In this document: positions 1 through 64,000 of the stretch, one piece after another
How positions within the stretch are numbered: the first letter of the stretch is position 1
How the letters are laid out: the number at the start of each line of letters is the position of its first letter
The notes under the pieces: model-generated
What the model was told of the DNA's origin: nothing
The model's input: only the letters and a program-made list of their open reading frames with translations
Database searches by the model: none
Position numbers and translations under genes: made by a program
Origin: a virus
IMG/VR virus record: IMGVR_UViG_3300045988_092720
Strand: one strand, 5' to 3'
DNA: 64,000 nt

Positions 1-154
1 AGAGCAATGCTATGTCTATTTATTGTGAGACACGAGCCTCATTTAGCATGTTTTATATCTAATAGAGGATATTATAGAACTCACCTCATAGCACCTTACG
101 GTATATTTTATAAAAAATATTCTAATTTATTACATCCCGTGGAGGTGGTAAAAC

Positions 155-331
155 ATGATTGATACAAGAAAAGTAGCATACACAAGACATATATACGCAC
201 ATCATTATCTTCAACAGCCTCGCAAAATATGGCACTTTAATATATACGATAATCCTGCATTTATAATTAAGGACTTGTTTTACAGGCAATATAGAATTGG
301 CTTAATTACCTATGCTGGATATGTTAAATAA
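155..331 (+). CDS. hypothetical small early protein (58 aa)
   Basis: ATG at 155 preceded by GGAGGTGG RBS; the intact ORF ends with TAA at 329-331; it is <60 aa so not in the ORF track. Confidence 0.4.
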   Translation: MIDTRKVAYTRHIYAHHYLQQPRKIWHFNIYDNPAFIIKDLFYRQYRIGLITYAGYVK

Positions 332-342
332 GGAGGTAATGT

Positions 343-516
343 ATGATATATAAAGAATTTGCATGTGATACGAAAACTACCAGATATGATAGGTATATTG
401 GAAATAGTGTATGTATTGCTAAACAAATGCAATTTGGACGAGCTTCTTTTAAAAACTTTTTTATATATCAATATTTAGGTGTATCTTTTTATGAAGTAGA
501 GGTGATTATGTGGTAA
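343..516 (+). CDS. hypothetical small early protein (57 aa)
   Basis: ATG at 343 preceded by AAGGAGGT RBS; intact ORF to TAA at 514-516. Confidence 0.4.
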   Translation: MIYKEFACDTKTTRYDRYIGNSVCIAKQMQFGRASFKNFFIYQYLGVSFYEVEVIMW

Positions 517-697
517 ATAGACATAAATTAATGCATATAAAATTTTATAGGACAGTTAAGACATGTGGACATACAGATATAGCACATAACGATACTGCTA
601 ATCTCGTTGCCCATGTTGTATATGACCATCAATATCAACATAGTAAAAATTGTTGGATATATAAGGTGACAAAATAATAAATAAACATAATTGCGAA

Positions 698-838
698 ATG
701 ATATATCTGAGTACTGAATTAGTAAGATTTCTAGGTCCACAATATCTTGATGAAGATAATGCTATTATCAGTCTAATAGAAGCATTTCGATATGCATATG
801 GGAAACTGCCACATGTAAAAGTAGTGGAGGTAAAATGA
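698..838 (+). CDS. hypothetical small protein (46 aa)
   Basis: ORF whose stop overlaps the next start (ATGA at 835-838); weak RBS. Confidence 0.3.
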   Translation: MIYLSTELVRFLGPQYLDEDNAIISLIEAFRYAYGKLPHVKVVEVK

Positions 839-999
839 TAAAACGAGAGCAATGCAAAATGATTTTTCTTCGGAATGAGGAATGGGCTGAAAAGACCTAT
901 TTAGGTAATTGCAACAACAAAATATATCTTAATACGGTAACAATTTTCCAGTTATTATACCAACGAAGTGGTTGTATAAGAACATGGGGTGTTTTATGA
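835..999 (+). CDS. hypothetical small protein (54 aa)
   Basis: GGAGGT RBS 8 nt upstream of ATG 835; stop overlaps the next start (ATGA 996-999). Confidence 0.4.
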   Translation: MIKREQCKMIFLRNEEWAEKTYLGNCNNKIYLNTVTIFQLLYQRSGCIRTWGVL

Positions 1000-1160
1000 T
1001 AAACAAAAAACTATGCCGAGTCAAATATATTGACGTTGATACTTATAGACCTCGTGATAGAGTTTATTTAAATATCAACAAAGCCAGCCTTGATATGCGA
1101 GAAGCATACAAATATATTTATAAACAATCAAATTCGATTGTAATTTTGGAGGTACGATGA
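996..1160 (+). CDS. hypothetical small protein (54 aa)
   Basis: Same frame as track ORF 972..1160; ATG 996 overlaps the upstream stop and looks translationally coupled. Confidence 0.4.
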   Translation: MINKKLCRVKYIDVDTYRPRDRVYLNINKASLDMREAYKYIYKQSNSIVILEVR

Positions 1161-1324
1161 TAGAACCTAAAGACACGATTGCATTTATGTATTTACACTG
1201 GATACGTACTCATGAGGGTGTTCTTGTATTGGAACGAAAATGGAAACAAAATCAAGCTAGAATAGCATACGGCTTCATGTATGAAAAGTCACCCATCCCT
1301 ATTGTTTATATTCGTAATTTATAA
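1157..1324 (+). CDS. hypothetical small protein (55 aa)
   Basis: GGAGGT RBS; ATGA overlap with the upstream gene. Confidence 0.4.
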   Translation: MIEPKDTIAFMYLHWIRTHEGVLVLERKWKQNQARIAYGFMYEKSPIPIVYIRNL

Positions 1325-1344
1325 TAAGTTAGAAAGTAGGTATT

Positions 1345-1650
1345 ATGCAACGAAAATGTCATAGTTGTAACCACTTATTTGAGGTTACAAATAATGAAAC
1401 ATTATGCGAATGCTGTCGCAACCCAACAACACGTAGAACTTTTGAACAACCGAAAGATGAATTAACGTGGCGACAGAAATTCGATTTAAAATGGGAACAA
1501 TATGATAAAGAACATGGTGATACTGAAACAGGTAGAAAAGTATCTAAATCAGCAACTCATTGCTGTGTTTGTGGTATTAGACTACCACCAGTACAAGAAC
1601 GTGTTTATGGTAGATTTTGTAGTAGTAAATGTAAAAGGAGTGCACAATGA
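1345..1650 (+). CDS. Cys-rich zinc-finger-like small protein (101 aa)
   Basis: Several Cys pairs (CHSCNH, CECC, CCVC, CSSKC); AGTAGG RBS. Confidence 0.5.
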   Translation: MQRKCHSCNHLFEVTNNETLCECCRNPTTRRTFEQPKDELTWRQKFDLKWEQYDKEHGDTETGRKVSKSATHCCVCGIRLPPVQERVYGRFCSSKCKRSAQ

Positions 1651-2012
1651 AATGTAAAATCAATCATAAATTTGATGGTACGATTAATGGTGTCCACTTC
1701 GACAACGAAATCTTATATTATGGTGTTCAATACATTTTAGATGAATTTGAAATGCACTTTGATGTAGATGTTCCATATACATTAGTCGAAGATTTTAAAA
1801 ATGCTCTTAGTAGAATATACGAAGATGCTGACCAAGTTACGATTGGAGAACTCGAATGGGAAATTATTTCCTCGTTTAGAGAGGCTATGTCTGTCAATAA
1901 TATGAAATTTGATATATGGGGATATGGCAATGACCAGCAATTTGCCAAAATCAATAAAAAGTTATCCAATTGGGATAAAACTTATGCCAAAGATAATATA
2001 ATTAAAATGTAA
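1647..2012 (+). CDS. hypothetical protein (121 aa)
   Basis: ATGA overlap with the upstream gene; AAAGGAG RBS. Confidence 0.5.
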   Translation: MKCKINHKFDGTINGVHFDNEILYYGVQYILDEFEMHFDVDVPYTLVEDFKNALSRIYEDADQVTIGELEWEIISSFREAMSVNNMKFDIWGYGNDQQFAKINKKLSNWDKTYAKDNIIKM

Positions 2013-2025
2013 AGGAGAACACAAA

Positions 2026-2268
2026 ATGGCAAAAGAATTCAAAGCAACAATTACAGTAAGCAAAGATGACATTCAATACGAATTTGAAAATGGAACATTA
2101 CAAGATATGTACACAATTGCTTGTTATGTAACAGCACGTTATATGTTACAAGGCTTGGCAATGGGCATGACTAAAGAAGAAATGAAGAAACAATTAGAAA
2201 AATTACCTATTTATGCTGCACAAGCTGGTCTTAAATTGAAACAGGAGGATGAAGAAAATGGCAAATAA
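2026..2268 (+). CDS. hypothetical protein (80 aa), paralog of the next gene
   Basis: AAAGGAGAA RBS; C-terminal EKLPIYAAQAGL matches DKLPLAAAMVGL in the next gene. Confidence 0.5.
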   Translation: MAKEFKATITVSKDDIQYEFENGTLQDMYTIACYVTARYMLQGLAMGMTKEEMKKQLEKLPIYAAQAGLKLKQEDEENGK

Positions 2269-2548
2269 ATTTGACGCAATGGAATTAATCAAAAATATTG
2301 ACGCATCTAAACTAAAAGGTGAAATTGAAGCAACATTCAAAGATGGTACTGCACAGGTTGATGTTAAGAATTGCACTGTACAAGAATTAATTTTATTCGC
2401 TATTGCAGTAGATTTACGTTTGTTGGAAGCATTTGCCGAAGCAGAAGTACCACCTGAACATGCAAAAGAAATCTTTGATAAATTACCATTAGCAGCTGCT
2501 ATGGTTGGTCTTGATAAGACAATGAAAGCAATGATGGAACGCATTTAA
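2249..2548 (+). CDS. hypothetical protein (99 aa), paralog of the previous gene
   Basis: CAGGAGG RBS; shared helical pattern with 2026..2268. Confidence 0.5.
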   Translation: MKKMANKFDAMELIKNIDASKLKGEIEATFKDGTAQVDVKNCTVQELILFAIAVDLRLLEAFAEAEVPPEHAKEIFDKLPLAAAMVGLDKTMKAMMERI

Positions 2549-2555
2549 ACAAAAA

Positions 2556-2581
2556 GAGCCCCTTAACTGGGGCTTTTTTTA
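2556..2581. terminator. bidirectional intrinsic terminator between converging operons
   Basis: GAGCCCC-ttaact-GGGGCT hairpin flanked by A5 on the left and T7 on the right. Confidence 0.6.
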
Positions 2582-2590
2582 TGTCCATTT

Positions 2591-3112
2591 TTAACTATTA
2601 TTGTCTAGCTCTTTAATACGATTAAAACGTGCCAACATATCTTGTGTAACACGAGCTTCAACAGTAGTAAATCTGGTTTCGTTTACTGTTTTTTGTTCTG
2701 GTGCAAAGCCAGCTCTGTCTAATAAATCCTTAGTAGCTTGGAATTTAACTTGGTCAGAACGTGCATTTAATGCTAGATGATACATTTGGTCTGCCATTTC
2801 TTCTGCACGTTGTACAAATTTATTCTGTACTGTTTGTTTAGCTTTTTCTAAAGCAATTTCCATTGTATCAGTATGCTCAAGCAATTTAGTTGGATAATTA
2901 GGAGAATAACCTGCCGCCTCTTTTGCCTTTTGAGTGCTACCAGTTTCTGCCTTTACCATGGCGTATAATTCTTGTTGTGCACTAGGCTTCGGCTTCTTCT
3001 TGTATTCCGAGGGTCTTGGCTTTTTCACACGCTCTTCTATATTCTTCCTCTGTTTTATATCCATGTTCATACCCCCATTTATAATAACGAATTCGACCTT
3101 TTGCCTTTTCAA
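2591..3112 (-). CDS. hypothetical basic protein
   Basis: Track start is a TTG; ATG at 3070 (MNMDIK, GGGGT RBS) would give 159 aa; overlaps the upstream ORF 2982..3398. Confidence 0.4.
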   Translation of the reverse strand: MKRQKVEFVIINGGMNMDIKQRKNIEERVKKPRPSEYKKKPKPSAQQELYAMVKAETGSTQKAKEAAGYSPNYPTKLLEHTDTMEIALEKAKQTVQNKFVQRAEEMADQMYHLALNARSDQVKFQATKDLLDRAGFAPEQKTVNETRFTTVEARVTQDMLARFNRIKELDNNS

Positions 3113-3398
3113 TCTTATCTTGTTCTAATAGCTTTTCTGGTATTTCATCATCTACATTTAAGCCTAACAAATATTCAGGTGGAAATGCAGATAGAATACC
3201 CATTTTATCTTTCGTAACAATCAGACTGCGACACTTTCTACGTTTAGTGGCATCAAGTTTTATTAAACCATCTTTTTTCATCGCAATGACTAGGCGTTTG
3301 TATCGTTGTTCTGTGCTATCTAGGATATAATCAATACTATCAAGTGGTACATACGTTTTAAAACCTACGTTAATATAGGCTGTATTTAATAAACTCAT
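2982..3398 (-). CDS. hypothetical protein (138 aa)
   Basis: GAGGGGG RBS before ATG 3398. Confidence 0.45.
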   Translation of the reverse strand: MSLLNTAYINVGFKTYVPLDSIDYILDSTEQRYKRLVIAMKKDGLIKLDATKRRKCRSLIVTKDKMGILSAFPPEYLLGLNVDDEIPEKLLEQDKIEKAKGRIRYYKWGYEHGYKTEEEYRRACEKAKTLGIQEEAEA

Positions 3399-4201
3399 AG
3401 TGTGTACCCCCTCTCAATTAAAGAGTGTAATTGGTGGTCTAAATAAGGAATTACTTGCCGTTGATGTTCATTCCCACTCATTTCAGCAATATAAAAGCCA
3501 CCAATAGTAGGTCTGATACCACTTGCTTTACAGTAATCAGGATACACTTGGAATGAACCTTGATGTAATTCCCAAATTTCTTTAGCCACTGGTTTTTTAA
3601 CGTATTTATTATGCTCAATAACTAATTTAGGAACTGCATATGGTTCGTGAAAATGTTCATACCATGTTACATCAGCATTAAAATAATCATAATGATTTTT
3701 AGCCTTTTTATGTTTATGTAAGATATGATGAACGTAGCAATTTTTATTCACATTAAAATACACAACACCAAATTCACCTTTGTAGAGACTTCTATCTCCA
3801 AGTAAACTTGCAATCATCATTTCAACATTAATAAATGCATCATTATACGCACGTGCACCATGATTACCAGCGGTAATACCAATAAGCTGACCGCTTTCAT
3901 ATAATGGCTTCAAGTCATCTACAATAGCGTATACTTGTTCATCACCACTAGCCCATTCTTCCAATACATTACCTTTAGAATTACGAGTAGTAGTATTGGT
4001 ACTATCACCACCAAGGATAACTTTACAATTCGGACCTAGGTGCAATAGCATATCAACTGCTTCTTGTAATTGTCTACGATTATTTAAGCCCTCATGCACG
4101 TCAGATAATACAGCCAATGCTGCTTTATCGCCATCTACACGTACTTGCATAATATGCTTTTCATAACTATCGTTTAGACTTTTTATTTTTCTTGCTAACA
4201 C
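3395..4201 (-). CDS. calcineurin-like metallophosphoesterase
   Basis: LSDVHEG, ILGGDSTN and TAGNHG motifs match phosphoesterase motifs I-III. Confidence 0.6.
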   Translation of the reverse strand: MLARKIKSLNDSYEKHIMQVRVDGDKAALAVLSDVHEGLNNRRQLQEAVDMLLHLGPNCKVILGGDSTNTTTRNSKGNVLEEWASGDEQVYAIVDDLKPLYESGQLIGITAGNHGARAYNDAFINVEMMIASLLGDRSLYKGEFGVVYFNVNKNCYVHHILHKHKKAKNHYDYFNADVTWYEHFHEPYAVPKLVIEHNKYVKKPVAKEIWELHQGSFQVYPDYCKASGIRPTIGGFYIAEMSGNEHQRQVIPYLDHQLHSLIERGYTL

Positions 4202-4700
4202 GCTTAATATACTCCTTTACATCATCATCAATCGTGGCATCTTGTTCGACATACATACAAATAAATGTACGCAATTTCTTTAACAAGGTGTGTATTCTTT
4301 GTCTAATCGGTCTTAATTTAGTTCCATTATGATTGGGTGGTTCTTGATAATTTTTCTTTTGTAATTTCTTTTGACAGAATACAACCCACGCCTCTGCATC
4401 ACACGTCATAGCATATGCGTGTACGGCTTGAATAATTTTATTTACTGATTGTTGGTAAGATAATTTACTAATATGTTCGTACGGGTCGATTACTTCTTTA
4501 CGTTCTTTATTTTTTAAATATTGACCAGTTTTATAAAACCATTTTTTGTCTCTCATATATGCCGTAGCATCTGCCCAACTCTCACGTTTACGCATTAATT
4601 TACATATAGTATTAATTCCATGTTCTACTGTATCGGCATTCTTCATTATCTCCTCGTACCATTGGTCGTAGTCTTTAGCCATTTGTAGAACCGATACCAC
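4167..4700 (-). CDS. hypothetical protein (177 aa)
   Basis: ORF in the operon; no recognisable motif. Confidence 0.4.
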   Translation of the reverse strand: MVSVLQMAKDYDQWYEEIMKNADTVEHGINTICKLMRKRESWADATAYMRDKKWFYKTGQYLKNKERKEVIDPYEHISKLSYQQSVNKIIQAVHAYAMTCDAEAWVVFCQKKLQKKNYQEPPNHNGTKLRPIRQRIHTLLKKLRTFICMYVEQDATIDDDVKEYIKRVSKKNKKSKR

Positions 4701-5106
4701 CTTTACGTTCTTTTACTACTGTTTCACCAGTACATAAATAATTTACAAACACGCCTTGTGCAACATTATCACCATTATTAACAGTAATAGCTTCATCTGT
4801 ATTATTATGCAACGCCAACATAATATGTCCTTCGTTATCTTCGTTATCAACATAGTCAGCGTCAATTACAGCTGTGCCATTGGCAAGTGTAATGCCACGT
4901 TTAATACCTATTGATGAACGCACAAAAATTAATAATACTTCATTATCTTCCATGTATACCTTAATCCCTGTATTAAAGATTTTGGTAGTATGAGGTGGGA
5001 TTATCCCACCCTCAACTACTGCGAAATCATAACCAGCAGAATATTTTGTTTTCCTTTCTGGTAAGATACCGTTAGGAATATAAGATACTCTTTGAAATAA
5101 TCTCAT
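4675..5106 (-). CDS. dut: dUTP diphosphatase (dUTPase)
   Basis: AGYDF and RSSIGIKRGITLANGTAVIDADY match dUTPase motifs. Confidence 0.65.
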   Translation of the reverse strand: MRLFQRVSYIPNGILPERKTKYSAGYDFAVVEGGIIPPHTTKIFNTGIKVYMEDNEVLLIFVRSSIGIKRGITLANGTAVIDADYVDNEDNEGHIMLALHNNTDEAITVNNGDNVAQGVFVNYLCTGETVVKERKGGIGSTNG

Positions 5107-5114
5107 ATTTTCTC

Positions 5115-5405
5115 CTATTTATTTACATTTACTTCTGTTACATAATGTTTTCTGCCATCTTTTTCGTAGCTACGTGTTGTTAGGCGACCCTCTACATTAA
5201 CAGGTTCATCAACCATTGCACTAATATATTGGTCTGCATATTCATTCCACGCAACACAATTTACGTAAGAGGTAAGTTCTTTTGGTGTGCCATTTACATC
5301 TACTGTATCTGTACATTTTACTGTGAAATTGCATACTTTACCATTACCTACTTCTCTTACTTGTGGTTCACGAGCCATAACGCCTTCAAGAATTACTTTG
5401 TTCAT
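5115..5405 (-). CDS. single-stranded DNA-binding protein-like (short OB-fold)
   Basis: MNKVILEGVMAREPQVREV...VAWNEYADQ...VEGRLTTRSYEKDG resembles an SSB OB-fold core. Confidence 0.4.
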   Translation of the reverse strand: MNKVILEGVMAREPQVREVGNGKVCNFTVKCTDTVDVNGTPKELTSYVNCVAWNEYADQYISAMVDEPVNVEGRLTTRSYEKDGRKHYVTEVNVNK

Positions 5406-5416
5406 GTTGTTACTCC

Positions 5417-5761
5417 TTAATTAATATAAACTATGGCATTTTGTCTGCCGAATTCGATAGCCTCATCATAGCTATCCATAAAAATATCAATGACACCATA
5501 GATGCCATCTGCCATTCTGTCTGCTACGACATATGGCTGACCATAAATATATACAGTCGTTCCTAAAGGGTAGTCGTTAGATGCTACTGCACCAACATAT
5601 GGATATTGTCCATTTGCCATAGGACTACCCGTGTGTGTATAACCAGTCAATTCTACATTAACTGGATAAGCGAATGTCAAGAGCGGTGTTAATACCGCTA
5701 ATACTGTGAGAATAAATAATCTTACCTGTTTAATAAAATCATCCTTTCTAAAACTTCTCAA
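5417..5761 (-). CDS. secreted 3D-domain (MltA/YocH-like) protein
   Basis: N-terminal signal/TM segment, then TGYTHTGSPMANG...VAS...GTTVYIYG...VVADRMADGIYGVIDIF matching the 3D domain. Confidence 0.5.
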   Translation of the reverse strand: MRSFRKDDFIKQVRLFILTVLAVLTPLLTFAYPVNVELTGYTHTGSPMANGQYPYVGAVASNDYPLGTTVYIYGQPYVVADRMADGIYGVIDIFMDSYDEAIEFGRQNAIVYIN

Positions 5762-5993
5762 CGATAAGACGAAGTAATTCTCGACAAGCGTCTGACTTGG
5801 CTTCGTAATACCTCATGTTAATATCATCATGAATTTGAGCGTAATAATCTCTTTTATCTTGATAAATACGTAATTCAGCCTCAATTATGTTGGTAAATAC
5901 AGATGGGCTGTATTTCATAATTGGTGCGTTAGCTGTGTTATAAACACTTGTTTCTGCACTCATATTGTAGCCATACTCCTTTTGAGAATTCAT
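5748..5993 (-). CDS. hypothetical protein
   Basis: ORF; start uncertain; overlaps the upstream gene. Confidence 0.3.
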   Translation of the reverse strand: MNSQKEYGYNMSAETSVYNTANAPIMKYSPSVFTNIIEAELRIYQDKRDYYAQIHDDINMRYYEAKSDACRELLRLIVEKF

Positions 5994-6399
5994 ATCTTTT
6001 CATTTCTTGCATTAAACCATTAATGATTTGAATAAATTTTACTACTGTTATATCTTCTTCTAGTTTACCATTTATATAGTCAAATGTCAACCCAATTACT
6101 GACGGTGGAACATCAAACACTGATACAACTTCACTTCCTGTTTCACTATCTGTAATAAATGCAATTTTATCTCCTTGTCTTACAAGGAAACGACCTTTTA
6201 AGCCATCCATAATAGCTTCGTCATCTAATACATCAACAGTATGATACATTTGTAAAAGTGCATCTAAATCATCACGACATTGATTTAATAAGTATTCTAC
6301 TTCCATAAAATCATCATGTAAAGTCGCAACATTATTAATCTCTTTCATACGACTATTAAGTATTGTCATCTTATTCCGTAATTTTATCAGTGTATTCAT
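5938..6399 (-). CDS. hypothetical protein (153 aa)
   Basis: ORF in the operon. Confidence 0.45.
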   Translation of the reverse strand: MNTLIKLRNKMTILNSRMKEINNVATLHDDFMEVEYLLNQCRDDLDALLQMYHTVDVLDDEAIMDGLKGRFLVRQGDKIAFITDSETGSEVVSVFDVPPSVIGLTFDYINGKLEEDITVVKFIQIINGLMQEMKRYEFSKGVWLQYECRNKCL

Positions 6400-6664
6400 T
6401 AAGATACTTCACCTCAATTCTGTTTTTAGGTTTATTAATGAAGTATGGTACATATCCATTACCAACACAAATTTGCAATGTATTCCAATCAACCGCACGC
6501 ACTTCAATTTTGAGCGTTTCTCCATGAAGTTCATCTAATGTATAATCAGATGGATTGCGGATGCCTGTAGTTAATATAAAACCAGCTCTACCTGTTTGGT
6601 CAACATGCACTGTTCCATATACCCATTCTCTGTTTTTATCTAATGCTCTAAATAGTGATTTCAT
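6371..6664 (-). CDS. hypothetical protein (97 aa)
   Basis: ORF in the operon. Confidence 0.4.
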   Translation of the reverse strand: MKSLFRALDKNREWVYGTVHVDQTGRAGFILTTGIRNPSDYTLDELHGETLKIEVRAVDWNTLQICVGNGYVPYFINKPKNRIEVKYLNEYTDKITE

Positions 6665-6665
6665 T

Positions 6666-7067
6666 TTATTTTACCTTGTTAATACCGTCTACAATAATAT
6701 TGATATAATCTTGCAAATTAGTTTTAATTACTTCGTTAGCACCATGTAAATTGTCAGGTGTAACATAGCTAGAAATAAGCATTGCTGTAGCGACCTGTTT
6801 ACTAGGAATTAATGCACCTAATATACCTGCGATAACACCACATATTAAACTATATTTTCCCACTTTTATACATTTTCTCATGGTATTGTTTGTGCTATCG
6901 CTATCACTCCATACATCGGTTGCAGCTGCTAAATATATTGACGCTGATATTAATGTAATTGTTGCAGAAGTAATAGCAAATAGATTTAACAACCATTGAA
7001 CATTGGCTGAAATTTCAATTAAATATATAAACAATGGGCTAATTATCGGTTCCATTATTGCCTCCAA
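6666..7067 (-). CDS. membrane protein (133 aa)
   Basis: Multiple hydrophobic helices. Confidence 0.45.
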   Translation of the reverse strand: MEAIMEPIISPLFIYLIEISANVQWLLNLFAITSATITLISASIYLAAATDVWSDSDSTNNTMRKCIKVGKYSLICGVIAGILGALIPSKQVATAMLISSYVTPDNLHGANEVIKTNLQDYINIIVDGINKVK

Positions 7068-7293
7068 ATTCTGCGATTACTGCGATAAGGATTGGTAAAA
7101 TTAAAATACTTAAGCCACTAGCAATAGTTCCAACAAATAGCCATACAACTGTCATGCCAGTGATACCAAACAATCCTAATAGCCAACATGCTGCACCAAC
7201 AACAGTTAAAACAGATAATAATTTAGTTAAAAGAGCACATACTACTGTGAGTAGTGATAGAATAGTTACGATGATAATAATTAATGTATTCAT
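7039..7293 (-). CDS. small membrane protein (84 aa)
   Basis: Two or three hydrophobic helices. Confidence 0.4.
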   Translation of the reverse strand: MNTLIIIIVTILSLLTVVCALLTKLLSVLTVVGAACWLLGLFGITGMTVVWLFVGTIASGLSILILPILIAVIAEFGGNNGTDN

Positions 7294-7976
7294 TGTAGTT
7301 CCTTTCTTACAGGTGTCTTAGGTTGTTTTTTATGAGATGTGAAATCACATGATGTTTCTTTACAACCCTCACACATACCTAAAATTTCTAATGTAAATAA
7401 ATCTGGATATGCCTTGTTTAATTGTTTGTAAATTTCACGAGCAATTGCTTGATGCTCACGAGAAGCACGTTTACATAATCGTTTAGGCAAATATTCCAAC
7501 CACGCTCTAAGATTGCCAGTAACTGTCATGGTAACATTTGTAGCTAATGGTAATACATAAGCGGCAATTTGGTATGGAACGCCATCTTCAACTAATTGTT
7601 GGTATTTTTTAATCTGTTCTTCAATAGTACTATTAATATGTTCAGCGATTAGTGTTTTATTAACAACTCCAGTCCAATCATGTTCATGAGAGTCAAAATA
7701 ACCGCCATCACTGAAATCTGTACCACGTGTAGACTTTACTGTAAAAGATAATTGTCTATGACGTGTAATTTGTGCTAAACATTTTTGGCTCATTTCGATA
7801 TCAAATGTAGCATATCCATGTTCTAATAAAGATAAATGACCAGCTTTGCACGCATTAATTAAAGACTTCTCTGTGGTATTAAAACCATAGCACTTGCTCA
7901 TAGCATGTACTGGTAATTCTAACACAGTATTTGCTATTAATTCTACTTTCATTATTTCACCTCGTATTTTATCCAT
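7290..7976 (-). CDS. thyX: flavin-dependent thymidylate synthase ThyX
   Basis: ThyX signature RHRQLSFTVKSTR (RHR-X7-S...S.R). Confidence 0.7.
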   Translation of the reverse strand: MDKIRGEIMKVELIANTVLELPVHAMSKCYGFNTTEKSLINACKAGHLSLLEHGYATFDIEMSQKCLAQITRHRQLSFTVKSTRGTDFSDGGYFDSHEHDWTGVVNKTLIAEHINSTIEEQIKKYQQLVEDGVPYQIAAYVLPLATNVTMTVTGNLRAWLEYLPKRLCKRASREHQAIAREIYKQLNKAYPDLFTLEILGMCEGCKETSCDFTSHKKQPKTPVRKELQ

Positions 7977-8233
7977 TGTCCGTTTAAATTAAATTCCAAT
8001 GTACTCCAATCAATTTCAACTGTACCAACATCCCAATTGTCATAATACTCATCATCTGCGTACCCATCTTCATCAAATACTACTTCCCATCTTTCAGAGA
8101 ATTCGATATCAGTTATGAAAAAATGAGTATTTTCTTGGTTTTCTGCCCAATATTCTGGTATAGATTTACCATAGACAACCGAACCGTATACTAAGTTACC
8201 ATCTTCGTCTTTTGCTCGGAATAAATGTTTCAT
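7952..8233 (-). CDS. hypothetical protein (93 aa)
   Basis: ATG 8233 with AGGAGGG RBS directly downstream of a promoter; track ORF 7952..8350 runs upstream through the promoter and the RNR stop codon. Confidence 0.45.
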   Translation of the reverse strand: MKHLFRAKDEDGNLVYGSVVYGKSIPEYWAENQENTHFFITDIEFSERWEVVFDEDGYADDEYYDNWDVGTVEIDWSTLEFNLNGQWIKYEVK

Positions 8234-8254
8234 GTACCGCCCTCCTATGCATTC

Positions 8255-8283
8255 ATTGTAGCAAAAGGAGAGGGGGCTGTCAA
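8255..8283 (-). promoter_or_regulatory. sigma70-like promoter TTGACAGC-17-TACAAT, -35 in the loop of a 7-bp GC hairpin
   Basis: Minus-sense gagggggTTGACAgccccctctccttttgcTACAAT; hairpin GAGGGGG/CCCCCTC at 8270-8290. Confidence 0.55.
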
Positions 8284-8297
8284 CCCCCTCGCTGACA

Positions 8298-10694
8298 CTA
8301 CCGAACTGGGCAATGTCCATCCTCGCATTCACTATCTTCATCAATCTCAAAATCTTTACCTACTGTTTGTAGTTCAAATTCATAACGATTAACTAAATCA
8401 TGGTCTAATGGTTCCATATTTGTTTTGAGCTCAATATACTCTTCACGTGTACATTCTTCATATGGCATTAATGGATAATAATCTTGATTTAAAGATAGGA
8501 AAGAAATACCAACTACGTATTTCCAGTTATTATCTAACCAGTCAATTACGTCTTCCCATTCATCTTCTTTAACCGTAACAGTAATAGATGTGTTATGGTC
8601 CACGTAATATCGTTGCATCATTTTATATTGCTCTAATTGTTCTAACGCCGATACGTTGTTTTTTGTAACAAGCGACTTAGACTTACAAGGGAAAGTAATA
8701 ACCTTAGTATTGCCATCGTCATCCTGACCAACTTCATTGTCAATTTTCCAACCTTTCAAATGTTTAACTGCTTGATATAAAGGAGAGTTTGTAGAAATAC
8801 GCACTCGTCTATAATAATATGGAGAGTGATTATAATGAACACCTGCGGAACAACCACTGATTAAGCCACCAGTACCATCTGGTTGTACTGTTGTATACAA
8901 TACAGGTCTAGGAGATTGATTAGCATCAGCGTATTCATTTGCAGCATCGTTAATCCACATCTTCATTAATACAAGCAGAGCTTCTTGGTCTGATTTACTT
9001 AAATTACCAGTAACAGCATCTTGCCAACCCGTAATAGAACAACCAATCAAACGGTCTCTATGGTGAATTTCTGACCAATCTTTCAATTCTAATTCAGGTT
9101 CTGTTAAACGATAACAAGCACGAGCAGATAATCTGCAAGCCTCTTTAAGCTGAGGTATCATTACATTACCACGTTCGTCGATAAATTTAGATACGTTAAT
9201 ATTAGTAAGATTACACACAGCTTTATTTGGCAACATAATTTCCGCACAGGGGTTGACAATAGCAAAATCAGTCCTACGTTCTTTAGCTGCTTTCACATTG
9301 ATAAAGCCAGGTTCTCCAGTTTCTTTAATAGAATACATCAATTTAGATAATTCTTCACGGCTCGGCTTTTCTTCTAAATACATAGAATTGTTAGACATAT
9401 AGCGGAAGTAATGCTCTGGGTCTAAATTCTCTTTAGCATGTAGCATTTCTTCGTCATCTGGACTGAATAAAATAAGTTCAGCCGTTCTTCGTGTACCACC
9501 AGCTACTACATTTTGTCCTACAATATTACAAATATCAGATACATTAATAGGTCTTAATTTGCCATTTGTACTTTCTTTAGTGATGATTTTATGGATTTTA
9601 TCAAACATCTCTTTAAGAGATTTAAAACCACTAGCATAACCACCAAATGTTTTAAGTGGGGCACCTTGAGGTCTAATATAACTGTAATCTAAAGAGATAG
9701 AACGAATTGTAACATCAGTCATAGCAGTAAGGTATTCATGTAAAGCCTCACACCAACCCTCTTTGCTATCACCAACAGTAATTACAAGGCTATTACCATA
9801 TTTTTTAGAGTTAGTATGTTCCAAAGTAGAACCCTGTGGGATTGGAGTTTTTACATGATAAATTTCTTTATCGGTATGGAAGTGCGGTAGTTTAGCCACA
9901 TCTTCTTTTAGTACACGGCAACCTACGCCAGTACCAACCATTAACAAATAGAACAATTCAGAGAATGCTCCTAATGTATCCATTACCATGCCAGAGCAGT
10001 TATACGCCGCTAATGGTGTTTTTTCTAACGCCTCAGTTCCGCCCATCCATAACATACGACCAGAAACACGTTGTCGTAAATTAAACATATTGTCAAATAG
10101 TTTTTCAGGCTCACCATCTTCGGTAGGCAGATACGAACAGTTACCATTAACAGCACGAGCACACGTTTCTTTCCATGTTTCACGTCTGTTTTTATCTGGT
10201 AGCCAACGAGAGTATGTACGAATGTAAACAAATTTAGCTAACTCATCCATACAATCTGGATAGTCAGGATACTGTGCTAAAAATGCGTCAGTTAATTTAT
10301 GTTTACTACGTGCCACGTCACGTTTTGTTTTGTATTCAATATATTTAATGGCGGCATCGCCATAACCATCATCATATAATTTATTATAAATTAAACGCTC
10401 AATATCATGAATTGTAACGTCCTTTTTTACATCTTTAATAATATTCCATACGTGCAAAGATACTTGGAATGGTTCTGCCAACATAGTTGGTTCCATAGCC
10501 ATATATGTAGCAAACATTGCTTTCTCTACTGCACGCTCAATTTTTTGACCTAAGTATTCCTCTTTTGTGCCATCACGCTTAATTACTTGCATCTTCCACC
10601 TCGTCATATAACAATTTAAAAATCTCTTTATCACAAGGGTATTGTTCATTATTGACACCAATAATAATTTTATCACCCTCGTTACAATGTACAA
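8298..10694 (-). CDS. ribonucleotide reductase large subunit with N-terminal ATP cone; likely class II (B12-dependent, NrdJ-like)
   Basis: ATP-cone VIKRDGTKEEYLGQKIERAV; active-site IVNPCAEIMLP (NPC.E rather than class I NLC.E); C-terminal CEDGHC Cys pair; likely true start MQVIKRDG at 10592 (GAGGTGG RBS). Confidence 0.6.
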   Translation of the reverse strand: MYIVTRVIKLLLVSIMNNTLVIKRFLNCYMTRWKMQVIKRDGTKEEYLGQKIERAVEKAMFATYMAMEPTMLAEPFQVSLHVWNIIKDVKKDVTIHDIERLIYNKLYDDGYGDAAIKYIEYKTKRDVARSKHKLTDAFLAQYPDYPDCMDELAKFVYIRTYSRWLPDKNRRETWKETCARAVNGNCSYLPTEDGEPEKLFDNMFNLRQRVSGRMLWMGGTEALEKTPLAAYNCSGMVMDTLGAFSELFYLLMVGTGVGCRVLKEDVAKLPHFHTDKEIYHVKTPIPQGSTLEHTNSKKYGNSLVITVGDSKEGWCEALHEYLTAMTDVTIRSISLDYSYIRPQGAPLKTFGGYASGFKSLKEMFDKIHKIITKESTNGKLRPINVSDICNIVGQNVVAGGTRRTAELILFSPDDEEMLHAKENLDPEHYFRYMSNNSMYLEEKPSREELSKLMYSIKETGEPGFINVKAAKERRTDFAIVNPCAEIMLPNKAVCNLTNINVSKFIDERGNVMIPQLKEACRLSARACYRLTEPELELKDWSEIHHRDRLIGCSITGWQDAVTGNLSKSDQEALLVLMKMWINDAANEYADANQSPRPVLYTTVQPDGTGGLISGCSAGVHYNHSPYYYRRVRISTNSPLYQAVKHLKGWKIDNEVGQDDDGNTKVITFPCKSKSLVTKNNVSALEQLEQYKMMQRYYVDHNTSITVTVKEDEWEDVIDWLDNNWKYVVGISFLSLNQDYYPLMPYEECTREEYIELKTNMEPLDHDLVNRYEFELQTVGKDFEIDEDSECEDGHCPVR

Positions 10695-11034
10695 TACCGT
10701 TTAATGTAAAGACCAATTCACCAGCTTTACTTTCACGGTATTTTAGTTTATTCGGTTTATGAACACATTGAGTCCATTTATAACCTTTGTGTGGTCCAAC
10801 AAAATCATGCTCAATATCAGCGATAATTTTTGTGAGAGAATAAGGTGGCTTATGTCTTGCAAGAAATGGTACAAGAGTTTCAAATGTTAAATACGGTAAT
10901 GAAACCATTTGACCTTGCACATTTTTACCAAATATACTGAGCACATTATTTTCTAGGATTACAAAATTTTCAAATCCTTGTTCTGTCATCTGTCTAAATA
11001 ATCTTGTTATATTTTCTTCTTGTGAAATTCTCAT
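10579..11034 (-). CDS. hypothetical protein (151 aa)
   Basis: ORF in the operon. Confidence 0.45.
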   Translation of the reverse strand: MRISQEENITRLFRQMTEQGFENFVILENNVLSIFGKNVQGQMVSLPYLTFETLVPFLARHKPPYSLTKIIADIEHDFVGPHKGYKWTQCVHKPNKLKYRESKAGELVFTLNGIVHCNEGDKIIIGVNNEQYPCDKEIFKLLYDEVEDASN

Positions 11035-11282
11035 TTTATTTTTTCCTCTAGGTCTTTTAATTTGTAATATGTACGTTGAATATAAAATTGATTAATTAAC
11101 ACATCAAATAGAATAAGAGTTAGCATAATCATCACGCCATTTTCTAGTCGCTGATTAATAACACCAAATGCAACAGCAATACAAGCATAAATCAATAAAG
11201 CTATTGCTTCTTTAATGCCCTCTTTGTTTTTACTGGCGAACTCTTTAATTTTTTCTTTCGTCGTTTTGGTTGGTCTTTGCAT
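11031..11282 (-). CDS. small membrane protein (83 aa)
   Basis: Two hydrophobic helices. Confidence 0.4.
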   Translation of the reverse strand: MQRPTKTTKEKIKEFASKNKEGIKEAIALLIYACIAVAFGVINQRLENGVMIMLTLILFDVLINQFYIQRTYYKLKDLEEKIK

Positions 11283-11443
11283 ACTACTACTTCCTTTTCA
11301 TGAAACCACTTACATTTACTACCAAATACAGAATAAAAGTATTCATCATTCTTGGGGTCATATTTGACTAAGCCAATCTTGATAACACCTTTGGGTGTTT
11401 CTACCATTGTTCCTAATTTAATTTCTCTATTCTTTGAACTCAT
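11201..11443 (-). CDS. hypothetical protein with basic C-terminal tail (80 aa)
   Basis: Overlaps 11031..11282 by 82 nt in another frame. Confidence 0.35.
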   Translation of the reverse strand: MSSKNREIKLGTMVETPKGVIKIGLVKYDPKNDEYFYSVFGSKCKWFHEKEVVVCKDQPKRRKKKLKSSPVKTKRALKKQ

Positions 11444-11618
11444 ATTTCCCTACTACAACCCCATTATCTAATATTACCAATGCTTGTAATTGTACAGCAT
11501 CACATAATAAATTGACTGGGACACCGACCATACGTCTAAGAAACATAGCTTGCTCCATACAGTATTCTATAAACGCATTTTCATTCCGTGATACATATTC
11601 GTATTCTCTTAATGTCAT
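11427..11618 (-). CDS. hypothetical protein (63 aa)
   Basis: ORF. Confidence 0.3.
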   Translation of the reverse strand: MTLREYEYVSRNENAFIEYCMEQAMFLRRMVGVPVNLLCDAVQLQALVILDNGVVVGKYEFKE

Positions 11619-12055
11619 GTATGCCCCACCATCTTTTCATGTATTACTGTACGATTTTGTCTGCAAACATTTTCATAAATCATTTTACAGTCAAAATAAA
11701 CACGCTTCAATAAATCAATTTGTGTTTGAACTAATCTCTGGTTGTATACTGTTTGAGTATAATCTTTCCATGCACCTTGCACTTCTTCATGTGTAGTAGC
11801 AATACGGTCCCCCTCAGTAACCTTATTTGAACTTTCACGACTAATTTTAGCATGAGTTGCTTTTGCGAAGCGTTCTAAATCAGATGCTCTTTTGTTAATT
11901 TCGTGTGATAATTCTTCAAAACTAGGTATTAATAAGGAGGACTCTTTCATCAAATAGAATGCTGTGTCTGCATCATTATCTTGTAATGTTTTATACATTT
12001 CACAAATTTCATCAGACAATTCTTTGATTTCTTCGTATTGCATAATAATTACCAC
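11615..12055 (-). CDS. hypothetical protein (146 aa)
   Basis: ORF. Confidence 0.45.
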   Translation of the reverse strand: MVIIMQYEEIKELSDEICEMYKTLQDNDADTAFYLMKESSLLIPSFEELSHEINKRASDLERFAKATHAKISRESSNKVTEGDRIATTHEEVQGAWKDYTQTVYNQRLVQTQIDLLKRVYFDCKMIYENVCRQNRTVIHEKMVGHT

Positions 12056-12294
12056 TCCATAGCTTCAGTACAAGCACCGAATTTAATAATAAGATTGCCC
12101 ATCATCTTCTTAGCTTTGTCTTCATCATTAAATTTAGCAATCACTTCTGTTCGACCATTCGCCAAGGAGCCCTTGATATTATAACCAATAACTAAATTTT
12201 TATCTGTATCATCATACACAGCAGAGATAAAGACAGATTGGCATTCTAAGATTTTAGAACAATCTTTATTTACTATTCTCATTGGCTTCACCAC
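12049..12294 (-). CDS. hypothetical protein (81 aa)
   Basis: ORF. Confidence 0.35.
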   Translation of the reverse strand: MVKPMRIVNKDCSKILECQSVFISAVYDDTDKNLVIGYNIKGSLANGRTEVIAKFNDEDKAKKMMGNLIIKFGACTEAMEW

Positions 12295-12514
12295 CTTTTA
12301 CTACCATTTCTTCTAACGCATCTAATGTTTCTGCTACTAGAATTTCAGCCGTATCATAACGATTAGTCGCACGATTTACAATGTCAATTGTAGCAGCATT
12401 CGCTGATGCGATTACTTGCAATAAGATACCAGAGTTTTTAATATTGGTATCAAAACTTACTACACCATCTTCGCTCAATGTAATATTAAAATATTTCTTC
12501 TCTTTTAATTGCAT
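12266..12514 (-). CDS. hypothetical protein (82 aa)
   Basis: ORF. Confidence 0.35.
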   Translation of the reverse strand: MQLKEKKYFNITLSEDGVVSFDTNIKNSGILLQVIASANAATIDIVNRATNRYDTAEILVAETLDALEEMVVKGGEANENSK

Positions 12515-13160
12515 CGTATAATTCCTCTTTAATGAAAAATAATCTAGGTAAATATGGTCTACTGATTACAACCATATCACTATTATCCTGATTGAAATAT
12601 TTTTCAATCTTTTTAAGACCTTTAGGCTCTTTAGGAATTGCTTCTCCAAAGTCTACCTTATTAATCAACGCTTCAAATAAATCTTGGCGTAGCATATAAG
12701 CGAAACCTGTGTAATAAATAGGACCATCTTCGGCTTTTTTATACAACCCATCAGTATTAACATCACGTTTACTTTCGATGGTGTATATTTTGTCGCCAAT
12801 ATCCCATTTTAAATCACCAGACATTCGTTTAGCAATTTCGCTATCACCATAACCCTTAATAGCATTTGTAAGTTTAAAAGCACCTGAAGCAGGTACAGCG
12901 TGTACATTGAGGTGTTTTGACTCTAGGTATTTTAACAAATCATTCTCTGCTTTCCTACCATTACGTCTATTGGCTTTTCCTCTCTTACTTGCCGTAGTCT
13001 GCTTCTTTGCTTTCTTTGCTAACTTGCGTTCTAGCTTATCTTCCTCTTGTCGAGGTGATAAAATATTAGGGTTTTTAGGTTGATATAGGTTATAGTTATC
13101 ACAGTACCAACAACTATCCTTTGGTATTTTGCAATTCGCCTTTACCTTGCATTTCGTCAA
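12486..13160 (-). CDS. hypothetical protein (224 aa)
   Basis: ORF; N-terminal Cys cluster CKIPKDSCWYCDNY. Confidence 0.45.
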   Translation of the reverse strand: MTKCKVKANCKIPKDSCWYCDNYNLYQPKNPNILSPRQEEDKLERKLAKKAKKQTTASKRGKANRRNGRKAENDLLKYLESKHLNVHAVPASGAFKLTNAIKGYGDSEIAKRMSGDLKWDIGDKIYTIESKRDVNTDGLYKKAEDGPIYYTGFAYMLRQDLFEALINKVDFGEAIPKEPKGLKKIEKYFNQDNSDMVVISRPYLPRLFFIKEELYDAIKREEIF

Positions 13161-13434
13161 TCATCAAACTCCCTAATACGCAATAAACAATAATATCATG
13201 TAATCGTTCTTGTGCATCTGGTAATTTCAACCCATTTTCAGCCAATGCTAAATCATGTTTACCTTTATAAACAAGTAGAGCATCAAACATAGATTGGATA
13301 CTACCATCACCATGAACTAAACCAGCCTTACGGAATGCTGACAAGATATCTTTACCATCGGAATATTGTTCACTTTTCTTTACGAATAGGTCGATAATCG
13401 TATTGAGTTTATTGGTAAAATCTTTAGTCTGCAT
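13114..13434 (-). CDS. hypothetical protein (106 aa)
   Basis: ORF. Confidence 0.4.
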   Translation of the reverse strand: MQTKDFTNKLNTIIDLFVKKSEQYSDGKDILSAFRKAGLVHGDGSIQSMFDALLVYKGKHDLALAENGLKLPDAQERLHDIIVYCVLGSLMIDEMQGKGELQNTKG

Positions 13435-13936
13435 TTAAACCCTCCGCAATACCTAACAATAATTCTTGTACTTCTGTTGGCAATTCATCAAAGTCTACAT
13501 CCTTGCCATTTAAATCATAGCAACAACCGAATAAACCACTTTCTTGAATACAGTTATCTTCGAGTGGCTCTCCTGTAAATGCATCATAACCCATTTCATT
13601 TGGGTCTTCATATACTGGCTCATCTTCAAAAGTAGCACTTGTTTTTTCAAGGTGGTCAATCATTACATCATAGAATACATCAACATCAACACCTAATTCA
13701 TGTGCAACAATTTCAGAATAGATAGCAGTAATATCCTGAATGGATAAATTGCCAACCTTAACACCAACTGCACCATTTTCTTTTACTTCTGCTTTTAAAA
13801 ATCCTTTTGTTTTAATCATGTAATTCCCTTCCTTTGTCGCAAAATTGCCAAACATTACAATAACTCTTGCATTTTCTTCCTCCCCAACATTCTCTATGTC
13901 TACAAGGTGGGGGCATTTCGTTGTTTTCCAACGCAT
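13424..13936 (-). CDS. hypothetical protein (probable true start 13819, 131 aa)
   Basis: Track start overlaps the upstream gene by 125 nt; internal ATG 13819 has an AAGGAAGGGAAT RBS. Confidence 0.4.
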   Translation of the reverse strand: MRWKTTKCPHLVDIENVGEEENARVIVMFGNFATKEGNYMIKTKGFLKAEVKENGAVGVKVGNLSIQDITAIYSEIVAHELGVDVDVFYDVMIDHLEKTSATFEDEPVYEDPNEMGYDAFTGEPLEDNCIQESGLFGCCYDLNGKDVDFDELPTEVQELLLGIAEGLNAD

Positions 13937-14720
13937 ATATTAAGTCCTGACTTTTCTTTCTCATATATCTTTCGACCCAAATATCTGAGATTTTATTAAT
14001 CGGGACTAAATAACTTGGTTCTGTAATACCACGGCTAGTAGCTATATGTGTATTACCATCACGTACAAGAATTTGACAACACATATTATTTACTGGTAAT
14101 TTTAACTTACTTTCAATCTTCATACGGTAATCATTTAATTGTACAGCTAAATCAAATCTTAGGTGAACACCATCTTTGCGTAATACATTAACGGTTTTCT
14201 TTTGACCCTTTTTAGCACCAGATTTATAAATATAATCAGTTTCTACCTTTTCCATATAATACCCTAATGTATGGGCTGCTTTATAGCTACCATATGTTTT
14301 AGTATCAACTAATGTGCCACCATTTTCAGGTGTATAATAATCGAATGCACCAGTGGAATAATCATCTTCGATACGTATTTCAGCCACTTCACCATGAGCT
14401 GTGCCTACATGACTTTCTAAACCACCGTGTACTTCTGTACCAAACAACATGAATACAGAGTCTTTAGGTGAGATATGATACTTTTGTGTAAGTTCAAGGA
14501 AAACTTCACGTGTACCTTTGAGTAACTGTGTGGTAGATGGTTTACCTGTCCATTTACGTTGTTCTGAAATGGCACGTAATGTTTGTAGGCTCATACATCT
14601 ACCAGCAGGTACCCAAAGTTCTCCATCATCATTATATTCACCACATAATCTGCATTTAGAAAGGCATTCGTCAATATAAATTAAGTTTCCATCTGGACAT
14701 TTATAATTGATATATGGCAT
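13812..14720 (-). CDS. putative PD-(D/E)xK nuclease with C-terminal Cys cluster (Cas4/RecB-like)
   Basis: N-terminal CxxC pairs and C-terminal CRHRECWGGRKCKSYCNVWQFC cluster typical of Fe-S Cas4-like exonucleases; weak call. Confidence 0.35.
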   Translation of the reverse strand: MPYINYKCPDGNLIYIDECLSKCRLCGEYNDDGELWVPAGRCMSLQTLRAISEQRKWTGKPSTTQLLKGTREVFLELTQKYHISPKDSVFMLFGTEVHGGLESHVGTAHGEVAEIRIEDDYSTGAFDYYTPENGGTLVDTKTYGSYKAAHTLGYYMEKVETDYIYKSGAKKGQKKTVNVLRKDGVHLRFDLAVQLNDYRMKIESKLKLPVNNMCCQILVRDGNTHIATSRGITEPSYLVPINKISDIWVERYMRKKSQDLIYALENNEMPPPCRHRECWGGRKCKSYCNVWQFCDKGRELHD

Positions 14721-14994
14721 CTTTATCCTCTTTGTAAAAATATACTTTAATATCTTGAGGTCCTACATGACCAGTAACATAGCTATATTCAACAAGAATA
14801 ATACGACCATCATTACATTCAAAAACTTTTGTAACGTACGAACACCAATCATCATTGTCATTGGTAATATATTGACCAACCTCTTTAGCGAAACCAATAG
14901 GATAGTCAATAAACATAAGTGGGTCTTGCAAGGCACGTTTAAGTTCTTTAATATTTTCTTTTGTCATAGTTCTTTTAAATATATGTGTATGCAT
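14701..14994 (-). CDS. hypothetical protein (97 aa)
   Basis: ORF. Confidence 0.4.
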   Translation of the reverse strand: MHTHIFKRTMTKENIKELKRALQDPLMFIDYPIGFAKEVGQYITNDNDDWCSYVTKVFECNDGRIILVEYSYVTGHVGPQDIKVYFYKEDKDAIYQL

Positions 14995-15014
14995 TTATCT
15001 TAAATCACCTTTAC

Positions 15015-15191
15015 TTAATATTCAAAATCAGGCGGACCAAATACAGGGCGACGATTAAAATCAATATAATGACGATTATTACGACGCATCCATTCTAATT
15101 GTGAGCCTGTCGGACCATAACACGGTTCGCCAAAACTTCTTTTATATACTTTCTCTTGATGTTCTTCTTGGATAGATTTTACATTGTCCAT
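15015..15191 (-). CDS. hypothetical small protein (58 aa)
   Basis: AAGGAGG RBS, ATG 15191; directly downstream of a promoter; <60 aa so not in track. Confidence 0.4.
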   Translation of the reverse strand: MDNVKSIQEEHQEKVYKRSFGEPCYGPTGSQLEWMRRNNRHYIDFNRRPVFGPPDFEY

Positions 15192-15212
15192 AATAGCCTC
15201 CTTATATTATAT

Positions 15213-15241
15213 ATAATAGCATATTAATTATCAGCTGTCAA
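15213..15241 (-). promoter_or_regulatory. sigma70-like promoter TTGACAGCTGA-17-TATTAT
   Basis: Minus-sense TTGACAgctgataattaatatgcTATTAT; the -35 lies in the last codons of the primase-helicase gene. Confidence 0.45.
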
Positions 15242-17203
15242 TACTTCTTCTAATCGTGAAGTATGTATATTGTACTTTAATTCAAACATTGGTGGACCAT
15301 TCATACCATCACGTGCTTTCTCTACTTTACATCGTGTAATATTGCGAAGCTCTTGCTGTTTTTCTAATGATAAATTAGGTGCCCTATCAGGTCTCCATAT
15401 CATAAGAATATAATCAGCCGATGCCTCCAAATCACCAGTCATTCTTAATTGGTTCATTGTCGGCTCTTCGTATGTATTACCACTACGGTTAAGCTGTGAT
15501 AACATGGTGAAAATTACGTTATATCGTTTAGCAATGCCTTTCATCATAAGAGCTTGTTGGCTTGCACCATCGTAATCACCTGCACCTTTTAAATAGGTAA
15601 AGTAATCAACAACGATAACATCTACTCCGCCATCCATAATATTGCGTGTATTAATTGTATTAATATAACGCTCTATATCATGCATAGATAAATTGTTCTC
15701 ATCTACAATATACAACTTTTTACCAATTTTTTCAAGTACTTGATTGACAACTGGGTCGTTGTTCATAATCAATTCTTTAACTTCTGATATACGTTTTTTA
15801 AGTATCTTGCACACAATACGTTCCATAATTTTGCCACGTGGCATTTCTAAACTAAAGAACACTACATTAGCTTTATTTTGAACTATCTGTCGCAAGATAT
15901 ACTCAATAGCTATATCACTTTTGCCTGACGAACTGTAAGCCCCTATCAATAAAACTTGCCCTTTAGATATACCACCAATACAATTATCTAGCAACTGGAA
16001 ATGAGTAGGGTATGTACCACGCTTATAAATATCACGCAATTGATTTAAGCTACTAGACGCATCGTGTAATGTTTCAACAATATCCTCTTCAGCAGATACC
16101 CCACTATCAAAATACGCCTTTAAATCAGATACGTCTCTATCCCAAATTTGACCAAGAGCTTTAATGGCTTCTGCTCTAATCATAGGAGACCGTATTGTTT
16201 TAAGGAAAGCCTCAGCAACAACATACTGTTGTTCAATTGTCTTGTATTGTTTAATTACTTGTTTGATTGTAAAAATATCAATATGTTCCGTAGGTAAATC
16301 TTGTAAATTATATCCTGCACATAACAAGTCATTAATATCTTTACATTCTTCTGGCATAATTAGAACACGTACATTCACGCGAGGTAGCATTGCTTGGAAA
16401 TGGTCTCTTGTACGTGGTAAATGCTTAACACCAGCTTCGTCATTATCAGGACAAATTACTATCGTAATTTCTTTACGCATGAAATTACCTAATTTCTTAA
16501 TCTGGTCTTTATGTAATTCACTACCACAATAAGCTACCGTTGGAACACCCATTTGATGACCACTAATAGCATCCATATATCCCTCACATAAGTAAAGAGT
16601 ATCTTTAATATGTTTCCTAGCTAAATCTAAATTAAATAAAAACGCTGATTTCTTATATAAGATACTATTGGGAGTATTCTTATATTTAGGCTTTTTATTG
16701 AATTGTCTGATTGCCAAGCTCACATGTTGTCCATGCTCATTTCTTAAAGGAATTGTTAGACAATCATTATGGAACCCCAATTTAAAATCGTTGATTGTAT
16801 CATCTGATAGCCCACGCTTATGTAAATACTCTGTAATCTGTTTGACATTCTTGTGGTACATTTCTGCTTCTCTAGTAAATCTCATTTCTTCACTAGCTTC
16901 TAATTGGTATTCCTTGTTGTCTTTCAGACTAATATTACATTCATTTGCCAGTATTTCAGTAGCTGCACGATAACTAATCTTTTCTTTATCAGATAGAAAA
17001 TTAATTACACTACCGCCACACTCACAACTAAAGCAATAGAATGAATTAGTATCAGGGAAAACCACTAATGTTTCTGATGTATCATCACTTTCATGTAATG
17101 GACACTTCCCTTTCCAATATCGACCGCTTTGATGTAAATTAGTATATTTGCCGATAAAGTCTATAATATCTACTTGTTGCATTATAGTTTCGGTTATATT
17201 CAT
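15224..17203 (-). CDS. bifunctional DNA primase-helicase (zinc-finger + TOPRIM + DnaB/RecA-like helicase)
   Basis: CPLHESDD...CFSCECGG zinc finger; central TOPRIM-like region; C-terminal Walker A GAYSSSGKSD and DnaB-like helicase motifs. Confidence 0.7.
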   Translation of the reverse strand: MNITETIMQQVDIIDFIGKYTNLHQSGRYWKGKCPLHESDDTSETLVVFPDTNSFYCFSCECGGSVINFLSDKEKISYRAATEILANECNISLKDNKEYQLEASEEMRFTREAEMYHKNVKQITEYLHKRGLSDDTINDFKLGFHNDCLTIPLRNEHGQHVSLAIRQFNKKPKYKNTPNSILYKKSAFLFNLDLARKHIKDTLYLCEGYMDAISGHQMGVPTVAYCGSELHKDQIKKLGNFMRKEITIVICPDNDEAGVKHLPRTRDHFQAMLPRVNVRVLIMPEECKDINDLLCAGYNLQDLPTEHIDIFTIKQVIKQYKTIEQQYVVAEAFLKTIRSPMIRAEAIKALGQIWDRDVSDLKAYFDSGVSAEEDIVETLHDASSSLNQLRDIYKRGTYPTHFQLLDNCIGGISKGQVLLIGAYSSSGKSDIAIEYILRQIVQNKANVVFFSLEMPRGKIMERIVCKILKKRISEVKELIMNNDPVVNQVLEKIGKKLYIVDENNLSMHDIERYINTINTRNIMDGGVDVIVVDYFTYLKGAGDYDGASQQALMMKGIAKRYNVIFTMLSQLNRSGNTYEEPTMNQLRMTGDLEASADYILMIWRPDRAPNLSLEKQQELRNITRCKVEKARDGMNGPPMFELKYNIHTSRLEEVLTADN

Positions 17204-17210
17204 ATATACC

Positions 17211-17543
17211 TCATAAGTTTAAAACATCATCCAAGCTATAACTTTCTACTTTTTCTATCTTAACATTACGCATTTCTTTTTCATTGTGTTTCTTTATACG
17301 ATAAAGCCTATATTGTTCTGCATCATGATACATTTCAGTTAATGTCATAATTTGTTTTTCAGGCTTATCTTGTAAATATTTTAATACCTTTTCTAGCGTA
17401 TTTTCATCTTGCTTATAGAAATGTGCTCGGATTTTAAAATAGGAGGGGTTAAAACCCCTCTTTAGAAATACAGGTTCGTCAGTACATTTTTGCATGAATA
17501 ATCGTGTTATTGCATCAAAAATGTTAAACTTTTTGGTACTCAT
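17211..17543 (-). CDS. hypothetical protein (110 aa)
   Basis: ORF. Confidence 0.4.
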   Translation of the reverse strand: MSTKKFNIFDAITRLFMQKCTDEPVFLKRGFNPSYFKIRAHFYKQDENTLEKVLKYLQDKPEKQIMTLTEMYHDAEQYRLYRIKKHNEKEMRNVKIEKVESYSLDDVLNL

Positions 17544-17815
17544 TTTATCACCGCATAAGATGCTCCATGCGTTCCCCTAATATCAATACGCTCAATATAT
17601 CCTAGGTCAGAAAGAATTTTAACGCCTCGCCAAGCAGTCATACGACCAAAACCAATACCCTCTGCAATTTCTGGCATGGTTAATTTGATGAATTTTTTGC
17701 CAGCTAAATCGTATCCATCTTCTTCTGCACGTCGTTTAATATACCCATGAACCAATGCTACTGTGATATTAAGCTCATGTAATATTTTTAAATCAACAAC
17801 AACACTATCAATCAT
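17540..17815 (-). CDS. winged helix-turn-helix DNA-binding regulator
   Basis: LTMPEIAEGIGFGRMTAWRGVKILSDLGYIER, a HTH pattern. Confidence 0.45.
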   Translation of the reverse strand: MIDSVVVDLKILHELNITVALVHGYIKRRAEEDGYDLAGKKFIKLTMPEIAEGIGFGRMTAWRGVKILSDLGYIERIDIRGTHGASYAVIK

Positions 17816-18503
17816 TTAGTTCACCTAACCTTTTTTGACTATGTTTTTTAGTTTCTTCATCAAAGCTAGATTGTTCAACAACCCAACGCAAATAATTTAC
17901 ATCGCTAATTTCAGAAATTGCTTTATTCGCATATTTACCTTTTGTAAATCGTGGAGTATCATCTTGTTGTGGTTCTTCGTTTGAACTGAAAATAGGATTG
18001 TCGTCGCTTTGTACTTGTGCGTGAACTTGTTGGTGACCTTTAGGTAAAGCCCACAAAGGCAAACGAGGAGGCTCAAATTTATTATAAGGTCCAAGATTAA
18101 CCCAACTTTCAGTTAAATTATATAAATAACGACCAATGCCAAACTGAACTGCCGCACGCTTCATACTATCAGACAAACCACCTTTAATTGGTTCAATATT
18201 AGTACAGCTCGCACCGTCTTCACGTGCTAAACAACGAGGACCATCTTCGGTATCAATAATAATATTTAATTCACAAATATAACCATTATCGCCACCACGA
18301 GATGTTTCTCTATATCTGTTAAACCATTTATCTGGTCCAACTACATCATCTAGGCGGTCCATAATCGCACGGTTAGTTACATATGGTAATACCATAGCTT
18401 TTTTACCGTCTTTTGATTTTTGACAAATTCGCCACTGAATATCCTCTGGTGGAAATGGTTCTTTTAACGCATCAAATATTTCTTTCATTGTTTTCTTTGC
18501 CAT
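17808..18503 (-). CDS. Rad52/Sak-like single-strand annealing protein
   Basis: PYVTNRAIMDRLDDVVGPDKW...YICEL...KRAAVQFGIGRYLY resembles the Rad52 N-terminal fold. Confidence 0.45.
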   Translation of the reverse strand: MAKKTMKEIFDALKEPFPPEDIQWRICQKSKDGKKAMVLPYVTNRAIMDRLDDVVGPDKWFNRYRETSRGGDNGYICELNIIIDTEDGPRCLAREDGASCTNIEPIKGGLSDSMKRAAVQFGIGRYLYNLTESWVNLGPYNKFEPPRLPLWALPKGHQQVHAQVQSDDNPIFSSNEEPQQDDTPRFTKGKYANKAISEISDVNYLRWVVEQSSFDEETKKHSQKRLGELND

Positions 18504-18518
18504 AATCTTTTTCCTTTC

Positions 18519-18555
18519 ATAAAATAAAATAAGATGTAGGGGAGGCTTGCTCCCC
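18519..18555 (-). terminator. intrinsic terminator/attenuator after the polymerase gene
   Basis: GGGGAG-gcttg-CTCCCC hairpin, then T-rich tract on the minus strand. Confidence 0.45.
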
Positions 18556-18569
18556 TCGTGGACAACCTC

Positions 18570-18598
18570 AGTCTACCACCCCCTGCTCAGGCTGTCAA
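18570..18598 (-). promoter_or_regulatory. promoter-like TTGACAGC-17-TAGACT inside the 3' end of the polymerase gene
   Basis: Shares the extended -35 TTGACAGC and upstream GTCAGC element with 8255 and 23619; weaker -10. Confidence 0.35.
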
Positions 18599-21505
18599 GC
18601 GGTCGAGCTGACAAGCGTCGGTGATGACCCCTTTGCTAATTCGTAGTGCGTGTACCGTTCCCTTAGTCAGCTTAGTAAAATCAACATCAAAGGTTACTAA
18701 CTTTTCCACGCCTGAATTCGTCTGTGCGGTAATAAAAGCATAAGGTTTACCGTGTTTAGTTTTACGTGCAGTTACAGAAAGTATGATAGCAGGCACAACA
18801 TTACCCACACATATACTTGTATCGTATTCATCAAAAATACTATTGAATGTGTATCCTAATGCTTTTAACTCCATAGCACCTTTGCTCAGATTATCTTTAG
18901 AATTAGCATCAAATTTATATTCACCTTTAGATTTACGTTTATCCTTTAGCCATTGTACATATTGAATATAGTCATTCCTATCATCGCCATCGTCAATTGC
19001 ACCACTATAAATTAAACCTTTTAATTGAGTTAAATTCATAGATGCATTCTTTTCTAAGAATTCTTTACCACGTGCACATTCATATGATTTAAGATTGCTA
19101 CATCCTGCAATTGCTCCAAGACCTAAACATACTGTATTCTTAGCAGTAGTACAGTGCTTATCTCCATATATATCAGGAGGTATAACTTTAATATTATTCT
19201 GTTTAGCATTATCTATAAATACTGATAGTTTTTCTTTGTCTCCAAAGTTGTTATCAAATATAGATGCATAAAATAACTCTGGATAATGTGCTTTTAAATA
19301 TGCACATCGCCAAGCAGTTAAACCATATGCGGCACTATGCCCTCTGTTAAATACATAGGAACCACAAGCAATCATTTGGTCAGCAATAGGTCTTACCACA
19401 TCTTCTGTATATCCATGTTCACTAGCACGCTTAACAAATTCGTCTACGGCTTGATTAATTTTATCTAACTCTTTACGACCGATAATGCGTCTCATAATAT
19501 CAGCTTCACCCATTGAATAGCCAGCTAATGTACGTACAATCTGCATAATTTGTTCTTGATATAAAATAACACCCTCAGTATCTTTTAAAATCGGTTCTAA
19601 TACAGGGTGTAAATATGTTACAGGCTCTTTGCCTTGTCTTCGTGCTATAAATACCTTGTCCATACCAACATCTAATACGCCAGGTCTTCCTATAGCTACA
19701 GTATCAACTAAATCATATACGCTCTTAGAATGGATACTCTTAACAATATTTGTCATTACGTCTGACTCAATTTGGAAAATACCAATGGTATTGCCACTCT
19801 GTAACAATTCTGCTGTCACTTTATCTTCTAACGGTATACTATGTATATCAAAATCACCAATACGATTAACTGTATTTTCAATAATATCTAATGTAGCTAA
19901 ACCTAGAATATCTAATTTAAGGATACCTTGCTTTTCTAAAATATGGAAATCTTCAGCCGCTACATACTGACCGTCTTGATACTCTATTGCACACCATTGA
20001 GCAGGGTCGCTAGGGAATACTGCAACTGCACTAGCATGAGTACTATAGTTTTCTAAGCGATTTAACATACTTTCTGCCATTTTCTTTAACTTAGCATCTT
20101 TAACTTCACTAATATCGTTGATGTTTTTAGATACTTTAGTTACATCAGATGGTTTCATATTTAATGCCCTACCAGCTTTTTGTACTGCTGCTTTGTCAGA
20201 TAAGAAGCCAAATGTTCTTACTGGATACGCATGGGTGTACTTTTCTTGAATATATTGAATAACTTCTTGTCTACGAGACTGTTGAAAATCACAATCTATA
20301 TCACAAGGGGTTACACGTTCTGGGTTTGTAAATCGTTCAAATACGAGATTGTATTGTAATGGGTCAATTTCTGTAATACCCATTAAATAAGCGACTAAAC
20401 TACCACAAACAGAACCACGACCTGCACCAGTAAGCATTCCTTTAGACTTAGCCCATTGTAACATATCATGAATGATACAAAAATAGTTATTATAATCAAC
20501 TTGAGTTAATACTTCAAGTTCATGTTTAACTTGTTTTGCATATTCATCTTTGTTAGGTTTTTTAGCAATACCTAGCTTTTTATATCCATCCCTACAATGG
20601 TCTAATACATATTTTGCAGGGTCTTTTACTGGGAATACAGGATAATGATTTTGACCAAATTCAATTTCTACATTACACTTATCAATAATATTACTAACAT
20701 TATCATAGTATTTTTGTTCTGGATAAATAGCCTTAAATTCATCTACAGTCCACATATGATAATCTCTACTACCATAATATGTTGACATATGATTATATTG
20801 CTCTTGATATTTTTGTTCTTCTTTATCGGAACTAGAATTATCTATCCTATATTGTATTTCTGCTAAATCTGCATCTAATAATAAGAAATCTCTATGCGAT
20901 TGCATTTGTTCGGGATACGCATAATGACTATCACCTGTAATAATAATAGGTACATTATATTTATCGCCAAGCTCCATAACTACTTTATTGTATTCCCATT
21001 GCAAAGGAAAATCATGAGGTTGTATTTCTAAATAAAAATCATCACCAAATGTATCTAACATACGTTGTATAAATTCGTCTCTAAGTAATTCATTTGATAA
21101 TGGACCAGCAACACAAGCAGTACTAACAATAATATCTTCATGGTATTCTCTTAATGCTTTATAATCAATTAATGGTTTATAATAGTGATGGTATGCACCA
21201 TATGTAGATAGCCTACGTAAGTTGTATAAACCTTCTGTTGATTTTGCTAACAATACCAAGTGATAACTTTCTCTAGTTTTTACATCTAAATCATATGAAA
21301 AATAGGCTTCCATACCAAGTATTGGTTTAATACCTGCATTTTGACAAGCAATATAATGTGATGTTAAACCAGATGTAGTACCGTGGTCTGTTAACGATAC
21401 GGCTGAATATCCTATTTCTTTAGCACGTTGTATACGCTCTTCTAAAGATGAATAAGCATCACGCCTACTATAAAAACTATGGCTATGTAAATCTGTAAAA
21501 TTCAT
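18587..21505 (-). CDS. DNA polymerase III alpha-like replicative polymerase with N-terminal PHP domain
   Basis: PHP motifs LHSHSFYS, SLTDHG, GMEAY; palm-like PCDIDCDF matching the PDIDxDF catalytic motif; 972 aa. Confidence 0.75.
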   Translation of the reverse strand: MNFTDLHSHSFYSRRDAYSSLEERIQRAKEIGYSAVSLTDHGTTSGLTSHYIACQNAGIKPILGMEAYFSYDLDVKTRESYHLVLLAKSTEGLYNLRRLSTYGAYHHYYKPLIDYKALREYHEDIIVSTACVAGPLSNELLRDEFIQRMLDTFGDDFYLEIQPHDFPLQWEYNKVVMELGDKYNVPIIITGDSHYAYPEQMQSHRDFLLLDADLAEIQYRIDNSSSDKEEQKYQEQYNHMSTYYGSRDYHMWTVDEFKAIYPEQKYYDNVSNIIDKCNVEIEFGQNHYPVFPVKDPAKYVLDHCRDGYKKLGIAKKPNKDEYAKQVKHELEVLTQVDYNNYFCIIHDMLQWAKSKGMLTGAGRGSVCGSLVAYLMGITEIDPLQYNLVFERFTNPERVTPCDIDCDFQQSRRQEVIQYIQEKYTHAYPVRTFGFLSDKAAVQKAGRALNMKPSDVTKVSKNINDISEVKDAKLKKMAESMLNRLENYSTHASAVAVFPSDPAQWCAIEYQDGQYVAAEDFHILEKQGILKLDILGLATLDIIENTVNRIGDFDIHSIPLEDKVTAELLQSGNTIGIFQIESDVMTNIVKSIHSKSVYDLVDTVAIGRPGVLDVGMDKVFIARRQGKEPVTYLHPVLEPILKDTEGVILYQEQIMQIVRTLAGYSMGEADIMRRIIGRKELDKINQAVDEFVKRASEHGYTEDVVRPIADQMIACGSYVFNRGHSAAYGLTAWRCAYLKAHYPELFYASIFDNNFGDKEKLSVFIDNAKQNNIKVIPPDIYGDKHCTTAKNTVCLGLGAIAGCSNLKSYECARGKEFLEKNASMNLTQLKGLIYSGAIDDGDDRNDYIQYVQWLKDKRKSKGEYKFDANSKDNLSKGAMELKALGYTFNSIFDEYDTSICVGNVVPAIILSVTARKTKHGKPYAFITAQTNSGVEKLVTFDVDFTKLTKGTVHALRISKGVITDACQLDRLTA

Positions 21506-22071
21506 ATTTTTACCTCATATCTTTTTGATTGACAATATTTATCAATTAATTGAGAAATAATATGGTCGTTCATTTTTTGCCTACTTTCATTTAATACATT
21601 TTTGATTATCAAAGCTCTATATTTTGGTATTACACTACCAACTTTATATGTTTCAGTAATTGTAGTTGGTTGTACTATATTAAATGAACTATAAAAATCA
21701 ATTTGTTCTGTTGAGCTGTTGCTTGTTAGTACCATAGGTATTCTTTGTTCATAACAAGAAAAACCATCTAATAATTCATGAATTTTCATTCTTACAACAA
21801 TTAAATCGTTACCTGCATTTTCGTATTGTATATTAACTAATTCGATACCAGCTCTTGATATAAATCCATCCGCTGACAATTCATGAACAAGTAATTGATT
21901 TAATGGCACTTGATTAAGAGGAGTTTCAATAATTAAATAGTCTTTGTTCCACGTGTTTATATAATATGCATTATCATTATTACTTACTGCACTAGCAAAT
22001 GACGATAGAGTTACTTTTAATATATCCTCATCATATGTATTTATTGGTTCAAATATTCTATATCTACTCAT
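21502..22071 (-). CDS. hypothetical protein (189 aa)
   Basis: ORF overlapping the polymerase start by 4 nt. Confidence 0.45.
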   Translation of the reverse strand: MSRYRIFEPINTYDEDILKVTLSSFASAVSNNDNAYYINTWNKDYLIIETPLNQVPLNQLLVHELSADGFISRAGIELVNIQYENAGNDLIVVRMKIHELLDGFSCYEQRIPMVLTSNSSTEQIDFYSSFNIVQPTTITETYKVGSVIPKYRALIIKNVLNESRQKMNDHIISQLIDKYCQSKRYEVKI

Positions 22072-22080
22072 ATTATCTCC

Positions 22081-22272
22081 TTATAAATCTGCGTAATCAT
22101 CTTCCATATATGCTAATATTAAACTTAATTCTTCATTAGATATAGTTTCTAAACTATCACCAGTTTTACAATCATCAATATAATATGCTAACCAACTCTG
22201 ATTACCTAAACTATGATGATAACTTTCAATTAATTTAATTTGATTTTCTCGCAATATATCTTGTGTTTGCAT
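22081..22272 (-). CDS. hypothetical protein (63 aa)
   Basis: ORF. Confidence 0.35.
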   Translation of the reverse strand: MQTQDILRENQIKLIESYHHSLGNQSWLAYYIDDCKTGDSLETISNEELSLILAYMEDDYADL

Positions 22273-22290
22273 TATTTATCCTTACTTTCA

Positions 22291-22455
22291 TTATAATACC
22301 TTCTCTAAATATTCAATATCTCTCATCCAATTGTCACGTTCAGCACACAGTCGTTTATTTGTTTCTTTCAGTTGTTTAATTAACTTTTCATTTTGCTTAA
22401 TTAAAGCATTAGTAATTGCAATATTTTCTCTAGTTTTTTCTTTTGTTTGATACAT
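22291..22455 (-). CDS. hypothetical small protein (54 aa)
   Basis: ATGGAGG RBS then ATG 22455, directly downstream of a consensus promoter; not in track. Confidence 0.4.
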   Translation of the reverse strand: MYQTKEKTRENIAITNALIKQNEKLIKQLKETNKRLCAERDNWMRDIEYLEKVL

Positions 22456-22476
22456 TTTTCTACCTCCATTTACTGC

Positions 22477-22505
22477 ATTATATCATACCTAAATAAATTT
22501 GTCAA
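22477..22505 (-). promoter_or_regulatory. consensus sigma70 promoter TTGACA-17-TATAAT
   Basis: Minus-sense TTGACAaatttatttaggtatgaTATAAT, about 20 nt before the RBS of the 54-aa ORF. Confidence 0.6.
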
Positions 22506-22506
22506 A

Positions 22507-22532
22507 TAAAAAAGGACCCCATAAAGGGGTCT
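22507..22532 (-). terminator. intrinsic terminator ending the late/lysis transcript
   Basis: Minus-sense GACCCC-tttat-GGGGTC followed by TTTTTTATTT. Confidence 0.6.
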
Positions 22533-23368
22533 ACTAAGTGTAACGTATTACGAAGTGTAATTCAATATTACGCTGAGTAATGTTATTCTTCTTTGTTTTA
22601 TATACTAAGTTGTAGTAATGTTATTACGTTCTAAGTGGTAGCGTTATAAATACCTAAAATACTGATACTGTAGAACCGCTACGCTAGGTGAAATACTCAC
22701 ATCGTTAGTTGCTGTAGTTGTAGATAATACCAAGAAGGAATATCTTTGTTCGTATTTTCTTTTTCTTATGTGTATTACCAACTAATCAATATCTGAACGC
22801 TAGTGAAGATATTCTGCGAACGCACCAGTTATGAATACCAAGTAACTGTATCACTTATTGGTAGTAATGTTGAGCATCTACTCTATATCTGTTACTACGC
22901 ACTTCGTTTGTAACTACTTCGTAGTTGATTGTAGTATATATTAATTAGTGAATATCTACTGTATTCTCTACTCGATGATTGCCCCAGTTAGTGCCGAGGT
23001 ATTGCCCCAATATACATGGGAGCGTATATACTTGTTTGGTATATAATCGAAACTTCATAGTTAATACTAAGGTAGCCCAGGTGTAGCTTTACCTACCACT
23101 CAAAAGAGTTTGTTTCGACTGCCATCTACGACGGGACAAAATCTGGGAAAATTGCACGCCAAACAGCCCCTGTCTCACAGCCATATTACCGAGTTGCTAA
23201 TTCGGTTCCGTTATTTTCAGTTGGTTTACGTTCTCAACACTATTCCGATATGATGTTTTATAAACATATTTAGTCAATACTCTGGATATACATGAGACTG
23301 CATGAACTTTCAAGGTTTGCCTATCTCCGTGCAATATGTATATTAGCAACCAGATATACTGAGTTGTG

Positions 23369-23569
23369 TTATCTTACATAACACTTACGTTCAGATGTTT
23401 TCCATACACTAGAAAATCTTTTGTATTTCTTACAAAACATTTGTGTACCATTCGTAGAATACGAACAATATTTACATCCTTTGCAATATTCTTTTTTCGG
23501 CTTTCTACGAGTGTGTTCAATACGACCACCCATTGAAACGCCATGTGTTCCTTTAGACCACTTTGCCAT
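23369..23569 (-). CDS. small basic zinc-ribbon-like protein (66 aa)
   Basis: AAGGAGAAAATT-ATG at 23569; CKGCKYC...FC...KC Cys pattern, K/R-rich; track ORF 23369..23611 starts further upstream inside a hairpin. Confidence 0.45.
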   Translation of the reverse strand: MAKWSKGTHGVSMGGRIEHTRRKPKKEYCKGCKYCSYSTNGTQMFCKKYKRFSSVWKTSERKCYVR

Positions 23570-23618
23570 AATTTTCTCCTTTCGGTAGAGCAAGTTCTGT
23601 GGCTCTACCACTACTCAC

Positions 23619-23647
23619 ATTGTAGCACCCTCACTGTCAGCTGTCAA
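23619..23647 (-). promoter_or_regulatory. sigma70-like promoter TTGACAGC-17-TACAAT with upstream GTCAGC/GCTGAC hairpin
   Basis: Minus-sense gtcagcaaaggtgTTGACAgctgacagtgagggtgcTACAAT. Confidence 0.55.
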
Positions 23648-23795
23648 CACCTTTGCTGACACCGCACCGTTGCTGGGTTTGTGAGGATTGTAGCACAGCC
23701 GAGGGCGAACCGTCAAGCCCACCCCTGACCGCACCACGGAGGAGATAACATTGCCTATAGTTATAGTAACATATAAAAATCAATTTGTCAAATTT

Positions 23796-24437
23796 TTAAT
23801 TGGTATACATTTTTATGAAGTTATAGCGTACATAATATACAGGTTCTTTGTCTGTAATATCATACTTAGCACCGTATACTAATTTGCCATTTTGTTTATC
23901 AATACCAACCTGACTATGAAACTTACCTGCACGGAATTCTTCTTGACCGTATACATTCAATTCATGACGTTCTGGTACTTTAATATCAAATTCAACAGTA
24001 GATTTTTGGTCCAATACTACTTTACCATTTTCAAACTTTTGTGTTTCATTTTGCTGTAAATCAAATTTCTGCTTTTTACCATTTACTTTGACTACAACAG
24101 CTGGCTTTTCAATACTAGCTTCTACGTCTGTATCTTCTTGTACATACGTTGGTACATTATTCACATATACCAATTCTTTCTGCTTTGGAACATAAGATAC
24201 GGTAGTCTTAGTATTAAGAGTAGCCTTCTCGTTCATTATTTTAGGCTGTAAGGTGGGTGTAGATTGTTCCACGTGTGTTTGCCTATGGAGCATATAAAAC
24301 AGCCCACAGAACGCAAATAACGCAATTAAAATGATAATATAAATCTTAATCTTTACATTCTTCAGGGTGGTAATGATACCAGATAGCTTTTCCACGAATA
24401 ATAGCACCTCCGTCTCCATCTTCTTGCGGTAATGCAA
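23796..24437 (-). CDS. membrane-anchored protein (N-terminal TM), possible lysis accessory/holin-like
   Basis: Hydrophobic segment IKIYIIILIALFAFCGLFYML; overlaps the 3' end of the amidase gene by about 90 nt. Confidence 0.35.
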   Translation of the reverse strand: MHYRKKMETEVLLFVEKLSGIITTLKNVKIKIYIIILIALFAFCGLFYMLHRQTHVEQSTPTLQPKIMNEKATLNTKTTVSYVPKQKELVYVNNVPTYVQEDTDVEASIEKPAVVVKVNGKKQKFDLQQNETQKFENGKVVLDQKSTVEFDIKVPERHELNVYGQEEFRAGKFHSQVGIDKQNGKLVYGAKYDITDKEPVYYVRYNFIKMYTN

Positions 24438-24879
24438 TCAAATCCCAACGCATATCAGGGTCATCATCATAGATAGAATACCCGTCAATAATTGCCCAGT
24501 CATTGTGTGTTTTAAAATGTTCTTTATCAATTTCCCAACCTTTAGCATCAGCAATGGTTTTAACAATCATAGCCATTTTATTAACTTGTGCATCAGTTGG
24601 TGGAACAGTTCCCCATCTAACATTTCCTTCTGTATCTACGCTTGCATCTGCACAGCAAAGAATAGATACACCAATATTACCTGTATTACGATGCCATGTA
24701 TGTTTACCAGTAGCATCAAAACTGTTAAAATCAGACCATACACGCCCATCACCTAAAATATTTAAGTGGTAGTAAGGGGAGGTATTTTCATACCCCCCAC
24801 CACTCCAATGTAAGGTTACTTGGTCGGCATGGCAATTAGCTGCTAAATAAGCAATATCATTTAGAGTATAAAAAGCCAT
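24346..24879 (-). CDS. N-acetylmuramoyl-L-alanine amidase (amidase_2/PGRP, T7-lysozyme-like) endolysin
   Basis: LHWSGGG...TWHRNTGNIGVSILC...IDKEHFKTHND pattern of Zn amidase_2; no cell-wall-binding domain. Confidence 0.6.
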   Translation of the reverse strand: MAFYTLNDIAYLAANCHADQVTLHWSGGGYENTSPYYHLNILGDGRVWSDFNSFDATGKHTWHRNTGNIGVSILCCADASVDTEGNVRWGTVPPTDAQVNKMAMIVKTIADAKGWEIDKEHFKTHNDWAIIDGYSIYDDDPDMRWDLIALPQEDGDGGAIIRGKAIWYHYHPEECKD

Positions 24880-27800
24880 TATTCCTCCTCAATACCGTCA
24901 TATAAACCATCAACAAATGTGTTATAAACATTAGCTTGTTCCTTGACCTTATCAGCCTCCACGGAAGATTTTTTAGGTAAGTATTTATTAGCCTTGTCAA
25001 TCGCAGACATTTGTTTCAATTCTCTTGCATCTCTAAGCTGTTTGCCAGTTACACCAAAGTCTTTAATACGTTGTTTGTTTTCTGGAGATGGGTCACGCAA
25101 GAAGTCATTAATAGCTTCTTTCTTCCCATCTTTAAGCTCTTGATTTGCCATAGTAAGTCTATAAGCTAAATCATTTTCTATAGACTCACGAACAGGTCTG
25201 AAACCTAACAATTTCATAAAACGCTCTTCAGATGTATATGCACCTTTATTTTCAGCATTTTTCCAGTCACGCATATTACCAGTGTATGCTTGATAGAAGT
25301 TGCCAAGTTGTGGAGATAACGCATGACTTACGCCTGTTACTACATCTCGCCAATCATGACTATTCCTAGCCACATCGCCAAGAGCACCATACGTAGATAA
25401 TGTAGGACCTAGTAATTCGCTACCACTACTAGGTGTTAAATCACCAAAGCCAACATTTCGGCTAAAGTCAACTCCAAACATAGATGGTGCACCCATAATA
25501 GCCATCATCGCTATACGTTGTTTAGTTTGGTCTTTACCAGCCCAATCATACAACACATCTTTTGTTCTATCTGTTAAGCCTTTACCTGTTAGCCATTTTA
25601 ACATATCATCGCCAGCACTCATGAATGGTAACCCCATAAAGCCAGCCATACCCATTGTAATACCAATAAAGCGACTTAATCCTTTATAGTCAATGGAGCC
25701 ATCAGGACCTTTGAATGCTGTAAATAAGAACTCAGCTTCCTTAACACCGAACTTCTTAAATTGCAAGATAGTTTTACCTAGTGTACCAAACTTAGTAAAT
25801 AACTGTGGAGAGTCAATATCTGTATAGTCAAAGTTTGTTTTAACTACGAAATCTTTGGCATATTCCATAGCCTTTTTATAAGCCTCTGGATTTTTAGTGT
25901 GTAAATCAGTAGTGTCTAAACCGTGTTTAGCAGCGTATTCTTCGTATGCGTGAATAGCAGCAACCTTACGAGTATAAGCATCGGCTTTCATAAAGCCTTT
26001 CATAGAAAGGTCAAATAATTTACCGAATTTAACTCCACCGATTGTAATTCTGCGATAATCTCCACTATCTAAGAATTCAGATGCTTGGCTTGCACTTTCT
26101 TCATACACTTCTAAATCATCAAATAATTGACCATATTTACCGTTTTTGCCACTCTTACCAGCTTGTTGCATAGCGTATTTTAATTGTGGCGTAAAGCCTG
26201 TTAAAGCTGCTACGTTAGCTAAAGTACCAAACTGTGCGATAGCGGCAGTAGGTCTAAATACACCTAATTTGAATACAGCCATAGCTTGCATATTACGGTT
26301 AAGAAGTGTTGTTACCCAATTATCACCCATATGTTTTGTCATATAGGCACCGATAAATGGAATTTCACGACCGATAGTATTTAATACCTTATCAGTATTA
26401 TTTGGTGCACCTATTACACGTTGAATATAGTTATGGACAATATCTTGTCGTGCGTTTTTAGCACCTGTACCATTACGACCGTATTGTTTTTCATAATTCT
26501 CACCATATACTTGTTCATAGTAACGTGTAGCAAAATCTAAGAATGGAGCATTGCCTTGATACTTCGCTTGTGTATTTGCATAATGGTAAATCGCTTTAAT
26601 ATGGTCTTCATTATGACCAAGCACGCCAGCACGTTTAAGATTATGCTTATTCCACATTTGAGCACCAGAACTACGGTATAAATATGCACTAACATTATCG
26701 TGTGTTAATACGCCATCTTTATCTTTCTTTAAGAGCTTTTCAAAGTTAGCCATACCAGCTTCTTTTTGTAGTTTTTTATAATCTAAACCAAGCTCTTTCA
26801 TACGTTCTTTGTTGTTAATTAGGTTTTGGAAATCATCATAAGTCATTGACTTATCTTTACCTTTTAGGAAGTGGTCAATGAATTTCTTAGTTTCTGTATA
26901 ATTACCTTGTACACGATTGAATAATGCTGCGGCATCCTCATCAGACATACGCTCATATACCTTATGTAATTCAGCTTCTTCATCTGTTAAGTTCGAATAG
27001 TAACCATCATAAGATTTAGATGCATCTGCTTGATATCTTTCTCTACGAATAGTCATGTAACCAACACCTTTTTCAACAGGTCTTGAGTCTACATATTTAT
27101 TCGCATCAGCTTCTGTATCAAAAGAAGTTAGTACCGTATACTGAGGGTAATATCTACCAGTTTCTGGGCTATACTTAACTTCCATTTTGTAAACACCATA
27201 ACGCTTATGCTCACGTGGAATATAGCCCCATAAGTCAGCAGATGGGTCCTTACCTCGTGATACTTGGTTGTCATTTACGTCTTTATGGATTTGGTTAAGT
27301 ACTTGGCGAATACCAACATATTTATCCCACAACCTTTCACTATAGCCTAAGTGTTTAGCATACGCTTTAGACATTTCCATTGCCACCTTGTTTGCATTAG
27401 CTTTATCTTTGTAGGAAGGGATATTTTCCTTACTAGAGATTACTTGGTATACATCCTTATTAACGCCAATATAAACATGATTACCTTTTTCTCTTTCAGC
27501 TTTTACAAACTTACGCATACGCTTATCGTCAGCTAAACCAAATTCCGTGAATGTATCTTCTGGTTTGATAATGGCGTATTTTAATTCACCGTTTAAATTA
27601 ACTGCTACTGGTTGAGCAAATTCACGACCACGTTTATCTACTTCACCTAATAGCTCATTCATTTTTTTATCTTCACCATTTTTTACATCCAAATCTGCAA
27701 ACTGTTTATCAAGCAGTTGCACATATTCAGTTTTCTTGCGACGATATGTGCGAGCGGCTACATATGCCTCTTTAATGATTGGCTTTAATTCTGGGATTAA

Positions 27801-30800
27801 TTTACGTGCCATAGATGATGGAGATTGTAACATTTTACGGAACCATGCAAAAGATATACCGTCTTCTGATGGATTGATACGCTCAATAATACCACCGCCA
27901 TTTTCCATAATGTCAGCAAGTAATTTTTGTTCAGCTTGGTCAATTCTGTCATTCTTTCTAATTGAATAATCAGTATCTTGCTTAATTTTTGCCAAAACTT
28001 TTGCGATAGGGGCTTCAGGTGTTGTAGTAGCACGATTACGTTGGTGTAATGTATCTAGTTTTTGTACACGTTTTCTATCCGCTAAAGCATCTTGGAAATG
28101 CTCTCTAATTTGTTGTTCACTAAAGATATTTGTATTACCATATGAGAACATTTCATTAATAAACGAATAATATTTTTGGTCTAGTTGTGGATTATTACCA
28201 AGTTTTGGTACCACCATAGCAGCTAAGAATAATTTATCTTTAGTGTCCATAGGGCTATTGATAATAGCTTGTGGTACATCTAAAAAGTCATGTGCGTTTT
28301 GGTTAGCCTGAGCTAGACCCATAATTAATTTTAAGCTGTTTGTGTCGCTTTCTGGATTGTTGATGCTTTGAATAAATTGTCTAATTCTTGTTCGTTGTTG
28401 AGATTTTCCAGCGAGTGCATCAAGGTTTTTACGTCCAAATTTTCCTTGATGTGAAACTGTTCCATCTTCACTTTGATTAGAGCCATCTTTACGTACAACT
28501 CCGAATGCTCTTTTAAGATTTTTAGAGGCACGTTGTATAACATCTTCAACAGACTGTGGGTCGTTTTCGCTGACAGATGCAAGTATTTTACCGTTGCCAA
28601 CTGCTCTGTATATTTCGCCTGCAAGTCCTTCATCTTTTTCAAGCTCCTCTCTCATTAAGTCTAATGTATCATTTACTACATTTTTTAAGTCAGCTGTCTT
28701 AGTAAAGTCAGTTGCACTATGTAATAATTCATGTACAAATGTGTCATTTGTTGGTGTAATATTATCACTTGTGATATATAATCGACCAGTAGATGGCATA
28801 TATGCACCATTAAATTTCAACCCTAATGGGTCATTATTTACTAATCTATCAGCTACATAAATCTCTAAATTAGGATGTGTACGAATATAATTTAATATAG
28901 TTACATACGCTTGTTGGTCGCCATTAACTACGTGCATAATAGATTTTAAGATATTACGCATTTCTCCATTTGTAAGTTTACCTAACCCTTTGGAACGGTC
29001 TGCAACCTTTTTCATGATACCCATTTCAATTTCACTAGGTTCATGGAACTTAGCATTTTTGCTATTAGATACTTTCTTGTCGCCTGTTACAGACATTTGA
29101 ATGTCATTAGTTGGCACAATTGTATATGTATCATCATTAATAATAACTTCATAGCCTAAACGAGAAGTAAGGTCTTTGTGAGATTTAAGGTAATTTTTAC
29201 CATTTTGGTCTAGTAAATCAGCATCAATAACAATGCCTTTGTTTTGACGAGCAACTTCCGCTAGTGCATGGAATGCATAGTCAGCAACTTCACTACCGTT
29301 GTTAAATAACGCTGATGGTACATATTCCGCATTAACTATAATTTTACCATCTTTAATTTCACTATCAATAATATCATTCATGGTGATAACACCCATATCA
29401 TATAAGTAACCATCTAATACTTCTTTAAAGTCGTCAGGGTCAATAAATTCTGGCACTTTAATTTCTACTGGGAATTCTTCACCTAGTTTGATATCCATTT
29501 TAATATCTGTGGTATAGATATCACCTTGATAGTTAGGAATAGATGCATGTAAAACTCCGTCTTTATAAGCACTCAATCGTAAAGCCGTAGACACTTGATT
29601 TTTTGTCTTTTTGTCTTTTAATTTTTCTTCTGTGATTTTAGAGTTTTTGCTAATGCGGTCATCCATAACCTCTGTAACAACGTCTTTGATTTCACTATAT
29701 ACACGTTTAGCTAATGGAGAATTAATATTATGTAGACGTGGTGCACCATTTGGGAATAGTTTCTTGGCACCTACTCTGCCAGCCATTGATTTATATTTGT
29801 TCTCATTACCAATAGCAGGATAAAGATGTACTGCACGATTGACTAATCTACCTAGCAAATGGTCGCCATTTGGATTGTCAAGTTCTTCCATCAACTTATC
29901 CATGCCAATAGCTTTAACACGTGTCAAACCTTTTTGAAGTGCGTTAAGAATGATAAAATTACGCATTCTATCATATCGACTAGCTTGCGTAACATCTGAA
30001 ATATTATAATCTTTGTCGAACCATAAACGAATATTTTCATCAAAATGACTAGGGCTATTCAAGAAAGCATTCAATACAACTTGAGGTATTTTTACTTCAC
30101 CACGATTAACAGCTTCCATTAACTCACGTTGAGATGGGATTTTATAATCAGGTACATTATTGAGAATACCCTTCCAAGCTGGAGCATACATTGGTTCTTT
30201 ACGCATTAATTGATTACGCTTAGCAATAATACCGTTGAGTATTTTACGGTATTCAGACTTGGAAATAAATGGATGACTATGTAAATATTGAATAGCATCG
30301 GCAATACTATTAATAATATCCATATGTTTTTCCATAACCGCTTGTTCATCTTTAATATTATCACTAATGTCGATATCACCAGTATCTTCGTTCGCTTGAT
30401 GTTTCAAATATTCTCTGAATGCCTGTTTCTCTTTTTTACCTTTATCCGTTTCCATTTGCAAGTCATCAACCATTTTTAATGCATCGACTTCGTTGATTTG
30501 TCCGCCACTTTGGATTTGAGATTTTAATTCAGCTAATTTTTCAACGTCTCGCATTACAGCTTTTTGGTCGTCAGTGACCATGTCAACAGTTCTAGGACCC
30601 CTAGGTCTAGTTTGTTTTTTAGGTTTTGGTTGGGCTGGATTTAAGCCTAGTCGTTCTTCATATGGAGTAACAATAGGTTCTTCGCCTGTAGGATTGTCAT
30701 GTTCGATAGTTTCTGTGTGGTCTTTTTTAACTGGTCTTGCTTCCCATTTTTTATTTGGGTTTGGTACAATAACATTATACGGACCAATATTACCACCAAG

Positions 30801-33260
30801 CACATCATTATTTGCATTTCTATATTTTAGAGCCTCTTTAGTGAGTGGCATTTTCATGCCAGTTTCACGACCAGTATGAGATAGATATTGCTGTATTTTC
30901 AATAAACCATCACGTGTTACTCTATCACTATTTAGATAATCGGCAATCATTTGGTCATCACCAGCGATATTACGGTCAGATGTTGCTAATTGTGTGTTAT
31001 TAACAACTTTTTCTGGCGTGCCATTCGGACGTACTGCAACTTGTGAGTTTTTTCTACGTGTTTCTTCTGCACTACGTTTAGCTTCATCAATGTTAGCTTG
31101 TAACATTCTGCGTTCGTTAGTAGTTAAGATTTTACGTACGTTATCAAATTGAGGTCCAGTAACATCAATACCATTTGCACCTAAAGTAATAAGTGTATCT
31201 TTGATTTTACTAGCAAGAGCGTGTTTTGCTGGTAAATAATTTGCATCATCTTTTGGAGGAAGTGTATTAATTACTTCTTCCATTTTTTCAGCAACATCAC
31301 GGTTTTCGATATAGCTTTTAGCACTGTCCTGTGTACGCTCTGTATTATCCATGTGTTTAACATAGTTTGTAATACGACCAAGCTCTTCATTTGTATAGCC
31401 ATTTCTTGATTTAATACCAGCTTTAGCTAAATAGTTACGTGGGTTTTTGGCTTGTTCATTGCGTCGAATATCAGAGCTATTAGCATCACGTTTACGTGCT
31501 TGCATTGCATTATGTACACGATACGCTGCATCTCTTGCTTTGATTGGGTTATCTTTATATTCATGCTCAAAGTATGTTTTATTTGGAGAATTCTCATATC
31601 GTTCATTATGATATGCATTTCTACGTTCATTAATAGCATCAAGCTGAGCTTGGAAAGCATTCTGCTTTTCTCTTTCTTGAATTCTATTTGTAATATCACG
31701 CACAGATGTTTGGTCAGGGTTTTCACGTTCAAGGTTAGAGCGTTCTGCTTCTGTTAATTCAATACCAAGTCTATCAGCTTTTTCAGCAAGAGTTTCTTCT
31801 TGTGGTTGCTCCTGAACAGATGGTTCTTCTACTACTTCATTAGAACGTGTCATATCTTCATATAAACTACGAGAAAGTAAATTTGCTTCTTTGTTGGTAA
31901 AACCTAAATTAGCAAAGTTCTCAGCAAACATACGAGGAGATAAATCTTCAGCAGTTTTATCACCATGCAAGCCCATAATATTAGCACGCTCATCTTGTAC
32001 AGCTTCCATTGCTGCCGCATAGTCTTCTGGTGCTTTTTTATTCAATACTTGGTTTACAGAATTAGCGAAAGAACTTTCTTCCATCATTGGGGAATATGAA
32101 GCGTTAGAAATATCATCAACCTCTGTATTACCAAGAGGTGTATTATCAATAAATGTAGGTTCTTCAGCAACGATATCGCCTAAACCATCGTTTTGAACTA
32201 TAGGTCCTGCACTATCAGCAATAACATCTTCAGTTGATGTTAAGCCAGCCATTTCGTCAGCTTTATTTATGATTTTATTAGAAGCACCACGAACAGCACC
32301 ACCTACACCGCCTACAGCCATGGAGATGTTAAATGCGTCCTGTGCTGCCATATTCATATCATTGGTCCATGTAGATGGGTCTAACATAGATACTTGGTCA
32401 TAGCCCTCTTGACCTTTAATACGACCTTCAATAGCTTGTTGCCATGCTTCTGTATAGCCTTCTACTGCACTGTTAGCTGCATTACTAAGTAAACCTTTAA
32501 CCATTAGTTTACCGCCGTCTTTAGCAAATGCACTAGCTAACATGCCAACCTTACCAGATACACCGATACGGTCAGCTGCATAATCTAACATTGCAGGTCC
32601 CCAACCCTCACTCATAGATTGTCTAAAAGCATCACCTGCTACATCTGTGCCATACCCTGCATTACGATAATCATTGTAAATAGAGCCAGCATTTTGTACG
32701 TTCTCAAGACCAGAACCTACTGCAAGTTCTGTACCGTATTTAGCTACTTTACTTAAACCAGTAGCAACAGAGCCAGCTAATCCCTCAGATACGCCAGCTC
32801 TTGCTAATAAACCACCAATTTTACCTGCGTTTAAAATACCAGCAGTAGTACCGCCTGTAGACATAGCCATAGCTACTTGCGGAACGACATTACCGACAAA
32901 TTGACCACCTTGAGCCGCCCAATAGTGAGGATTTGTAACTTTATCTCCCCATGATAAATCAGCAGTATCTGGGATTGTACTTCTGTAAGCTGCTAGATTA
33001 GAATAGTAATTAGCTTCGTTTTCAGTTTTCCCACGTAGCCATTGTGCTGTATCGCTGTCAGATAGGGATAATCCATAAGATACCGCACCTAACATATCAG
33101 AACCTAAGCGGTCTAAACCAGCACTAAAGTTACCTACAAATTCATCAGCAATGCCATCATAATGTGCCTTGCCCATATAATCATATCCAAGAGTAGCAAG
33201 GTTATTACGATACTGGGCATCAGCATTTCTACTGGCTAACCCGTCTGTCCAATTTGCCAT
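24879..33260 (-). CDS. giant virion protein (2793 aa), either tape-measure-like or an ejected internal protein, with HEXXH motif
   Basis: 8.4-kb uninterrupted ORF; Gly/Ala-rich N-terminus; VHELLHSATDF (HEXXH at 28719-28733); Gly/Met-rich hydrophobic C-terminal segments; sits between the tail-lysozyme gene and the endolysin. Confidence 0.6.
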   Translation of the reverse strand: MANWTDGLASRNADAQYRNNLATLGYDYMGKAHYDGIADEFVGNFSAGLDRLGSDMLGAVSYGLSLSDSDTAQWLRGKTENEANYYSNLAAYRSTIPDTADLSWGDKVTNPHYWAAQGGQFVGNVVPQVAMAMSTGGTTAGILNAGKIGGLLARAGVSEGLAGSVATGLSKVAKYGTELAVGSGLENVQNAGSIYNDYRNAGYGTDVAGDAFRQSMSEGWGPAMLDYAADRIGVSGKVGMLASAFAKDGGKLMVKGLLSNAANSAVEGYTEAWQQAIEGRIKGQEGYDQVSMLDPSTWTNDMNMAAQDAFNISMAVGGVGGAVRGASNKIINKADEMAGLTSTEDVIADSAGPIVQNDGLGDIVAEEPTFIDNTPLGNTEVDDISNASYSPMMEESSFANSVNQVLNKKAPEDYAAAMEAVQDERANIMGLHGDKTAEDLSPRMFAENFANLGFTNKEANLLSRSLYEDMTRSNEVVEEPSVQEQPQEETLAEKADRLGIELTEAERSNLERENPDQTSVRDITNRIQEREKQNAFQAQLDAINERRNAYHNERYENSPNKTYFEHEYKDNPIKARDAAYRVHNAMQARKRDANSSDIRRNEQAKNPRNYLAKAGIKSRNGYTNEELGRITNYVKHMDNTERTQDSAKSYIENRDVAEKMEEVINTLPPKDDANYLPAKHALASKIKDTLITLGANGIDVTGPQFDNVRKILTTNERRMLQANIDEAKRSAEETRRKNSQVAVRPNGTPEKVVNNTQLATSDRNIAGDDQMIADYLNSDRVTRDGLLKIQQYLSHTGRETGMKMPLTKEALKYRNANNDVLGGNIGPYNVIVPNPNKKWEARPVKKDHTETIEHDNPTGEEPIVTPYEERLGLNPAQPKPKKQTRPRGPRTVDMVTDDQKAVMRDVEKLAELKSQIQSGGQINEVDALKMVDDLQMETDKGKKEKQAFREYLKHQANEDTGDIDISDNIKDEQAVMEKHMDIINSIADAIQYLHSHPFISKSEYRKILNGIIAKRNQLMRKEPMYAPAWKGILNNVPDYKIPSQRELMEAVNRGEVKIPQVVLNAFLNSPSHFDENIRLWFDKDYNISDVTQASRYDRMRNFIILNALQKGLTRVKAIGMDKLMEELDNPNGDHLLGRLVNRAVHLYPAIGNENKYKSMAGRVGAKKLFPNGAPRLHNINSPLAKRVYSEIKDVVTEVMDDRISKNSKITEEKLKDKKTKNQVSTALRLSAYKDGVLHASIPNYQGDIYTTDIKMDIKLGEEFPVEIKVPEFIDPDDFKEVLDGYLYDMGVITMNDIIDSEIKDGKIIVNAEYVPSALFNNGSEVADYAFHALAEVARQNKGIVIDADLLDQNGKNYLKSHKDLTSRLGYEVIINDDTYTIVPTNDIQMSVTGDKKVSNSKNAKFHEPSEIEMGIMKKVADRSKGLGKLTNGEMRNILKSIMHVVNGDQQAYVTILNYIRTHPNLEIYVADRLVNNDPLGLKFNGAYMPSTGRLYITSDNITPTNDTFVHELLHSATDFTKTADLKNVVNDTLDLMREELEKDEGLAGEIYRAVGNGKILASVSENDPQSVEDVIQRASKNLKRAFGVVRKDGSNQSEDGTVSHQGKFGRKNLDALAGKSQQRTRIRQFIQSINNPESDTNSLKLIMGLAQANQNAHDFLDVPQAIINSPMDTKDKLFLAAMVVPKLGNNPQLDQKYYSFINEMFSYGNTNIFSEQQIREHFQDALADRKRVQKLDTLHQRNRATTTPEAPIAKVLAKIKQDTDYSIRKNDRIDQAEQKLLADIMENGGGIIERINPSEDGISFAWFRKMLQSPSSMARKLIPELKPIIKEAYVAARTYRRKKTEYVQLLDKQFADLDVKNGEDKKMNELLGEVDKRGREFAQPVAVNLNGELKYAIIKPEDTFTEFGLADDKRMRKFVKAEREKGNHVYIGVNKDVYQVISSKENIPSYKDKANANKVAMEMSKAYAKHLGYSERLWDKYVGIRQVLNQIHKDVNDNQVSRGKDPSADLWGYIPREHKRYGVYKMEVKYSPETGRYYPQYTVLTSFDTEADANKYVDSRPVEKGVGYMTIRRERYQADASKSYDGYYSNLTDEEAELHKVYERMSDEDAAALFNRVQGNYTETKKFIDHFLKGKDKSMTYDDFQNLINNKERMKELGLDYKKLQKEAGMANFEKLLKKDKDGVLTHDNVSAYLYRSSGAQMWNKHNLKRAGVLGHNEDHIKAIYHYANTQAKYQGNAPFLDFATRYYEQVYGENYEKQYGRNGTGAKNARQDIVHNYIQRVIGAPNNTDKVLNTIGREIPFIGAYMTKHMGDNWVTTLLNRNMQAMAVFKLGVFRPTAAIAQFGTLANVAALTGFTPQLKYAMQQAGKSGKNGKYGQLFDDLEVYEESASQASEFLDSGDYRRITIGGVKFGKLFDLSMKGFMKADAYTRKVAAIHAYEEYAAKHGLDTTDLHTKNPEAYKKAMEYAKDFVVKTNFDYTDIDSPQLFTKFGTLGKTILQFKKFGVKEAEFLFTAFKGPDGSIDYKGLSRFIGITMGMAGFMGLPFMSAGDDMLKWLTGKGLTDRTKDVLYDWAGKDQTKQRIAMMAIMGAPSMFGVDFSRNVGFGDLTPSSGSELLGPTLSTYGALGDVARNSHDWRDVVTGVSHALSPQLGNFYQAYTGNMRDWKNAENKGAYTSEERFMKLLGFRPVRESIENDLAYRLTMANQELKDGKKEAINDFLRDPSPENKQRIKDFGVTGKQLRDARELKQMSAIDKANKYLPKKSSVEADKVKEQANVYNTFVDGLYDGIEEE

Positions 33261-33275
33261 TTAGTTCACTCCTTT

Positions 33276-34634
33276 TTATCCTGTATAAGCGGTTTGTTTT
33301 TCAACCCCCCATGCTTTAGCTTTAGCATCTTGGTCATACTTTTGCCAACCTAATACAGTTTGAATAGCATCTCTACCCTCTACTGTATCTTTATAAGGGG
33401 ATAATTTATCAATAATTTGTTGAGTTGTTTTTGTAACATTACCATTCCAGCCATCGTAGGAAGTTTGTGCCCAGTCAGCATCAGATGCTTCTGTGAACAT
33501 ACCTTGACCCTCTGCTAAGATTTTAGCAATGTCTTTTTGATGTGCAATAGTAGCACGTGGTTGACCCTCAGCATCTAAATACGAACCATCAGGTAGTTTA
33601 CTACCAGCTCCAGAACGAGCACCTGCTCTAATACTCGCTGTAGATAATGCTTGTTGCATTTTCATATTTTGTAATGCCTTTTGTTGTTCAAACTGCATAT
33701 TTGCCAATTCTTTTTTCTGAGCAAACGCTGTTTGTTGGTCTTGCAATGCTTGTTGACGTTTCATGTTAGCTAATGCCATTTGATTACTGTTCATGTAACG
33801 GTCAGCCATTGGGTCTAAACGTACACCTAAAGATGCACCTAGACTAGCTAACATTTTACTATTAGAGCTATTATGACTATTAGCAATCATTTGAGCTAGT
33901 TGACCTGCATTAGTTAATTTCTGTGTATTATTAGCTGTATTAGCCGCCGATACTGCTTGGTTTACTAATGCTTTCATTTGGTCAGCATTGTTTTTACTTA
34001 ATGCAGTTCCCATTTCTCCAAAGTAAGAGGAATTACGTAAGCCAGCAATTCTACCAGCTTGTGTTGCACGAGCAGCTTCTACTTCTGGACTAGCCACTTG
34101 ATAGTTCATTAAAGTTTGAATTTTATCCCAATCAAGTTTTTCATTTGGGTCATCAAATGCAAAACCCTGTGCATTTGGGTTATTATTTTGTAACCTCACC
34201 ATTGACGTAGGCGAGCCTGCTTGAGAAAATGCCTCACGTGCTGCATTTGTTCTGTGAGATAAATCAGTATCTGCACTCTTTTCAAAGTTATCATGGAACC
34301 ATACAGCAGCTTCTTCTGGTGTTTGCAGTTGGTTGAGTGCATTGATGCCTTCTGGACCAAGCTCTTTTAACATGTATTGGATTTGAGCCTCTGGTGTACC
34401 AGAAGAAATACCTAAAGACTTGGCAAATTCTGCCAAGCCTCTTTGTCTACCTTCGTCGGTCCATTGGAATAAACCGTAACCATGTGTACCATTAATAGGT
34501 ATTTCATTTGCACTGCCACCACCTTGAATAATAGTTGGGTCCATATTAGACTCCATCATACTATTACCAATAATGCCAGCTGCTGCCGCAGGAGTTAGTC
34601 CGTAACCTTGGAGCAATCCCATGTAGTCAGACAT
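33276..34634 (-). CDS. phage tail/tip lysozyme-like protein (N-terminal muramidase-like domain + Q/N-rich region)
   Basis: N-terminal GIIGNSMMESNMDPT...GTHGYGLFQWTD resembles the phage tail lysozyme family. Confidence 0.45.
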   Translation of the reverse strand: MSDYMGLLQGYGLTPAAAAGIIGNSMMESNMDPTIIQGGGSANEIPINGTHGYGLFQWTDEGRQRGLAEFAKSLGISSGTPEAQIQYMLKELGPEGINALNQLQTPEEAAVWFHDNFEKSADTDLSHRTNAAREAFSQAGSPTSMVRLQNNNPNAQGFAFDDPNEKLDWDKIQTLMNYQVASPEVEAARATQAGRIAGLRNSSYFGEMGTALSKNNADQMKALVNQAVSAANTANNTQKLTNAGQLAQMIANSHNSSNSKMLASLGASLGVRLDPMADRYMNSNQMALANMKRQQALQDQQTAFAQKKELANMQFEQQKALQNMKMQQALSTASIRAGARSGAGSKLPDGSYLDAEGQPRATIAHQKDIAKILAEGQGMFTEASDADWAQTSYDGWNGNVTKTTQQIIDKLSPYKDTVEGRDAIQTVLGWQKYDQDAKAKAWGVEKQTAYTG

Positions 34635-34642
34635 AGTACCTC

Positions 34643-35101
34643 CTATTTAATATTTTGTGTTAAACCACCATATGCTTGCCAATAATTAGGAAAATCTTGA
34701 TAGTTTTGGTCATGTACTCGCAAACCTTGGTTAGCTTGACCGTAACCTTTAATGTAATCAATCGCACCAGTGTTATTTGTTAAAGCACCATCAATTGTGT
34801 CGGCATTTAAGCCAAATGCATTACGATACCCACGACCAGCTAAATCAGCTTGAATACCTAATGCTTGTTGCTGTAATCCTTTATTAGTAGCATATTCTGG
34901 GTTTTGATATAAACCTTGTAAGTTTGTTAAGCCAGATGTAAAACCTTGTTGACGAGCCAATTCTTCTTTTTGTGCTTGGTTATTAGCCTCACGCAAAGCA
35001 CCTCTATCAAGTCGGTTATTAAACATCATACCACCGATAAGACCTGCTAATTTCCCTAATTGGGTTTGCCAATCGTTATCTTGTGTTTGAATTACTTGCA
35101 T
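34643..35101 (-). CDS. Q/N/G-rich hypothetical virion protein (152 aa)
   Basis: Low-complexity Q/N/G-rich ORF. Confidence 0.4.
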   Translation of the reverse strand: MQVIQTQDNDWQTQLGKLAGLIGGMMFNNRLDRGALREANNQAQKEELARQQGFTSGLTNLQGLYQNPEYATNKGLQQQALGIQADLAGRGYRNAFGLNADTIDGALTNNTGAIDYIKGYGQANQGLRVHDQNYQDFPNYWQAYGGLTQNIK

Positions 35102-35110
35102 ATTTACCTC

Positions 35111-36166
35111 CTAAAACGACTCTGCGTAAATGCCCTCTGCCAAGAACATATTGTCGTCTGTGTCTAATACTAATTCATAGACTTCTTCTTTATCATCAGT
35201 TTCAAGAATGAATGCGACCTTTTCAAAGCCATCAGCCGTCTCCACTCTATCTTTACTTGTAATTTCAGATAAAGCCTTGCGACCATTCTTCGTTTGAAAC
35301 ACCTCTGTATCAGTTGTGCGAAGTTTATGATTAGTCGTAACGAGTAAGAAGATAGGTTGGATACCCATGTTTCTGTTTTCTGTTACAGTTGCTTCCCCAT
35401 TGCGTGTTTTAACTTTATCTCCCTCTTGTACTTCAACAATTGGTTTTTCTGTTCCATCAGCCATTGTAACCAATACATAACGAGGGAAGCATGCAATGAT
35501 TGAACCAGCTAAGGATAATGCACCACCTAAGAAGCCACCACTAGAAGATTGAGTTGCGAATGTTCTACCATTATTCAACTGACCTTGAGTTTGTAATGCT
35601 TGGTTAGTGGATTGGCTTTGACCCTGTGCCAAAGACAAAGAGTTTTGTACAGGAGTAAACGATGCTTGATGTGCTTTCTGTGCGTATTCGATAGGGGTAG
35701 AAGCATATTTCATACGTTGGTCCATTAAGCCAGCCGCTGTTTTCAAGTTATTATCATAATCCTGAGACATTTGTGATGCAAAGTTCTTTTGCACGTCATT
35801 TGTAGTTGTATTAAATCTGGAGCTATCAATAACACCACGTTGAGCTAGAGATGCTAAATTCTTACCCATTGTATTTTCATACATGCGATTAAAGTAATTT
35901 TGTTTTGCATTTGCAAATACATCTGGTAAAATACCTTGGCTAAGAGGAGTAAACTCGTTCTTAATTTGTTGCATTTCGGCTGTTTGGTCATTATATAATT
36001 TTTGCCAATCAGGTGTAACAATATTACCAATTTGATTTGTACCATAATTTACTAACGCATCAATACTGGGTTGAATAGAGTCTAGGTATCTCCCTTGTAA
36101 CGCTATTAGATGGCGTTCTTCTGGTGTTAGTTGTCGCTCATGAATAGTGGTTTTAGACTTACCCAT
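35111..36166 (-). CDS. virion-module protein with C-terminal Hint (Hedgehog/intein-like) autoprocessing domain
   Basis: Residues 226-351 open with CFPRYVLVTMADGTEKPIVEVQEGDKV (Hint block A, Cys1) and carry the TxxH block (VTTNHKL); the N-terminal part is Q/N-rich. Confidence 0.55.
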   Translation of the reverse strand: MGKSKTTIHERQLTPEERHLIALQGRYLDSIQPSIDALVNYGTNQIGNIVTPDWQKLYNDQTAEMQQIKNEFTPLSQGILPDVFANAKQNYFNRMYENTMGKNLASLAQRGVIDSSRFNTTTNDVQKNFASQMSQDYDNNLKTAAGLMDQRMKYASTPIEYAQKAHQASFTPVQNSLSLAQGQSQSTNQALQTQGQLNNGRTFATQSSSGGFLGGALSLAGSIIACFPRYVLVTMADGTEKPIVEVQEGDKVKTRNGEATVTENRNMGIQPIFLLVTTNHKLRTTDTEVFQTKNGRKALSEITSKDRVETADGFEKVAFILETDDKEEVYELVLDTDDNMFLAEGIYAESF

Positions 36167-36529
36167 CTAAACCTCCTTCGTGAAATAGTAATAAGTGCCA
36201 TTTTTATTTGTACGTTCTTCATAAGAACATTTGGCTAATCTTGCATATGCTTTAGGATTGCGACTGTCAGTATAAGAAGCTATTCGTTTTAATCCTAATT
36301 TTTTAGCCATACTATGAATGCCTTTAAATCCTTCAATCATTGGGACCCCACACCCAATATCTATTTCTAAGGTATCGCCTATGATACCAAATGTTAAGAA
36401 AGAACCATCCTCTCTTAACCATACCATTGGGTGTAGCTCATAATCCCAGTCGTCTAGGTAATGTCTACCTACACGCCTTTTATATTCATCAATATGTTTT
36501 TGTATATTAGCTGTAAGGGCTACCGCCAT
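36167..36529 (-). CDS. hypothetical protein (120 aa)
   Basis: ORF. Confidence 0.4.
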   Translation of the reverse strand: MAVALTANIQKHIDEYKRRVGRHYLDDWDYELHPMVWLREDGSFLTFGIIGDTLEIDIGCGVPMIEGFKGIHSMAKKLGLKRIASYTDSRNPKAYARLAKCSYEERTNKNGTYYYFTKEV

Positions 36530-38006
36530 TTTTATGAGCTCCTTTCAGAAAATCATTTTGGCTTCTACCCTTTCTACGTTTTCTCCTATTTTGTCCACCT
36601 TTAGTATCTGCGGAGGCACTTACCATCGACTCTCTCTCAACTACAATATCGAAAGAAATATACTTAAAGATGATTGGGTCATCAGTTTCAAAACGGAATT
36701 TCAAGATAGGAGCGAGAATTTGTGTCTTAAATTCTCCTTGTAACTCTTTAACGGCCCATTTATGAGTTAATTGTACATCGTTAATGTAAATATACCCACG
36801 ACCGTCATTCTCTTCAGATTGGATATCAATATACGTTCTATATGCATTAAGGTTATGAGTGTCTCTCATTTCCTTCGATTGAATAAGTTGATGAATGGCG
36901 TAACCATTGTCAGTTGTATATTTAAAATCAAATTCGTAAATTGCACCATGAGTGTCGTCTGTGTTCATGGCTACCAATACATGATATTGGTTTTCACAAA
37001 TTGATGTAACATTATAAGGGAAAATCCATTTAGTATATCCACCAGTCCAGTAATGATATACAAACATTTCACGACCACACGAACCGCTTACTACCATCTG
37101 TTTTGTTCTACGCAAATCAGAAATAAATGGTTTGGTAACATTATTTTTAAGTTCTGGGTTGATGTTATCACCAATATCCATAACATTAAAGTTTGCATAT
37201 ACTTGAGAACTTTTAACAGATTTTAGACCACGAGTAGAAACGAATACAATATCAGTATTAATATTATCGCAAGCATGTCTACTTACTACATCAGAATTAT
37301 TAGCAAGCAATGTAATTGACCATTCTTCTGGTTCGTTTTGAACGTCGTAAATATAGCCATTACTTTTGAATACCAATACATCAGAAGCTAATTCAGCTAT
37401 AGCAACAATATCCCCACCGTCACCATAACCAATATTAACATCTTTTCGTGCAGAAGCATCGTTACTATTTTCATTCCAGCTATTCACATCACCAATAGCA
37501 GAATATATTAGTAAATCGGAGCCAGTTTTGGCTACAACTACACGAGATGAACGTGTAAATACAATATCGCAATTAGGACTACCATCAATTGTTTTAAGTG
37601 TTTGATAATTATATTCTTGTAACTTAGAGCCACTTGCAATAAGTAAAGAACCTTTCCATTTACAACAAGAAGGGCGTTCCGCATCTCCATTAATTTTACC
37701 AATTAATATTGGTTGTTTGCCAAATTCATATCTGTATACTTCTTTGTTTTTAAGAAATATGAAGAAATCATTCATTTCGTAATCATTGTATACATGTGTA
37801 ACAGGAGAATTGAAAGAAGCTAGAGGGGTACTTAAACCCCTCCGTGTTCTTAATTTACTACCTACTACATCGAATTCCATGTTTTCTAGGCGAACAACTT
37901 CATTATCTTTGATAAACTCAGGAGACTTGGCAATATTCATGCCACCAGTTAAATCATCTAATTTAACGGTAACAATTTTTTTAGTTTTGCCACGTTTTTG
38001 AGCCAT
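36507..38006 (-). CDS. hypothetical virion structural protein (499 aa)
   Basis: Large beta-rich ORF in the structural operon. Confidence 0.45.
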   Translation of the reverse strand: MAQKRGKTKKIVTVKLDDLTGGMNIAKSPEFIKDNEVVRLENMEFDVVGSKLRTRRGLSTPLASFNSPVTHVYNDYEMNDFFIFLKNKEVYRYEFGKQPILIGKINGDAERPSCCKWKGSLLIASGSKLQEYNYQTLKTIDGSPNCDIVFTRSSRVVVAKTGSDLLIYSAIGDVNSWNENSNDASARKDVNIGYGDGGDIVAIAELASDVLVFKSNGYIYDVQNEPEEWSITLLANNSDVVSRHACDNINTDIVFVSTRGLKSVKSSQVYANFNVMDIGDNINPELKNNVTKPFISDLRRTKQMVVSGSCGREMFVYHYWTGGYTKWIFPYNVTSICENQYHVLVAMNTDDTHGAIYEFDFKYTTDNGYAIHQLIQSKEMRDTHNLNAYRTYIDIQSEENDGRGYIYINDVQLTHKWAVKELQGEFKTQILAPILKFRFETDDPIIFKYISFDIVVERESMVSASADTKGGQNRRKRRKGRSQNDFLKGAHKNGGSPYS

Positions 38007-38019
38007 AATTCACCTTGTC

Positions 38020-39129
38020 TTAATAATCGAATACAGTATCTTCAAAATCAGCAGATGTTGGTAATGAACCATCGGACAATAGACCAATGCCAATCGTAGC
38101 GTATTCGTCATTTTTTAATCCATTGATTACATCCATAATAAAACCTTCAGTACTAGATTGACCTGGTGATTTAGAAACAAGTAATTTAGTAGCTAGTTTG
38201 CCATTATTTTTTGAGATATATAGATAAACATTGTTGTCTTCTACATAGATAAAACATGAGTTTTTACCGCCATTAATATTGAAGTTTACAGTCTCAACTT
38301 GCTTTAAGTACACTGGCATATCTAAGACACGGTTGTTGCCATGGGACCACACTCTTAATAGACCTCTAACGGAACGTTCTCCATTCAAGGAGTTAATATA
38401 AGAGAAAGCCTCTGGGTATGTTTCACCACCTAACATATATCTAGTTGTACCATCAACCTGTACATCAATATCTCTCCAATTATCGACATTAGAGTTTGGT
38501 TTCAAATCCTTTTCAGGTGTGTTTTCAAATGCAATAAATTGTTCTACAAAGAAAGGTTTTACTCCAGTTTGTAATCTTTTGTCTCGTACATATAGAGGAA
38601 TAGTTTTTTGAACACCACCAACTGTATAACTAATATTCACAGTAGCATCTGTTACTTCTGCTTCTATTGGCTCAATCATAAATTCATATTTTTTGTATTT
38701 AACTTCGCCTGCATCAAAATCTTGCATTCCGTTAACCGTAACTTGAGATTTCATTTTATCAGCATATAACGATTGCTGTTGGGTAATACGTGATTTGTAT
38801 GGACCATCTGGGATAGTAATATTTTCAACAGGTAACGCTGTTAACAATACTGTCTTATTATAACCGCTCATTTCAATAACTGGTTTTACTTTTGCAAAAG
38901 GTACTAAATCTGTATCATTTAATGCAAAAGCATTATTTCTATCAATATCATTAATAATCTTACGATACACATCTGTACCTTTAGAATTTACAACAATAGA
39001 GCGGATTTCAGATGGGAATTTAGAGAATTTTCTTTCTGATGTTACACCTTTTTCTTTAATAGCAGATGCAATATCATTTTTAGTCTTCTCTAATTCGTTA
39101 AAACTTACAATTACGCTTTGAATATCCAT
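38020..39129 (-). CDS. hypothetical virion structural protein (369 aa)
   Basis: ORF in the structural operon. Confidence 0.45.
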   Translation of the reverse strand: MDIQSVIVSFNELEKTKNDIASAIKEKGVTSERKFSKFPSEIRSIVVNSKGTDVYRKIINDIDRNNAFALNDTDLVPFAKVKPVIEMSGYNKTVLLTALPVENITIPDGPYKSRITQQQSLYADKMKSQVTVNGMQDFDAGEVKYKKYEFMIEPIEAEVTDATVNISYTVGGVQKTIPLYVRDKRLQTGVKPFFVEQFIAFENTPEKDLKPNSNVDNWRDIDVQVDGTTRYMLGGETYPEAFSYINSLNGERSVRGLLRVWSHGNNRVLDMPVYLKQVETVNFNINGGKNSCFIYVEDNNVYLYISKNNGKLATKLLVSKSPGQSSTEGFIMDVINGLKNDEYATIGIGLLSDGSLPTSADFEDTVFDY

Positions 39130-39137
39130 AATACCTC

Positions 39138-40316
39138 CTAAGCATTTAATCTATCAACGGCTTGTTTTAGAAGAGTTAAATCCTCCTCGTACTTAGCCTT
39201 AGAAATAAAATTATCGTCTACTTCTTTTTTTGTATAAAGAGTTTTAGAGTCTGTTTCTAAATCTTTAGTAGTTAATAAGGAGCGAGATTTAGAACCGTCC
39301 CACCATGTAACACGAGATGCAGATAACGCTAAAGGTTTATCTTTATGACCTGCCTCAACACCATTACCTCTGGAAAGTTTAATTAAGCTCCATTCCGTAC
39401 CAGATGTATCTTTGCCTGTTAATGGCACATTATTCTCTAATGGTGTAATACTTGGCGGAGTATAGTTAATGTTATTGAAATACTTAGTATTAGCACTGTG
39501 TTTATATACTTCAACCTTGCCATTGTTATTAGCTGTGAAATATACCTCGCCATTAGCGATAGCAAAATCTTCAACCTCAAGTGCAGATGTTACTTCTGTA
39601 TTAGTAACACTATCTTCTAAGTTTTCGATAATATAGCCACCAACAGAGAATACAATACTCTTCCCATTATATAACGCACCGTTTGTATCTTGGCTAGTAG
39701 AGATAATTGGAATTGTTGCAGTGTTTTCCAACGCTCTATTTTCATTATAATACTGAACTGTTCGTTGCTTAGTAGTGCTAGTATACAGAATAGAAACAAA
39801 CTTATTCGCCGTTTTGTCGTAAGCTAAGTTAAACACCTTATTAGGGAAGTTTACAGTACCTTCAATAGCCATGTCAGTAGTCATAACAGCTACTTGGTTA
39901 GGATTTACAGCACCATTAGTTACATAGATTTTACCTTTGTAAGCACACAATGTATTGCAATGACCCAATCTATTTTTATCTGTAAATGTTTGCTTAGACA
40001 TTAAGGTGGAAAAGTCAGCATTGTATTTATAGAATACTTGTTTGGTATTATCATTATTTACACAAGCAATATAGAAAGCATTCGCTTCTTCACTATATGT
40101 AAATCCTTGACATTGGTTTACACCACTATCTAAAGGAATTTCTAATACCTTAACAATGTTATCTGCACTCTTGAATAATGTCGGTGCAGAGCCTTTAAGA
40201 CTTTTAATGAAGTCAGCTTCTGTGCCTGTATTACCAAGCTCTAACCAAGATTGATAAGCACTTTTACCAACATCGCCCTTAGGACCTTTAATATTACCTA
40301 ATTTAACTCTTGGCAT
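39138..40316 (-). CDS. tail fibre/receptor-binding-like protein (392 aa)
   Basis: N-terminal GNIKGPKGDVGKSAY fibre-like motif; beta-rich; adjacent to the collagen-like fibre gene. Confidence 0.45.
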   Translation of the reverse strand: MPRVKLGNIKGPKGDVGKSAYQSWLELGNTGTEADFIKSLKGSAPTLFKSADNIVKVLEIPLDSGVNQCQGFTYSEEANAFYIACVNNDNTKQVFYKYNADFSTLMSKQTFTDKNRLGHCNTLCAYKGKIYVTNGAVNPNQVAVMTTDMAIEGTVNFPNKVFNLAYDKTANKFVSILYTSTTKQRTVQYYNENRALENTATIPIISTSQDTNGALYNGKSIVFSVGGYIIENLEDSVTNTEVTSALEVEDFAIANGEVYFTANNNGKVEVYKHSANTKYFNNINYTPPSITPLENNVPLTGKDTSGTEWSLIKLSRGNGVEAGHKDKPLALSASRVTWWDGSKSRSLLTTKDLETDSKTLYTKKEVDDNFISKAKYEEDLTLLKQAVDRLNA

Positions 40317-41668
40317 TACTGACCTCCTTCCCAGAAACCAACAATATCTAAAATGTAGCGTTTGTTATTACCTGCTACGCCCCAACCTTTGATATTACGA
40401 GAGTTAGGCTCAACGTAAACGCTATTATTATTGGCATCAATAGATACTTCTAATAACCGTTTAGGAACAGGAGAACTATTAGGTAATGTACATAATACAC
40501 CACCATTACCAGAACCATTACCAGTTACTTTCATATCTAAGTGCAATTTGCCGAAGCCTGTAGCAGGGTTGAATTCGAGATAACCCCGACCATTACCTGC
40601 GGCTCCTGCCTGTGCAACACCCCACACAACATCGTATGTTTTAACTGCACTTGTATTTACAGCATTAGGTGCAACAGCATTACTAGGTGCAAGGTTAGAA
40701 TAAGCAATATCTACAAACAAATCACCATTTTCATCTAGTGTAAATGTTAATTCTGGTTGCGTACCATTATCGCCTTTATCCCCCTTAGGACCTGTGGGAC
40801 CTATGTCACCTTTCGGTCCTCGTTCTCCTGCTTCTCCTTTTGGTCCTACGTTACCTTGTGGTCCTTGTGGTCCTACATTACCTTGTAAACCTTGTGGACC
40901 ATCTACACCTCTAGGTCCTTGTGGACCAGTAGGACCTATTGGACCTTGTGGACCAATATCGCCTTTGTCACCTTTTACGCCAGACATAGTAATGAGGTAT
41001 TCCATTACTCCGCCATTTTTAACAAATACTTTACCGTTATCGGCATCATTAGAACGAACCATAACTAAGCTGTATTCAGAGAATGTGGAAGCGTTGTTAT
41101 GCACAGATGCTACAGATGGTTGGATAGAGCTGATTTTAAAAGGCTCCCCTCGTTCACCTCTTGGACCTTGTAAGCCAGTAGGACCGATAGGACCTATAGG
41201 ACCACGCTCACCCTGTACGCCACGAGGACCTTGTGGACCAATTTCCCCACGTATACCTTGAATACCTTGCAAGCCTTGAGGGCCGATAGGACCAACATCA
41301 CCACGTTCACCTTTAGGACCTGCTTCACCACGTTCGCCGTTATCCCCTTTAGGTCCAATAGGACCTGCGGGACCAGTTGGTCCAGTTAGACCTTGTGGAC
41401 CTACATCACCTTTTGGACCCGCTTGACCATCGTTACCTTTTGGACCAGTTAAACCTCTAGGACCTTCTGGACCCATAGGACCTTGAGAGCCATCTTCCCC
41501 TTTAGGACCTGCTTCACCTTTAGGTCCTTTTAGTTTTTCCAATTGTTCTGGCGTAAAGTCTTCAAACTTAAAGTCTTTGCCATTTTTGCCATCTTTCCCA
41601 TCACGATTGTGATTAATCGTAATACTAGGAGAAGAGGGTTGGATAATTTTAATAATTTTGTCAGCCAT
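40316..41668 (-). CDS. collagen-like repeat tail fibre protein (450 aa)
   Basis: Two long Gly-X-Y tracts ([25 protein letters not shown]..., [16 protein letters not shown]...). Confidence 0.65.
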
Positions 41669-41677
41669 TTATACCTC

Positions 41678-42058
41678 CTAGTGGAAAGAAATACCAGGAC
41701 TTACAATAAACTTGCCCTGTACAATACGTTCTTTACGACCGTTTGTGTTAATTTGCTGAACATCATAATAGTAAGAGTTTGTTTCTCCGTAATAATCACC
41801 ATCTGTGTCAATTTGACTGGTAACTTCAGAGGAGAAGTTAATGTCTAACACGCCTTTTGTCGCATCACGAATGACACATTCAGCTTCGGCAATTACATCT
41901 TGGTTTTCAGCTGTTTCTCTTACCTTACAAACAAACTGATATCCAGTAATGTCAATGGGTTTGTTTTGCCCATCGCTGACAACCATCTGCAAGGAAAAAT
42001 CATCACCTTGATTGACGGTAATATCATATACTGGAACTGTAGATTTAAACTTTGCCAC
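41678..42058 (-). CDS. hypothetical protein (126 aa)
   Basis: ORF. Confidence 0.4.
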   Translation of the reverse strand: MAKFKSTVPVYDITVNQGDDFSLQMVVSDGQNKPIDITGYQFVCKVRETAENQDVIAEAECVIRDATKGVLDINFSSEVTSQIDTDGDYYGETNSYYYDVQQINTNGRKERIVQGKFIVSPGISFH

Positions 42059-42315
42059 TACTCAGCACCAGACCTTTCTTTGTAGCTTCCTACCTCAGAA
42101 TTATATTTAGAGTTAATGTATTTATTGGCTACTTGAGTCATAGGACCACCACCTGCCGCCATAGTAGCAAGCGTTTCGTAATGGTCCCATCTAGCATCAA
42201 AGAATACCAAGTAGATTGTAACTCCAATAAATAATAATACGAACAACATAGAGATTGTTCTAGTGAGTGAAAGTCCGCCATTTTCAAACATTAGCATTTC
42301 AAATAAACGCTTCAA
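42058..42315 (-). CDS. small single-TM membrane protein (85 aa), holin-like candidate
   Basis: One TM helix (ISMLFVLLFIGVTIYLVFF) with a charged C-terminus. Confidence 0.35.
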   Translation of the reverse strand: MKRLFEMLMFENGGLSLTRTISMLFVLLFIGVTIYLVFFDARWDHYETLATMAAGGGPMTQVANKYINSKYNSEVGSYKERSGAE

Positions 42316-42860
42316 TTTTTTATCACCTCTTTGGTTTCCTTGATAAATTCACGTAACTCTTTAAACCATTTAAAGGCTTCTGCGTCTAGTTCATTTAATT
42401 TTTCGATAATAGATACAATCTCACATAACATCGGTGCTAACATAAATAGCATTGATAAAAGTGCATCTATTCTAAATCCCATAACAGGAACATCAGGTAA
42501 TGACCATGCTGTAGCTGCTAGAGTGAAGAAAATAGGATATTCAAAAGATACCTTAGAAAATAAAGATTTACGGAATGCTTTACTAACCAAAAATCTTTTC
42601 TTTGTCCCATTCGAGAGAGTAACAGTTCCCCAACCAAGGAATAACGCTTTAAACATATTCCATGCGGTACATTCTTTACCAACCGCCTTGTTGTATTCAA
42701 CAAGTTCAATAACAAACCGTAATGCAATATCTATTAATAATAGAATTGTTACAGCTAAAATACAGAAAATAATATCGTACACAGCATTATCTGGTGTACT
42801 TTGATATAAGTAGGAAAGAATGCTATCCCTTGGTGGTGGCAGCATTATTTCAATCATCAA
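42312..42860 (-). CDS. multi-pass membrane protein (182 aa)
   Basis: Three or four hydrophobic helices. Confidence 0.4.
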   Translation of the reverse strand: MMIEIMLPPPRDSILSYLYQSTPDNAVYDIIFCILAVTILLLIDIALRFVIELVEYNKAVGKECTAWNMFKALFLGWGTVTLSNGTKKRFLVSKAFRKSLFSKVSFEYPIFFTLAATAWSLPDVPVMGFRIDALLSMLFMLAPMLCEIVSIIEKLNELDAEAFKWFKELREFIKETKEVIKN

Positions 42861-42871
42861 ACCTCCAATTA

Positions 42872-43696
42872 TTAAATTATATTATCATAACTAACTGGAA
42901 TATCAGAACAATTATCAACGTCGGCAACTAAAATTATTGTGCCTTGTTCAGGTATATATGAATAGGTAGTACCTCTACCATTTTTTTGATATGTTCCATA
43001 AATAGAATTTCCATCTATATTAATACGTTGAAGGTGAGCATAGTTCCCTTCTGACGATGCTTTTAACAAAACAGCGACAGCCATTTTTTTAATAGATGGG
43101 TATTGATATGCAGGAAAATCATACTGTTTGTCTCCTTGGTCGTAGTGTTTAGTAATAATGTCTTTGACTTGCAGATATCTGTAGTTGCTATTAAATAATA
43201 CATCACCATTACTATTCATAACCTCAAATCCATTTTCGCCCTTGTGAATAATATTATCAGTATAGACATAAATTTTAATATATTTATGTCCGTCGTACTG
43301 ATGGTCAGTATTTTTAAATTTTACATACAGTTCTAGCCTACGACCACCTTTGTCGCTCATAACCAAACCATTTTTTCCCCAACTCTCTATTGTCCCGTAT
43401 ACTTCGTTAATCTGGAAGTCTTCGATAGGAGCACTACTTTCAACGACATACAACAAATTTTCAGAATTAATATCGGATGTAATGTTAACACGTGCGTACC
43501 ATACATTACTTGATTGACCGTTAGGATATTTTACCCAGTATGCACCAACTGGATAACCATTCTTTTCATAAAAGTTATCTTTCGGACCAATTTTCTGTGT
43601 AGAATGGAACCCTATAACCTTTTTCAAAACCATATTTTGATATTGGTCACTAATCTGCAAAATATTATTGTCATTAGTAATTTCTACATACTTCAT
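42872..43696 (-). CDS. hypothetical virion protein (274 aa)
   Basis: Beta-rich ORF. Confidence 0.45.
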   Translation of the reverse strand: MKYVEITNDNNILQISDQYQNMVLKKVIGFHSTQKIGPKDNFYEKNGYPVGAYWVKYPNGQSSNVWYARVNITSDINSENLLYVVESSAPIEDFQINEVYGTIESWGKNGLVMSDKGGRRLELYVKFKNTDHQYDGHKYIKIYVYTDNIIHKGENGFEVMNSNGDVLFNSNYRYLQVKDIITKHYDQGDKQYDFPAYQYPSIKKMAVAVLLKASSEGNYAHLQRINIDGNSIYGTYQKNGRGTTYSYIPEQGTIILVADVDNCSDIPVSYDNII

Positions 43697-44071
43697 TTAG
43701 CATACCCCATATATAATTTTTAAAATACACCCACCATTTTTATAGGCATCAATATAACCCCGTTTACTTTCCATAATTTTATAATGAATAGTATTACCGC
43801 TAACCCACATTAAGTAAGGATTTTCATATAAACCATAAAGATTAATACTAAACCAAATTTTCGCTCCACTAATTACAGGAACGTCAATACTACCAGACTC
43901 CTCTATTTTTGTTAGAGTTTTAACACCGACAATTTGTGTTAATCTATCTGTAATATCTACAACAGTTTTGCCATTCTCATCAAATATTTGTATACCTTGT
44001 GGCACTTTATCCTCCTTTTTAAAGAAAGATTTGATTTTTTCTTTAATTTTTTTAAACCAGCTCAATTCCAC
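43697..44071 (-). CDS. hypothetical protein (124 aa)
   Basis: ORF. Confidence 0.4.
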   Translation of the reverse strand: MELSWFKKIKEKIKSFFKKEDKVPQGIQIFDENGKTVVDITDRLTQIVGVKTLTKIEESGSIDVPVISGAKIWFSINLYGLYENPYLMWVSGNTIHYKIMESKRGYIDAYKNGGCILKIIYGVC

Positions 44072-46002
44072 ACCCCCACTCTAACACGCAACCGATTATT
44101 TTCATCATATACCTCAATTAAATTATCTCTGATTTCAGTCCTAGCACCAGTAGTAGCTGTTCTTAATATACCAATTTTAGCACTAAGGCTTGACAAGCTA
44201 TTAACATTTAACTTATCAGCAGAAATAGAATTTGCTTTAATTTTATCAGCATCGACCGCTCCTGCTTTAAGTTTATTAGTATCAATTGCACCTGCTTGGA
44301 TTTTATCACCACTAATTGTATTAGCTGCAATTTTATCACCAACCAAAGTTCCAGTCTTAATAGCAGAACCATCTAGTGTATTGGTAATGATTTTTGTTCC
44401 CTCAATACTATTAGCAGCTATATGGCTTGACTTAATCTCGCCAGCTTTAATCTTATCTGCGGTAATTGCATTGGCGGCAATCTTATTACCAGTAACTGCA
44501 TTAGCTACTAACTTATCTGTACTAATCGCACCATCAGCAATCTTAGTGCCTACAACAGCGTTATCTCCGATATACTTAGATACTATTACACCATTATCAA
44601 ATACTGTTTGACCAGTGATATGAATGTATTTACCAGAAATACTAACAGTATCAGGTGCTAGATTAATACGAGACACAATCTCTTGACCAGTTAGTTTATC
44701 AACGCCTGCTTTAACTTTAATCTCAATGCTATTAGCTACTTGCGTAATGCTAGTTTGTAAGTTATTAAAGTTGTTCGATACAGTAGAGTTGATTGCCTTT
44801 GCAGTAGCTGTCAATCTACTTTCAGCCGTATCTTTAGCATCTTTAACCTTGGCATCAATAATACCATTCATAGAAGTTAGTGATGTTTGTAATCCGCCAA
44901 TCTTCTTGTCAATCTCTTTACGAGCATTATTAATATCTGTGATACCTTGGTTAATAGCATTAATACCTAACTTTTCTTTATTGAGCATTTCTATTGGTAT
45001 TTCTTCAACAGTACTAATAGTTACTGGGTCAGACATTTCGCCATTACCAAAAATATCAACGTAACAAACCTTAACAGTGTAAGTGCCAGTAGAACAGAGG
45101 TAATTAAGACTGTTGTCCACCACAAAGTTTTCTTCATTATTAACATAGACAATAGCTCCTGTACAATCTTCTGGAATACTAGCAAATGTAATATTAAGAC
45201 CTTCAATTACTGGTTTAACTACTAACTGTGTTGGTTTGGCAGGTACAGCCTTACTGTAATTTACAGTAGCAGGTACTGAATACGAATTACCAACACCTTT
45301 ATTGTAAATATAACCAGTGCCAACACGTGCATATGGTTTAGCAGTAGAGTGCCAATCAGTAGTCAAATCTAATCTATTATGTAACTCACCCACATGTTCA
45401 TCTAAACGGAGTTCTGTCCATTGATAATCATTTTGTGGTCTTTGTTTCCACGACCAATAAGCACCACGTTTATCAAATACAACAGTTGCTTCATATGGAG
45501 CTTCTGGCACATGAGTTTGCTCAGATACATAATAATATGTGATAGGGGCTCTAGCCTTTTCAGAAAGTGCATTACGAATATCTCTACCACGAATTACAAA
45601 TTCATATTTCTTACCAATCTCTACGTTTGGTATTGTAAAGATATTTGTTTTGCCTGTATCGTAATGTTGATGTACCTGTTTATCAGCAAATTGGTCTACT
45701 GTATCGTGGAAATCACCAACTTTAACATCTATACTTACGCCTGCATATTGTTTAATAGGAGTACTATCCCATTTAAGAATTAGAGATACACTACCATTAA
45801 CTGAGCGTTCGTCTATGGTAATATTACGGACTTGTTCAGAAATGGTATCAGGGTTGTCAGCAATACCATTCCAAATCTTTGTAGCCTCATTGATTTGGTC
45901 TTCTAAAGAAGCCTTAATATCGTTTAAATACCCTTTTAGCAAGGAGATAAATTTACGACCATCACCATTTATCGTAGATGGTAGGTTATTTTGTTTGTCC
46001 AT
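44062..46002 (-). CDS. tail fibre/appendage protein with C-terminal 11-residue repeats (646 aa)
   Basis: About ten tandem xxKIxAxAIxx repeats at the C-terminus (NAVTGNKIAANAITADKIKAGEIKSSHIAANSIEGTKI...). Confidence 0.5.
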   Translation of the reverse strand: MDKQNNLPSTINGDGRKFISLLKGYLNDIKASLEDQINEATKIWNGIADNPDTISEQVRNITIDERSVNGSVSLILKWDSTPIKQYAGVSIDVKVGDFHDTVDQFADKQVHQHYDTGKTNIFTIPNVEIGKKYEFVIRGRDIRNALSEKARAPITYYYVSEQTHVPEAPYEATVVFDKRGAYWSWKQRPQNDYQWTELRLDEHVGELHNRLDLTTDWHSTAKPYARVGTGYIYNKGVGNSYSVPATVNYSKAVPAKPTQLVVKPVIEGLNITFASIPEDCTGAIVYVNNEENFVVDNSLNYLCSTGTYTVKVCYVDIFGNGEMSDPVTISTVEEIPIEMLNKEKLGINAINQGITDINNARKEIDKKIGGLQTSLTSMNGIIDAKVKDAKDTAESRLTATAKAINSTVSNNFNNLQTSITQVANSIEIKVKAGVDKLTGQEIVSRINLAPDTVSISGKYIHITGQTVFDNGVIVSKYIGDNAVVGTKIADGAISTDKLVANAVTGNKIAANAITADKIKAGEIKSSHIAANSIEGTKIITNTLDGSAIKTGTLVGDKIAANTISGDKIQAGAIDTNKLKAGAVDADKIKANSISADKLNVNSLSSLSAKIGILRTATTGARTEIRDNLIEVYDENNRLRVRVGVWN

Positions 46003-46010
46003 TTATCCTC

Positions 46011-46475
46011 CTATAAATAATTAATAATAGCCTCCACAAAGTCTTGTTCTACTGTCATATCGAATTCATGATTACTCATTGCAAATACGATAGTTAATTG
46101 AGCAAGAATATTAGAGAATGCTTCATTTGTCCACGGTAATTCATCATTAACTGTAGACACAAATTGAGGTCTGCGATAGTATCTCACAGTATATGGCAAT
46201 TCACCATAACATTCAATTGTTTTACCTTTGTTTTTTAAAAGCAATGGTGCTTGATTGGTAGCTTTATACCAATCATCTGGTGTCGGCGTTTCCTTTTGTG
46301 TGAAAGTAATATCACCGATAACCTCATAATAATTATTGTCGATGAGTACATGCCATACAAAATCAATTGCATCATTAAAGTATGCAATCAATTCATCATC
46401 ATCATACCCACTTTCAATACTATCAGATAAGCGGTTCCTCAATGCCGCTTTTGTCATTAATTCTTTTACTGTCAT
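46011..46475 (-). CDS. head-tail connector/completion-size protein (154 aa)
   Basis: Small ORF between capsid and fibre genes. Confidence 0.4.
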   Translation of the reverse strand: MTVKELMTKAALRNRLSDSIESGYDDDELIAYFNDAIDFVWHVLIDNNYYEVIGDITFTQKETPTPDDWYKATNQAPLLLKNKGKTIECYGELPYTVRYYRRPQFVSTVNDELPWTNEAFSNILAQLTIVFAMSNHEFDMTVEQDFVEAIINYL

Positions 46476-46483
46476 ATTACCTC

Positions 46484-46951
46484 CTAGCCTTGGTCAGCTG
46501 GTGTAGTATTGCTCCCATCAGACTCTTTTTCAAGAGATGGTTTAGCTTCATACAGCAAAAATTGCAATAATTGTTTGTTGAACATAACACGTTTGAATGG
46601 GATTTCATCTTCAAGAGATTTAACATGTGGCATTGCAACATAGTATACAATCTCTAATTCACCATCAAATTCTGGGTCTAAGTGTTTCATAACTGGACCA
46701 TCAACTCTATATTCAAACTCAACAGGGAATTGACCTTGGAATGCGATAAAATCATCTGGTCTTTTTACTTCAGTTGTACCAGTTAATGTTAATTTCTTCG
46801 TCAATTCAGGGTCATTTTGATGAGATAATTCATAGGATAAGCGGTCAATTGCGTTATTTAAACAGTAAATCAACTCAATATCAGAGTATGATGTTTTCTG
46901 CATATCACCAAGACGTTGCCGTGCTAGAATTAACATCTCTTTTACTTTCAT
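46484..46951 (-). CDS. head-tail connector/completion-size protein (155 aa)
   Basis: As above. Confidence 0.4.
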   Translation of the reverse strand: MKVKEMLILARQRLGDMQKTSYSDIELIYCLNNAIDRLSYELSHQNDPELTKKLTLTGTTEVKRPDDFIAFQGQFPVEFEYRVDGPVMKHLDPEFDGELEIVYYVAMPHVKSLEDEIPFKRVMFNKQLLQFLLYEAKPSLEKESDGSNTTPADQG

Positions 46952-46960
46952 GCTTACTCC

Positions 46961-47485
46961 TTATACATAAAACTGCATAGGTCGCTCAATAGGTCTACTA
47001 GCATCACTGGCTGTCATTTTGCGAATTTCTTCTGCAATCATTTTAGCCATACCGTCAGAACCACCTGTTTTATCAGGCTCTTTACGGAGCAACATAGTAG
47101 CAAAGCGTACAAATAAATCAAATAAAATTGGAGGTAAATCAATTTCGTCTGTTACATCTTCAACTTCATCAATGATGCGGTAATACTTTAAAGTAGTATC
47201 ATTTTTGATGTATATTTTTTTGCCCATGATTTCATAAGTATCATTTGTATCTTCTTCTATGGAGTCAAATTTACCGAAATCACTTGGTAGCTTAGCAACG
47301 CCATTATTCGGCTTTAACGGTACTTTATTCGCAATGTAAGAGCTCTCGACGTTGATAAGGGACAAATTGACATATCTCAATACCGTATTAATTGCATCAA
47401 TGAGTTCACTGTTGGAGTGTTGACGATTATATGCCTCATCTAAGTTATATAAAATACTCTCAACGATGGACTGTACTCTAATCAT
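46961..47485 (-). CDS. head-tail connector/completion-size protein (174 aa)
   Basis: As above. Confidence 0.4.
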   Translation of the reverse strand: MIRVQSIVESILYNLDEAYNRQHSNSELIDAINTVLRYVNLSLINVESSYIANKVPLKPNNGVAKLPSDFGKFDSIEEDTNDTYEIMGKKIYIKNDTTLKYYRIIDEVEDVTDEIDLPPILFDLFVRFATMLLRKEPDKTGGSDGMAKMIAEEIRKMTASDASRPIERPMQFYV

Positions 47486-47838
47486 TAAACGCCTCCATAT
47501 TTGGCTGTAGATTTAATAATTTTACCTGTATTTTCAGAGTAGATTGTGTTAGTGGTGCGGAATTCTGGATTTTTAGCCAACCAGATGTTTAGCCATTTAG
47601 CTGCTTCAATATTATCTTTACCTTGACATTGTTGATATTGCATTAATTCAAAGTCAGTAGCAAATCTGTGTCTAGGTATCATGGCAATCTTCTTGGCTTT
47701 ACCATCATGAATGCGACCTTCTTCCATGCTATCACGCATACGCTGACATTCACGAAGTACTACACCTTCATCATATGTTTGTTTGATTTTCCAATCACCA
47801 GTTTTAGGGTCAATTTCTACTTGTGTGCCTATATTCAT
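47485..47838 (-). CDS. hypothetical structural protein (117 aa; track ORF 47485..47883 starts inside the terminator)
   Basis: AGGAGGT RBS then ATG 47838 (MNIGTQ), immediately after a terminator hairpin. Confidence 0.45.
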   Translation of the reverse strand: MNIGTQVEIDPKTGDWKIKQTYDEGVVLRECQRMRDSMEEGRIHDGKAKKIAMIPRHRFATDFELMQYQQCQGKDNIEAAKWLNIWLAKNPEFRTTNTIYSENTGKIIKSTAKYGGV

Positions 47839-47849
47839 AGTACCTCCTA

Positions 47850-47875
47850 AAAAAAATAGGGGAGGTCGCCCTCCC
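47850..47875 (-). terminator. intrinsic terminator/attenuator right after the major capsid gene
   Basis: Minus-sense GGGGAGG-gcga-CCTCCCC followed by TATTTTTTTT. Confidence 0.55.
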
Positions 47876-47886
47876 CATATCATTTA

Positions 47887-49056
47887 TTATTTTGTGATGT
47901 TGTAAATACGAGCGTTAGCAATAGGTGCAGTACATTCTAAAGTAGCATCACCAGTGATGTATTTAGATTTGTAAGTACCTTTACGCAAACCATTTTCAAC
48001 GTGGAATGGAATTAAGTAACCCAATTTCCAGTATTGTGCTTCGATTAAGTCTACTACGTCATCTGTGTACATACGATGGGAAACTAAGTCGATACGACCG
48101 AAATCTGTTTCCAATACATCTACAACTTCTACCAATTCTTTAGAAGTTTGTTCACGGTTTTTAGTAGTACCTTGAGTGAAACCAGAGCATACACGTTTGT
48201 TTTTACCAGACATTACAGCGAAATCAATGGAACCGCCACGGGACCAAGCTGCTTGCATAGCATCATTAATAATGTCGAATGTCAATTTACCAGCATTTGC
48301 ACCAGTAATAGCACCAGCATCTACTGCGTTGCCAGAAGTTAATTCGCATTTACCAGCGGAAATAGCAGCAGCAGGTTTAATAACAGTAGGTGCAGTTGCA
48401 GTTGTTTCTTGCTCAGTTGCACAAATGTTGAAAGTATTAGCATCAATAACTTTTACGAAGTATTGAGTGTTAGCTTTCAAGTTAGCATCAAGTGTATTAC
48501 CTGCTTTACCACGGAATACAACAACATCGCCATTTACAAATTTATGGTTTGTAAGTGTGAATACACCAGTAGTTGCAGCAGTTACCTCTTTGAAGTTTTC
48601 TAAGAAGTAAGGGATACCACCCATTTTACCAGCGATTGCATCATCACCCATAACTTTGGATTTGTTGCGAACGATAGCATATTCAAGGTCACGACCAATT
48701 TCTTTAGTCGCTTTTACCATTTGGTAACCCAACTCATCTGCTACGCCATATTTAGCGATTGCTTGAGTTGTATCAGTAACGGAGTAACCATGTAAGAATT
48801 TTTGTACATAGTTAGAGTCACGTTTACGTGGATTTGCCTTTTGAGAGTCGAAGTCAACTGCTTCTTGGAAGGCATTTTCCATAGCAGGACGCAAGGAGTC
48901 ATTCAACCATGCGTGCTCAGTGGAAGTAACTTTAGTTTTACCAAACTTATTAGTTAATAGTGTTTGGTCAGGGTCAATTGCTGTAACAAAATCAGTAATG
49001 TCCTCTTTTTTACCTACAACGGTAAAGGAACGGACAGCCATATCTTTATCTGCCAA
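47887..49056 (-). CDS. major capsid protein (389 aa)
   Basis: Sits after the scaffold-like gene; terminator directly downstream; composition typical of a major capsid protein. Confidence 0.5.
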   Translation of the reverse strand: MADKDMAVRSFTVVGKKEDITDFVTAIDPDQTLLTNKFGKTKVTSTEHAWLNDSLRPAMENAFQEAVDFDSQKANPRKRDSNYVQKFLHGYSVTDTTQAIAKYGVADELGYQMVKATKEIGRDLEYAIVRNKSKVMGDDAIAGKMGGIPYFLENFKEVTAATTGVFTLTNHKFVNGDVVVFRGKAGNTLDANLKANTQYFVKVIDANTFNICATEQETTATAPTVIKPAAAISAGKCELTSGNAVDAGAITGANAGKLTFDIINDAMQAAWSRGGSIDFAVMSGKNKRVCSGFTQGTTKNREQTSKELVEVVDVLETDFGRIDLVSHRMYTDDVVDLIEAQYWKLGYLIPFHVENGLRKGTYKSKYITGDATLECTAPIANARIYNITK

Positions 49057-49078
49057 TTTTCATACCTCTTTCAAAAAA

Positions 49079-50140
49079 TTATAGCTGGGTCAAGCCAGTC
49101 TTTTGGAATAATTGTACCAACTGGTCATTAGTCATTTTACCCATCGCCTTGAAATCTACATCTTGTGTAACAGACGTTGGAGGTCGTGTACCACTACCTG
49201 CTTGTTCAAGGACAGGTGGCTTTGGTTTTGCAGTTGGTTGTGGAATATTTGGTACCACTTGTTGTGGTGGATTTTGCTGATTATGTTGTGCATTCAACAT
49301 TCCGTAATATTCATTACGAGCTGCTGTCATAAATTGTGCTACTGTATCAGCATCGTAATTGTTTAAAGCATTTTGAATTTTTACTGCTTGTTGATAAGGC
49401 ATGTTTTGTAAACGCCATTCAGCATAGCGGTCAATTTCTTCAAAGTTCGGGTCTTGTCGGAACTGGTTGACTACGTTAGCAAAATTCTTCTGGATAGATT
49501 GTTGTTCATAGATTTGTGCCTTAATTGTAGCAACACTATCAGTTAAAGCAGCAATATGAACTGGATTGAGTTCATCAAACTCAACACCTAAATTACGCTC
49601 AACTTCGCCCTTAGCAAACTCTGCAAGTTTATTATAATATTCCGCTTGGGTAAATTGTGGTTGTTGCGGCTCTTGTGGTTCAGGTTGTACTTGTGGTTGT
49701 TGATACTGAGCATATTGTTGTTGTAACTGTCTACGTTCATCAGCTAATGCTTGTGTCTTACGAGAATAATCTGCTTGGCGTTGGTAGCCATTCAAAAGTT
49801 CTTCAAGTGGAACTTGCATTTCTTGACCGTCAACTTTGACTGTATACATCTGTGGTTCTGGTGTCGCATTTTGTGGTTCTGTTGGTTCTACTTGTCCTTC
49901 GTCAGAGTCCTGCGTTTCTGGTTCAGGGGCATGTTCTTCATCACCATCAAAAGCAAACATTCGATTGCCATTGAAGAATACATCTCCGTTTTCGTCAATA
50001 CCAAAATCAAAATCAGCAGGTTCAGTCTGAGGCTCTACCTCAGGTGCATCACCAGTTGTTTCTGTTGGTGTAGCGTCTGTTGCAGGTACTTCAGCTTCAC
50101 CCTCTGCAAATAATTGCAAATCAAATTCAAAATCCTTCAT
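49079..50140 (-). CDS. scaffolding-like protein (353 aa)
   Basis: Acidic N-terminus (DLQLFAEGEAE), Q/P-rich coiled-coil centre. Confidence 0.45.
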   Translation of the reverse strand: MKDFEFDLQLFAEGEAEVPATDATPTETTGDAPEVEPQTEPADFDFGIDENGDVFFNGNRMFAFDGDEEHAPEPETQDSDEGQVEPTEPQNATPEPQMYTVKVDGQEMQVPLEELLNGYQRQADYSRKTQALADERRQLQQQYAQYQQPQVQPEPQEPQQPQFTQAEYYNKLAEFAKGEVERNLGVEFDELNPVHIAALTDSVATIKAQIYEQQSIQKNFANVVNQFRQDPNFEEIDRYAEWRLQNMPYQQAVKIQNALNNYDADTVAQFMTAARNEYYGMLNAQHNQQNPPQQVVPNIPQPTAKPKPPVLEQAGSGTRPPTSVTQDVDFKAMGKMTNDQLVQLFQKTGLTQL

Positions 50141-50180
50141 TACGTTCTCCTTTCACTCCCTAGTGGGTTGGTGAATAATC

Positions 50181-51320
50181 TTAAATTAATCCAGCAGGGT
50201 TCGATGCATAATAATCACGAACATTATCACTACCACCGCTACCACCTAAGCCATTGAAAAATCTACCGATGGCAGAGCCTTCCCAAATAGACTCATGTTT
50301 AGGAGCAGTGTATACTGGTTGTTGGTAATGCATCATCGCACGTTGGGTACTCACCTCTGGTTCATAGCTTACACTAGGTGCCTCATCATAAGATGGTTCA
50401 TAAGAACCACCATAAGAAGCAGCTCTAGCTTGTGCCACTCTAGCAGCTTCGGCTTCTGCTTGTTGACGTAAGCGTTCTTGTTCTGCTAGATATTCACGAT
50501 ATGGTGCACGAATGGCTCCTTGCCGATATAACTCTTCGATTTCTTGTGGGTGGAATTCAGTACGTGCTTTCATAGACGTAATATCATCTGCACCCCAACC
50601 AAGTTCTCCGAGTTTTTTGTCATCTGCCCATTGATAACCCATCTCTTTAGAGAATGGATTTTGTCGTGCCCATGCCATATCTTGAGGAATTGCATCCATA
50701 CGTTGCTGAGCAATCTGTCCCATTGTTAATGGGGTATAGTTTCCTTCAGCTGCGTTTCGGAATTTTTCCTCTAAAGCCTTACCTTGTTGCAAAATATCAT
50801 AAATAGCACTAGGATTAGACAAGCCTTGATGGCTGGCTGCAAATTCTTGACTACCATCACTTTGGAATTTAGGTGCCATACTCACAGATGTAAAATCTTG
50901 TGATGGCTTATACATGCCGTCTTTAGGGAAGCCTTGAGTAGCCTCATATTGAGCTTTCGCCTGATTAATCGGTTCTCTTTGCTTCATAAAATCTTGGTAG
51001 TTAGGAACAGCAGCTTGAACACCAGCTTGTTTTGCCAATTGTTCTGCAATTGGAGCATAGCCCATACGTGGTGTCAAATCCATATGTGGTTGACTAGGTG
51101 TAGGGTTAGCTGTCATAACCTGATGCTGTGGTTTTGCATTAGGGCTAGGTTTTTTATCTAGCAAGGCTTGTTGTTCTGCCGAAAAATTTTGCCTTTCACT
51201 ATATTCTTCTTTTTCTGGCGTTTTGTCCATTTTTTGTTTCTCTTGAGATAATGGAGTAAATGTACCAGAGTTAATGTCATATTGAAAAGGCAATTTTGTT
51301 GGACTGTAAGAAATCTTCAA
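50181..51320 (-). CDS. hypothetical head-module protein (379 aa)
   Basis: Q/P-rich ORF downstream of the portal. Confidence 0.4.
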   Translation of the reverse strand: MKISYSPTKLPFQYDINSGTFTPLSQEKQKMDKTPEKEEYSERQNFSAEQQALLDKKPSPNAKPQHQVMTANPTPSQPHMDLTPRMGYAPIAEQLAKQAGVQAAVPNYQDFMKQREPINQAKAQYEATQGFPKDGMYKPSQDFTSVSMAPKFQSDGSQEFAASHQGLSNPSAIYDILQQGKALEEKFRNAAEGNYTPLTMGQIAQQRMDAIPQDMAWARQNPFSKEMGYQWADDKKLGELGWGADDITSMKARTEFHPQEIEELYRQGAIRAPYREYLAEQERLRQQAEAEAARVAQARAASYGGSYEPSYDEAPSVSYEPEVSTQRAMMHYQQPVYTAPKHESIWEGSAIGRFFNGLGGSGGSDNVRDYYASNPAGLI

Positions 51321-51448
51321 AATACATTATCCTTTCTATAAATTTGTTCATTACCCAGAACGTGGGAGATAATAGGACCACCTCCGTCATACTACGCCAA
51401 ATATGAATTCAGTCATCTTACTATCACCCCCAATCATGAGTTGTATAA

Positions 51449-51787
51449 CTAAACTGGATAATAACCACGTTGATTTTCAAATTTGTGTTTTTCCAGTAAA
51501 GTTGCCAGTTCTTGTTCGGCAATTACGCCATTTGTAATAATAGCATTCAAGAAGTCATTAAAAGCCTCCGACGCTACGAGAAGGTTCCGTTGGTGCTCCA
51601 TTTCCGTTACGTGGCACGATTTGAGGCGATTGATTATCAGTTCTTGATAAGCCCCCAACCAGTCCTTGAGCAAGGTTTGGACCGCCAAAGCTAAATCCTT
51701 GTCCGCCATTTCCGCCTTGAGTTGCTCCGTTTCCTTGTAGAGTGTTGAATAATCCTGTTTGTTCTGTTCCATTTCCTTCTCCTCCAA
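51449..51787 (-). CDS. hypothetical protein (112 aa) overlapping the portal 3' end
   Basis: Non-low-complexity ORF overlapping 51558..53699 by 230 nt in another frame. Confidence 0.3.
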   Translation of the reverse strand: MEEKEMEQNKQDYSTLYKETEQLKAEMADKDLALAVQTLLKDWLGAYQELIINRLKSCHVTEMEHQRNLLVASEAFNDFLNAIITNGVIAEQELATLLEKHKFENQRGYYPV

Positions 51788-53699
51788 ATAATAACTGTAG
51801 TTCTGGTGGTAGCATCAATAAGTATTGAGGTGGTAATACACCAAATGTCATATATGCTTGTAATGCTTCTGGTGGTAAACTACCAAGGACTTGTTGTTTA
51901 AGTTGCATATCCATAATTGCACGTTGTTGTACAACAGCAGGGTCTGTAACATAATCATTGTAATTTTTAAAACCAGCACTTTCAATCCATTTTTTGAATA
52001 GATTGTAAATGTTTTGTGGTGTAACAATAGGAATACCAGCTGCTTGTGTTTGCATTAAAGCTGTAAGCATTGTTTGCAAAGTCATAATAGTAGACTCTTT
52101 AGTAGAAATACTGATACCAGCATTGACAACCAAATCGAAATTGCCATTTAAGTCGTCAGGGCTAATACGTAACTGTTTGTTAGTTAGTCGAACCACTGTT
52201 TCTTGGTCTACGAATTTTTGGTTCAAGCTAACCATAAAACGAAACAGTTCCGATATCCCTGTCTCCGCAAACATACGAGCAATTAATTCAAGCCGTTGTG
52301 CAGATTGTCCTAAAATAGCACTAATGCCTGTAGCCGTTTTGTTTAGGCTGTTAGCATCAAGACCTTGGTTATACCGTGTAATACCAGTGCGATTTTCCTT
52401 TTGCCCCTCTAGCCACTCTAAAAATTGGAAAGTTTGTGGGGATAATTGGTTTACAGGCATAGACATAGCTACGTCACCCATACTAGCACCTGGTTTTTTA
52501 CGAATAACCTTACGACCTTCAATATAGTCAGAGATGTTAATACTATCTTCAGACAAAATCATTTTAGGGTCATTTGTCAATGCAATATTTTGTACGATTT
52601 GGCGAGTTAAAGCTACTTTCATATCTTGTAATTCACCAATAAGTTCTGCATAAGAACGCTTAACCCAAATACGATGTGGGTCTTTAGTTGGAGAAATAGA
52701 GAAGAATGGGTGTCTACCCATGTAATTAGGCTCAGCACGTAGGATTACATCACCAGCAACGGTAATAATCATATCCTCAAGAATACCATCGTTATTGAAG
52801 TCAATCTTGGTATAGCACTCATAAATTGTAACTTCATCACGTGCTTTTTCTTGATTATTTTTATTAAGAGGAGTGTAATTATCGCCAATAGCTTGTTCTA
52901 CTTCGTTAGATAGCCAAGATGTAGGACCATTATCTGGTTTAACCATATCTACATTAGCGTAAATACCCTCTTTTTCTTTTTGACGAAGATGAGACATGGT
53001 AACTTTTTTACGGTGTGCCACGAAATTCGCATCTTCGAGGTTTTTAGCATCAGGAGAATATAGAAATTCTGATACTAAGATGTTCTCAATTTTAGGACTA
53101 TTCTTAATATAATACGGAGAATTCCATGTAACCATGAAGTCACCCATCATATCTGGACCTTGTACATTGGTAATTTCAACACCAGTATGAGCTAATAACT
53201 GTAAAGCCTCGGCATTGAGCTTTTGTGTTTCTGGTGTCCACCCCTCTGTACGTTCCCAATAGCATTTGATAATACCCATACCTGTAATCAAAGAGTCTTT
53301 CATCCAATTATACAGAATAGGGAAGAATTTGTTTTGGCGTTGCAATTGATATACAAGTAAACTTTGCATAACTTCTGCATTTTGGTCATCTTCTTCAGTA
53401 ACACCAGCTACTGTAATTACTTCGTCAGAGCCAGTAAATACCTTCATCAAAGATGGTAACGCCCATTCAATAGTATCCGCCACATCTGTAGATACCAAAG
53501 AAGAAGTTTTACTTAAAATAGGGAATTTATTAGCGTAGTAATCTTTATCAGCATAGTAAATCTGATAACGCTCACGGACAGTAGGCTCAATAATAGATTG
53601 TTGATATGCCTCAGCTTCCGCAATGTCAGCTTGTACAGACTTTAATAAAGCCTTATCCGCTTCTTCACCTGTTAATTCAACCATATATTCATCAGCCAA
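51558..53699 (-). CDS. portal protein (713 aa)
   Basis: Size and position right after the large terminase; Gly-rich C-terminal tail. Confidence 0.55.
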   Translation of the reverse strand: MADEYMVELTGEEADKALLKSVQADIAEAEAYQQSIIEPTVRERYQIYYADKDYYANKFPILSKTSSLVSTDVADTIEWALPSLMKVFTGSDEVITVAGVTEEDDQNAEVMQSLLVYQLQRQNKFFPILYNWMKDSLITGMGIIKCYWERTEGWTPETQKLNAEALQLLAHTGVEITNVQGPDMMGDFMVTWNSPYYIKNSPKIENILVSEFLYSPDAKNLEDANFVAHRKKVTMSHLRQKEKEGIYANVDMVKPDNGPTSWLSNEVEQAIGDNYTPLNKNNQEKARDEVTIYECYTKIDFNNDGILEDMIITVAGDVILRAEPNYMGRHPFFSISPTKDPHRIWVKRSYAELIGELQDMKVALTRQIVQNIALTNDPKMILSEDSINISDYIEGRKVIRKKPGASMGDVAMSMPVNQLSPQTFQFLEWLEGQKENRTGITRYNQGLDANSLNKTATGISAILGQSAQRLELIARMFAETGISELFRFMVSLNQKFVDQETVVRLTNKQLRISPDDLNGNFDLVVNAGISISTKESTIMTLQTMLTALMQTQAAGIPIVTPQNIYNLFKKWIESAGFKNYNDYVTDPAVVQQRAIMDMQLKQQVLGSLPPEALQAYMTFGVLPPQYLLMLPPELQLLFGGEGNGTEQTGLFNTLQGNGATQGGNGGQGFSFGGPNLAQGLVGGLSRTDNQSPQIVPRNGNGAPTEPSRSVGGF

Positions 53700-53701
53700 T
53701 A

Positions 53702-55138
53702 TTACATTGCACCTCCCATCGGTATGTCAGCAGTATTAACTGTTCCAAATGTTCCTACAGGTGGACTAGCAATAGCTGAAATGTGTGCTAAACTGTCAAT
53801 TAAATCGTCATGTAAAGATTTAGGGAACGATAAAAACTCGCTCTCAAGTTCTACTAAGAAGTCTTTGCCCATAGGGAACCACAATGTGCCAGCCTTAAAG
53901 CGTGGTTGCAATGCGGCAATACGAATTTCTTTCTTCTCCTTAGCCTCTAATGGCTTAACTGTGAACCAAGTATTACGAGCAATCATTTCTTTCTCCACAA
54001 AATGAATTAAAGCCGCCTGATAAGCGACCTTTTCAATACCAACAAAGATTGGTCGGTATTTTTGTACCATTCTAAAGATGGTGTCAATTGTTTTCGTTGG
54101 GTCCCATCGTCCATAATCAATTTCTAATAGGAACCAATGGTTTTCTGGATTTACGGCAACAGCACAGACAGATGTAAAGTCAGCTGTTTCCTTTTCAGAA
54201 ATAGCTAAATCGCAAGCGATAAAGATAGAACAATCTTCGATATTCAATACGTTAGGGTCATAATAGCGGAAGTATTCTTTTTTGAAGATTTGGCTTTCAG
54301 GAGAGATAGCAATACATAGTTTCTCACGTTCCCAAATATCTAACTGACCAAGTTTACGCCACTTTTCTCGTTCATCATTAATCGCTTCTACTGGATACAT
54401 CTCTTCCCAGTTAGATTGACCATCTTCATTTAATACAGGAATACGCTCAGCATCAAAACCTAATTCCTCTTTGTTGGATATTACCTGTTCAATAATACAC
54501 TTTTCACCAAGATTATTACCGATGAAGAATATCCGTGTGTTCTTGCCAAGGAAATACACATCAGATAAGAACCATTGATAGTCAGATTTTTGCACTGTAT
54601 CAGATAAACTATCTTCCAAGTCTTGAGGGTCATCTATGAGGATAATATCAGGTCGTCTATCCTTGTTATTCAAACCACGGACACTAGAACCCTTACCATA
54701 CGCTTCCATACGCACAGTGATTTCTTCACCGTTTTTATCCTTCACCACAATTTCAAATGCCTTCTCAGACTGTTCTTTAATACGAACAAGATTAAGGTTC
54801 ATTAATTCATTACTGGTGTATTCTTCTGCAATATCTTTAAGCCTTCGGCTGGCTGCCCGTTGGTTAGCCATGATAAATACGATGTATTGCTTCTTCTTGG
54901 ATGGAAATACCAAACAGTGAATTGGGAAAGCTCTTAATACGTACGACGTTTTCGCACTCTCACGGAAGCCCTCTACCGCATAATGTCTATCTCCGTTTAG
55001 TAATACCTCTCCCCATTTACGGTGAAACCAAGCAGGCTTTACTTCGTTCTCCGCTGGAAGAAACATCTGCCTAAATAATACCAAGTCATTCTCACATCTA
55101 TCGTAAATCTCAGCTAATTGTTCAATCTCTTTCGACAT
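53702..55138 (-). CDS. terL: terminase large subunit (478 aa)
   Basis: Walker-A-like EGFRESAKTSY; C-terminal nuclease-like acidic residues; AAAGGAGAG RBS; first gene of the late operon. Confidence 0.6.
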   Translation of the reverse strand: MSKEIEQLAEIYDRCENDLVLFRQMFLPAENEVKPAWFHRKWGEVLLNGDRHYAVEGFRESAKTSYVLRAFPIHCLVFPSKKKQYIVFIMANQRAASRRLKDIAEEYTSNELMNLNLVRIKEQSEKAFEIVVKDKNGEEITVRMEAYGKGSSVRGLNNKDRRPDIILIDDPQDLEDSLSDTVQKSDYQWFLSDVYFLGKNTRIFFIGNNLGEKCIIEQVISNKEELGFDAERIPVLNEDGQSNWEEMYPVEAINDEREKWRKLGQLDIWEREKLCIAISPESQIFKKEYFRYYDPNVLNIEDCSIFIACDLAISEKETADFTSVCAVAVNPENHWFLLEIDYGRWDPTKTIDTIFRMVQKYRPIFVGIEKVAYQAALIHFVEKEMIARNTWFTVKPLEAKEKKEIRIAALQPRFKAGTLWFPMGKDFLVELESEFLSFPKSLHDDLIDSLAHISAIASPPVGTFGTVNTADIPMGGAM

Positions 55139-55319
55139 TACATCTCTCCTTTCTTACCCTTTCATTACTTTCTCCTAAAAATACAATTTTGTAGCGTATT
55201 TGTTACTCTACAGATAATTACAGAAAGAAAATACTCTACGTTTCTGCTTTCGTAATACCACTCTGAAGTGTATCCCTGAGAAAGCTGATACGTATTTTTT
55301 CTGACGAGTATTACAATAC

Positions 55320-55386
55320 GAGGAAGAAAAAAGAAAAAGAAAAGAAAGAAATATATAAAGAAAGAAAAGACAAAGAAAAAAGACTA
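55320..55386. repeat. polypurine (AG) tract of about 65 nt
   Basis: aggaagaaaaaagaaaaagaaaagaaagaaa...agaaagaaaagacaaagaaaaaagac. Confidence 0.8.
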
Positions 55387-55916
55387 GTAAACCACACTAT
55401 ACATAGTTTGCCATTTTTTGGTACTTACGATACCCCAACCCACCATTTCAACCGTATTACAATATCCACCTGTCAATTAAAAATAGCGTCCATTTTCGTA
55501 TTCTGGGGAGATACAATTACTTCATGTTACATTCATTTATAGTACTACCCTTTTTAGAAGCCCCACCCCTTTGGATTTTTGTATAAGCATGATTTCAGAA
55601 GTCTTTGAATTTTTGTATAAGCAGTCTCTATTTTCTATGTCCAGCCCCCACGCCCCGAATGCGAAGCCCCACCCCCTGAAGTGTGGAAGAGAAAGAGCAA
55701 ACAGATGTACGATAGAAAGGGCAAAATTCACAGTATTACAACGCACTATATAAAGTGGGGGGGTAATGTCGGAAAACACGGGGTAAATACAACGCATTAC
55801 ACTATATGATTGGATATGTGGCATAGTTTAGTCAAGGCAACTGACTAAGGGTTGCAGGATACACAAACAAGTATCCAGTTATATTACTTGCCCTCAAGGG
55901 CGGAAAGAGGTCTAAA

Positions 55917-56345
55917 ATGGCTAAAACTACAACAACAAATATCGTAACTGATTTCAAGGCTTTGCTTGAAAAAGCTCACAAACTATCTGAGGGCGAACGC
56001 TTGCCAATGGTAGAGCGTAAATATCAAGCTGTAACAGATACAAAAAATCTAACTGTATCCGTAACACTTGAATTGCCACTCAGTGAAGTAATGAAATCCG
56101 CAAAGGGCTCTAATTACATTGTCCCTATGGGCAATGTAAAAGGTGCTAGAGGCTCAAATGTGATTGAGGCTCACACTGAGGATGGGCTTATTATCAAATT
56201 ATACGCTGATAGAGCCTATATTTCAAGCGAAGCTCAAGAAAAAGAAAAAGCAGTGAAAAACGCTACTAATTCTGAAAAAGAGCTATTAAAAGAGCAAAAT
56301 AAAATGCTCATGGCTCTATTAGCTAAAAATGGTATTGAATTATAA
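55917..56345 (+). CDS. hypothetical protein (142 aa), monocistronic
   Basis: ORF followed immediately by a strong intrinsic terminator. Confidence 0.5.
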   Translation: MAKTTTTNIVTDFKALLEKAHKLSEGERLPMVERKYQAVTDTKNLTVSVTLELPLSEVMKSAKGSNYIVPMGNVKGARGSNVIEAHTEDGLIIKLYADRAYISSEAQEKEKAVKNATNSEKELLKEQNKMLMALLAKNGIEL

Positions 56346-56352
56346 TCCTAGG

Positions 56353-56385
56353 AGGGTAGTCTATTAAGGCTACCCTTTTTTTTTA
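56353..56385 (+). terminator. intrinsic terminator
   Basis: AGGGTAG-loop-CTACCCT hairpin followed by T9. Confidence 0.65.
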
Positions 56386-56902
56386 TTTTATATTTTAATT
56401 GTATACAATTATGTTTTATACTGTTATATTGGTATTATGGTAAATTTGATACAATGGAATTTTATATTATTCTTTTCCCCGCAAGTCAATTGTGTACAAT
56501 TGAATTGTATACTATTTTCTGGTGTTTTTTATGATGTTTAAAATCGAACATATGTTTATATACATTGTATAAAATTGAATTGTGTATAATGTAGCCTGCA
56601 ATCGAACACATTGTATGGAATTGTATTTTATGCAATTGAGTTTTATACTATTATCTTTTATAGAAATTGTATTTCATACAATTTGATTTTATTCTATTAT
56701 ATCTTATACTGTATTATCTTATATTGTTTATATTTTATAAAATGGAATTTGATACTTTTATTTTCCCCGCAACCGTATTGTATGCAATTGAATTGTATTC
56801 GATTATATTGTATTGTGTATCATCATACCCAATTAATTGTATGCAATCTTATTTTGTATTATTCAATCGTGATTATTGCTAGTTGTATAAAATTATATTT
56901 GA
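56386..56902. repeat. ORF-free iteron block (TTGTATNCAATT palindromes; two roughly 60-bp direct repeats)
   Basis: Copies such as aattgtatacaatt, gtgtacaattgaattgtatac, tgtatgcaattgaattgtat; long direct repeat aatggaattt..ttttccccgcaa..attgt.t.caattgaattgtat at about 56451 and about 56738. Confidence 0.7.
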
Positions 56903-56936
56903 GGCTATCCTATTGTGTAGGGTAGCCTTTTTTTTT
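56903..56936 (+). terminator. intrinsic terminator related to 56353..56385
   Basis: GGCTATCCTA-ttgtg-TAGGGTAGCC hairpin followed by T9. Confidence 0.6.
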
Positions 56937-57082
56937 ATGTCAAATTTTATTGTGTACAATTTAATCGTGTAATTTAAAACGCTTTATTTGCCCTGTACGG
57001 CGTTTTTATATGTTCCATGATAGATTATACCTAAAAATAGTTAGATAGGGCTTACAGCTTAAATAAATGAATTCTAGGGCTA

Positions 57083-57111
57083 TTGACAAAATTATATATA
57101 TGTGGTATTTT
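57083..57111 (+). promoter_or_regulatory. possible + strand promoter TTGACA-17-TGgTATTTT
   Basis: TTGACAaaattatatatatgtggTATTTT. Confidence 0.3.
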
Positions 57112-57467
57112 ATTATATTTACATTTAATAGAGAATACAATTCAATTTGATACAATTTAATTGATAGTAGAATAATCACGCACTATATATTTTTTATATA
57201 TTATATTTGATGCAATTTAATTTCACGCATACGTATTATATAAAATATAATTTGATGTAGCATCGAACATACGTTTGCTTTGGGTGGTTGGCTGGCTTGC
57301 TCCGTCGTCCGTCAGTTCGCATAGTTGCTGGGTTTTCAACCGATGGCTCGGAAATGTGGGATAGTCAGGTTGTCCCAACGGACAGCACCACGTTGGGTTG
57401 AGTACCTCGGTACTTCGTAGATTGGTGCGTAGTTCGCCAGAAATAAGAGGCGAGAAAGGGGTTCATT

Positions 57468-57743
57468 ATGAACATCGAAAAACAAATACAAGTGTCTTGG
57501 AAAGCCGCTATAGCGATATTATTAGGAAAAGCTGGTATTTATGACGCCAACTTAGATTACGTGCATCTTTCTGATGCAGAGGGTTTCCCAGAAGATTACG
57601 GTTGGATTGAATATCGTAGTATAGAGGGACCTGTAATTTATACTTCTACACCATTTTGTTTTATGGCTTATAAAAATAATGTAGCTCGTGCTAAAAAAGT
57701 TGGTATGAGAAAAATTATTCGTGCATACGAAGTATGTCGATAG
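57468..57743 (+). CDS. hypothetical protein (91 aa)
   Basis: AAAGGGG RBS; first ORF after a GC-rich structured leader. Confidence 0.45.
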   Translation: MNIEKQIQVSWKAAIAILLGKAGIYDANLDYVHLSDAEGFPEDYGWIEYRSIEGPVIYTSTPFCFMAYKNNVARAKKVGMRKIIRAYEVCR

Positions 57744-57762
57744 TGTATTAGGAGTGAATATT

Positions 57763-57978
57763 ATGAGACGTGAGTTTGCATCTACGTACCCAGCGGGTAC
57801 AGATTTCTTTTTAATGTTTGACTCTGCCCGTATTGTGGCAGTTCACATGGGCGAAGATGTTCCAGATGCTTTGTCTGATGCTGATTTAGAATGTTTGGCT
57901 ACGGAACGATGTGTGTCTATTCACACTATCCGTCTTGAACATCAATATTTCCAACGTGGTATTTTAGGCTGGGAGTAA
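57763..57978 (+). CDS. hypothetical protein (71 aa)
   Basis: AGGAGTG RBS then ATG 57763; the track ORF starts at a GTG further upstream. Confidence 0.4.
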   Translation: MRREFASTYPAGTDFFLMFDSARIVAVHMGEDVPDALSDADLECLATERCVSIHTIRLEHQYFQRGILGWE

Positions 57979-58005
57979 TCCCAGTCTTTTTAATTGGAGG
58001 TTATT

Positions 58006-58149
58006 ATGACACTCAAAGAATTGCGTAGAAAACAATCCAAGGATAAAGCCTTGGTGGAAGATATACTGTTTATTACAGGCGTATTTGTGTTATTAGTTAT
58101 CTGGGGACAATACTGTTTGTCCCATGGTTGGGTAATATTTTTAGATTGA
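58006..58149 (+). CDS. small membrane protein (47 aa)
   Basis: GGAGGT RBS; one hydrophobic helix; <60 aa, not in track. Confidence 0.35.
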   Translation: MTLKELRRKQSKDKALVEDILFITGVFVLLVIWGQYCLSHGWVIFLD

Positions 58150-58562
58150 GGGCTGATATGTTCAAAGTTAAAAATGCATTGGAAATCTTAACTATTCGAG
58201 CCTTTTTATCATACTTGGATAGAGGCTATGGTGTACTACCACTAGGCAATAGTATTTTTGCTGTTGCATATGAAATCTATGTTCGTGATTTTTACAATAA
58301 TATAGATTGTGATGTTACTTGCATTACCGTACAAGACCGTCATCTTTATGTAGATTACCGTAATAATATTGCAGAATGCTATGATGGTGATTATACACCA
58401 CTATGGACACCTGAAGAATGTTTATATTATACGCTCTTGTCAGTTGGTTTGGTCAATAAAGGCGATAAATACAAGAAATTTGTCGGTAAAGACCGTGAAT
58501 ATGGTAAACCTTGGAAATATTATTGGGAAATAGATTGGAACACAAAACAGGAGGATGAATAA
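58128..58562 (+). CDS. hypothetical protein (probable start 58158, 134 aa)
   Basis: Track ORF; internal ATG 58158 has a GAGGG RBS. Confidence 0.45.
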   Translation: MGNIFRLRADMFKVKNALEILTIRAFLSYLDRGYGVLPLGNSIFAVAYEIYVRDFYNNIDCDVTCITVQDRHLYVDYRNNIAECYDGDYTPLWTPEECLYYTLLSVGLVNKGDKYKKFVGKDREYGKPWKYYWEIDWNTKQEDE

Positions 58563-58654
58563 TGTATAACGATATTTGGTGGTTAATTTTCTTAATTATG
58601 GCTGGTATATTTATTATTATTATCGGACTTGGCGTAATTTATATTTTCTTATAG
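58562..58654 (+). CDS. hydrophobic peptide (30 aa)
   Basis: Strong AGGAGG RBS 7 nt upstream; TAATG overlap with the previous stop. Confidence 0.3.
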   Translation: MYNDIWWLIFLIMAGIFIIIIGLGVIYIFL

Positions 58655-58662
58655 GGGGTATT

Positions 58663-58812
58663 ATGTTAATTACGGTCGATGACATATTACGTGTTATAGA
58701 AAACAATCCGAAAACCTATACATGGTATATATATGATAGGTATACAAAAGTAACACGTGAAATCAATAATTTCCGTCTCGCCCCTGATATGCTAGTATTA
58801 TGTGATGACTGA
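58663..58812 (+). CDS. hypothetical small protein (49 aa)
   Basis: GGGGGT RBS; same frame as track ORF 58576..58812. Confidence 0.35.
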   Translation: MLITVDDILRVIENNPKTYTWYIYDRYTKVTREINNFRLAPDMLVLCDD

Positions 58813-58821
58813 GAAAACATA

Positions 58822-59013
58822 ATGAACAGCAAAGCTGTGTGCAAAGCTGTAAGATTTTTGCATTTAGATACGCTTGTAAAGGTTGGTCTATTCCATTACC
58901 AATACAGACACTATACTCTGTTTTATCATGAAAAACATATTCGTGATATTGTAATCCAAGATAAAAAAATTATCCTCGTTATCGACAGTGATGAAAGGAG
59001 ATGGGGTAAATGA
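58822..59013 (+). CDS. hypothetical protein (63 aa)
   Basis: ORF. Confidence 0.4.
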   Translation: MNSKAVCKAVRFLHLDTLVKVGLFHYQYRHYTLFYHEKHIRDIVIQDKKIILVIDSDERRWGK

Positions 59014-59366
59014 GCAAACAAGACGTAGGAAATTTGAGCTTTATTTATGATAGCAAGAAAAATCGTCCTGTATTTGCAAGACGGTTAATTAATGGTCAAG
59101 TGTGCGATATTCCATTGAAACGCACATCGTATACAGACGAACATACCGTGTTTTTAACATGGGATGGGTATCATGACCAATTAATGTCTAAGGATTTTGG
59201 TCGCATAGCCCGTAAAAATGGATATTGGATGGATGTTAAAATTCGTTCAGTTGGTATGCATTTTGTTGGCACTTGGGATATTTTTGAACAAGTAATTGAA
59301 GATGAAAAGGTATACCTATGTATCACAGATGGTACATTCCTAGAAGAAAACGGTCTATCATTATGA
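59010..59366 (+). CDS. hypothetical protein (118 aa)
   Basis: ATGA overlap with the upstream gene; GGAGATGGGG RBS. Confidence 0.45.
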   Translation: MSKQDVGNLSFIYDSKKNRPVFARRLINGQVCDIPLKRTSYTDEHTVFLTWDGYHDQLMSKDFGRIARKNGYWMDVKIRSVGMHFVGTWDIFEQVIEDEKVYLCITDGTFLEENGLSL

Positions 59367-59444
59367 TGCATGACGTAGTTTGTTTATTAATTTTATCTTA
59401 TATGCTTTATTGTGTGTATATTATTTGGAAAGGTGGTCAATAAT

Positions 59445-59960
59445 ATGGCTAGAACAATATTTGGGATTTTTAATAACGTAATCCAATTAAAAAAGGAATT
59501 TGCATCTACGCATGGTTTAGCATTTGAGGCAATTATTCCTGTGGATGAATTGAAATTCATCGCAGATACTTATAATGTAAGTGCTAATTGCGTATACTTA
59601 GCGTATAAATTATGGAAACAACCTACTTATTCCCCTAAAATTATACATGAGGTAGCTTCTAAAGCTGCTAAATTACCAGCTAAAGATAAAGTATTTTTGT
59701 ACAACTCATTAGTACCAGTGGCTGATATGGCGTTTGAAAATCTCCCTCATAATTGGGATATATGCCGAGGTAAAATGGCAACAAGTGTGTTACAAGATAG
59801 TATGGAATTAGGTGTATTCGACATTGCAGATGACTATTTCTTTCACGATAAAGACTTTGGTTTTTTGTCGTTCAATGAAATTCGTAATGTAGAACTCGCT
59901 GGTGCTATTGAAATGTGGTTATGGGAACAGACACAAGGAGGTAAACGTGGAGCTAATTAA
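59445..59960 (+). CDS. hypothetical protein (171 aa)
   Basis: AGGTGG RBS then ATG 59445; the track ORF starts at 59412. Confidence 0.45.
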   Translation: MARTIFGIFNNVIQLKKEFASTHGLAFEAIIPVDELKFIADTYNVSANCVYLAYKLWKQPTYSPKIIHEVASKAAKLPAKDKVFLYNSLVPVADMAFENLPHNWDICRGKMATSVLQDSMELGVFDIADDYFFHDKDFGFLSFNEIRNVELAGAIEMWLWEQTQGGKRGAN

Positions 59961-60276
59961 TAAAACTCCGCATGATATCACTATCCTTAATGAAGATGGT
60001 GAAGTAGTGCGGATAATTGAACCTACAGGTGAGGCTTGGAGATTACAGGAAGAAGTCCATTTTTCCCATTATGAAGATGGAGTCCCTGTAACAGAAAGTA
60101 GATACACATGTATTAATTTACCTCCTGAAAAGGAGAATGTTGCATACATTGTATCCCAACTGTTTATAAACTCTTATCCTCACCGTAGGGATTTAAGAGT
60201 GCCTGCTCAAGTGATTAGAACAGGCAGTAATATTATGGGTTGTTTGTCACTAGGTAGATTACCGAAAGGAGAATAA
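59947..60276 (+). CDS. hypothetical protein (about 109 aa, GTG start)
   Basis: AGGAGG RBS then GTG 59947; the track ORF starts at 59902. Confidence 0.4.
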   Translation: MELINKTPHDITILNEDGEVVRIIEPTGEAWRLQEEVHFSHYEDGVPVTESRYTCINLPPEKENVAYIVSQLFINSYPHRRDLRVPAQVIRTGSNIMGCLSLGRLPKGE

Positions 60277-60277
60277 A

Positions 60278-61063
60278 ATGGAAAACCTAGCTGTTACAGT
60301 TAATGCAGAAACTGGTTTTTCTGCATATATTGACACAGAAAATACTGTATGTTTCACTGAATTTAGTGGAACGAAATACTCCAAAGTTGACAGATTTTCT
60401 GACATTTGCTCTAAAATAGAAAAGGGCAAATACCGTATTCATGCCACTAAGTTTTATCGCCCTGAAGTCCTGTTAGTGCGAACTGATATGGATGACGAAG
60501 CTATTAAATACGGTGGGTTACCGTATCATGTAGGCTCTCAAACTTATGATATCGGCACAGTGCGTATTGGTCAAATTAATGGCGAAAAGTATGTATCTAT
60601 GATTGCCATTCCAAGAGCACAAGTAGCTAGTATTAAAAATAGTTTGAAGCGTTTTGGTACTGATTTACGAAGTATAGGATACTTTGGTGAGGGATTATAC
60701 CAAATAACTAAACGAAAAGCAAAACCTGATACGCCAATTGTAATTATTGCCGATGATGGTATTAGTTGCTTAGGTTTGGTATTCATTAATGGCTTATTAT
60801 GTGCTGCTCGTTATTACAACGATGTGGAAATTAAATTAGGTTTTGTGGAACGCTTAGTTGCATCAACAACTTTAGCACAAGACTTATACAATCCACAAGT
60901 TGCCTTGTTTACTCCTGAAAATAATGTCTGGACAAAAGCATTAAAAGGGGTAGAAATTGTAGATATTCGTCGCTATTATAGCAAAAATAAAGAAATCACA
61001 TCACCTTTGTTTTATAATAGTGTGGGCTTACTGTTTAAAAAAGGAGGAATTTTCAATGCCTAA
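60278..61063 (+). CDS. hypothetical protein (261 aa)
   Basis: AAAGGAGAA RBS. Confidence 0.5.
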   Translation: MENLAVTVNAETGFSAYIDTENTVCFTEFSGTKYSKVDRFSDICSKIEKGKYRIHATKFYRPEVLLVRTDMDDEAIKYGGLPYHVGSQTYDIGTVRIGQINGEKYVSMIAIPRAQVASIKNSLKRFGTDLRSIGYFGEGLYQITKRKAKPDTPIVIIADDGISCLGLVFINGLLCAARYYNDVEIKLGFVERLVASTTLAQDLYNPQVALFTPENNVWTKALKGVEIVDIRRYYSKNKEITSPLFYNSVGLLFKKGGIFNA

Positions 61064-61271
61064 TTTTGAAGTAAAACGCCATTTCCGTGTAGTGTTTGCT
61101 AAACCTACACGTAGTCTTCGATACAGATTATGTCAAGTGGGACGCTCAGAAACTCTACCAAATGGTAATATTGCCATTTATGCAAATCCATTCTACACAG
61201 ACAGTGAGTTTCATCGTAAAGCATCCAATTTAGTTACAGTGGATAGAATTATGGAGGGTGATTTTCTATGA
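61056..61271 (+). CDS. hypothetical protein (71 aa)
   Basis: AAGGAGG RBS then ATG 61056. Confidence 0.4.
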   Translation: MPNFEVKRHFRVVFAKPTRSLRYRLCQVGRSETLPNGNIAIYANPFYTDSEFHRKASNLVTVDRIMEGDFL

Positions 61272-62995
61272 GATTAACTTTAGGACGTATTGTAGAACAT
61301 AACAACCGTCGTTGGCGTGTTGTTGGTGATGGCTTCGACCATGAAGATAATTTTGGTTATATCCTAAATGATGGCGTTAATACAATCTTTGTTAAAGAGG
61401 AAGAACTGCAATACAAAACTGATTATAACATCAAGCCAGAAGATTGTCAACTTGTTAGATGCAATAATGGACGAACAGTTATTAACCATGGTGCTTTCTC
61501 GAACGACCATAAGCGATTACCATGGCGAATTGGCGATATTATTAAAGACCGTTATGGCAATATTCTTACTGTTGTCACTCGTGGCGATATAGTATACTAC
61601 TTCTGTGCTCGTATTGATAGCTACATTTATCAACTACCTGATGGTAATGATAATATTAAGCTAGGTACTAATGCTACCCATTGTGCTGTTACTGGTGAAG
61701 AACTAACAGATGCAATGGAAGTTCATACTAAATGTGGTGTGATTTATATAAATAAACGTAGTAAACCAGAATTCGTAAAACAATCCTGTTTAAGTGGGAA
61801 CTGGTATGAACCACAATACTTCCATTTAGTATTAGGCAAGGATTATGAAAATCTCTACGTTGGGTTTGACGAACTGCACCTTGTTCCTAATAATCCAGAT
61901 TTGGCTATTTGTAATGTTACAAATATTCCATTTTATATTGAGGATGAAAGAGATATTGTAAAGAGCACAGGTATTCATCCAGTACTTGTAGACTCCTTAA
62001 TGGTTACTTGTCCAGTATCTAATCTCTGTGGTTTAAAAAGAGAGATGTTGGTCGGATATATCCATGGTCAAGGTGCAACATTCTTCCATCCATCTATTAA
62101 AGACCAATTGGTATGTTATAATGGTACATATGGACGTTCTGAAGGTGACTTCTTTACCGTTGAAGATACTGGCGAGAAGTACAGCTATGCCGTAGCTGAC
62201 CAATTCTTTAGAGCCAACAACGGTAAATACTATAGCTCTCAATCAGTAGCTCCAATGTTAGGTATTCACCCTTATAACTTTAAACCAGAGCCGAAATTCT
62301 TTGGTAAAGGCAAAAAGTTTATTGGTATTGAATTAGAATTCCATAGCTGTGGTGAAAGCGACCGTACTGCTGATAGAATTATTGGTCCAATGAATAATAT
62401 TATCTACGCTAAACATGATGGCTCTCTACACGATGGTATTGAGTTTGTAACACATCCATGTACTCCAGAATACCATCTAAATGATATGGACTGGAATAAC
62501 TTTATCCAACGATTAGTTGATAATAATGGTGATGCAGGTTGTGGAGCTGGTATTCACATGCATGTAAATCGTAATTATTTTAAAGACGATTTGTGCATCG
62601 CTCGAATGGTACGTTTTATTGAAAATCACCATGACACAATTCTGCATATGTCCAATCGGACAGATAGCGACCGTAACTGGTGTGAAAAGTACAGATACAC
62701 TGTGAAAGAAATCAGAAGTATCTTTAGATACGCTCAAGGCTCTGGTGCTAAGTATAGAGCTCTAAATTTATGTCCTGCACATACAATTGAGTTCCGTATG
62801 TTTAGAAGCACTGTGAATGTTAATAGATTGAAAGCATATATCCAATTTGTTGATACTTTGACTAGCGTTGCTAATATGCAAAGTATTAAGTATATTGGTT
62901 GGTCTCATATTCGTAGACAAGCTGAAAAGCGTGGATATACAGAATTAATTCAGCTATTAGACAGTAAAAATATTGGTAAAGTAAAGGAGAAATAA
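61268..62995 (+). CDS. two-domain protein: Cys-rich N-terminal domain + C-terminal amidoligase-family (glutamine-synthetase-like fold) domain
   Basis: C-terminal region (about 62300-62992) has FIGIELEFHS...DGSLHDGIEFVTHP...GIHMHV...RALNL...TIEFRMFRS, the amidoligase_2 pattern. Confidence 0.5.
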   Translation: MRLTLGRIVEHNNRRWRVVGDGFDHEDNFGYILNDGVNTIFVKEEELQYKTDYNIKPEDCQLVRCNNGRTVINHGAFSNDHKRLPWRIGDIIKDRYGNILTVVTRGDIVYYFCARIDSYIYQLPDGNDNIKLGTNATHCAVTGEELTDAMEVHTKCGVIYINKRSKPEFVKQSCLSGNWYEPQYFHLVLGKDYENLYVGFDELHLVPNNPDLAICNVTNIPFYIEDERDIVKSTGIHPVLVDSLMVTCPVSNLCGLKREMLVGYIHGQGATFFHPSIKDQLVCYNGTYGRSEGDFFTVEDTGEKYSYAVADQFFRANNGKYYSSQSVAPMLGIHPYNFKPEPKFFGKGKKFIGIELEFHSCGESDRTADRIIGPMNNIIYAKHDGSLHDGIEFVTHPCTPEYHLNDMDWNNFIQRLVDNNGDAGCGAGIHMHVNRNYFKDDLCIARMVRFIENHHDTILHMSNRTDSDRNWCEKYRYTVKEIRSIFRYAQGSGAKYRALNLCPAHTIEFRMFRSTVNVNRLKAYIQFVDTLTSVANMQSIKYIGWSHIRRQAEKRGYTELIQLLDSKNIGKVKEK

Positions 62996-62999
62996 AATA

Positions 63000-64000
63000 T
63001 GTGTGTTATCGCTTATGCAAGTAAAGGTGTTGAAATTTCTGAAAAGGAGTTTCGCAACTGCTTTATAAATAACCCAGATGGGGCAGGGTTTATGATTTAT
63101 GACCCACAGAAGAAAAAGGTACATATCCGCAAAGGGTTTATGGACTTTGAAAGTTTTTGGTCTGCCGTTAAGGACCTACCTACGGATAAAGACCGTGTGT
63201 TTCATTTCCGTATCGCAACGTCTGGTAAGGTATCACCAGAATGTTGTCATCCTTTTATCCTAACAGATAATCTTGATGATATGCGTCAAACAGATGTATA
63301 CTCTGATATTGGTTTCTCCCATAATGGTGTAATGGCTGACTTCACTCCTACCGCAGCATTAAATGCACCTTATAGTGATACAATGCACTTTGGTGCTGAA
63401 ATTTTATATCCTTTACGTTCTAAGTTATACGAAGAAAGCACTCAATATCTTTTGAAAAAAGCCATGGGTAACAATAAGTATGCTATCCTTGGTAAAAAGG
63501 GTGCCATTATTCTTGGTGCTTGGAATACATCCAAAGAAACAGGTGTTCAATACTCTAATACATCCTACGAAGAACGCAAGAAATACTATGATTATGGTTC
63601 TTGTGGCAATTATGGATATGGTAGTTATAACAACTCCTATACATATTCTGTAGATGCAGATGCCGATGTTGATAAATTATCTGCCAAAATCAAAACATAT
63701 GGTGGTATTGTATCTTCTTGGTACTACGATACAGATAAAATTTACTTTACTGTAACAAAGTATTTGTATCCAACTAATTTCTCTGAGTACAATCTTCGTT
63801 ATGTTGGTTTTGGTGCAGGTTATTCTATCCCAAAGAAAGAAAAGAAAGTCGAAACTACGTATACAATGATACGTTGTTCGGCTGGTAATGTTCCAATGAA
63901 CCAAGAGAAAATCGAAATGATGATGCAATTCGTCGAAGATTGTGGTGGTTCTGTTTGGGATATGACAGAAAATACAGTATCGAAAGACATTGTATTGTAT
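63000..64000 (+). CDS. N-terminal-nucleophile (Ntn, YafJ-like class II glutamine amidotransferase-type) hydrolase, 3'-truncated by the window edge
   Basis: Starts MCVIAY (Cys2 nucleophile after Met removal) and has NPDGAGF; open to the window end; absent from the track because it has no stop. Confidence 0.5.

Follow-up and report, generated by a model that had tools for sequence, protein, structure and literature searches.

Promoter-like sites at the gene junctions

The DNA analysed here, a 64,000-nt stretch referred to below as the window, carries on its minus strand genes for PolIII-alpha/DnaE (18587-21505), a DnaG-DnaB primase-helicase (15224-17203) and, ending just before position 8283, a class II ribonucleotide reductase (RNR). 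Promoter-like sites, all on the coding strand and at gene junctions, and the hairpins predicted near them are as follows.

23763-23791, minus strand: promoter D'', AT class, TTGACA-17-TGTTACTAT (sequence and conservation)
23690-23737, minus strand: G.U-rich hairpin of 48 nt that takes in the entire D' promoter, the UGAC of the -35 forming its apical loop (fold)
23687-23729, minus strand: promoter D', GC class; GTCAGG 23729-23724, -35 TTGACG 23716-23711, 18-nt spacer, TGC + TACAAT 23695-23687 (sequence and conservation)
23619-23660, minus strand: promoter D, GC class; GTCAGC 23660-23655, -35 23647-23642, TGC + TACAAT 23627-23619 (sequence and conservation)
23584-23609, minus strand: leader hairpin GGUAGAGC/GCUCUACC (fold; 7 pairs)
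22477-22531, minus strand: strong terminator (22531-22515) adjoining promoter P5 (TTGACA-17-TGATATAAT, 22505-22477) (sequence and fold)
18570-18612, minus strand: promoter C, GC class; GTCAGC 18612-18607, -35 18598-18593, TGG + TAGACT 18578-18570 (sequence and conservation)
18538-18556, minus strand: hairpin AGGGGAG/CUCCCCU just 3' of the C -10, followed by a U-rich stretch (fold and conservation)
15213-15241, minus strand: promoter B, AT class, TTGACA-17-TGCTATTAT (sequence and conservation)
8255-8296, minus strand: promoter A, GC class; GTCAGC 8296-8291, -35 TTGACA 8283-8278, TGC + TACAAT 8263-8255 (sequence and conservation in 20 variants)
8270-8290, minus strand: hairpin GAGGGGG/CCCCCTC, terminator-like, whose loop holds the -35; TCCTTTT comes after it (fold and conservation)
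6062-6102, minus strand: possible weak member E, TCAG-N8-TTGACA-17-TGGTAAACT (motif match)

Four of these sites (A, B, C and D), each with a -35, a 17-nt spacer and a -10, had been quoted in an earlier note on this DNA together with a perfect TTGACA-17-TATAAT at P5 (22505-22477), and all five sequences were recovered exactly as given. The -35 elements at 15241 (B) and 18598 (C) do lie, as claimed, inside the last codons of the primase-helicase and polymerase genes, respectively. Two promoters had been overlooked, the GC-rich D' (23716-23687) and the AT-rich D'' (23791-23763). The extended -35 sequence TTGACAGC occurs five times in the window, always on the minus strand, versus 1.74 expected (five copies being reached in 2/100 shuffles), while its combination with a downstream -10, TTGACAGC-N15-19-TAnnnT, is found four times (8255-8283, 15213-15241, 18570-18598 and 23619-23647, minus strand) versus 0.21 expected and in none of 100 shuffles. 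All four have a TG one base 5' of the -10. Window-wide, a TG-extended -10 with at least 10/12 hexamer matches occurs at 11 sites, versus 1.7 +/- 1.2 (maximum 5) in 200 shuffles. The -35 matches TTGACA at 6/6 positions in A, B, C, D, D'' and P5 and at 5/6 in D', the spacer is 17 nt long at six promoters and 18 nt at D', and the TGn-10 is of the TAnnnT form at all. A, B and P5 share a common geometry in which the -10 is followed after 21-22 nt by an ATG, with a ribosome-binding site (RBS) in between; A comes directly after the RNR stop codon (8300-8298), with an RBS and ATG (8233) ~22 nt past its -10.

Related phage contigs supplied 14-23 sequence variants for an assessment of conservation. Across 17-23 unique variants, the -35 and TGn-10 show little or no change and spacer length is fixed; at D, spacer sequence is hypervariable while the hexamers hold. 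In L034, a relative with 48% identity, canonical AT-rich promoters occupy corresponding places, namely a tandem pair upstream, then ahead of the replication genes, then just past the polymerase match. Another lies ~3.7 kb further downstream.

Probable host-type promoters in two classes

In the extended -10 class of sigma-A/sigma-70 promoters, common in low-GC Gram-positives, TGn corresponds to the '-16 region' of Gram-positive promoters. Such promoters are reviewed in PMC2613000. The sites described here resemble them in TTGACA, the 17-18-nt spacer, TGnTAnnnT and a position 20-70 nt 5' of an RBS and ATG, but four members differ in having a GC-rich flank and a TCAG box in the place of an A/T-rich UP element. 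The flagged sites are probably promoters for the host housekeeping RNA polymerase (sigma-70/sigma-A, with a TGn extended -10), which would split the co-directional replication/nucleotide-metabolism block of this ~66-kb uncultivated gut phage into transcription units. They would come in two flavours, one AT-rich (D'' 23791, P5 22505 and B 15241) and the other a GC-rich, putatively paralogous family (D' 23716, D 23647, C 18598 and A 8283), the hairpins being presumably site-specific add-ons rather than parts of one module. The analysis shows the sequences, their statistics and conservation, where they lie relative to genes, and how they are predicted to fold; that the host polymerase initiates here, that transcripts end at A, and what the TCAG box and the D' hairpin do (considered below) is inferred from these. 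The only hint of the host is a member of the terminase cluster binned in a Catenibacterium mitsuokai MAG.

A comparable organization is that of Bacillus phage SPP1, where host-sigma-A promoters (PE1-PE5) and stem-loop terminators bracket polycistronic units, the strongest early promoters drive replication genes, and late genes have no recognisable consensus promoter (PMC6316719). Several host-type promoters and terminators would likewise be arranged in units in the present phage, which has no sequence relationship to SPP1 and differs from it in the overlap of putative terminator and promoter at A and in the three tandem promoters that would feed a non-coding RNA locus.

The TCAG box

The GC that extends the -35, proposed in the earlier note as a general element, is kept at A (19/20 unique variants), C (20/23) and D' (16/17) but mostly missing at D (kept in 6/17) and at B (3/22), where it is restricted to the window lineage, and is not general to these promoters. 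Its companion claim of a GTCAGC upstream of the -35 at three sites holds, with distances of 7 nt (8283), 8 nt (18598) and 7 nt (23647), and can be broadened to a TCAG box 7-9 nt 5' of the -35 at A, C, D and D'. This box is better conserved than the GC extension, being found in 19/20 variants at A, 22/23 at C, 15/17 at D' and 17/17 at D, and is absent at the three AT-rich promoters B, D'' and P5. A TCAG-box search of the window returned six matches versus 1.34 expected (0/100 shuffles). The consensus of the GC class is TG(C)TCAG[CGT]-N7-TTGAC[AG]GC-N~12-TG[CG]TA[CG]A[AC]T, D' reading GGTCAGG-N7-TTGACGGT-18-TGCTACAAT. When the window was searched with a profile of the GC class, derived from A, C, D and D' together with their relatives, these four were found, as expected by construction, and no further significant member.

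UP elements are A/T-rich from about -40 to -60, whereas the flanks of the GC class are G/C-rich (e.g. GTCAGCGAGGGGG); A-rich flanks are present at the AT-class promoters and in the L034 lineage. Since the GC-rich flank at -40 to -50 is unlike an UP element, plain recognition by RNA polymerase leaves the TCAG box unexplained. One rather unlikely possibility, which would supplement the host-promoter explanation rather than replace it, is that the box and the -35 (TGTCA-N10-TGACA in the window lineage) form a putative operator for a phage or host DNA-binding protein. The box is conserved while adjacent bases vary, it is found on only 4/7 promoters, and A, C and D all show the same change, TGTCAG versus TGCTCAG, when two lineages are compared, the sister lineage having a different shared flank, AAAAAG(T)AC. 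Candidate DNA binders are a RemA-like protein (2982-3398) and a weak winged-helix ORF (17540-17815). However, the concerted change could equally be explained by gene conversion between paralogous copies, and the inverted repeat TGTCA-N10/11-TGACA, which the window lineage has at A, C and D, is lost in the 80% lineage, which has GCTCAG; only TCAG is constant. Moreover, half-sites ~15 bp apart, centre to centre, would face opposite sides of the DNA helix, and promoters with a consensus -35 and extended -10 need no activator. If an operator exists, its protein would repress or activate the GC-class promoters in the course of infection, and the promoters would fall into two temporal classes.

Phage T4 has tandem early and middle promoters, with a MotA box replacing the -35 in the latter. 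Here too, two promoter classes, one with an extra box, stand in tandem before the same genes, but the box is placed 5' of a -35 that itself fits the consensus, and this phage yielded no homologue of MotA/AsiA.

Hairpins at individual sites

The earlier note had described a recurring module in which the promoter is embedded in or next to a GC-rich hairpin. The clade-specific extended architecture, the promoter character of the sites and the hairpin round the -35 at A all stand, but a hairpin is not a common feature: fold predictions gave z-scores of ~0 at B, C and D, and significant values only at A and D'.

At A, the GAGGGGG/CCCCCTC hairpin (8290-8270) with its loop TTGACAG, followed by TCCTTTT, is exactly as had been claimed. 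Its folding z-score is -2.1 to -3.4 in 14/14 unique variants, one stem pair being altered on both sides in four of them, and the stem is GC-rich, 7-9 bp long and closed by a short loop, as in an intrinsic (Rho-independent) terminator. The U-tract past it is UCCUUUUG (5 U in 8) in the window lineage and CCUUGUGC or CUUUGUGC in most relatives, degraded to CCUUGUGCU. The terminator-like hairpin, which would end the reductase transcript, overlaps the next promoter, and this is why its loop contains the -35 of A. A strong predicted terminator adjoins the promoter at P5. B has neither TCAG box nor hairpin.

The hairpin 3' of C is conserved, being changed yet pairable in L020 and L022, and it is likely to terminate or attenuate transcripts of the polymerase gene, to form a 5' stem-loop on transcripts started at promoter C, or both. 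If efficient, such a terminator would abort promoter-C transcripts, which counts against the host-promoter explanation. At D, an inverted repeat GTCAGC/GCTGAC does exist, but it spans 23660-23636 rather than 23630-23655, the minimum-energy fold pairs UGUCAGCA with UGUUGACA instead, and the hairpin is missing in 11/17 variants. The leader hairpin of D lies 2-4 nt past the predicted start and just 5' of the RBS of a 66-aa ORF, and tolerates an A-U to G.U change among relatives. Both at C and at D, the new transcript would carry a 5'-terminal hairpin that is probably an mRNA stabiliser and, at C, perhaps a read-through attenuator as well.

These observations make it doubtful that each site is a single terminator/insulator and promoter cassette with an integral GC-rich hairpin, as the earlier note had it. 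In accord with a cassette, the A hairpin is conserved, encloses the -35 and has a U-rich tail, a terminator adjoins P5 and a hairpin follows C. Nevertheless, B, C and D have no significant structure, hairpin position is not constant (round the -35 at A, before the promoter at P5, after it at C and D), most relatives have a decayed U-tract at A, and the D hairpin of that model is mostly absent.

The suggestion of a phage factor reading the hairpin found no support, since a search of the phage for such a factor or an RNA polymerase returned none. Phage N4 has a virion RNA polymerase that recognises early promoters in the form of short DNA hairpins, with a 5-7 bp stem and a 3-nt loop. Promoter sequence within an inverted repeat, with the -35 in the loop at A and D', is reminiscent of this, and a 2793-aa virion-module protein of no known family is encoded. 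However, this protein shows neither an RNA polymerase motif nor any match in PDB, Pfam or PHROG, the hairpins differ from one another and are missing at most sites, and the sites, unlike those of N4, are full matches to the sigma-70 consensus. With hairpins at A and D' only, a D' fold that is absent in DNA and no polymerase homologue, hairpin-form promoters of the N4 type were rejected as extremely improbable.

The tandem promoters D'', D' and D

D'', 5 nt past the stop codon of ORF 23796-24437, is the first of three tandem promoters, which would feed an ORF-free locus with an EGFOA RNA motif. D' is nearly invariant in relatives, its whole spacer included. In transcripts started at the upstream D'', the D' sequence would form a long RNA hairpin, predicted to have 21 pairs and -31.4 kcal/mol (z -3.56; 0/200 shuffles) and kept in nine variants (z -1.6 to -4.6). 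The fold is specific to sense-strand RNA (z +0.67 for antisense RNA, -0.21 for DNA), and as predicted it has the ~20 bp of mostly continuous double-stranded RNA of an RNase III-type site. The near-invariance of the spacer and the RNA-specific hairpin suggest a constraint beyond that of a host promoter.

It is quite unlikely that D' is primarily a structured RNA in the D'' leader, either a ~21-bp RNase III-type processing/stabilising hairpin or a translational control element, on which a promoter is superimposed. Arguments for it are the strong, strand- and RNA-specific fold, which survives a 1-nt deletion and several substitutions to persist in 9/9 variants, the almost invariant spacer, and a consensus fold in which the RBS of the 66-aa ORF is likewise paired, to an upstream CCUCC. 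However, stem changes are one-sided, with no pair altered on both sides (covariation term -0.41 kcal/mol), the G/U-rich 3' arm by itself lets the 5' arm undergo transitions without loss of pairing, and no by-product could yield a perfect TTGAC-18-TGCTACAAT.

Coliphage T7 has tandem early promoters (A1, A2, A3) and RNase III hairpins (R sites), and the early RNA of SP82 has Bs-RNase III sites. As in T7, three close and strong host-type promoters head a unit here and, by analogy, the long leader hairpin may be a processing or stabilising site; it differs from the T7 and SP82 hairpins in coinciding with the second promoter and in being known from a predicted fold.

The preferred host-promoter explanation could be extended, albeit with little probability, to a clade-specific regulated class in which a trans-acting factor reads TG(C)TCAG at the four GC-rich promoters, A and D' also serving as RNA hairpins on read-through transcripts. 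The factor, phage or host, would co-evolve with the box, and the hairpins would act by termination, processing or RBS masking. If so, the sites would be dual DNA/RNA control points timing the replication genes and the EGFOA non-coding RNA locus.

Outside this set, the possible member E, which is not a significant match to the GC-class profile, lies inside ORF 5938-6399, ~60 nt 5' of an ATG at 5993.

Predicted promoters of the replication module

Apart from the inverted repeat at 23647, whose true span is 23660-23636, the sequence statements of the earlier note are right at all sites. The extended -35 on which it had built its promoter module, TTGACAGC, is present in five copies, every one on the minus strand (1.74 expected), and in four of these a 17-nt spacer leads to TAnnnT (0.21 expected; 0/100 shuffles), all four with the TG of an extended -10. 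The fifth copy (44807), which lies within a tail gene and has no -10, was excluded as a member, as was the weak candidate E (6090). Strong TG-extended promoter-like sites number 11 across the window, versus 1.7 +/- 1.2 in shuffles. Two promoters that had been overlooked, D' and D'', were added to the original five, which gives a tandem trio at 23791, 23716 and 23647.

Predicted minus-strand promoters, with the first position of the -35 or the -35 to -10 span
8283, minus, site A, GC-rich class
15241, minus, site B, AT-rich class
18598, minus, site C, GC-rich class
22505-22477, minus, site P5, AT-rich class
23647, minus, site D, GC-rich class
23716-23687, minus, site D', GC-rich class, GGTCAGG-N7-TTGACGGT-18-TGCTACAAT
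23791-23763, minus, site D'', AT-rich class

The window, with a G+C content of 35.5%, encodes terminase, portal and tail proteins and, on the minus strand, a long co-directional block, which also includes SSB and dUTPase.

Genes of the co-directional block
7290-7976, minus, ThyX
8298-10694, minus, class II ribonucleotide reductase
15224-17203, minus, DnaG-DnaB primase-helicase
17808-18503, minus, Rad52
18587-21505, minus, PolIII-alpha/DnaE polymerase

Since megablast of 8000-24000 against cultured phages gave no match and protein-level matches of the polymerase are at most 32% identical, no annotated relative is usable. Related contigs in IMG/VR number about 30 (64-68 kb), with polymerase identities of 99% (one contig), 93-95% (three), near 80% (about 20) and 44-51% (a more distant set). 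The lineage, found in many contigs of ~66-68 kb in public metagenomes, is a widespread, uncultivated human-gut phage. The terminase cluster has a member on a 68-kb contig that was binned in a Catenibacterium mitsuokai MAG, which hints weakly at a low-GC Gram-positive gut bacterium as host, and no study of this lineage was found in the literature on Catenibacterium and phage. In some relatives, the polymerase, reductase and terminase genes are ~1 kb longer than in the window (polymerase match of 3869 nt in contig L030, reductase match of ~3366 nt in L085-L092, an 812-aa protein in the terminase cluster). The annotation of the long terminase includes a LAGLIDADG homing endonuclease, suggesting that inteins or homing endonucleases have been inserted.

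Every site was aligned with its counterparts from related contigs. Among the resulting variants (unique site sequences), a TTGACA -35 is found in 17/17 to 22/22 at B, D, D'' and P5. Sites A and C have either TTGACA or TTGACC, and D' has TTGACG or TTGACA. Spacers measure 17 or 18 nt, their length at any one site being constant within one base, and the TGn-10 block shows little or no variation. The 13 spacer bases that separate the two blocks at D vary freely, and this combination of fixed blocks and free spacer is a classical sigma-70-type promoter footprint. Sites A, B and P5 have a common geometry (the -10, 21-22 nt with an AGGAGG-type RBS, then ATG). Contig L034, with 48% polymerase identity, has consensus promoters at positions equivalent to those of the window (two in tandem upstream, a third ahead of the replication genes, a fourth directly after the polymerase match) and a fifth ~3.7 kb further downstream; the flank that they share differs from that of the window and is rich in A (AAAAAG(T)AC-TTGACA). 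From the site alignments, the shared geometry and the L034 counterparts we infer promoter function, which is thus well supported, and a host sigma-A-type holoenzyme probably initiates at each site. The AT-rich and GC-rich sets would then be two families of one promoter type, and the seven predicted host-type promoters provide a first transcription map for the lineage. At the gene boundaries of the structural block there is no site of comparable strength, so that late transcription must use another signal.

The TCAG box

The GC following the -35, taken in the earlier note as an extension of this element, is kept at A (19/20 variants), C (20/23, where it doubles as a codon) and D' (16/17), but in only 6/17 variants at D and 3/22 at B, and in none at D'' or P5. 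On these counts it is not a general extended -35, and no report of such an element was found in the literature on known comparators. The feature consistent across A, C, D' and D is instead a TCAG box 7-9 nt upstream of the -35, present in 19/20, 22/23, 15/17 and 17/17 variants, respectively, and missing at B, D'' and P5. TCAG-N7-9-TTGAC occurs six times in the window versus 1.34 expected (0/100 shuffles). The four sites with the box also have a -10 form in common, TGCTACA[AC]T, with TGGTAGACT in some variants of C. A profile made from them and their relatives finds all four (E 1e-10 to 2e-7), as its construction implies, and no further significant member in the window, the next match having an E above 2.

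At A, C and D, the window lineage has TG-TCAG and most members of the 80% lineage have TGC-TCAG. This change is concerted at loci up to 15 kb apart, which points to gene conversion between paralogous promoter copies or to co-evolution with a reader of the box. The strict pattern of the GC-rich class gave 40 matches in viral contigs, ~30 of them within the phage clade, and 101 scattered matches in bacterial genomes; among the 80 of the latter that were listed, there was neither a phage-clade copy nor a host clue. An apparent enrichment in Saccharibacteria/Patescibacteria was an accidental match of the 16S rRNA 1190-1240 region, and the matches in Acidobacteriaceae and Desulfofundulus are conserved promoters of those taxa. 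A divergent promoter read from the upstream box (reverse complement CTGACA) was dismissed by eye for want of a -10 at the right distance, and nothing was found in Rfam at the promoter sites themselves.

Polymerase recognition alone leaves the TCAG box unexplained. A regulator binding the box together with the -35, compatible with initiation by the host enzyme, is a tentative possibility. Pfam or PHROGs gave no sigma factor, RNA polymerase or classical repressor among ~50 of the ORFs (54 to 2793 aa, covering the smaller ones in part), and the sole DNA-binder candidates were a RemA-like protein and a weak winged-helix ORF.

Candidate DNA-binding proteins
2982-3398, minus, RemA-like DNA-binding domain protein (Pfam PF04025, 44.9 bits)
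17540-17815, weak winged-helix ORF

The RemA-like gene is overlapped by an ORF with small-terminase similarity (2591-3112, minus), far from the large terminase (53702-55138). The 2793-aa protein at the end of the structural module (24879-33260, minus) was rejected as a virion RNA polymerase, having no Pfam, PHROG or PDB match, no DxDxD and no T7-type motif B; it is possibly a virion protein, ejected or internal.

RNA hairpins at the promoters

The earlier note had also proposed that the -35 and a GC-rich hairpin together form a terminator/insulator plus promoter, or a site for a phage factor. The 56 nt around each -35 were folded for each unique variant, against dinucleotide shuffles. Site A is structured in 14/14 variants (z -2.1 to -3.4), the -35 lying in the loop of a GAGGGG(G)/(C)CCCCTC stem. 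From one of the two lineages to the other, this stem shortens in step by one G-C pair, and one of its pairs changes on both sides in four variants; of the U-tracts that follow, the window lineage has a fair one and most relatives a poor one. Values of z at B, C and D are ~0, which rules out the hairpin as a common feature, and the GTCAGC/GCTGAC repeat noted at D is missing in 11/17 variants. A single terminator-plus-promoter cassette, which fits A and, loosely, P5 and C, is thus at odds with the set as a whole and improbable as its explanation.

The hairpin at D' (48 nt, 21 pairs, G.U-rich) has the UGAC of the -35 as its apical loop and a fold of -31.4 kcal/mol (z -3.56; -1.6 to -4.6 over nine variants). 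It is confined to sense-strand RNA (z +0.67 for the antisense RNA) and a DNA cruciform is ruled out (DNA z -0.21, either strand); hairpin promoters of the N4 type are all but excluded. If functional, the D' hairpin acts in transcripts arriving from D''. Changes in its helix are one-sided only, facing the G/U-rich arm, and covariation does not prove it.

At C and at D, a separate conserved hairpin is located 3' of the -10.

Downstream hairpins
18556-18538, downstream of the -10 of C, with a U-rich tail
23609-23584, downstream of the -10 of D, directly before the RBS

In Firmicute mRNA decay, 5'-terminal stem-loops stabilise transcripts, and by analogy we infer such a role for these two. Hairpin roles would differ by junction: that at A would be the transcript end of the reductase unit, overlapping the next promoter, those at C and D would be 5' stabilisers, and that at D' would be a leader hairpin produced only from the upstream promoter.

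In consensus folds, the -10 region of A pairs with the RBS of the next gene (8240-8268, minus), and an upstream CCUCC pairs with the RBS of a 66-aa ORF downstream of D (23575-23745, minus). One pair of the -10/RBS stem is altered on both sides, the only such change beside the one in hairpin A. According to these models, read-through transcripts would have a masked RBS at both genes and locally started ones would not.

In its overall layout, the set is similar to the early promoters of T7 and the early/middle promoters of T4, both in tandem. A close parallel is found in the early units of the Bacillus phage SPP1, in which sigma-A promoters and stem-loop terminators bracket polycistronic units, replication genes are under the strongest promoters and no consensus late promoter is known (PMC6316719). 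The arrangement is of a known type, with the clade-specific TCAG box and promoter DNA that doubles as RNA hairpin as modest twists, both of which are leads for temporal control.

The EGFOA locus

The trio D'', D' and D lies ahead of the 66-aa ORF, which is Cys-rich (23369-23569) and followed by an ORF-free stretch of ~830 nt closed by a strong terminator (22531-22515) that abuts P5. This stretch contains an EGFOA RNA, found at the same place in relatives, members of the 44-51% set among them.

EGFOA loci
23046-23152, minus, EGFOA RNA (RF02955) in the window, 73 bits versus a threshold of 38
L002 4322-4698, L005 4320-4696, L013 4694-5069, L034 4534-4908, EGFOA locus in relatives
L016 4814-4920, L025 5648-5762, L035 5515-5623, EGFOA locus in further relatives

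EGFOA-assoc-1 (RF02970, ~300 bits) is directly upstream of EGFOA in several relatives, and this ~66-kb gut phage clade appears to be a natural home of both orphan RNAs. Their position downstream of three tandem strong promoters indicates where, and probably when, they are made, and this context for two orphan Rfam families is the most useful by-product of the analysis. EGFOA RNAs have been reported to form trimers and dimers (2026 preprint, 10.64898/2026.07.01.735769). Across the 80% lineage, identity is 94-98% in the 500 nt that follow EGFOA versus 75-85% in flanking genes. The ORF-free segment 22540-23000 (minus), the most conserved DNA of the locus, has many short repeats of the GTAATA/TTACAC type and no Rfam match.

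Other non-coding regions

An AT-rich intergenic region on the plus strand (56380-57240) has ~10 degenerate AATTGTATNCAATTGAATTGTATAC-like units at spacings of ~15 and 46 nt, between two strong terminators and a plus-strand promoter at 57083; the array looks like iterons of an origin or a regulator array. The ~350-nt leader from this promoter to the ATG of the first plus-strand gene (57468) includes a GC-rich segment of ~180 nt (57260-57440, plus), possibly a structured leader RNA, for which Rfam gave no match at the gathering threshold. The non-coding region 55140-55900, upstream of the terminase gene, contains a long purine-rich tract, two copies of a CTTTGRATTTTTGTATAAGCA unit (55569 and 55603) and repeats of GCCCCACCCC; it is a candidate for late promoters or for packaging. 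Finally, a perfect TTGACA-17-TGTTATAAT at 61450-61422 (minus) lies antisense within a plus-strand amidoligase-like gene (61268-62995).

Follow-up and report, generated by a model that had tools for sequence, protein, structure and literature searches.

What is a Hint (Hedgehog/intein-type) domain doing at the end of a protein encoded among the tail genes of a virus? The window, that is the whole stretch of DNA that was analysed, comprises 64,000 nucleotides of virus record IMGVR_UViG_3300045988_092720. In the list of open reading frames, the minus-strand frame at 35111..36166 encodes 351 amino acids and a stop codon, with a helical N-terminal domain followed by the Hint domain. Eight public contigs, the longest of 67 kb, carry the exact 351-aa protein; close relatives and cluster mates already bear the NCBI nr label 'MAG TPA: Hint [Caudoviricetes sp.]'. 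A preliminary description of the locus had proposed a C-terminal Hint domain of 126 residues starting at an Ala-Cys226 junction, and coordinates, profile and predicted fold now agree on this. Residues 226-351 correspond exactly to 35114-35491 (minus strand; feature 35114..35491), and the junction can be read directly from the codons GCA (Ala225) and TGC (Cys226; 35489..35491, minus strand). The presumed scissile bond is that between Ala225 and Cys226.

The gene lies between tail-fibre genes on one side and a lysozyme-domain protein and a giant protein on the other, which bears out its earlier placement in a tail/ejection cluster. The neighbours for which positions are given below are all encoded on the minus strand. 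Upstream is a 120-aa protein (36167..36529) with conserved synteny and no family match, followed by a 499-aa protein (36507..38006), also in conserved synteny, that is possibly a tail hub/nozzle or internal virion protein; it has a weak match to phrog_511 'internal virion protein' (7.2e-5) and is kept in both Hint-plus and Hint-less loci. No solved relatives were found for the 499-aa and 646-aa neighbour proteins. Downstream, a Q/N/G-rich 152-aa protein (34643..35101) is kept in close relatives and precedes a 452-aa protein (33276..34634) with an N-terminal phage tail lysozyme domain (PF18013, 1.7e-27), the position of which is taken by an SLT-domain protein in the Hint-less relatives. The cluster is closed by a 2793-aa protein (24879..33260), presumed to be ejected or internal, which has no match in Pfam or NCBIfam; giant ORFs occupy the same position in relatives.

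We assessed the identity of the C-terminal segment by profile and structure comparison. Five Hint-clan Pfam families match block A, all below threshold on the whole protein (PF01079, 25.3 against the 29.7 bits needed; Vint, 22.9 against 27). For the isolated domain Vint is barely over its threshold (27.5 against 27) and PF01079 is still under (27.6 against 29.7). The Pfam search suggested in the preliminary description is sub-threshold for the whole protein and borderline for the domain alone. Among 13 family members, Hint_2 is matched by 11 at E<=0.01 and PF07591 weakly by only 2. A profile built from the 13 family Hint domains and searched against PDB sequences retrieved gp41-1 (1.1e-10), Npu DnaB (3.5e-8), Ssp DnaB (9e-8) and the bacterial intein-like (BIL) domain 2lwy (1e-6), so the similarity to Hint profiles on which the earlier assignment depended is present. 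The AlphaFold2 model of the domain has a pLDDT of 93.7 and falls within the HINT superfamily, the fold of which is disk-shaped and all-beta, with both termini at the active centre. Foldseek aligned it to the Ssp DnaB mini-intein 1mi8 with a TM score of 0.90 and an rmsd of 1.6 A, to Tetrahymena BIL2 with 0.87 and to Hedgehog 1at0 with 0.76; there were 54 PDB matches at E<=1e-3, all of them Hint proteins among the matches listed. The C-terminal segment is a genuine Hint domain, well beyond chance.

The active site was compared with that of inteins by counting residues over 79 distinct family members, down to about 25% N-domain identity. The intein-type cysteine at position 1 (A:1), as claimed previously, is Cys226, the presumed nucleophile; it is present in 79/79 members and is followed by Phe in 79/79. 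The motif VTTNH had been taken for the T-x-x-H block, and this was a misassignment. Thr70 and His73 of Ssp DnaB pair with T285 and E288 in hhalign, and HMMER alignments to Npu DnaB and gp41-1 give the same placement. Block B is the turn T285-D286-T287-E288 (35303..35314, minus strand), with Thr at B:7 and Glu replacing His at B:10, so the canonical block B histidine is absent. T277-T-N-H280 (35327..35338, minus strand) is instead a hairpin turn that aligns with the 'LG'/'DG' turn of inteins; His occupies the H280 column in 44/79, and N279-H280 are variable in distant members. Across the family B:7 is always Thr (79/79) and B:10 is Gln (61/79) or Glu (18/79) and never His (0/79), which is present in block B of 92% of non-family relatives. 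[quoted passage not shown]

The remaining catalytic positions fall in blocks F and G. Glu331 (35174..35176, minus strand) is block F position 4, at which hhalign pairs VFDL with VYEL and most class 1 inteins have Asp; the position is Glu in 53 and Asp in 25 of the 79 members (acidic in 78/79). The C-terminal E349-S350-F351 (35114..35122, minus strand), which ends the protein, replaces His-Asn and the +1 nucleophile in the hhalign alignment. At G:6, the penultimate His position, Glu is found in 72/79 and His in 1/79, and at G:7 Gly in 65/79, Ser in 12/79 and Asn in none. F:13 is His in 1/79, the +1 residue is hydrophobic, and the -1 residue is small (Ala in 50/79). Alignment to inteins suggests that C226, T285, E288, E331 and E349 would lie close together. 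For the Hint part dN/dS is 0.02-0.22, much as for the N-domain. The Hint domain is under purifying selection, and a value well below 1 rules out its being a decaying relic. Thioester chemistry is suggested by the constancy of Cys1, Thr B:7 and an acidic residue at F:4, but should not simply be assumed.

The view that the Hint module is terminal and does not constitute an intein stands, because the protein ends at F351 without a C-extein, His-Asn or a +1 Cys/Ser/Thr; on these grounds splicing is excluded. By the class 1 tests, block B retains Thr B:7 and is missing His B:10, and block G is missing the penultimate His, the terminal Asn and the +1 Cys/Ser/Thr alike.

Comparison with relatives revealed that the domain is optional. 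About 24 natural Hint-less homologues (222-270 aa) cover the N-domain only and stop at the Ala-Cys junction, in loci with the same gene neighbours as the Hint-plus forms. The two forms are interleaved in the N-domain tree. The Hint-less protein P0223 (251 aa) and the Hint-containing P0227 (383 aa) are 93% identical up to the junction, and their sequences break within 0-2 residues of the scissile bond. At the DNA level Hint-plus and Hint-less forms differ by a clean indel of some 400 bp with homology on both flanks, and no Hint encoded elsewhere was found in the Hint-less loci. The presence or absence of Hint is cassette-like among near-identical relatives. As regards self-cleavage, the Hint-less alleles show Hint to be dispensable, not to be removed, which counts against it. 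Relatives carry 10-60 residues after Hint, and many have an acidic tail there. A scan of genome contigs found one Veillonella locus, and the gene has relatives in assemblies of Negativicutes (Veillonella-type bacteria), among them Veillonella sp. VA139, Mitsuokella and Pectinatus.

The N-terminal domain (residues 1-225; 35492..36166, minus strand), the presumed mature product, is all-helical and Q/N/S-rich, and its earlier description as Q/N-rich holds to a moderate degree (Q 11.6%, N 8.4%). AlphaFold2 predicts helices at 15-46, 54-76, 82-109 and 116-199 with a moderate pLDDT of 63.7. A fold search of the PDB gave generic coiled-coil matches alone (E >= 0.13), and a profile search of PDB sequences gave nothing meaningful. 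Directly before the junction is a Gly/Ala-rich hydrophobic tail (residues 210-225, GGFLGGALSLAGSIIA; 35492..35539, minus strand) that contains the highest Kyte-Doolittle hydropathy of the protein (1.89, windows centred on 219-220). Nearly all aligned Hint-plus members have a similar tail ahead of Cys1, and nearly all Hint-less members end in one.

No match to the 351-aa protein was found in PHROGs, NCBIfam or INPHARED, nor did the N-domain match T7, P22, SU10 or LUZ24 proteins; hhalign and BLASTP comparisons with LUZ24 gp55, gp53, gp56 and gp51 were negative. T7 gp14-like outer-membrane ejection proteins have about 200 aa and four to five predicted TM helices and are encoded beside gp15/gp16-like genes (PMC8954989). 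We rejected a T7 gp14-like identity, given a single short (about 15 aa) C-terminal hydrophobic segment and no similarity to LUZ24 gp53. Tail needles of the P22/SU10 type are trimeric coiled-coil fibres of about 230-280 aa whose gene follows that of the nozzle/hub, and their C-terminal domain is optional. An 84-residue helix among the long helices of the N-domain and a gene position compatible with that of SU10 gp18 would suit such a needle; no sequence or fold match was found. In SU10 the gene order is nozzle, tail needle (coiled coil plus C-terminal domain) and ejection proteins (PMC9509320). By gene position, the N-domain may be tail-needle-like or an ejection/internal protein of an SU10/LUZ24-type short-tailed phage.

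The explanation that we favour, with a probability of roughly 0.55, is that the precursor self-cleaves N-terminally at a Cys226 thioester and would thereby free a 225-residue virion protein. Cys226 would attack the Ala225 carbonyl in an N-to-S acyl shift, aided by Thr285 (B:7), Glu288 (B:10) and Glu331 (F:4), and the thioester would then be hydrolysed, possibly with Glu349 as base. The freed 225-residue protein would be equivalent to the Hint-less orthologues, and the 14-kDa Hint would be discarded. Until assembly, Hint may act as a removable cap under which the hydrophobic tail stays soluble or inert. The earlier claim had been that the N-terminal segment is either released or transferred to a nucleophile; release is strongly suggested by Hint-less orthologues that end at the junction, whereas transfer has no direct support. 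An N-to-S acyl shift can run without His B:10 through compensating residues (Tko CDC21-1, PMC4031507; PMC6333167), although the steric compensation of PMC6333167 is inapplicable here because the -1 residue is small.

A possible but unlikely alternative is that Hint is catalytically dead and stays on as a structural C-terminal knob or plug, or as a packaging or interaction domain, for example as the distal knob of a trimeric tail needle (compare the Sf6 and P22 needles). A C-terminal domain is present in some tail needles and not in others. The family lacks both canonical histidines, the acidic tail after Hint in many relatives could be an interaction peptide, and the synteny resembles that of SU10 (PMC9509320). 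However, conservation is concentrated on the catalytic-centre positions (Cys1, Thr B:7, B:10, F:4 and G:6) and not on the surface, Cys1-Phe2 does not vary at all, and the Hint-less sequences break off almost exactly at the scissile bond.

It is rather doubtful that some nucleophile in place of water resolves the thioester once it has formed and takes up the N-terminal protein, such that the Gly-rich tail becomes covalently anchored, during assembly or infection, in the manner of Hedgehog or BUBL; candidate acceptors are amines of another virion protein (at a lysine or the N-terminus), of a lipid or of the host envelope. Precedents are Hedgehog (cholesterol) and the Tetrahymena BUBL BIL2 (PMC8616854), to which the model is structurally close. 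The G:6 carboxylate and Gln/Glu at B:10 co-vary, and such a non-canonical site might serve a different second step or make the reaction slow or conditional. Nevertheless, orthologues that are 93% identical and lack Hint work without a thioester, so covalent attachment cannot be essential, and the 351-aa protein ends at the fold with no substrate-recognition region after Hint and no acceptor identified. Less probable again is that the domain generates its thioester slowly or on a trigger: it would remain intact in virions, react at ejection and link the Gly-rich tail to an amine or hydroxyl of the host envelope or to another ejected protein. Candidate host acceptors are phosphatidylethanolamine and, as reported from Negativicutes, peptidoglycan modified with polyamines. 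If this were correct, it would amount to a Hedgehog-like lipidation or anchoring of a viral DNA-delivery apparatus, of which the Hint-less alleles would be the non-covalent variant.

Two further explanations have almost nothing to recommend them. A true intein, or a BIL of type A, that joined on a short C-terminal peptide by splicing or ligation would suit the mini-intein relatives (gp41-1, DnaB) and the residues that follow Hint in other members, but the family has no Asn at G:7, a single His each at G:6 and F:13 and a hydrophobic +1 residue, the 351-aa protein has one residue after the fold, and the Hint-less proteins end at the N-junction with no counterpart of a C-extein. Retention of Cys226 for lipid modification at a lipobox-like junction is just as hard to credit, because, despite the resemblance of IIA/C, FLA/C, SLA/C and AIA/C to L-[AS]-[GA]-C, the site is at residue 226, outside any N-terminal signal peptide, many members have off-pattern junctions (GF/C, WT/C, IM/C), and the cysteine opens a Hint domain that is well folded.

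Our literature search for phage virion, ejection or tail proteins with Hint turned up reviews and true inteins, the latter in terminases and similar proteins, and nothing else, and we found no published study of the 351-aa Hint family. Nor did we find a published tail-tip or ejection-module protein that is matured by a built-in Hint instead of a prohead protease. The family comprises at least 79 distinct natural sequences in which His B:10 is replaced by Gln/Glu and the penultimate His mostly by Glu (72/79). If the domain cleaves, it would show another way of catalysing the N-to-S acyl shift, and its 126 residues would make a compact module for N-cleavage alone that might find use in biotechnology; if it is inactive, a Hint fold has been recruited as a structural module. 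In either case the natural Hint-plus and Hint-less alleles provide a ready genetic comparison.

Among known systems, the Peptidase_S74 chaperone domains of tailspikes and fibres are C-terminal, self-cleaving and transiently needed, and use a Ser-Lys dyad. They are a functional analogy only, as fold and chemistry are unrelated and no sequence or structure relation was found. The PT-HINT domains of polymorphic toxins, which precede a C-terminal toxin domain, were set aside, because nothing follows Hint in the 351-aa protein. Hedgehog/Hog proteins are similar in having a C-terminal Hint in a two-part precursor, with Cys1 at the junction, no splicing and a functional N-terminal product. They differ in keeping T-x-x-H and a sterol-recognition region after Hint, both of which the phage domain lacks; by sequence the phage domain has its closer kin in mini-inteins, with Hedgehog further off, and nothing points to lipid transfer.

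BIL domains lack the +1 nucleophile, favour cleavage over splicing and, in type A, end in His-Asn (PMC4031507). Like them, the phage Hint is non-mobile, lacks the +1 nucleophile and is found in non-essential, variable proteins, but its block B His is replaced and its carrier is a phage virion-module protein. Type A is ruled out by the Glu-Ser-Phe end of the protein. Type B is described as cleaving without splicing and as having no block G similarity, whereas the phage family retains a block G-like F-x-A-x-G-I-x-x, with His-Asn changed to Glu-Gly/Ser. In Tetrahymena BUBL, the BIL2 thioester conjugates the upstream domain to an amine, forming an isopeptide bond to lysine (PMC8616854); unlike the phage domain, BIL2 has a catalytic His69 and a C-terminal Asn and lies between ubiquitin-like domains.

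The natural and engineered exceptions to the histidine rule also differ from the phage family. Tko CDC21-1 and Ssp DnaB H73A are single exceptions or mutants (with Lys58 or a bulky -1 residue), whereas here Gln/Glu at B:10 marks a whole natural family, in which it varies together with Glu at G:6 and the -1 residue is small. Class 1 mini-inteins (cyanophage-like gp41-1 and Ssp/Npu DnaB) are the best matches in both sequence and structure. They share with the phage Hint Cys1, Thr B:7, an acidic F:4 and the backbone motifs of blocks F and G, and differ in that the phage domain is uninserted and lacks a C-extein, the histidines at B:10, F:13 and G:6, the Asn at G:7 and the +1 nucleophile. The phage Hint is probably intein-derived and would retain only the N-terminal half of intein chemistry.

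The 351-residue Hint protein is encoded on the minus strand (ORF 35111..36166), and exact codon mapping places its Hint domain, residues 226-351, at 35114-35491 (minus strand). The Cys226 codon (TGC, 35489-35491, minus strand) directly follows that of Ala225, and the domain limits and Ala225|Cys226 junction claimed in the preliminary description agree exactly with the sequence. Only one stretch of the window codes for a Hint, and no competing ORF of at least 50 aa lies on the strand opposite the gene. The exact protein is found on eight public contigs, and its cluster mates carry the nr label 'MAG TPA: Hint [Caudoviricetes sp.]'.

The phage is short-tailed, with a genome of about 66-68 kb. Its portal (PF23899 SU10_portal, 1.7e-157) and its major capsid protein (PF17236, 8.8e-70) both belong to the SU10/LUZ24 type by sequence, with the nearest cultured portals just ~29-31% identical (Photobacterium phage PhCF1.2, 31%; LUZ24-like, 28.6%). 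A DnaE-type DNA polymerase III alpha subunit (972 aa; PHP, NTPase and finger domains) is encoded at 18587-21505 (minus strand). A full-length relative of the window protein, 46% identical, occurs in a Veillonella sp. VA139 assembly, and more distant family members carry names from Mitsuokella and Pectinatus. The hosts are probably Negativicutes, which possess an outer membrane.

In transcription order, the cluster comprises tail-fibre genes, a 499-aa gene, a 120-aa gene, the Hint gene, a 152-aa gene, a gene for a 452-aa phage tail lysozyme-domain protein and, directly after it, a giant 2793-aa ORF (24879-33260, minus strand). One fibre protein (450 aa; 40316-41668, minus strand) has collagen triple-helix repeats (PF01391, 1.1e-31); the fibre genes beside it vary among close relatives, which suggests that they are host-range cassettes. 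The 120-aa ORF (36167-36529, minus strand) shares 23 bases with the end of the 499-aa gene and has no family match, and its position is strictly conserved in Hint-carrying and Hint-less relatives (118-126 aa). The giant ORF has zero matches in Pfam and NCBIfam; relatives have ORFs of 2081-2797 aa in its position, and its product is presumably a giant protein of the 'polyvalent' type, ejected or internal.

Residues 226-351 are a Hint domain. In Pfam, the whole single sequence gave weak matches confined to block A; with the isolated domain, Vint falls just above threshold. A profile built from 13 family Hint domains (alignment A2) bears out the claimed fold, matching the solved inteins gp41-1 (1.1e-10), Npu DnaB (3.5e-8) and Ssp DnaB (9e-8) as well as one BIL domain and Tetrahymena BIL2. 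The AlphaFold2 model (pLDDT 93.7) likewise superposes on the Ssp DnaB mini-intein (TM 0.90, 1.6 A), with TM 0.87 to BIL2 and 0.76 to Hedgehog. Searched against 1.84 billion representatives, the profile retrieved 15,469 proteins at E<=1e-3. Its best non-family matches (P0058, P0060-P0062 and many more) are secreted proteins in which 3-5 canonical Hint domains stand in tandem, joined by short Gly linkers (...FAVHNKGG|CFLPGT...), every Hint having T-x-x-H and His-Asn; this architecture is unrelated to the phage protein. One 359-aa family member (P0047) bears the nr name 'MAG TPA: replicative DNA helicase', almost certainly a mis-annotation arising from the resemblance of its Hint domain to DnaB inteins.

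The T-x-x-H block had previously been read as VTTNH (277-280), but three alignments (HMMER to Npu DnaB and to gp41-1, hhalign to Ssp DnaB) instead pair intein block B with T285-D-T-E288. In the hhalign alignment, Ssp DnaB Thr70 corresponds to T285 and the catalytic His73 to E288; N279-H280 lie opposite the intein 'LG'/'DG' hairpin turn. The same alignment equates E331 with the F:4 Asp, N339 with the F:13 His, E349 with the G:6 His, S350 with the G:7 Asn and F351 with +1. The numbering of the Ssp DnaB sequence used there agrees with the PDB title 'H73A', and the PDB-derived HMMER alignments give the same block B answer. In the AlphaFold2 model, residues 285-288 (A2 positions 66-69) sit between strands 62-65 and 70-73, in agreement with the beta-turn location of B:7 and B:10 in inteins (PMC4031507).

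Across 79 distinct Hint-carrying family members, Cys A:1, Phe A:2 and Thr B:7 are invariant (79/79 each). B:10 is Gln in 61 and Glu in 18 and never His, whereas 92% of 217 non-family Hint domains found by the profile have His there; the block B histidine of inteins can be compensated (PMC6333167). F:4 is Glu in 53 and Asp in 25, F:13 is His in just one, G:6 is Glu in 72, G:7 is Gly in 65 and Ser in 12 and never Asn, and +1 is hydrophobic. This pattern marks the family as a distinct Hint subfamily; among the non-family Hints lacking the B:10 His, 10/18 also end in Glu-Gly/Pro or a close variant. The residues required for C-terminal cleavage and ligation have all been lost, and those around the N-terminal scissile bond are retained or substituted in a fixed way. 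The domain is maintained: in comparisons among the window gene and four relatives (80-90% identity), the Hint part has a dN/dS of 0.02-0.22 and the N-terminal domain one of 0.06-0.25, values that are approximate because dS is near saturation. In the close clade, the protein sequence of the Hint part has changed faster than that of the N-terminal domain (for example, 77% versus 94% identity for the homologue P0004), although both are under purifying selection; this difference fits weaker surface-residue constraint or cassette exchange.

A profile search with the N-terminal domain (residues 1-225) alone recovered 83 Hint-carrying and 27 Hint-less sequences, about 24 of the latter being genuine members, not fragments. 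Hint-less proteins are 222-270 aa long, are encoded by complete genes within contigs, and interleave with Hint-carrying ones in the N-domain tree. Their loci keep the gene order (~500 aa, ~120 aa, homologue, small protein, lysozyme/SLT protein, large-to-giant ORF) and encode no Hint elsewhere. Their C-terminus is the glycine-rich hydrophobic tail found just before Cys1 in Hint-carrying members (...GIAGSFL* versus ...GSFLA|CFP...). The homologues P0223 (251 aa) and P0227 (383 aa) share 93% identity and split within two residues of the junction; in DNA they differ by a clean ~400 bp indel, homology resuming in the next gene. Another Hint-less allele, P0014, belongs to the window protein's own clade. 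Its N-domain is 89% identical to that of the window protein, and it has a longer Gly/Ala-rich tail (...GAAAGSSFGPWGALAGGVIGGLAST) instead of the Hint; the gene, on an 895-base contig, is likely complete. That Hint-less alleles end at the junction in the same gene order argues that the functional protein is the N-terminal 225 residues, to which the Hint is a dispensable, cassette-like appendix joined precisely at the C-terminus.

This N-terminal domain is predicted to be all-helical, with one 84-residue helix and a disordered tail (pLDDT 63.7). Nothing in the PDB matches it by fold or by sequence, and comparison with LUZ24 virion proteins showed no similarity; the domain is hydrophobic in one segment only, its last 15 residues, GFLGGALSLAGSIIA. 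In SU10, the tail needle gp18 consists of a coiled coil and a C-terminal domain; its gene comes after that of the nozzle and is followed by ejection protein genes, including that for the gp20 transglycosylase (PMC9509320). By gene position, the N-terminal domain could be the counterpart of gp18 or, equally, one of the ejection proteins encoded next. Gly2 is nearly invariant (16/18 sequences of family alignment A1, Hint-carrying and Hint-less alike). Six longer or more distant members (P0066, P0075, P0086, P0091, P0092 and P0179; 379-532 aa) start M..FDLQLFGGGK, and short members MG(K/G)(S/G); this pattern may mark a processing site leaving an oligo-glycine N-terminus.

Given the observed anatomy, conservation, selection and allelic pattern, we favour self-cleavage (probability roughly 0.55), for which we infer both chemistry and timing. 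Cys226 would attack the Ala225 carbonyl, with Thr285, Glu288 and Glu331 standing in for Thr B:7, His B:10 and Asp F:4, and the thioester would be hydrolysed, perhaps with Glu349 as base. The released 225-residue protein would have the same extent as the Hint-less orthologues, and until assembly the Hint would plausibly keep the hydrophobic tail soluble or inert. The missing canonical histidines could instead indicate a dead Hint that stays attached, serving as a knob or interaction domain, but conservation is centred on the catalytic positions and we consider this unlikely. Transfer of the thioester to another nucleophile, by analogy with Hedgehog or with BUBL BIL2 (PMC8616854), is still less probable, given that alleles lacking the Hint function with no thioester at all. 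The true-intein and lipobox readings are essentially excluded.

Automated annotation already identifies the domain (as 'Hint' or 'Hint domain-containing protein'); in our literature search, no paper described a terminal Hint on a virion, tail or ejection protein of a phage, or this histidine-less subfamily. By their defining features, the phage Hint does not qualify as an intein, a BIL type A domain or a PT-HINT domain; it also lacks the T-x-x-H and sterol region of Hedgehog. The view that it is a terminal Hint and not an intein stands, the domain forming the C-terminal part of the protein. By sequence its closest relatives are mini-inteins, from which it probably derives, whereas in working it is closest to Hedgehog/Hog and BIL domains, as a terminal Hint that would cleave without splicing.

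Follow-up and report, generated by a model that had tools for sequence, protein, structure and literature searches.

What is the function of the ORF-free, AT-rich and repeat-laden stretch that begins near position 56353 of the viral record IMGVR_UViG_3300045988_092720? Positions are those of the window, i.e. the whole 64,000-nt stretch of this record that was analysed. A preliminary description of the sequence proposed either an array of binding sites for an origin, a repressor or a partition system, or a terminated non-coding RNA; the evidence presented here agrees with a combination of the first and last of these readings. We tentatively favour a cis-acting replication origin joined to an early-promoter region and organized along the lines of the transcription-primed ori of Lactococcus phage c2.

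The source genome is a 67-kb phage whose host is probably Veillonella; a relative was found within a 247-kb contig of a Veillonella isolate genome. It belongs to an undescribed and apparently widespread family of podophage-like genomes (approximately 60–68 kb; portal and capsid of the podophage SU10 type), members of which were seen in human metagenome assemblies and in this one Veillonella isolate genome. Searches in both near and distant modes returned no DNA match to known phages, and no integrase was found in the 67-kb phage. The repeat block forms the core of a 2.3-kb non-coding hub (55139–57467) that separates a leftward late/replication operon, with the terminase gene first, from the rightward early genes: the large terminase subunit gene (TerL) lies on the − strand and ends at 55138, while the + strand early genes start at 57468. 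As read from the sequence, the hub has a predicted architecture in which terminators provide insulation, short transcription units are non-coding, a strong early promoter is of the host type and the leader is structured.

Analysis confirms that the ORF-free stretch is a conserved repeat array with promoters and terminators. The repeated unit is 15 bp long, degenerate and direct, approximately AATTGnATTkTATAC, and keeps one orientation throughout. Overall, about 35–50 contiguous units are present (67–88 % matches), with a 5-bp sub-period. Tandem Repeats Finder returned periods of 15 and 46 in the array, the latter only once (2 copies, 84 % matches). Part A of the array (56392–56900, + strand) comprises ~34 units when laid out in register, has a GC content of 22–24 % and gave an autocorrelation z of 9.8 at lag 15, with harmonics at 30/31 and 45. 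Part B (56937–57225, + strand) consists of more 15-bp units, of the TTGATRCAATTTAAT type, on either side of the early promoter P2 (period 15 at 56943–56971 and 57135–57166; lag-15 z 4.4; repeat families D5 to D7). Allowing up to two mismatches, TTGTATRCAATT has 57 matches in 64 kb, 28 of which fall within 56397–57217 (fewer than 1 expected), and all except one of the matches with up to one mismatch lie in the same interval. Within 55139–57467, WTTGWRT half-sites occur 24 times on the + strand and 11 times on the − strand, with spacings of 5, 10 and 15.

These results redraw the repeat structure first described. The palindromic core TTGTAT(A/G)CAATT, of which many copies had been noted, does cluster here, but only two exact copies exist (56399 and 56778), and the palindrome is a by-product of adjacent 15-bp direct units. 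Two direct repeats reported as roughly 60 bp long are real, but their length was understated: they measure 95 nt and are 77 % identical (56441–56535 and 56729–56823; family D4). A second motif, RCAATTTAAT, was said to recur downstream; its three copies in the window all lie within 56956–57221, a count that is not significant (1.6 expected), and they are further units of the 15-bp array (period 15). The array is also not confined between the two terminators, as it extends past the second (T2) to ~57225 and encloses P2, the main early promoter. Nor does it resemble a type III antitoxin (ToxI/pseudo-ToxI) locus, in which near-identical ~34–45-nt tandem repeats lie between a promoter and a terminator; its units are mostly degenerate 15-mers.

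GC content falls to its lowest value in the window at the block (22.2 % over 56376–56875), which is also the window's sole non-coding tandem array; a second AT-rich gap (22013–22512, 24.8 % GC) lies directly beside the replication genes. Cumulative GC skew, which had been suggested as a means of locating the origin, reaches its minimum at the hub, where the two transcription blocks diverge, but skew is confounded here with gene orientation. The initial observation that the block has no ORF held up: it contains only composition-driven ORFs of 34–104 aa, none with a ribosome-binding site, and the longest ORF of the block in 15 relatives (45–91 aa) lies at differing places. DnaA-box-like sites are weakly enriched (5 in this 1-kb bin versus 1.5 per kb overall); a DnaA-box cluster was rejected, as only one box is perfect and the remainder are by-products of the ATTGTGTA unit.

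Two predicted intrinsic terminators on the + strand, T1 (56350–56385; −17.7 kcal/mol, z −5.0) and T2 (56901–56936; −18.6 kcal/mol, z −6.1), bracket part A. Each has the GC-containing hairpin (13-pair stem) and immediate U-tract (T9) of a Rho-independent terminator, and both are kept in 15/15 relatives. Their stems are related, as originally noticed: the arms of T1 (GGGTAGnC/GnCTACCC) reappear in T2 with their order exchanged (GGCTAnCC/GGnTAGCC). Copy 1 of the 95-nt repeat (56441–56535, + strand) holds the promoter-like site P1, a TTTTCCCCGC motif (56473–56482) and a weak internal terminator, t1′ (56480–56530, + strand), which was recognized from its fold as a CGCnAG...CUGGUG stem followed by U6. 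P1 is an extended −10 site (TGaTACAAT, 56447–56455, + strand); its TTTGATACAATGGAATTTTAT is invariant in 15 of the 16 aligned sequences, with the remaining one keeping TGATACAAT, it passes the promoter score in 11/16, and a P1-like TATTTGATAC box recurs in the distant relatives L034 and L047. A transcript from P1 would end at t1′ after ~70 nt. In copy 2 (56729–56823, + strand), a −10-like TAAAAT (56738–56743), which is TACAAT in most relatives, is accompanied by a second TTTTCCCCGC, and the resulting transcript would end at T2 (~190 nt). The conserved P1 and the internal terminator are evidence within the block for short transcription units. In two relatives (L002 and L008), an unrelated hairpin (CACGAT-TTA-ATCGTG) with a T-run occupies the position of the t1′ segment, which argues that termination itself is under selection.

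Such transcripts could be the product of the locus in their own right. The P1–t1′ RNA and the RNA running to T2 from the copy 2 start (P1′), each with a 5′ U-rich CCCCGC stretch, would then act in trans on host or phage mRNAs or proteins, and the repeats would be incidental. The conserved promoter and terminators are in keeping with this reading, as are the preservation of termination by non-homologous replacement, the far better folding of the + strand (−122.7 kcal/mol, z −5.1) than of the − strand (−78.7 kcal/mol, z −2.5) and the position of TTTTCCCCGC ~21 nt past the −10 element in this window, L034 and L036. However, a search for seed pairing found no complementary target for the CCCCGC region anywhere in the window, and hairpin covariation inside the block was not convincing, with one compensatory case (L001) against several inverted repeats broken in relatives. 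Rfam returned no family match in 55100–57600 at gathering thresholds and, up to an E value of 10, only chance-level terminator look-alikes; the RNA sequence is not conserved beyond the clade, and the 15-bp units beyond T2 would be left unexplained. We therefore consider a trans-acting small-RNA locus rather improbable.

Downstream of T2, the promoter scan identified P2 (57083–57111, + strand; TTGACA-17-TGgTATTTT), a predicted strong host-type (sigma-70-type) early promoter conserved in 15/16 sequences, whose TATTGACA box is also found in relatives L034, L037 and L047. P1 and P2 both match the sigma-70-type consensus, are conserved and lie on the same strand; the ~650 nt that separate them contain neither a conserved ORF nor a ribosome-binding site. 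A further promoter-like sequence (TTCACG-18-TATAAT) followed by a palindrome, Box 2 (CGAACATACGTTTG, 57264–57277), occupies 57222–57277 (+ strand). A dense cluster of ordinary sigma-70 promoters was considered and rejected (21 sites versus 14 ± 4.5 expected, just three of them conserved across relatives). Box 2 matches the LexA palindrome CGAAC-N4-GTTCG at 13/14 positions and is invariant in the relatives, three of which have a perfect 14/14 CGAACATACGTTCG; it also pairs within the predicted leader fold. Box 1 (56545–56558, + strand), a CGAACATATGTTTA palindrome inside the block, resembles the Gram-positive LexA (Cheo) box at 12/14 positions, and its GAACATATGTTTA is kept in all relatives, with L006 alone showing a single substitution (GAACGTATGTTTA). 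The LexA pattern with up to one mismatch occurs 7 times in the window versus 3 expected, and distant lineages have GAAT or AAAC half-sites in place of the LexA-like ones.

The arrangement around P2 raises the question of whether the array is instead an operator without any role in replication. Its units would bind a phage or host protein that coats the region and either shuts down early transcription from P2/P3 or activates late transcription. The p6/p4 nucleoprotein complexes of phi29 provide a model. Units are indeed found to the left and right of P2 alike, and each lineage has its own repeat family, as co-evolution with a protein would produce; the two LexA-box-like palindromes in the hub mean that host regulators may act here too. 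On the other hand, most units lie upstream of T2, where a direct effect on P2 is not possible, and ~830 bp of sites would be excessive for one promoter. Just one weak helix-turn-helix candidate was found, a winged-helix protein (17540–17815) encoded next to the helicase gene, with a sub-threshold Pfam match to HTH_11/HTH_24. An operator array is, in our view, quite unlikely. A bolder proposal is that the hub is a module for both maintenance and switching in an episomal phage that does not integrate and responds to SOS; the array would then be a plasmid-like origin/centromere and host LexA, bound at the two Cheo-like boxes, would silence the early operon until DNA damage occurs. Host LexA acts likewise in Bacillus phage GIL01. 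If this were so, a lytic-looking phage devoid of an integrase could persist in Veillonella, and the relative within the 247-kb isolate contig would fit such persistence; nevertheless, we regard this as a long shot.

The two borders of the hub differ in character. On the left, ORF142 (55917–56345, + strand) is monocistronic and ends at T1. It has no Pfam or PHROG match, its homologues are confined to this phage group, and they share only 36–76 % aa identity among relatives whose TerL is at least 94 % identical; an AlphaFold model built from 18 homologues was unusable (pLDDT 43). On the right, a conserved GC-rich (51 %) leader (57261–57467, + strand) upstream of the first early ORF is probably a structured 5′ UTR. 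Its consensus fold has 39 pairs, 6 of which show compensatory changes, with 95.5 % of cells paired and a covariation score of 0.200, compared with 0.142 when shuffled and 0.03–0.08 with partners slid. Leader homology among relatives ends at the start codon, and a covariance model of the leader found nothing credible in lineages outside the clade.

The preliminary description had made its reading dependent on the repeats being conserved in related phages, and this proved to be the case: T1, T2, the units and the 95-nt repeat pair are all kept in 15 relatives. Block identity among these relatives (0.79) is close to that of terminase codons at their third positions (0.78), and within-clade conservation alone therefore does not demonstrate selection. 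This similarity to synonymous sites, the variation of block length from 489 to 676 nt in near-identical phages and the different places taken by a 45-nt three-unit module in different relatives are all consistent with a largely non-functional AT-rich satellite, in which slippage-prone repeats have accumulated where nothing more than a handful of promoters and terminators has to be accommodated. We judge this very unlikely: in otherwise tightly packed genomes, a repeat region without ORFs persists here across lineages down to 52 % TerL identity, and the units keep one orientation. Relatives at 52–71 % TerL identity have an ORF-free AT-rich hub at the same place with different repeats (periods 9–29 bp). 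Of six further lineages examined, five possess their own lineage-specific array there (L037, 17/34 bp, z 17; L041, 18 bp; L039, 29/6 bp; L034, 9 bp; L042, 10 bp), while L036 keeps the AT-rich ORF-free region without strong periodicity. The P1-like box, TTTTCCCCGC, GGCGTTTTT and TATTGACA persist across some of the distant lineages.

Several of these features point towards an origin, namely the GC minimum, the only non-coding tandem array, the divergence point of the transcription blocks and the phage's own replication proteins, which include a primase-helicase (15224–17203), a DnaE-type polymerase (18587–21505), SSB and Erf, with the weak winged-helix candidate encoded beside the helicase. The functional steps that we infer from the features, statistics and conservation described above would run as follows. 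Host RNA polymerase would start at P1 and its paralogue near 56740, inside the DNA of the genome that melts most easily, producing short untranslated transcripts. T1 would block outside transcription from entering, and t1′ and T2 would halt the transcripts of the block itself. Transcription-driven opening, or a persistent RNA–DNA hybrid, would offer an entry point for the primase-helicase and the DnaE-type polymerase, and the 15-bp units may be binding sites for a lineage-specific phage protein that organizes the replication complex. With units on either side of P2 as well, this protein could in addition modulate transcription of the early genes. Counted against the origin are the distance of the block from the replication genes (35–50 kb), which have the second AT-rich gap directly beside them, and the lack of an initiator family: no Rep/O-type family was found among 54 small ORFs scanned with Pfam, the missing 3 kb outside the window also lack such a gene, and no G38P-like initiator was recognized in the phage. 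An origin can be far from its initiator gene, as in the case of SPP1 oriR.

The place of the hub relative to TerL invites a different explanation, in which the genome ends (a direct terminal repeat) are located within the hub or beside it and the array serves terminase recognition or processing at the concatemer junction, or is a leading-end region at which DNA entry pauses. Models for such roles are the T5 injection-stop region and the arrays of short repeats that flank the T7 terminal repeat. The structural module is of the SU10/phiEco32-LUZ24-N4 type, and the terminal-repeat end of these phages is 1.9–2.3 kb upstream of the TerL start (phiEco32, TerL at 2240–3781 of the linear record; LUZ24, 184-bp repeat 1.9 kb upstream of TerL; N4, TerL at 66674–68044 of 70153). 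Mapped on the present window, the reference distance corresponds to 57040–57380, inside the hub and within ~2.3 kb upstream of TerL. The array is lineage-specific, no other non-coding repeat array exists in the genome, and the first of the early genes, which directly follow the hub, are hypervariable among relatives, as expected for a leading end. Against this, packaging leaves the conserved promoter–terminator units in the block unexplained, and ORF142 runs opposite to TerL, whereas the genes between end and TerL in the reference phages run with it. Genome ends are not readable from assembled contigs, and contig break points, which we considered as a guide to them, are scattered among relatives. 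We regard terminal repeats at the hub as unlikely, and continue to prefer an origin joined to an early-control region.

Phages commonly have AT-rich repeat regions between their early and late operons, and these usually prove to be origins, packaging sites or control regions; a hub of this kind is therefore no surprise. What it offers is of practical use: it is the one obvious cis-acting hub in this phage family. With a repeat that is replaced between lineages, a fixed position and a clear architecture, it is a good place to seek the origin, the genome ends and the early switch, and a hub fragment is a candidate replicon for Veillonella genetics.

Among known systems, the hub shares its position ~2 kb upstream of TerL with the terminal regions of phiEco32/SU10, LUZ24 and N4, and the sigma-70-type promoters in the LUZ24 annotation face outward from the end region, as they do at the hub. 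No 15-bp array is reported at this place in phiEco32/SU10, LUZ24, N4 or T7, and none has DNA similarity to the hub. Since the TerL of this phage resembles that of N4, N4-style hairpin promoters for a virion RNA polymerase were considered; they were rejected, as PDB, Pfam and PHROG gave no match for the 2793-aa virion-block protein, which also lacks DFDxD and T7-type motif B. Middle and late promoters of phiEco32, with AATGTA centred at −11.5, are read by the phage sigma factor gp36 (PMC12276001). AATTGTAT is superficially like AATGTA, and the structural modules of the two phages are distantly related. Outside 56346–57300, however, the only intergenic copies of AATTGTAT are three on the − strand (55188 and 55518, upstream of TerL, and 2118). 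Phage-sigma promoters of this type were likewise rejected, as no sigma-like protein was found and the motif is absent upstream of middle and late genes.

Iteron origins such as lambda ori, P1 oriR, SPP1 oriL/oriR and those of theta plasmids offer another parallel, with direct repeats in one orientation beside or within the most AT-rich DNA. The hub likewise has AT-rich DNA suited to unwinding (22 % GC over 500 bp) at its repeats. Classical iterons are present as 4–9 well-conserved copies of 17–22 bp in helical register, whereas the hub units, although first described as iterons, are 15 bp long, very degenerate, contiguous and far more numerous, and no Rep-type initiator accompanies them.

The favoured reading is modelled on the Lactococcus prolate phages (Ceduovirus; c2, bIL67 and 923 types). 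The hub phage and c2 belong to unrelated phage families with unrelated replication proteins and share no sequence similarity, and the c2 ori region (611 bp) has neither a tandem array nor a canonical intrinsic terminator, unlike the hub with its ~35–50 units and two strong bracketing terminators. In Ceduovirus, the ori is an untranslated stretch of the early/late intergenic region, flanked by the first and second early promoters; its non-coding transcript is thought to prime replication, and three types without mutual sequence similarity are known (PMC7150918; c2 record). The hub is likewise a non-coding site between divergent early and late modules. With neither an ORF nor a ribosome-binding site, it may also be delimited by two successive early promoters of one strand, P1 and P2, and would give a non-coding transcript. 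Like the Ceduovirus ori, it occurs as lineage-specific, mutually dissimilar sequence types at a fixed genomic position.

The window covers 64 kb of a 67,094-bp phage genome and is matched at 100 % identity, over the hub and both window ends, by scaffold_156 of ENA ERZ28658550. A single long minus-strand gene block (2203–55138) leads from the large terminase (TerL) through portal, capsid and tail genes and a 2793-aa ORF to replication genes at its far part (DnaE-type polymerase, Erf, primase-helicase, exonuclease, ribonucleotide reductase and thymidylate synthase), and small plus-strand genes begin at 55917. Portal and capsid are of SU10 type, as orthologous genes in relatives show; TerL is ~25 % identical to the terminases of N4 and Alteromonas AD45, and the portal ~29 % identical to that of LUZ24. 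Many TerL homologues (P0001, P0013–P0022 and others; 785–824 aa) carry Hom_end/LAGLIDADG domains (PF05204, PF14528), which indicates that an intein or a homing endonuclease is inserted in the terminase gene of sister lineages. The 2793-aa ORF (24879–33260, minus strand), in the virion block, matched nothing in Pfam, PHROG or PDB and lacks RNA-polymerase motifs. The 67,094-bp genome, including the part outside the window, yielded no integrase, ParA/B, sigma factor or Rep protein.

A relative with 64 % TerL identity and the same hub architecture (L047) lies inside a 247-kb contig from the genome of an isolate, Veillonella sp. VA139 (NZ_RQVL01000001.1, 16911–30245). Together with the strong Shine-Dalgarno sites and TTGACA/TGn promoters of the phage and its probable endolysin, a protein with an Amidase_2 domain, this makes Veillonella the likely host. 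Further relatives were found in metagenome contigs of 208 and 237 kb. The isolate contig and these give a hint of the host and of a phage that may persist in cells, though no integrase was found.

Within the hub, the non-coding control region between TerL and the early genes (55139–57467), the two related plus-strand terminators of the preliminary description are real: T1 (56350–56385) and T2 (56901–56936) each form 13 pairs followed by nine T (folds of −17.7 kcal/mol, z −5.0, and −18.6 kcal/mol, z −6.1), and the arms of T1 reappear in T2 in swapped order. The block between them was rightly described as ORF-free: it holds no credible ORF, and among 15 relatives its longest ORF is inconsistent in both size (45–91 aa) and position.

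At 22 %, the block has the lowest GC content in the window. No other tandem array of the window is non-coding, and no DNA of the genome melts more easily. At up to two mismatches, TTGTATRCAATT has 57 matches in 64 kb, 28 of them within 56397–57217, and at up to one mismatch all but one fall there; exact copies number only two. The clustering of palindromic cores described earlier is thus confirmed, but the palindrome is not the repeat unit. Self-alignment yields a direct period of 15 bp (at lag 15 the autocorrelation reaches z 9.8, and harmonics appear at 30/31 and 45). Six segments were assigned period 15 by Tandem Repeats Finder, which also detected a period of 46 nt at 56619–56708. In register, the block comprises ~34 degenerate units (~AATTGnATTkTATAC) built of 5-bp sub-units (ATTGn), with half-site spacings of 5, 10 and 15 and an orientation bias of 24 (plus) to 11 (minus); the 'palindrome' TTGTATACAA is produced at the junction between units, where GTATAC closes one and AATTG opens the next. 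Direct repeats reported as ~60 bp exist but measure 95 nt (56441–56535 and 56729–56823, plus strand, 77 % identity). The array is not confined between the terminators, its units running past T2 to ~57225, and the second motif noticed downstream does recur, as three copies of RCAATTTAAT found only in that part of the hub.

When sigma-70-type promoters were scored across the aligned window and 15 relatives, only three sites proved conserved: P1 (56447–56455, plus strand, TGaTACAAT), P2 (57083–57111, plus strand, TTGACA-17-TGgTATTTT, conserved in 15/16 sequences) and the weaker P3 (57147–57176). We consider it improbable that the array is an operator controlling P2. About 70 nt 3′ of P1 stands a weak hairpin followed by U6 (56480–56530); in two relatives, L002 and L008, an unrelated, better hairpin (CACGAT-TTA-ATCGTG) and T-run take its place at the same spot, which is the best evidence for a real end of a short transcript there. 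The second 95-nt copy has a −10-like box (TAAAAT in the window, TACAAT in most relatives), from which a transcript would run ~190 nt to T2. TTTTCCCCGC follows the −10 element by ~21 nt in both copies and is placed likewise in distant L034 and L036. Trans-acting small RNAs are an equally doubtful reading: the plus strand folds much better than the minus strand, but the CCCC region has no target within the window, and in relatives the hairpins are frequently disrupted.

Two palindromes are similar to the Gram-positive LexA (Cheo) box: Box 1, CGAACATATGTTTA (56545–56558, plus strand), and Box 2, CGAACATACGTTTG (57264–57277, plus strand), directly past TTCACG-18-TATAAT and ahead of the early operon. 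Both are kept in all relatives, apart from a single substitution that L006 has in Box 1; Box 2 is a perfect CGAACATACGTTCG in three. As Box 2 adjoins a promoter-like site before the early operon, early expression may possibly be tied to the SOS response in a phage in which no integrase was found. Between Box 2 and the first early ORF, a conserved GC-rich (51 %) element (57261–57467, plus strand) is probably a structured 5′ leader; its consensus fold has 39 pairs, six with compensatory changes (95.5 % of cells paired; covariation score 0.200 versus 0.142 for shuffles and 0.03–0.08 with partners slid). It matches no Rfam family, and a covariance model built from it found nothing credible outside the clade.

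All fifteen close IMG/VR relatives (TerL at least 94 % identical) retain T1, T2, the units, both 95-nt copies, P1, P2 and both boxes; the repeats are therefore conserved in related phages, the opposite of what would have counted against the preliminary description. Block length ranges from 489 to 676 nt, and a three-unit 45-nt module (GAATTGTATTTTATACAATTyAATnGTAAACnnnAGTTTACyAT) differs in location between relatives, so the array evolves by gain and loss of units. This within-clade conservation is no proof of selection, because mean pairwise identity is 0.79 for the block and 0.78 for third codon positions of the terminase gene. We judge a mostly neutral satellite quite unlikely. In contrast to the block, ORF142 (55917–56345) shares only 36–76 % amino-acid identity among these phages. 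Homology breaks off precisely at the start codon that opens the early genes, and in relatives the ORF beginning there (57468–57743, plus strand) is swapped for unrelated genes; both flanking genes look like fast-evolving or exchanged host-interaction genes.

The distant lineages (L034, L036, L037, L039, L041, L042 and the Veillonella contig L047; 52–71 % TerL identity) are more telling. All have an ORF-free AT-rich region of ~0.8–1.2 kb between an ORF142-like gene with terminator and an early promoter, with repeat periods of 17/34 bp (L037, z 17), 18 bp (L041), 29/6 bp (L039), 9 bp (L034) and 10 bp (L042); L036 has no strong periodicity there. The hub has a fixed position and a lineage-specific sequence.

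Other sites lie between TerL and ORF142. The C-rich motif GAAGCCCCACCCC occurs twice (55557–55569 and 55663–55676, plus strand), and in the same intergenic region of L034, L036, L037 and L047; it may mark late promoters or a genome end. A 60-nt AAGA-type polypurine tract (55324–55383, plus strand) lies near two copies of ATTTTTGTATAAGCA 34 bp apart (55575–55624). Upstream of ORF142, an extended −10 site, TGGCATAGT then TAGTCAAGG (55819–55840, plus strand), is probably its promoter; the TATAGT...AGTCAAGG arrangement is common to the window, L034 and L036. The hub itself may be a genome end or packaging region, which we regard as rather unlikely; in phiEco32, LUZ24 and N4 the physical end lies 1.9–2.3 kb upstream of TerL, corresponding to 57040–57380 here.

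Elsewhere, the 1.7-kb gap between replication and structural blocks holds a full-length EGFOA RNA (RF02955, 73.4 bits, 23046–23152, minus strand), which locates one copy of this family in a complete phage genome. EGFOA-family RNAs are reported to form trimers and strand-exchanged dimers (2026 preprint, 10.64898/2026.07.01.735769).

The feature is a candidate non-coding origin/control hub, of a familiar kind in an undescribed phage family. The earlier proposal of an origin, binding array or regulatory RNA stands in part. The repeats do not have the length, quality or number of a classical iteron origin, and no initiator was detected. As read from the sequence, the hub would comprise short transcription units that are not translated, set between two early promoters and insulated by terminators. 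We tentatively rank first a transcription-assisted origin whose repeat array would be bound by an organising protein, because this predicted architecture matches that of the Lactococcus prolate phage origin. There, ori occupies the stretch that separates early from late genes and is flanked by promoters PE1 and PE2 (PMC7150918; c2 record). Its transcript is non-coding and is thought to serve as a replication primer, and ori exists as three unrelated sequence types (PMC7150918). The hub resembles it in position and in lineage-specific sequence types, and would also do so in its predicted untranslated units between early promoters, whereas the c2 ori lacks both tandem repeats and canonical terminators; the likeness is one of functional analogy, not family membership.
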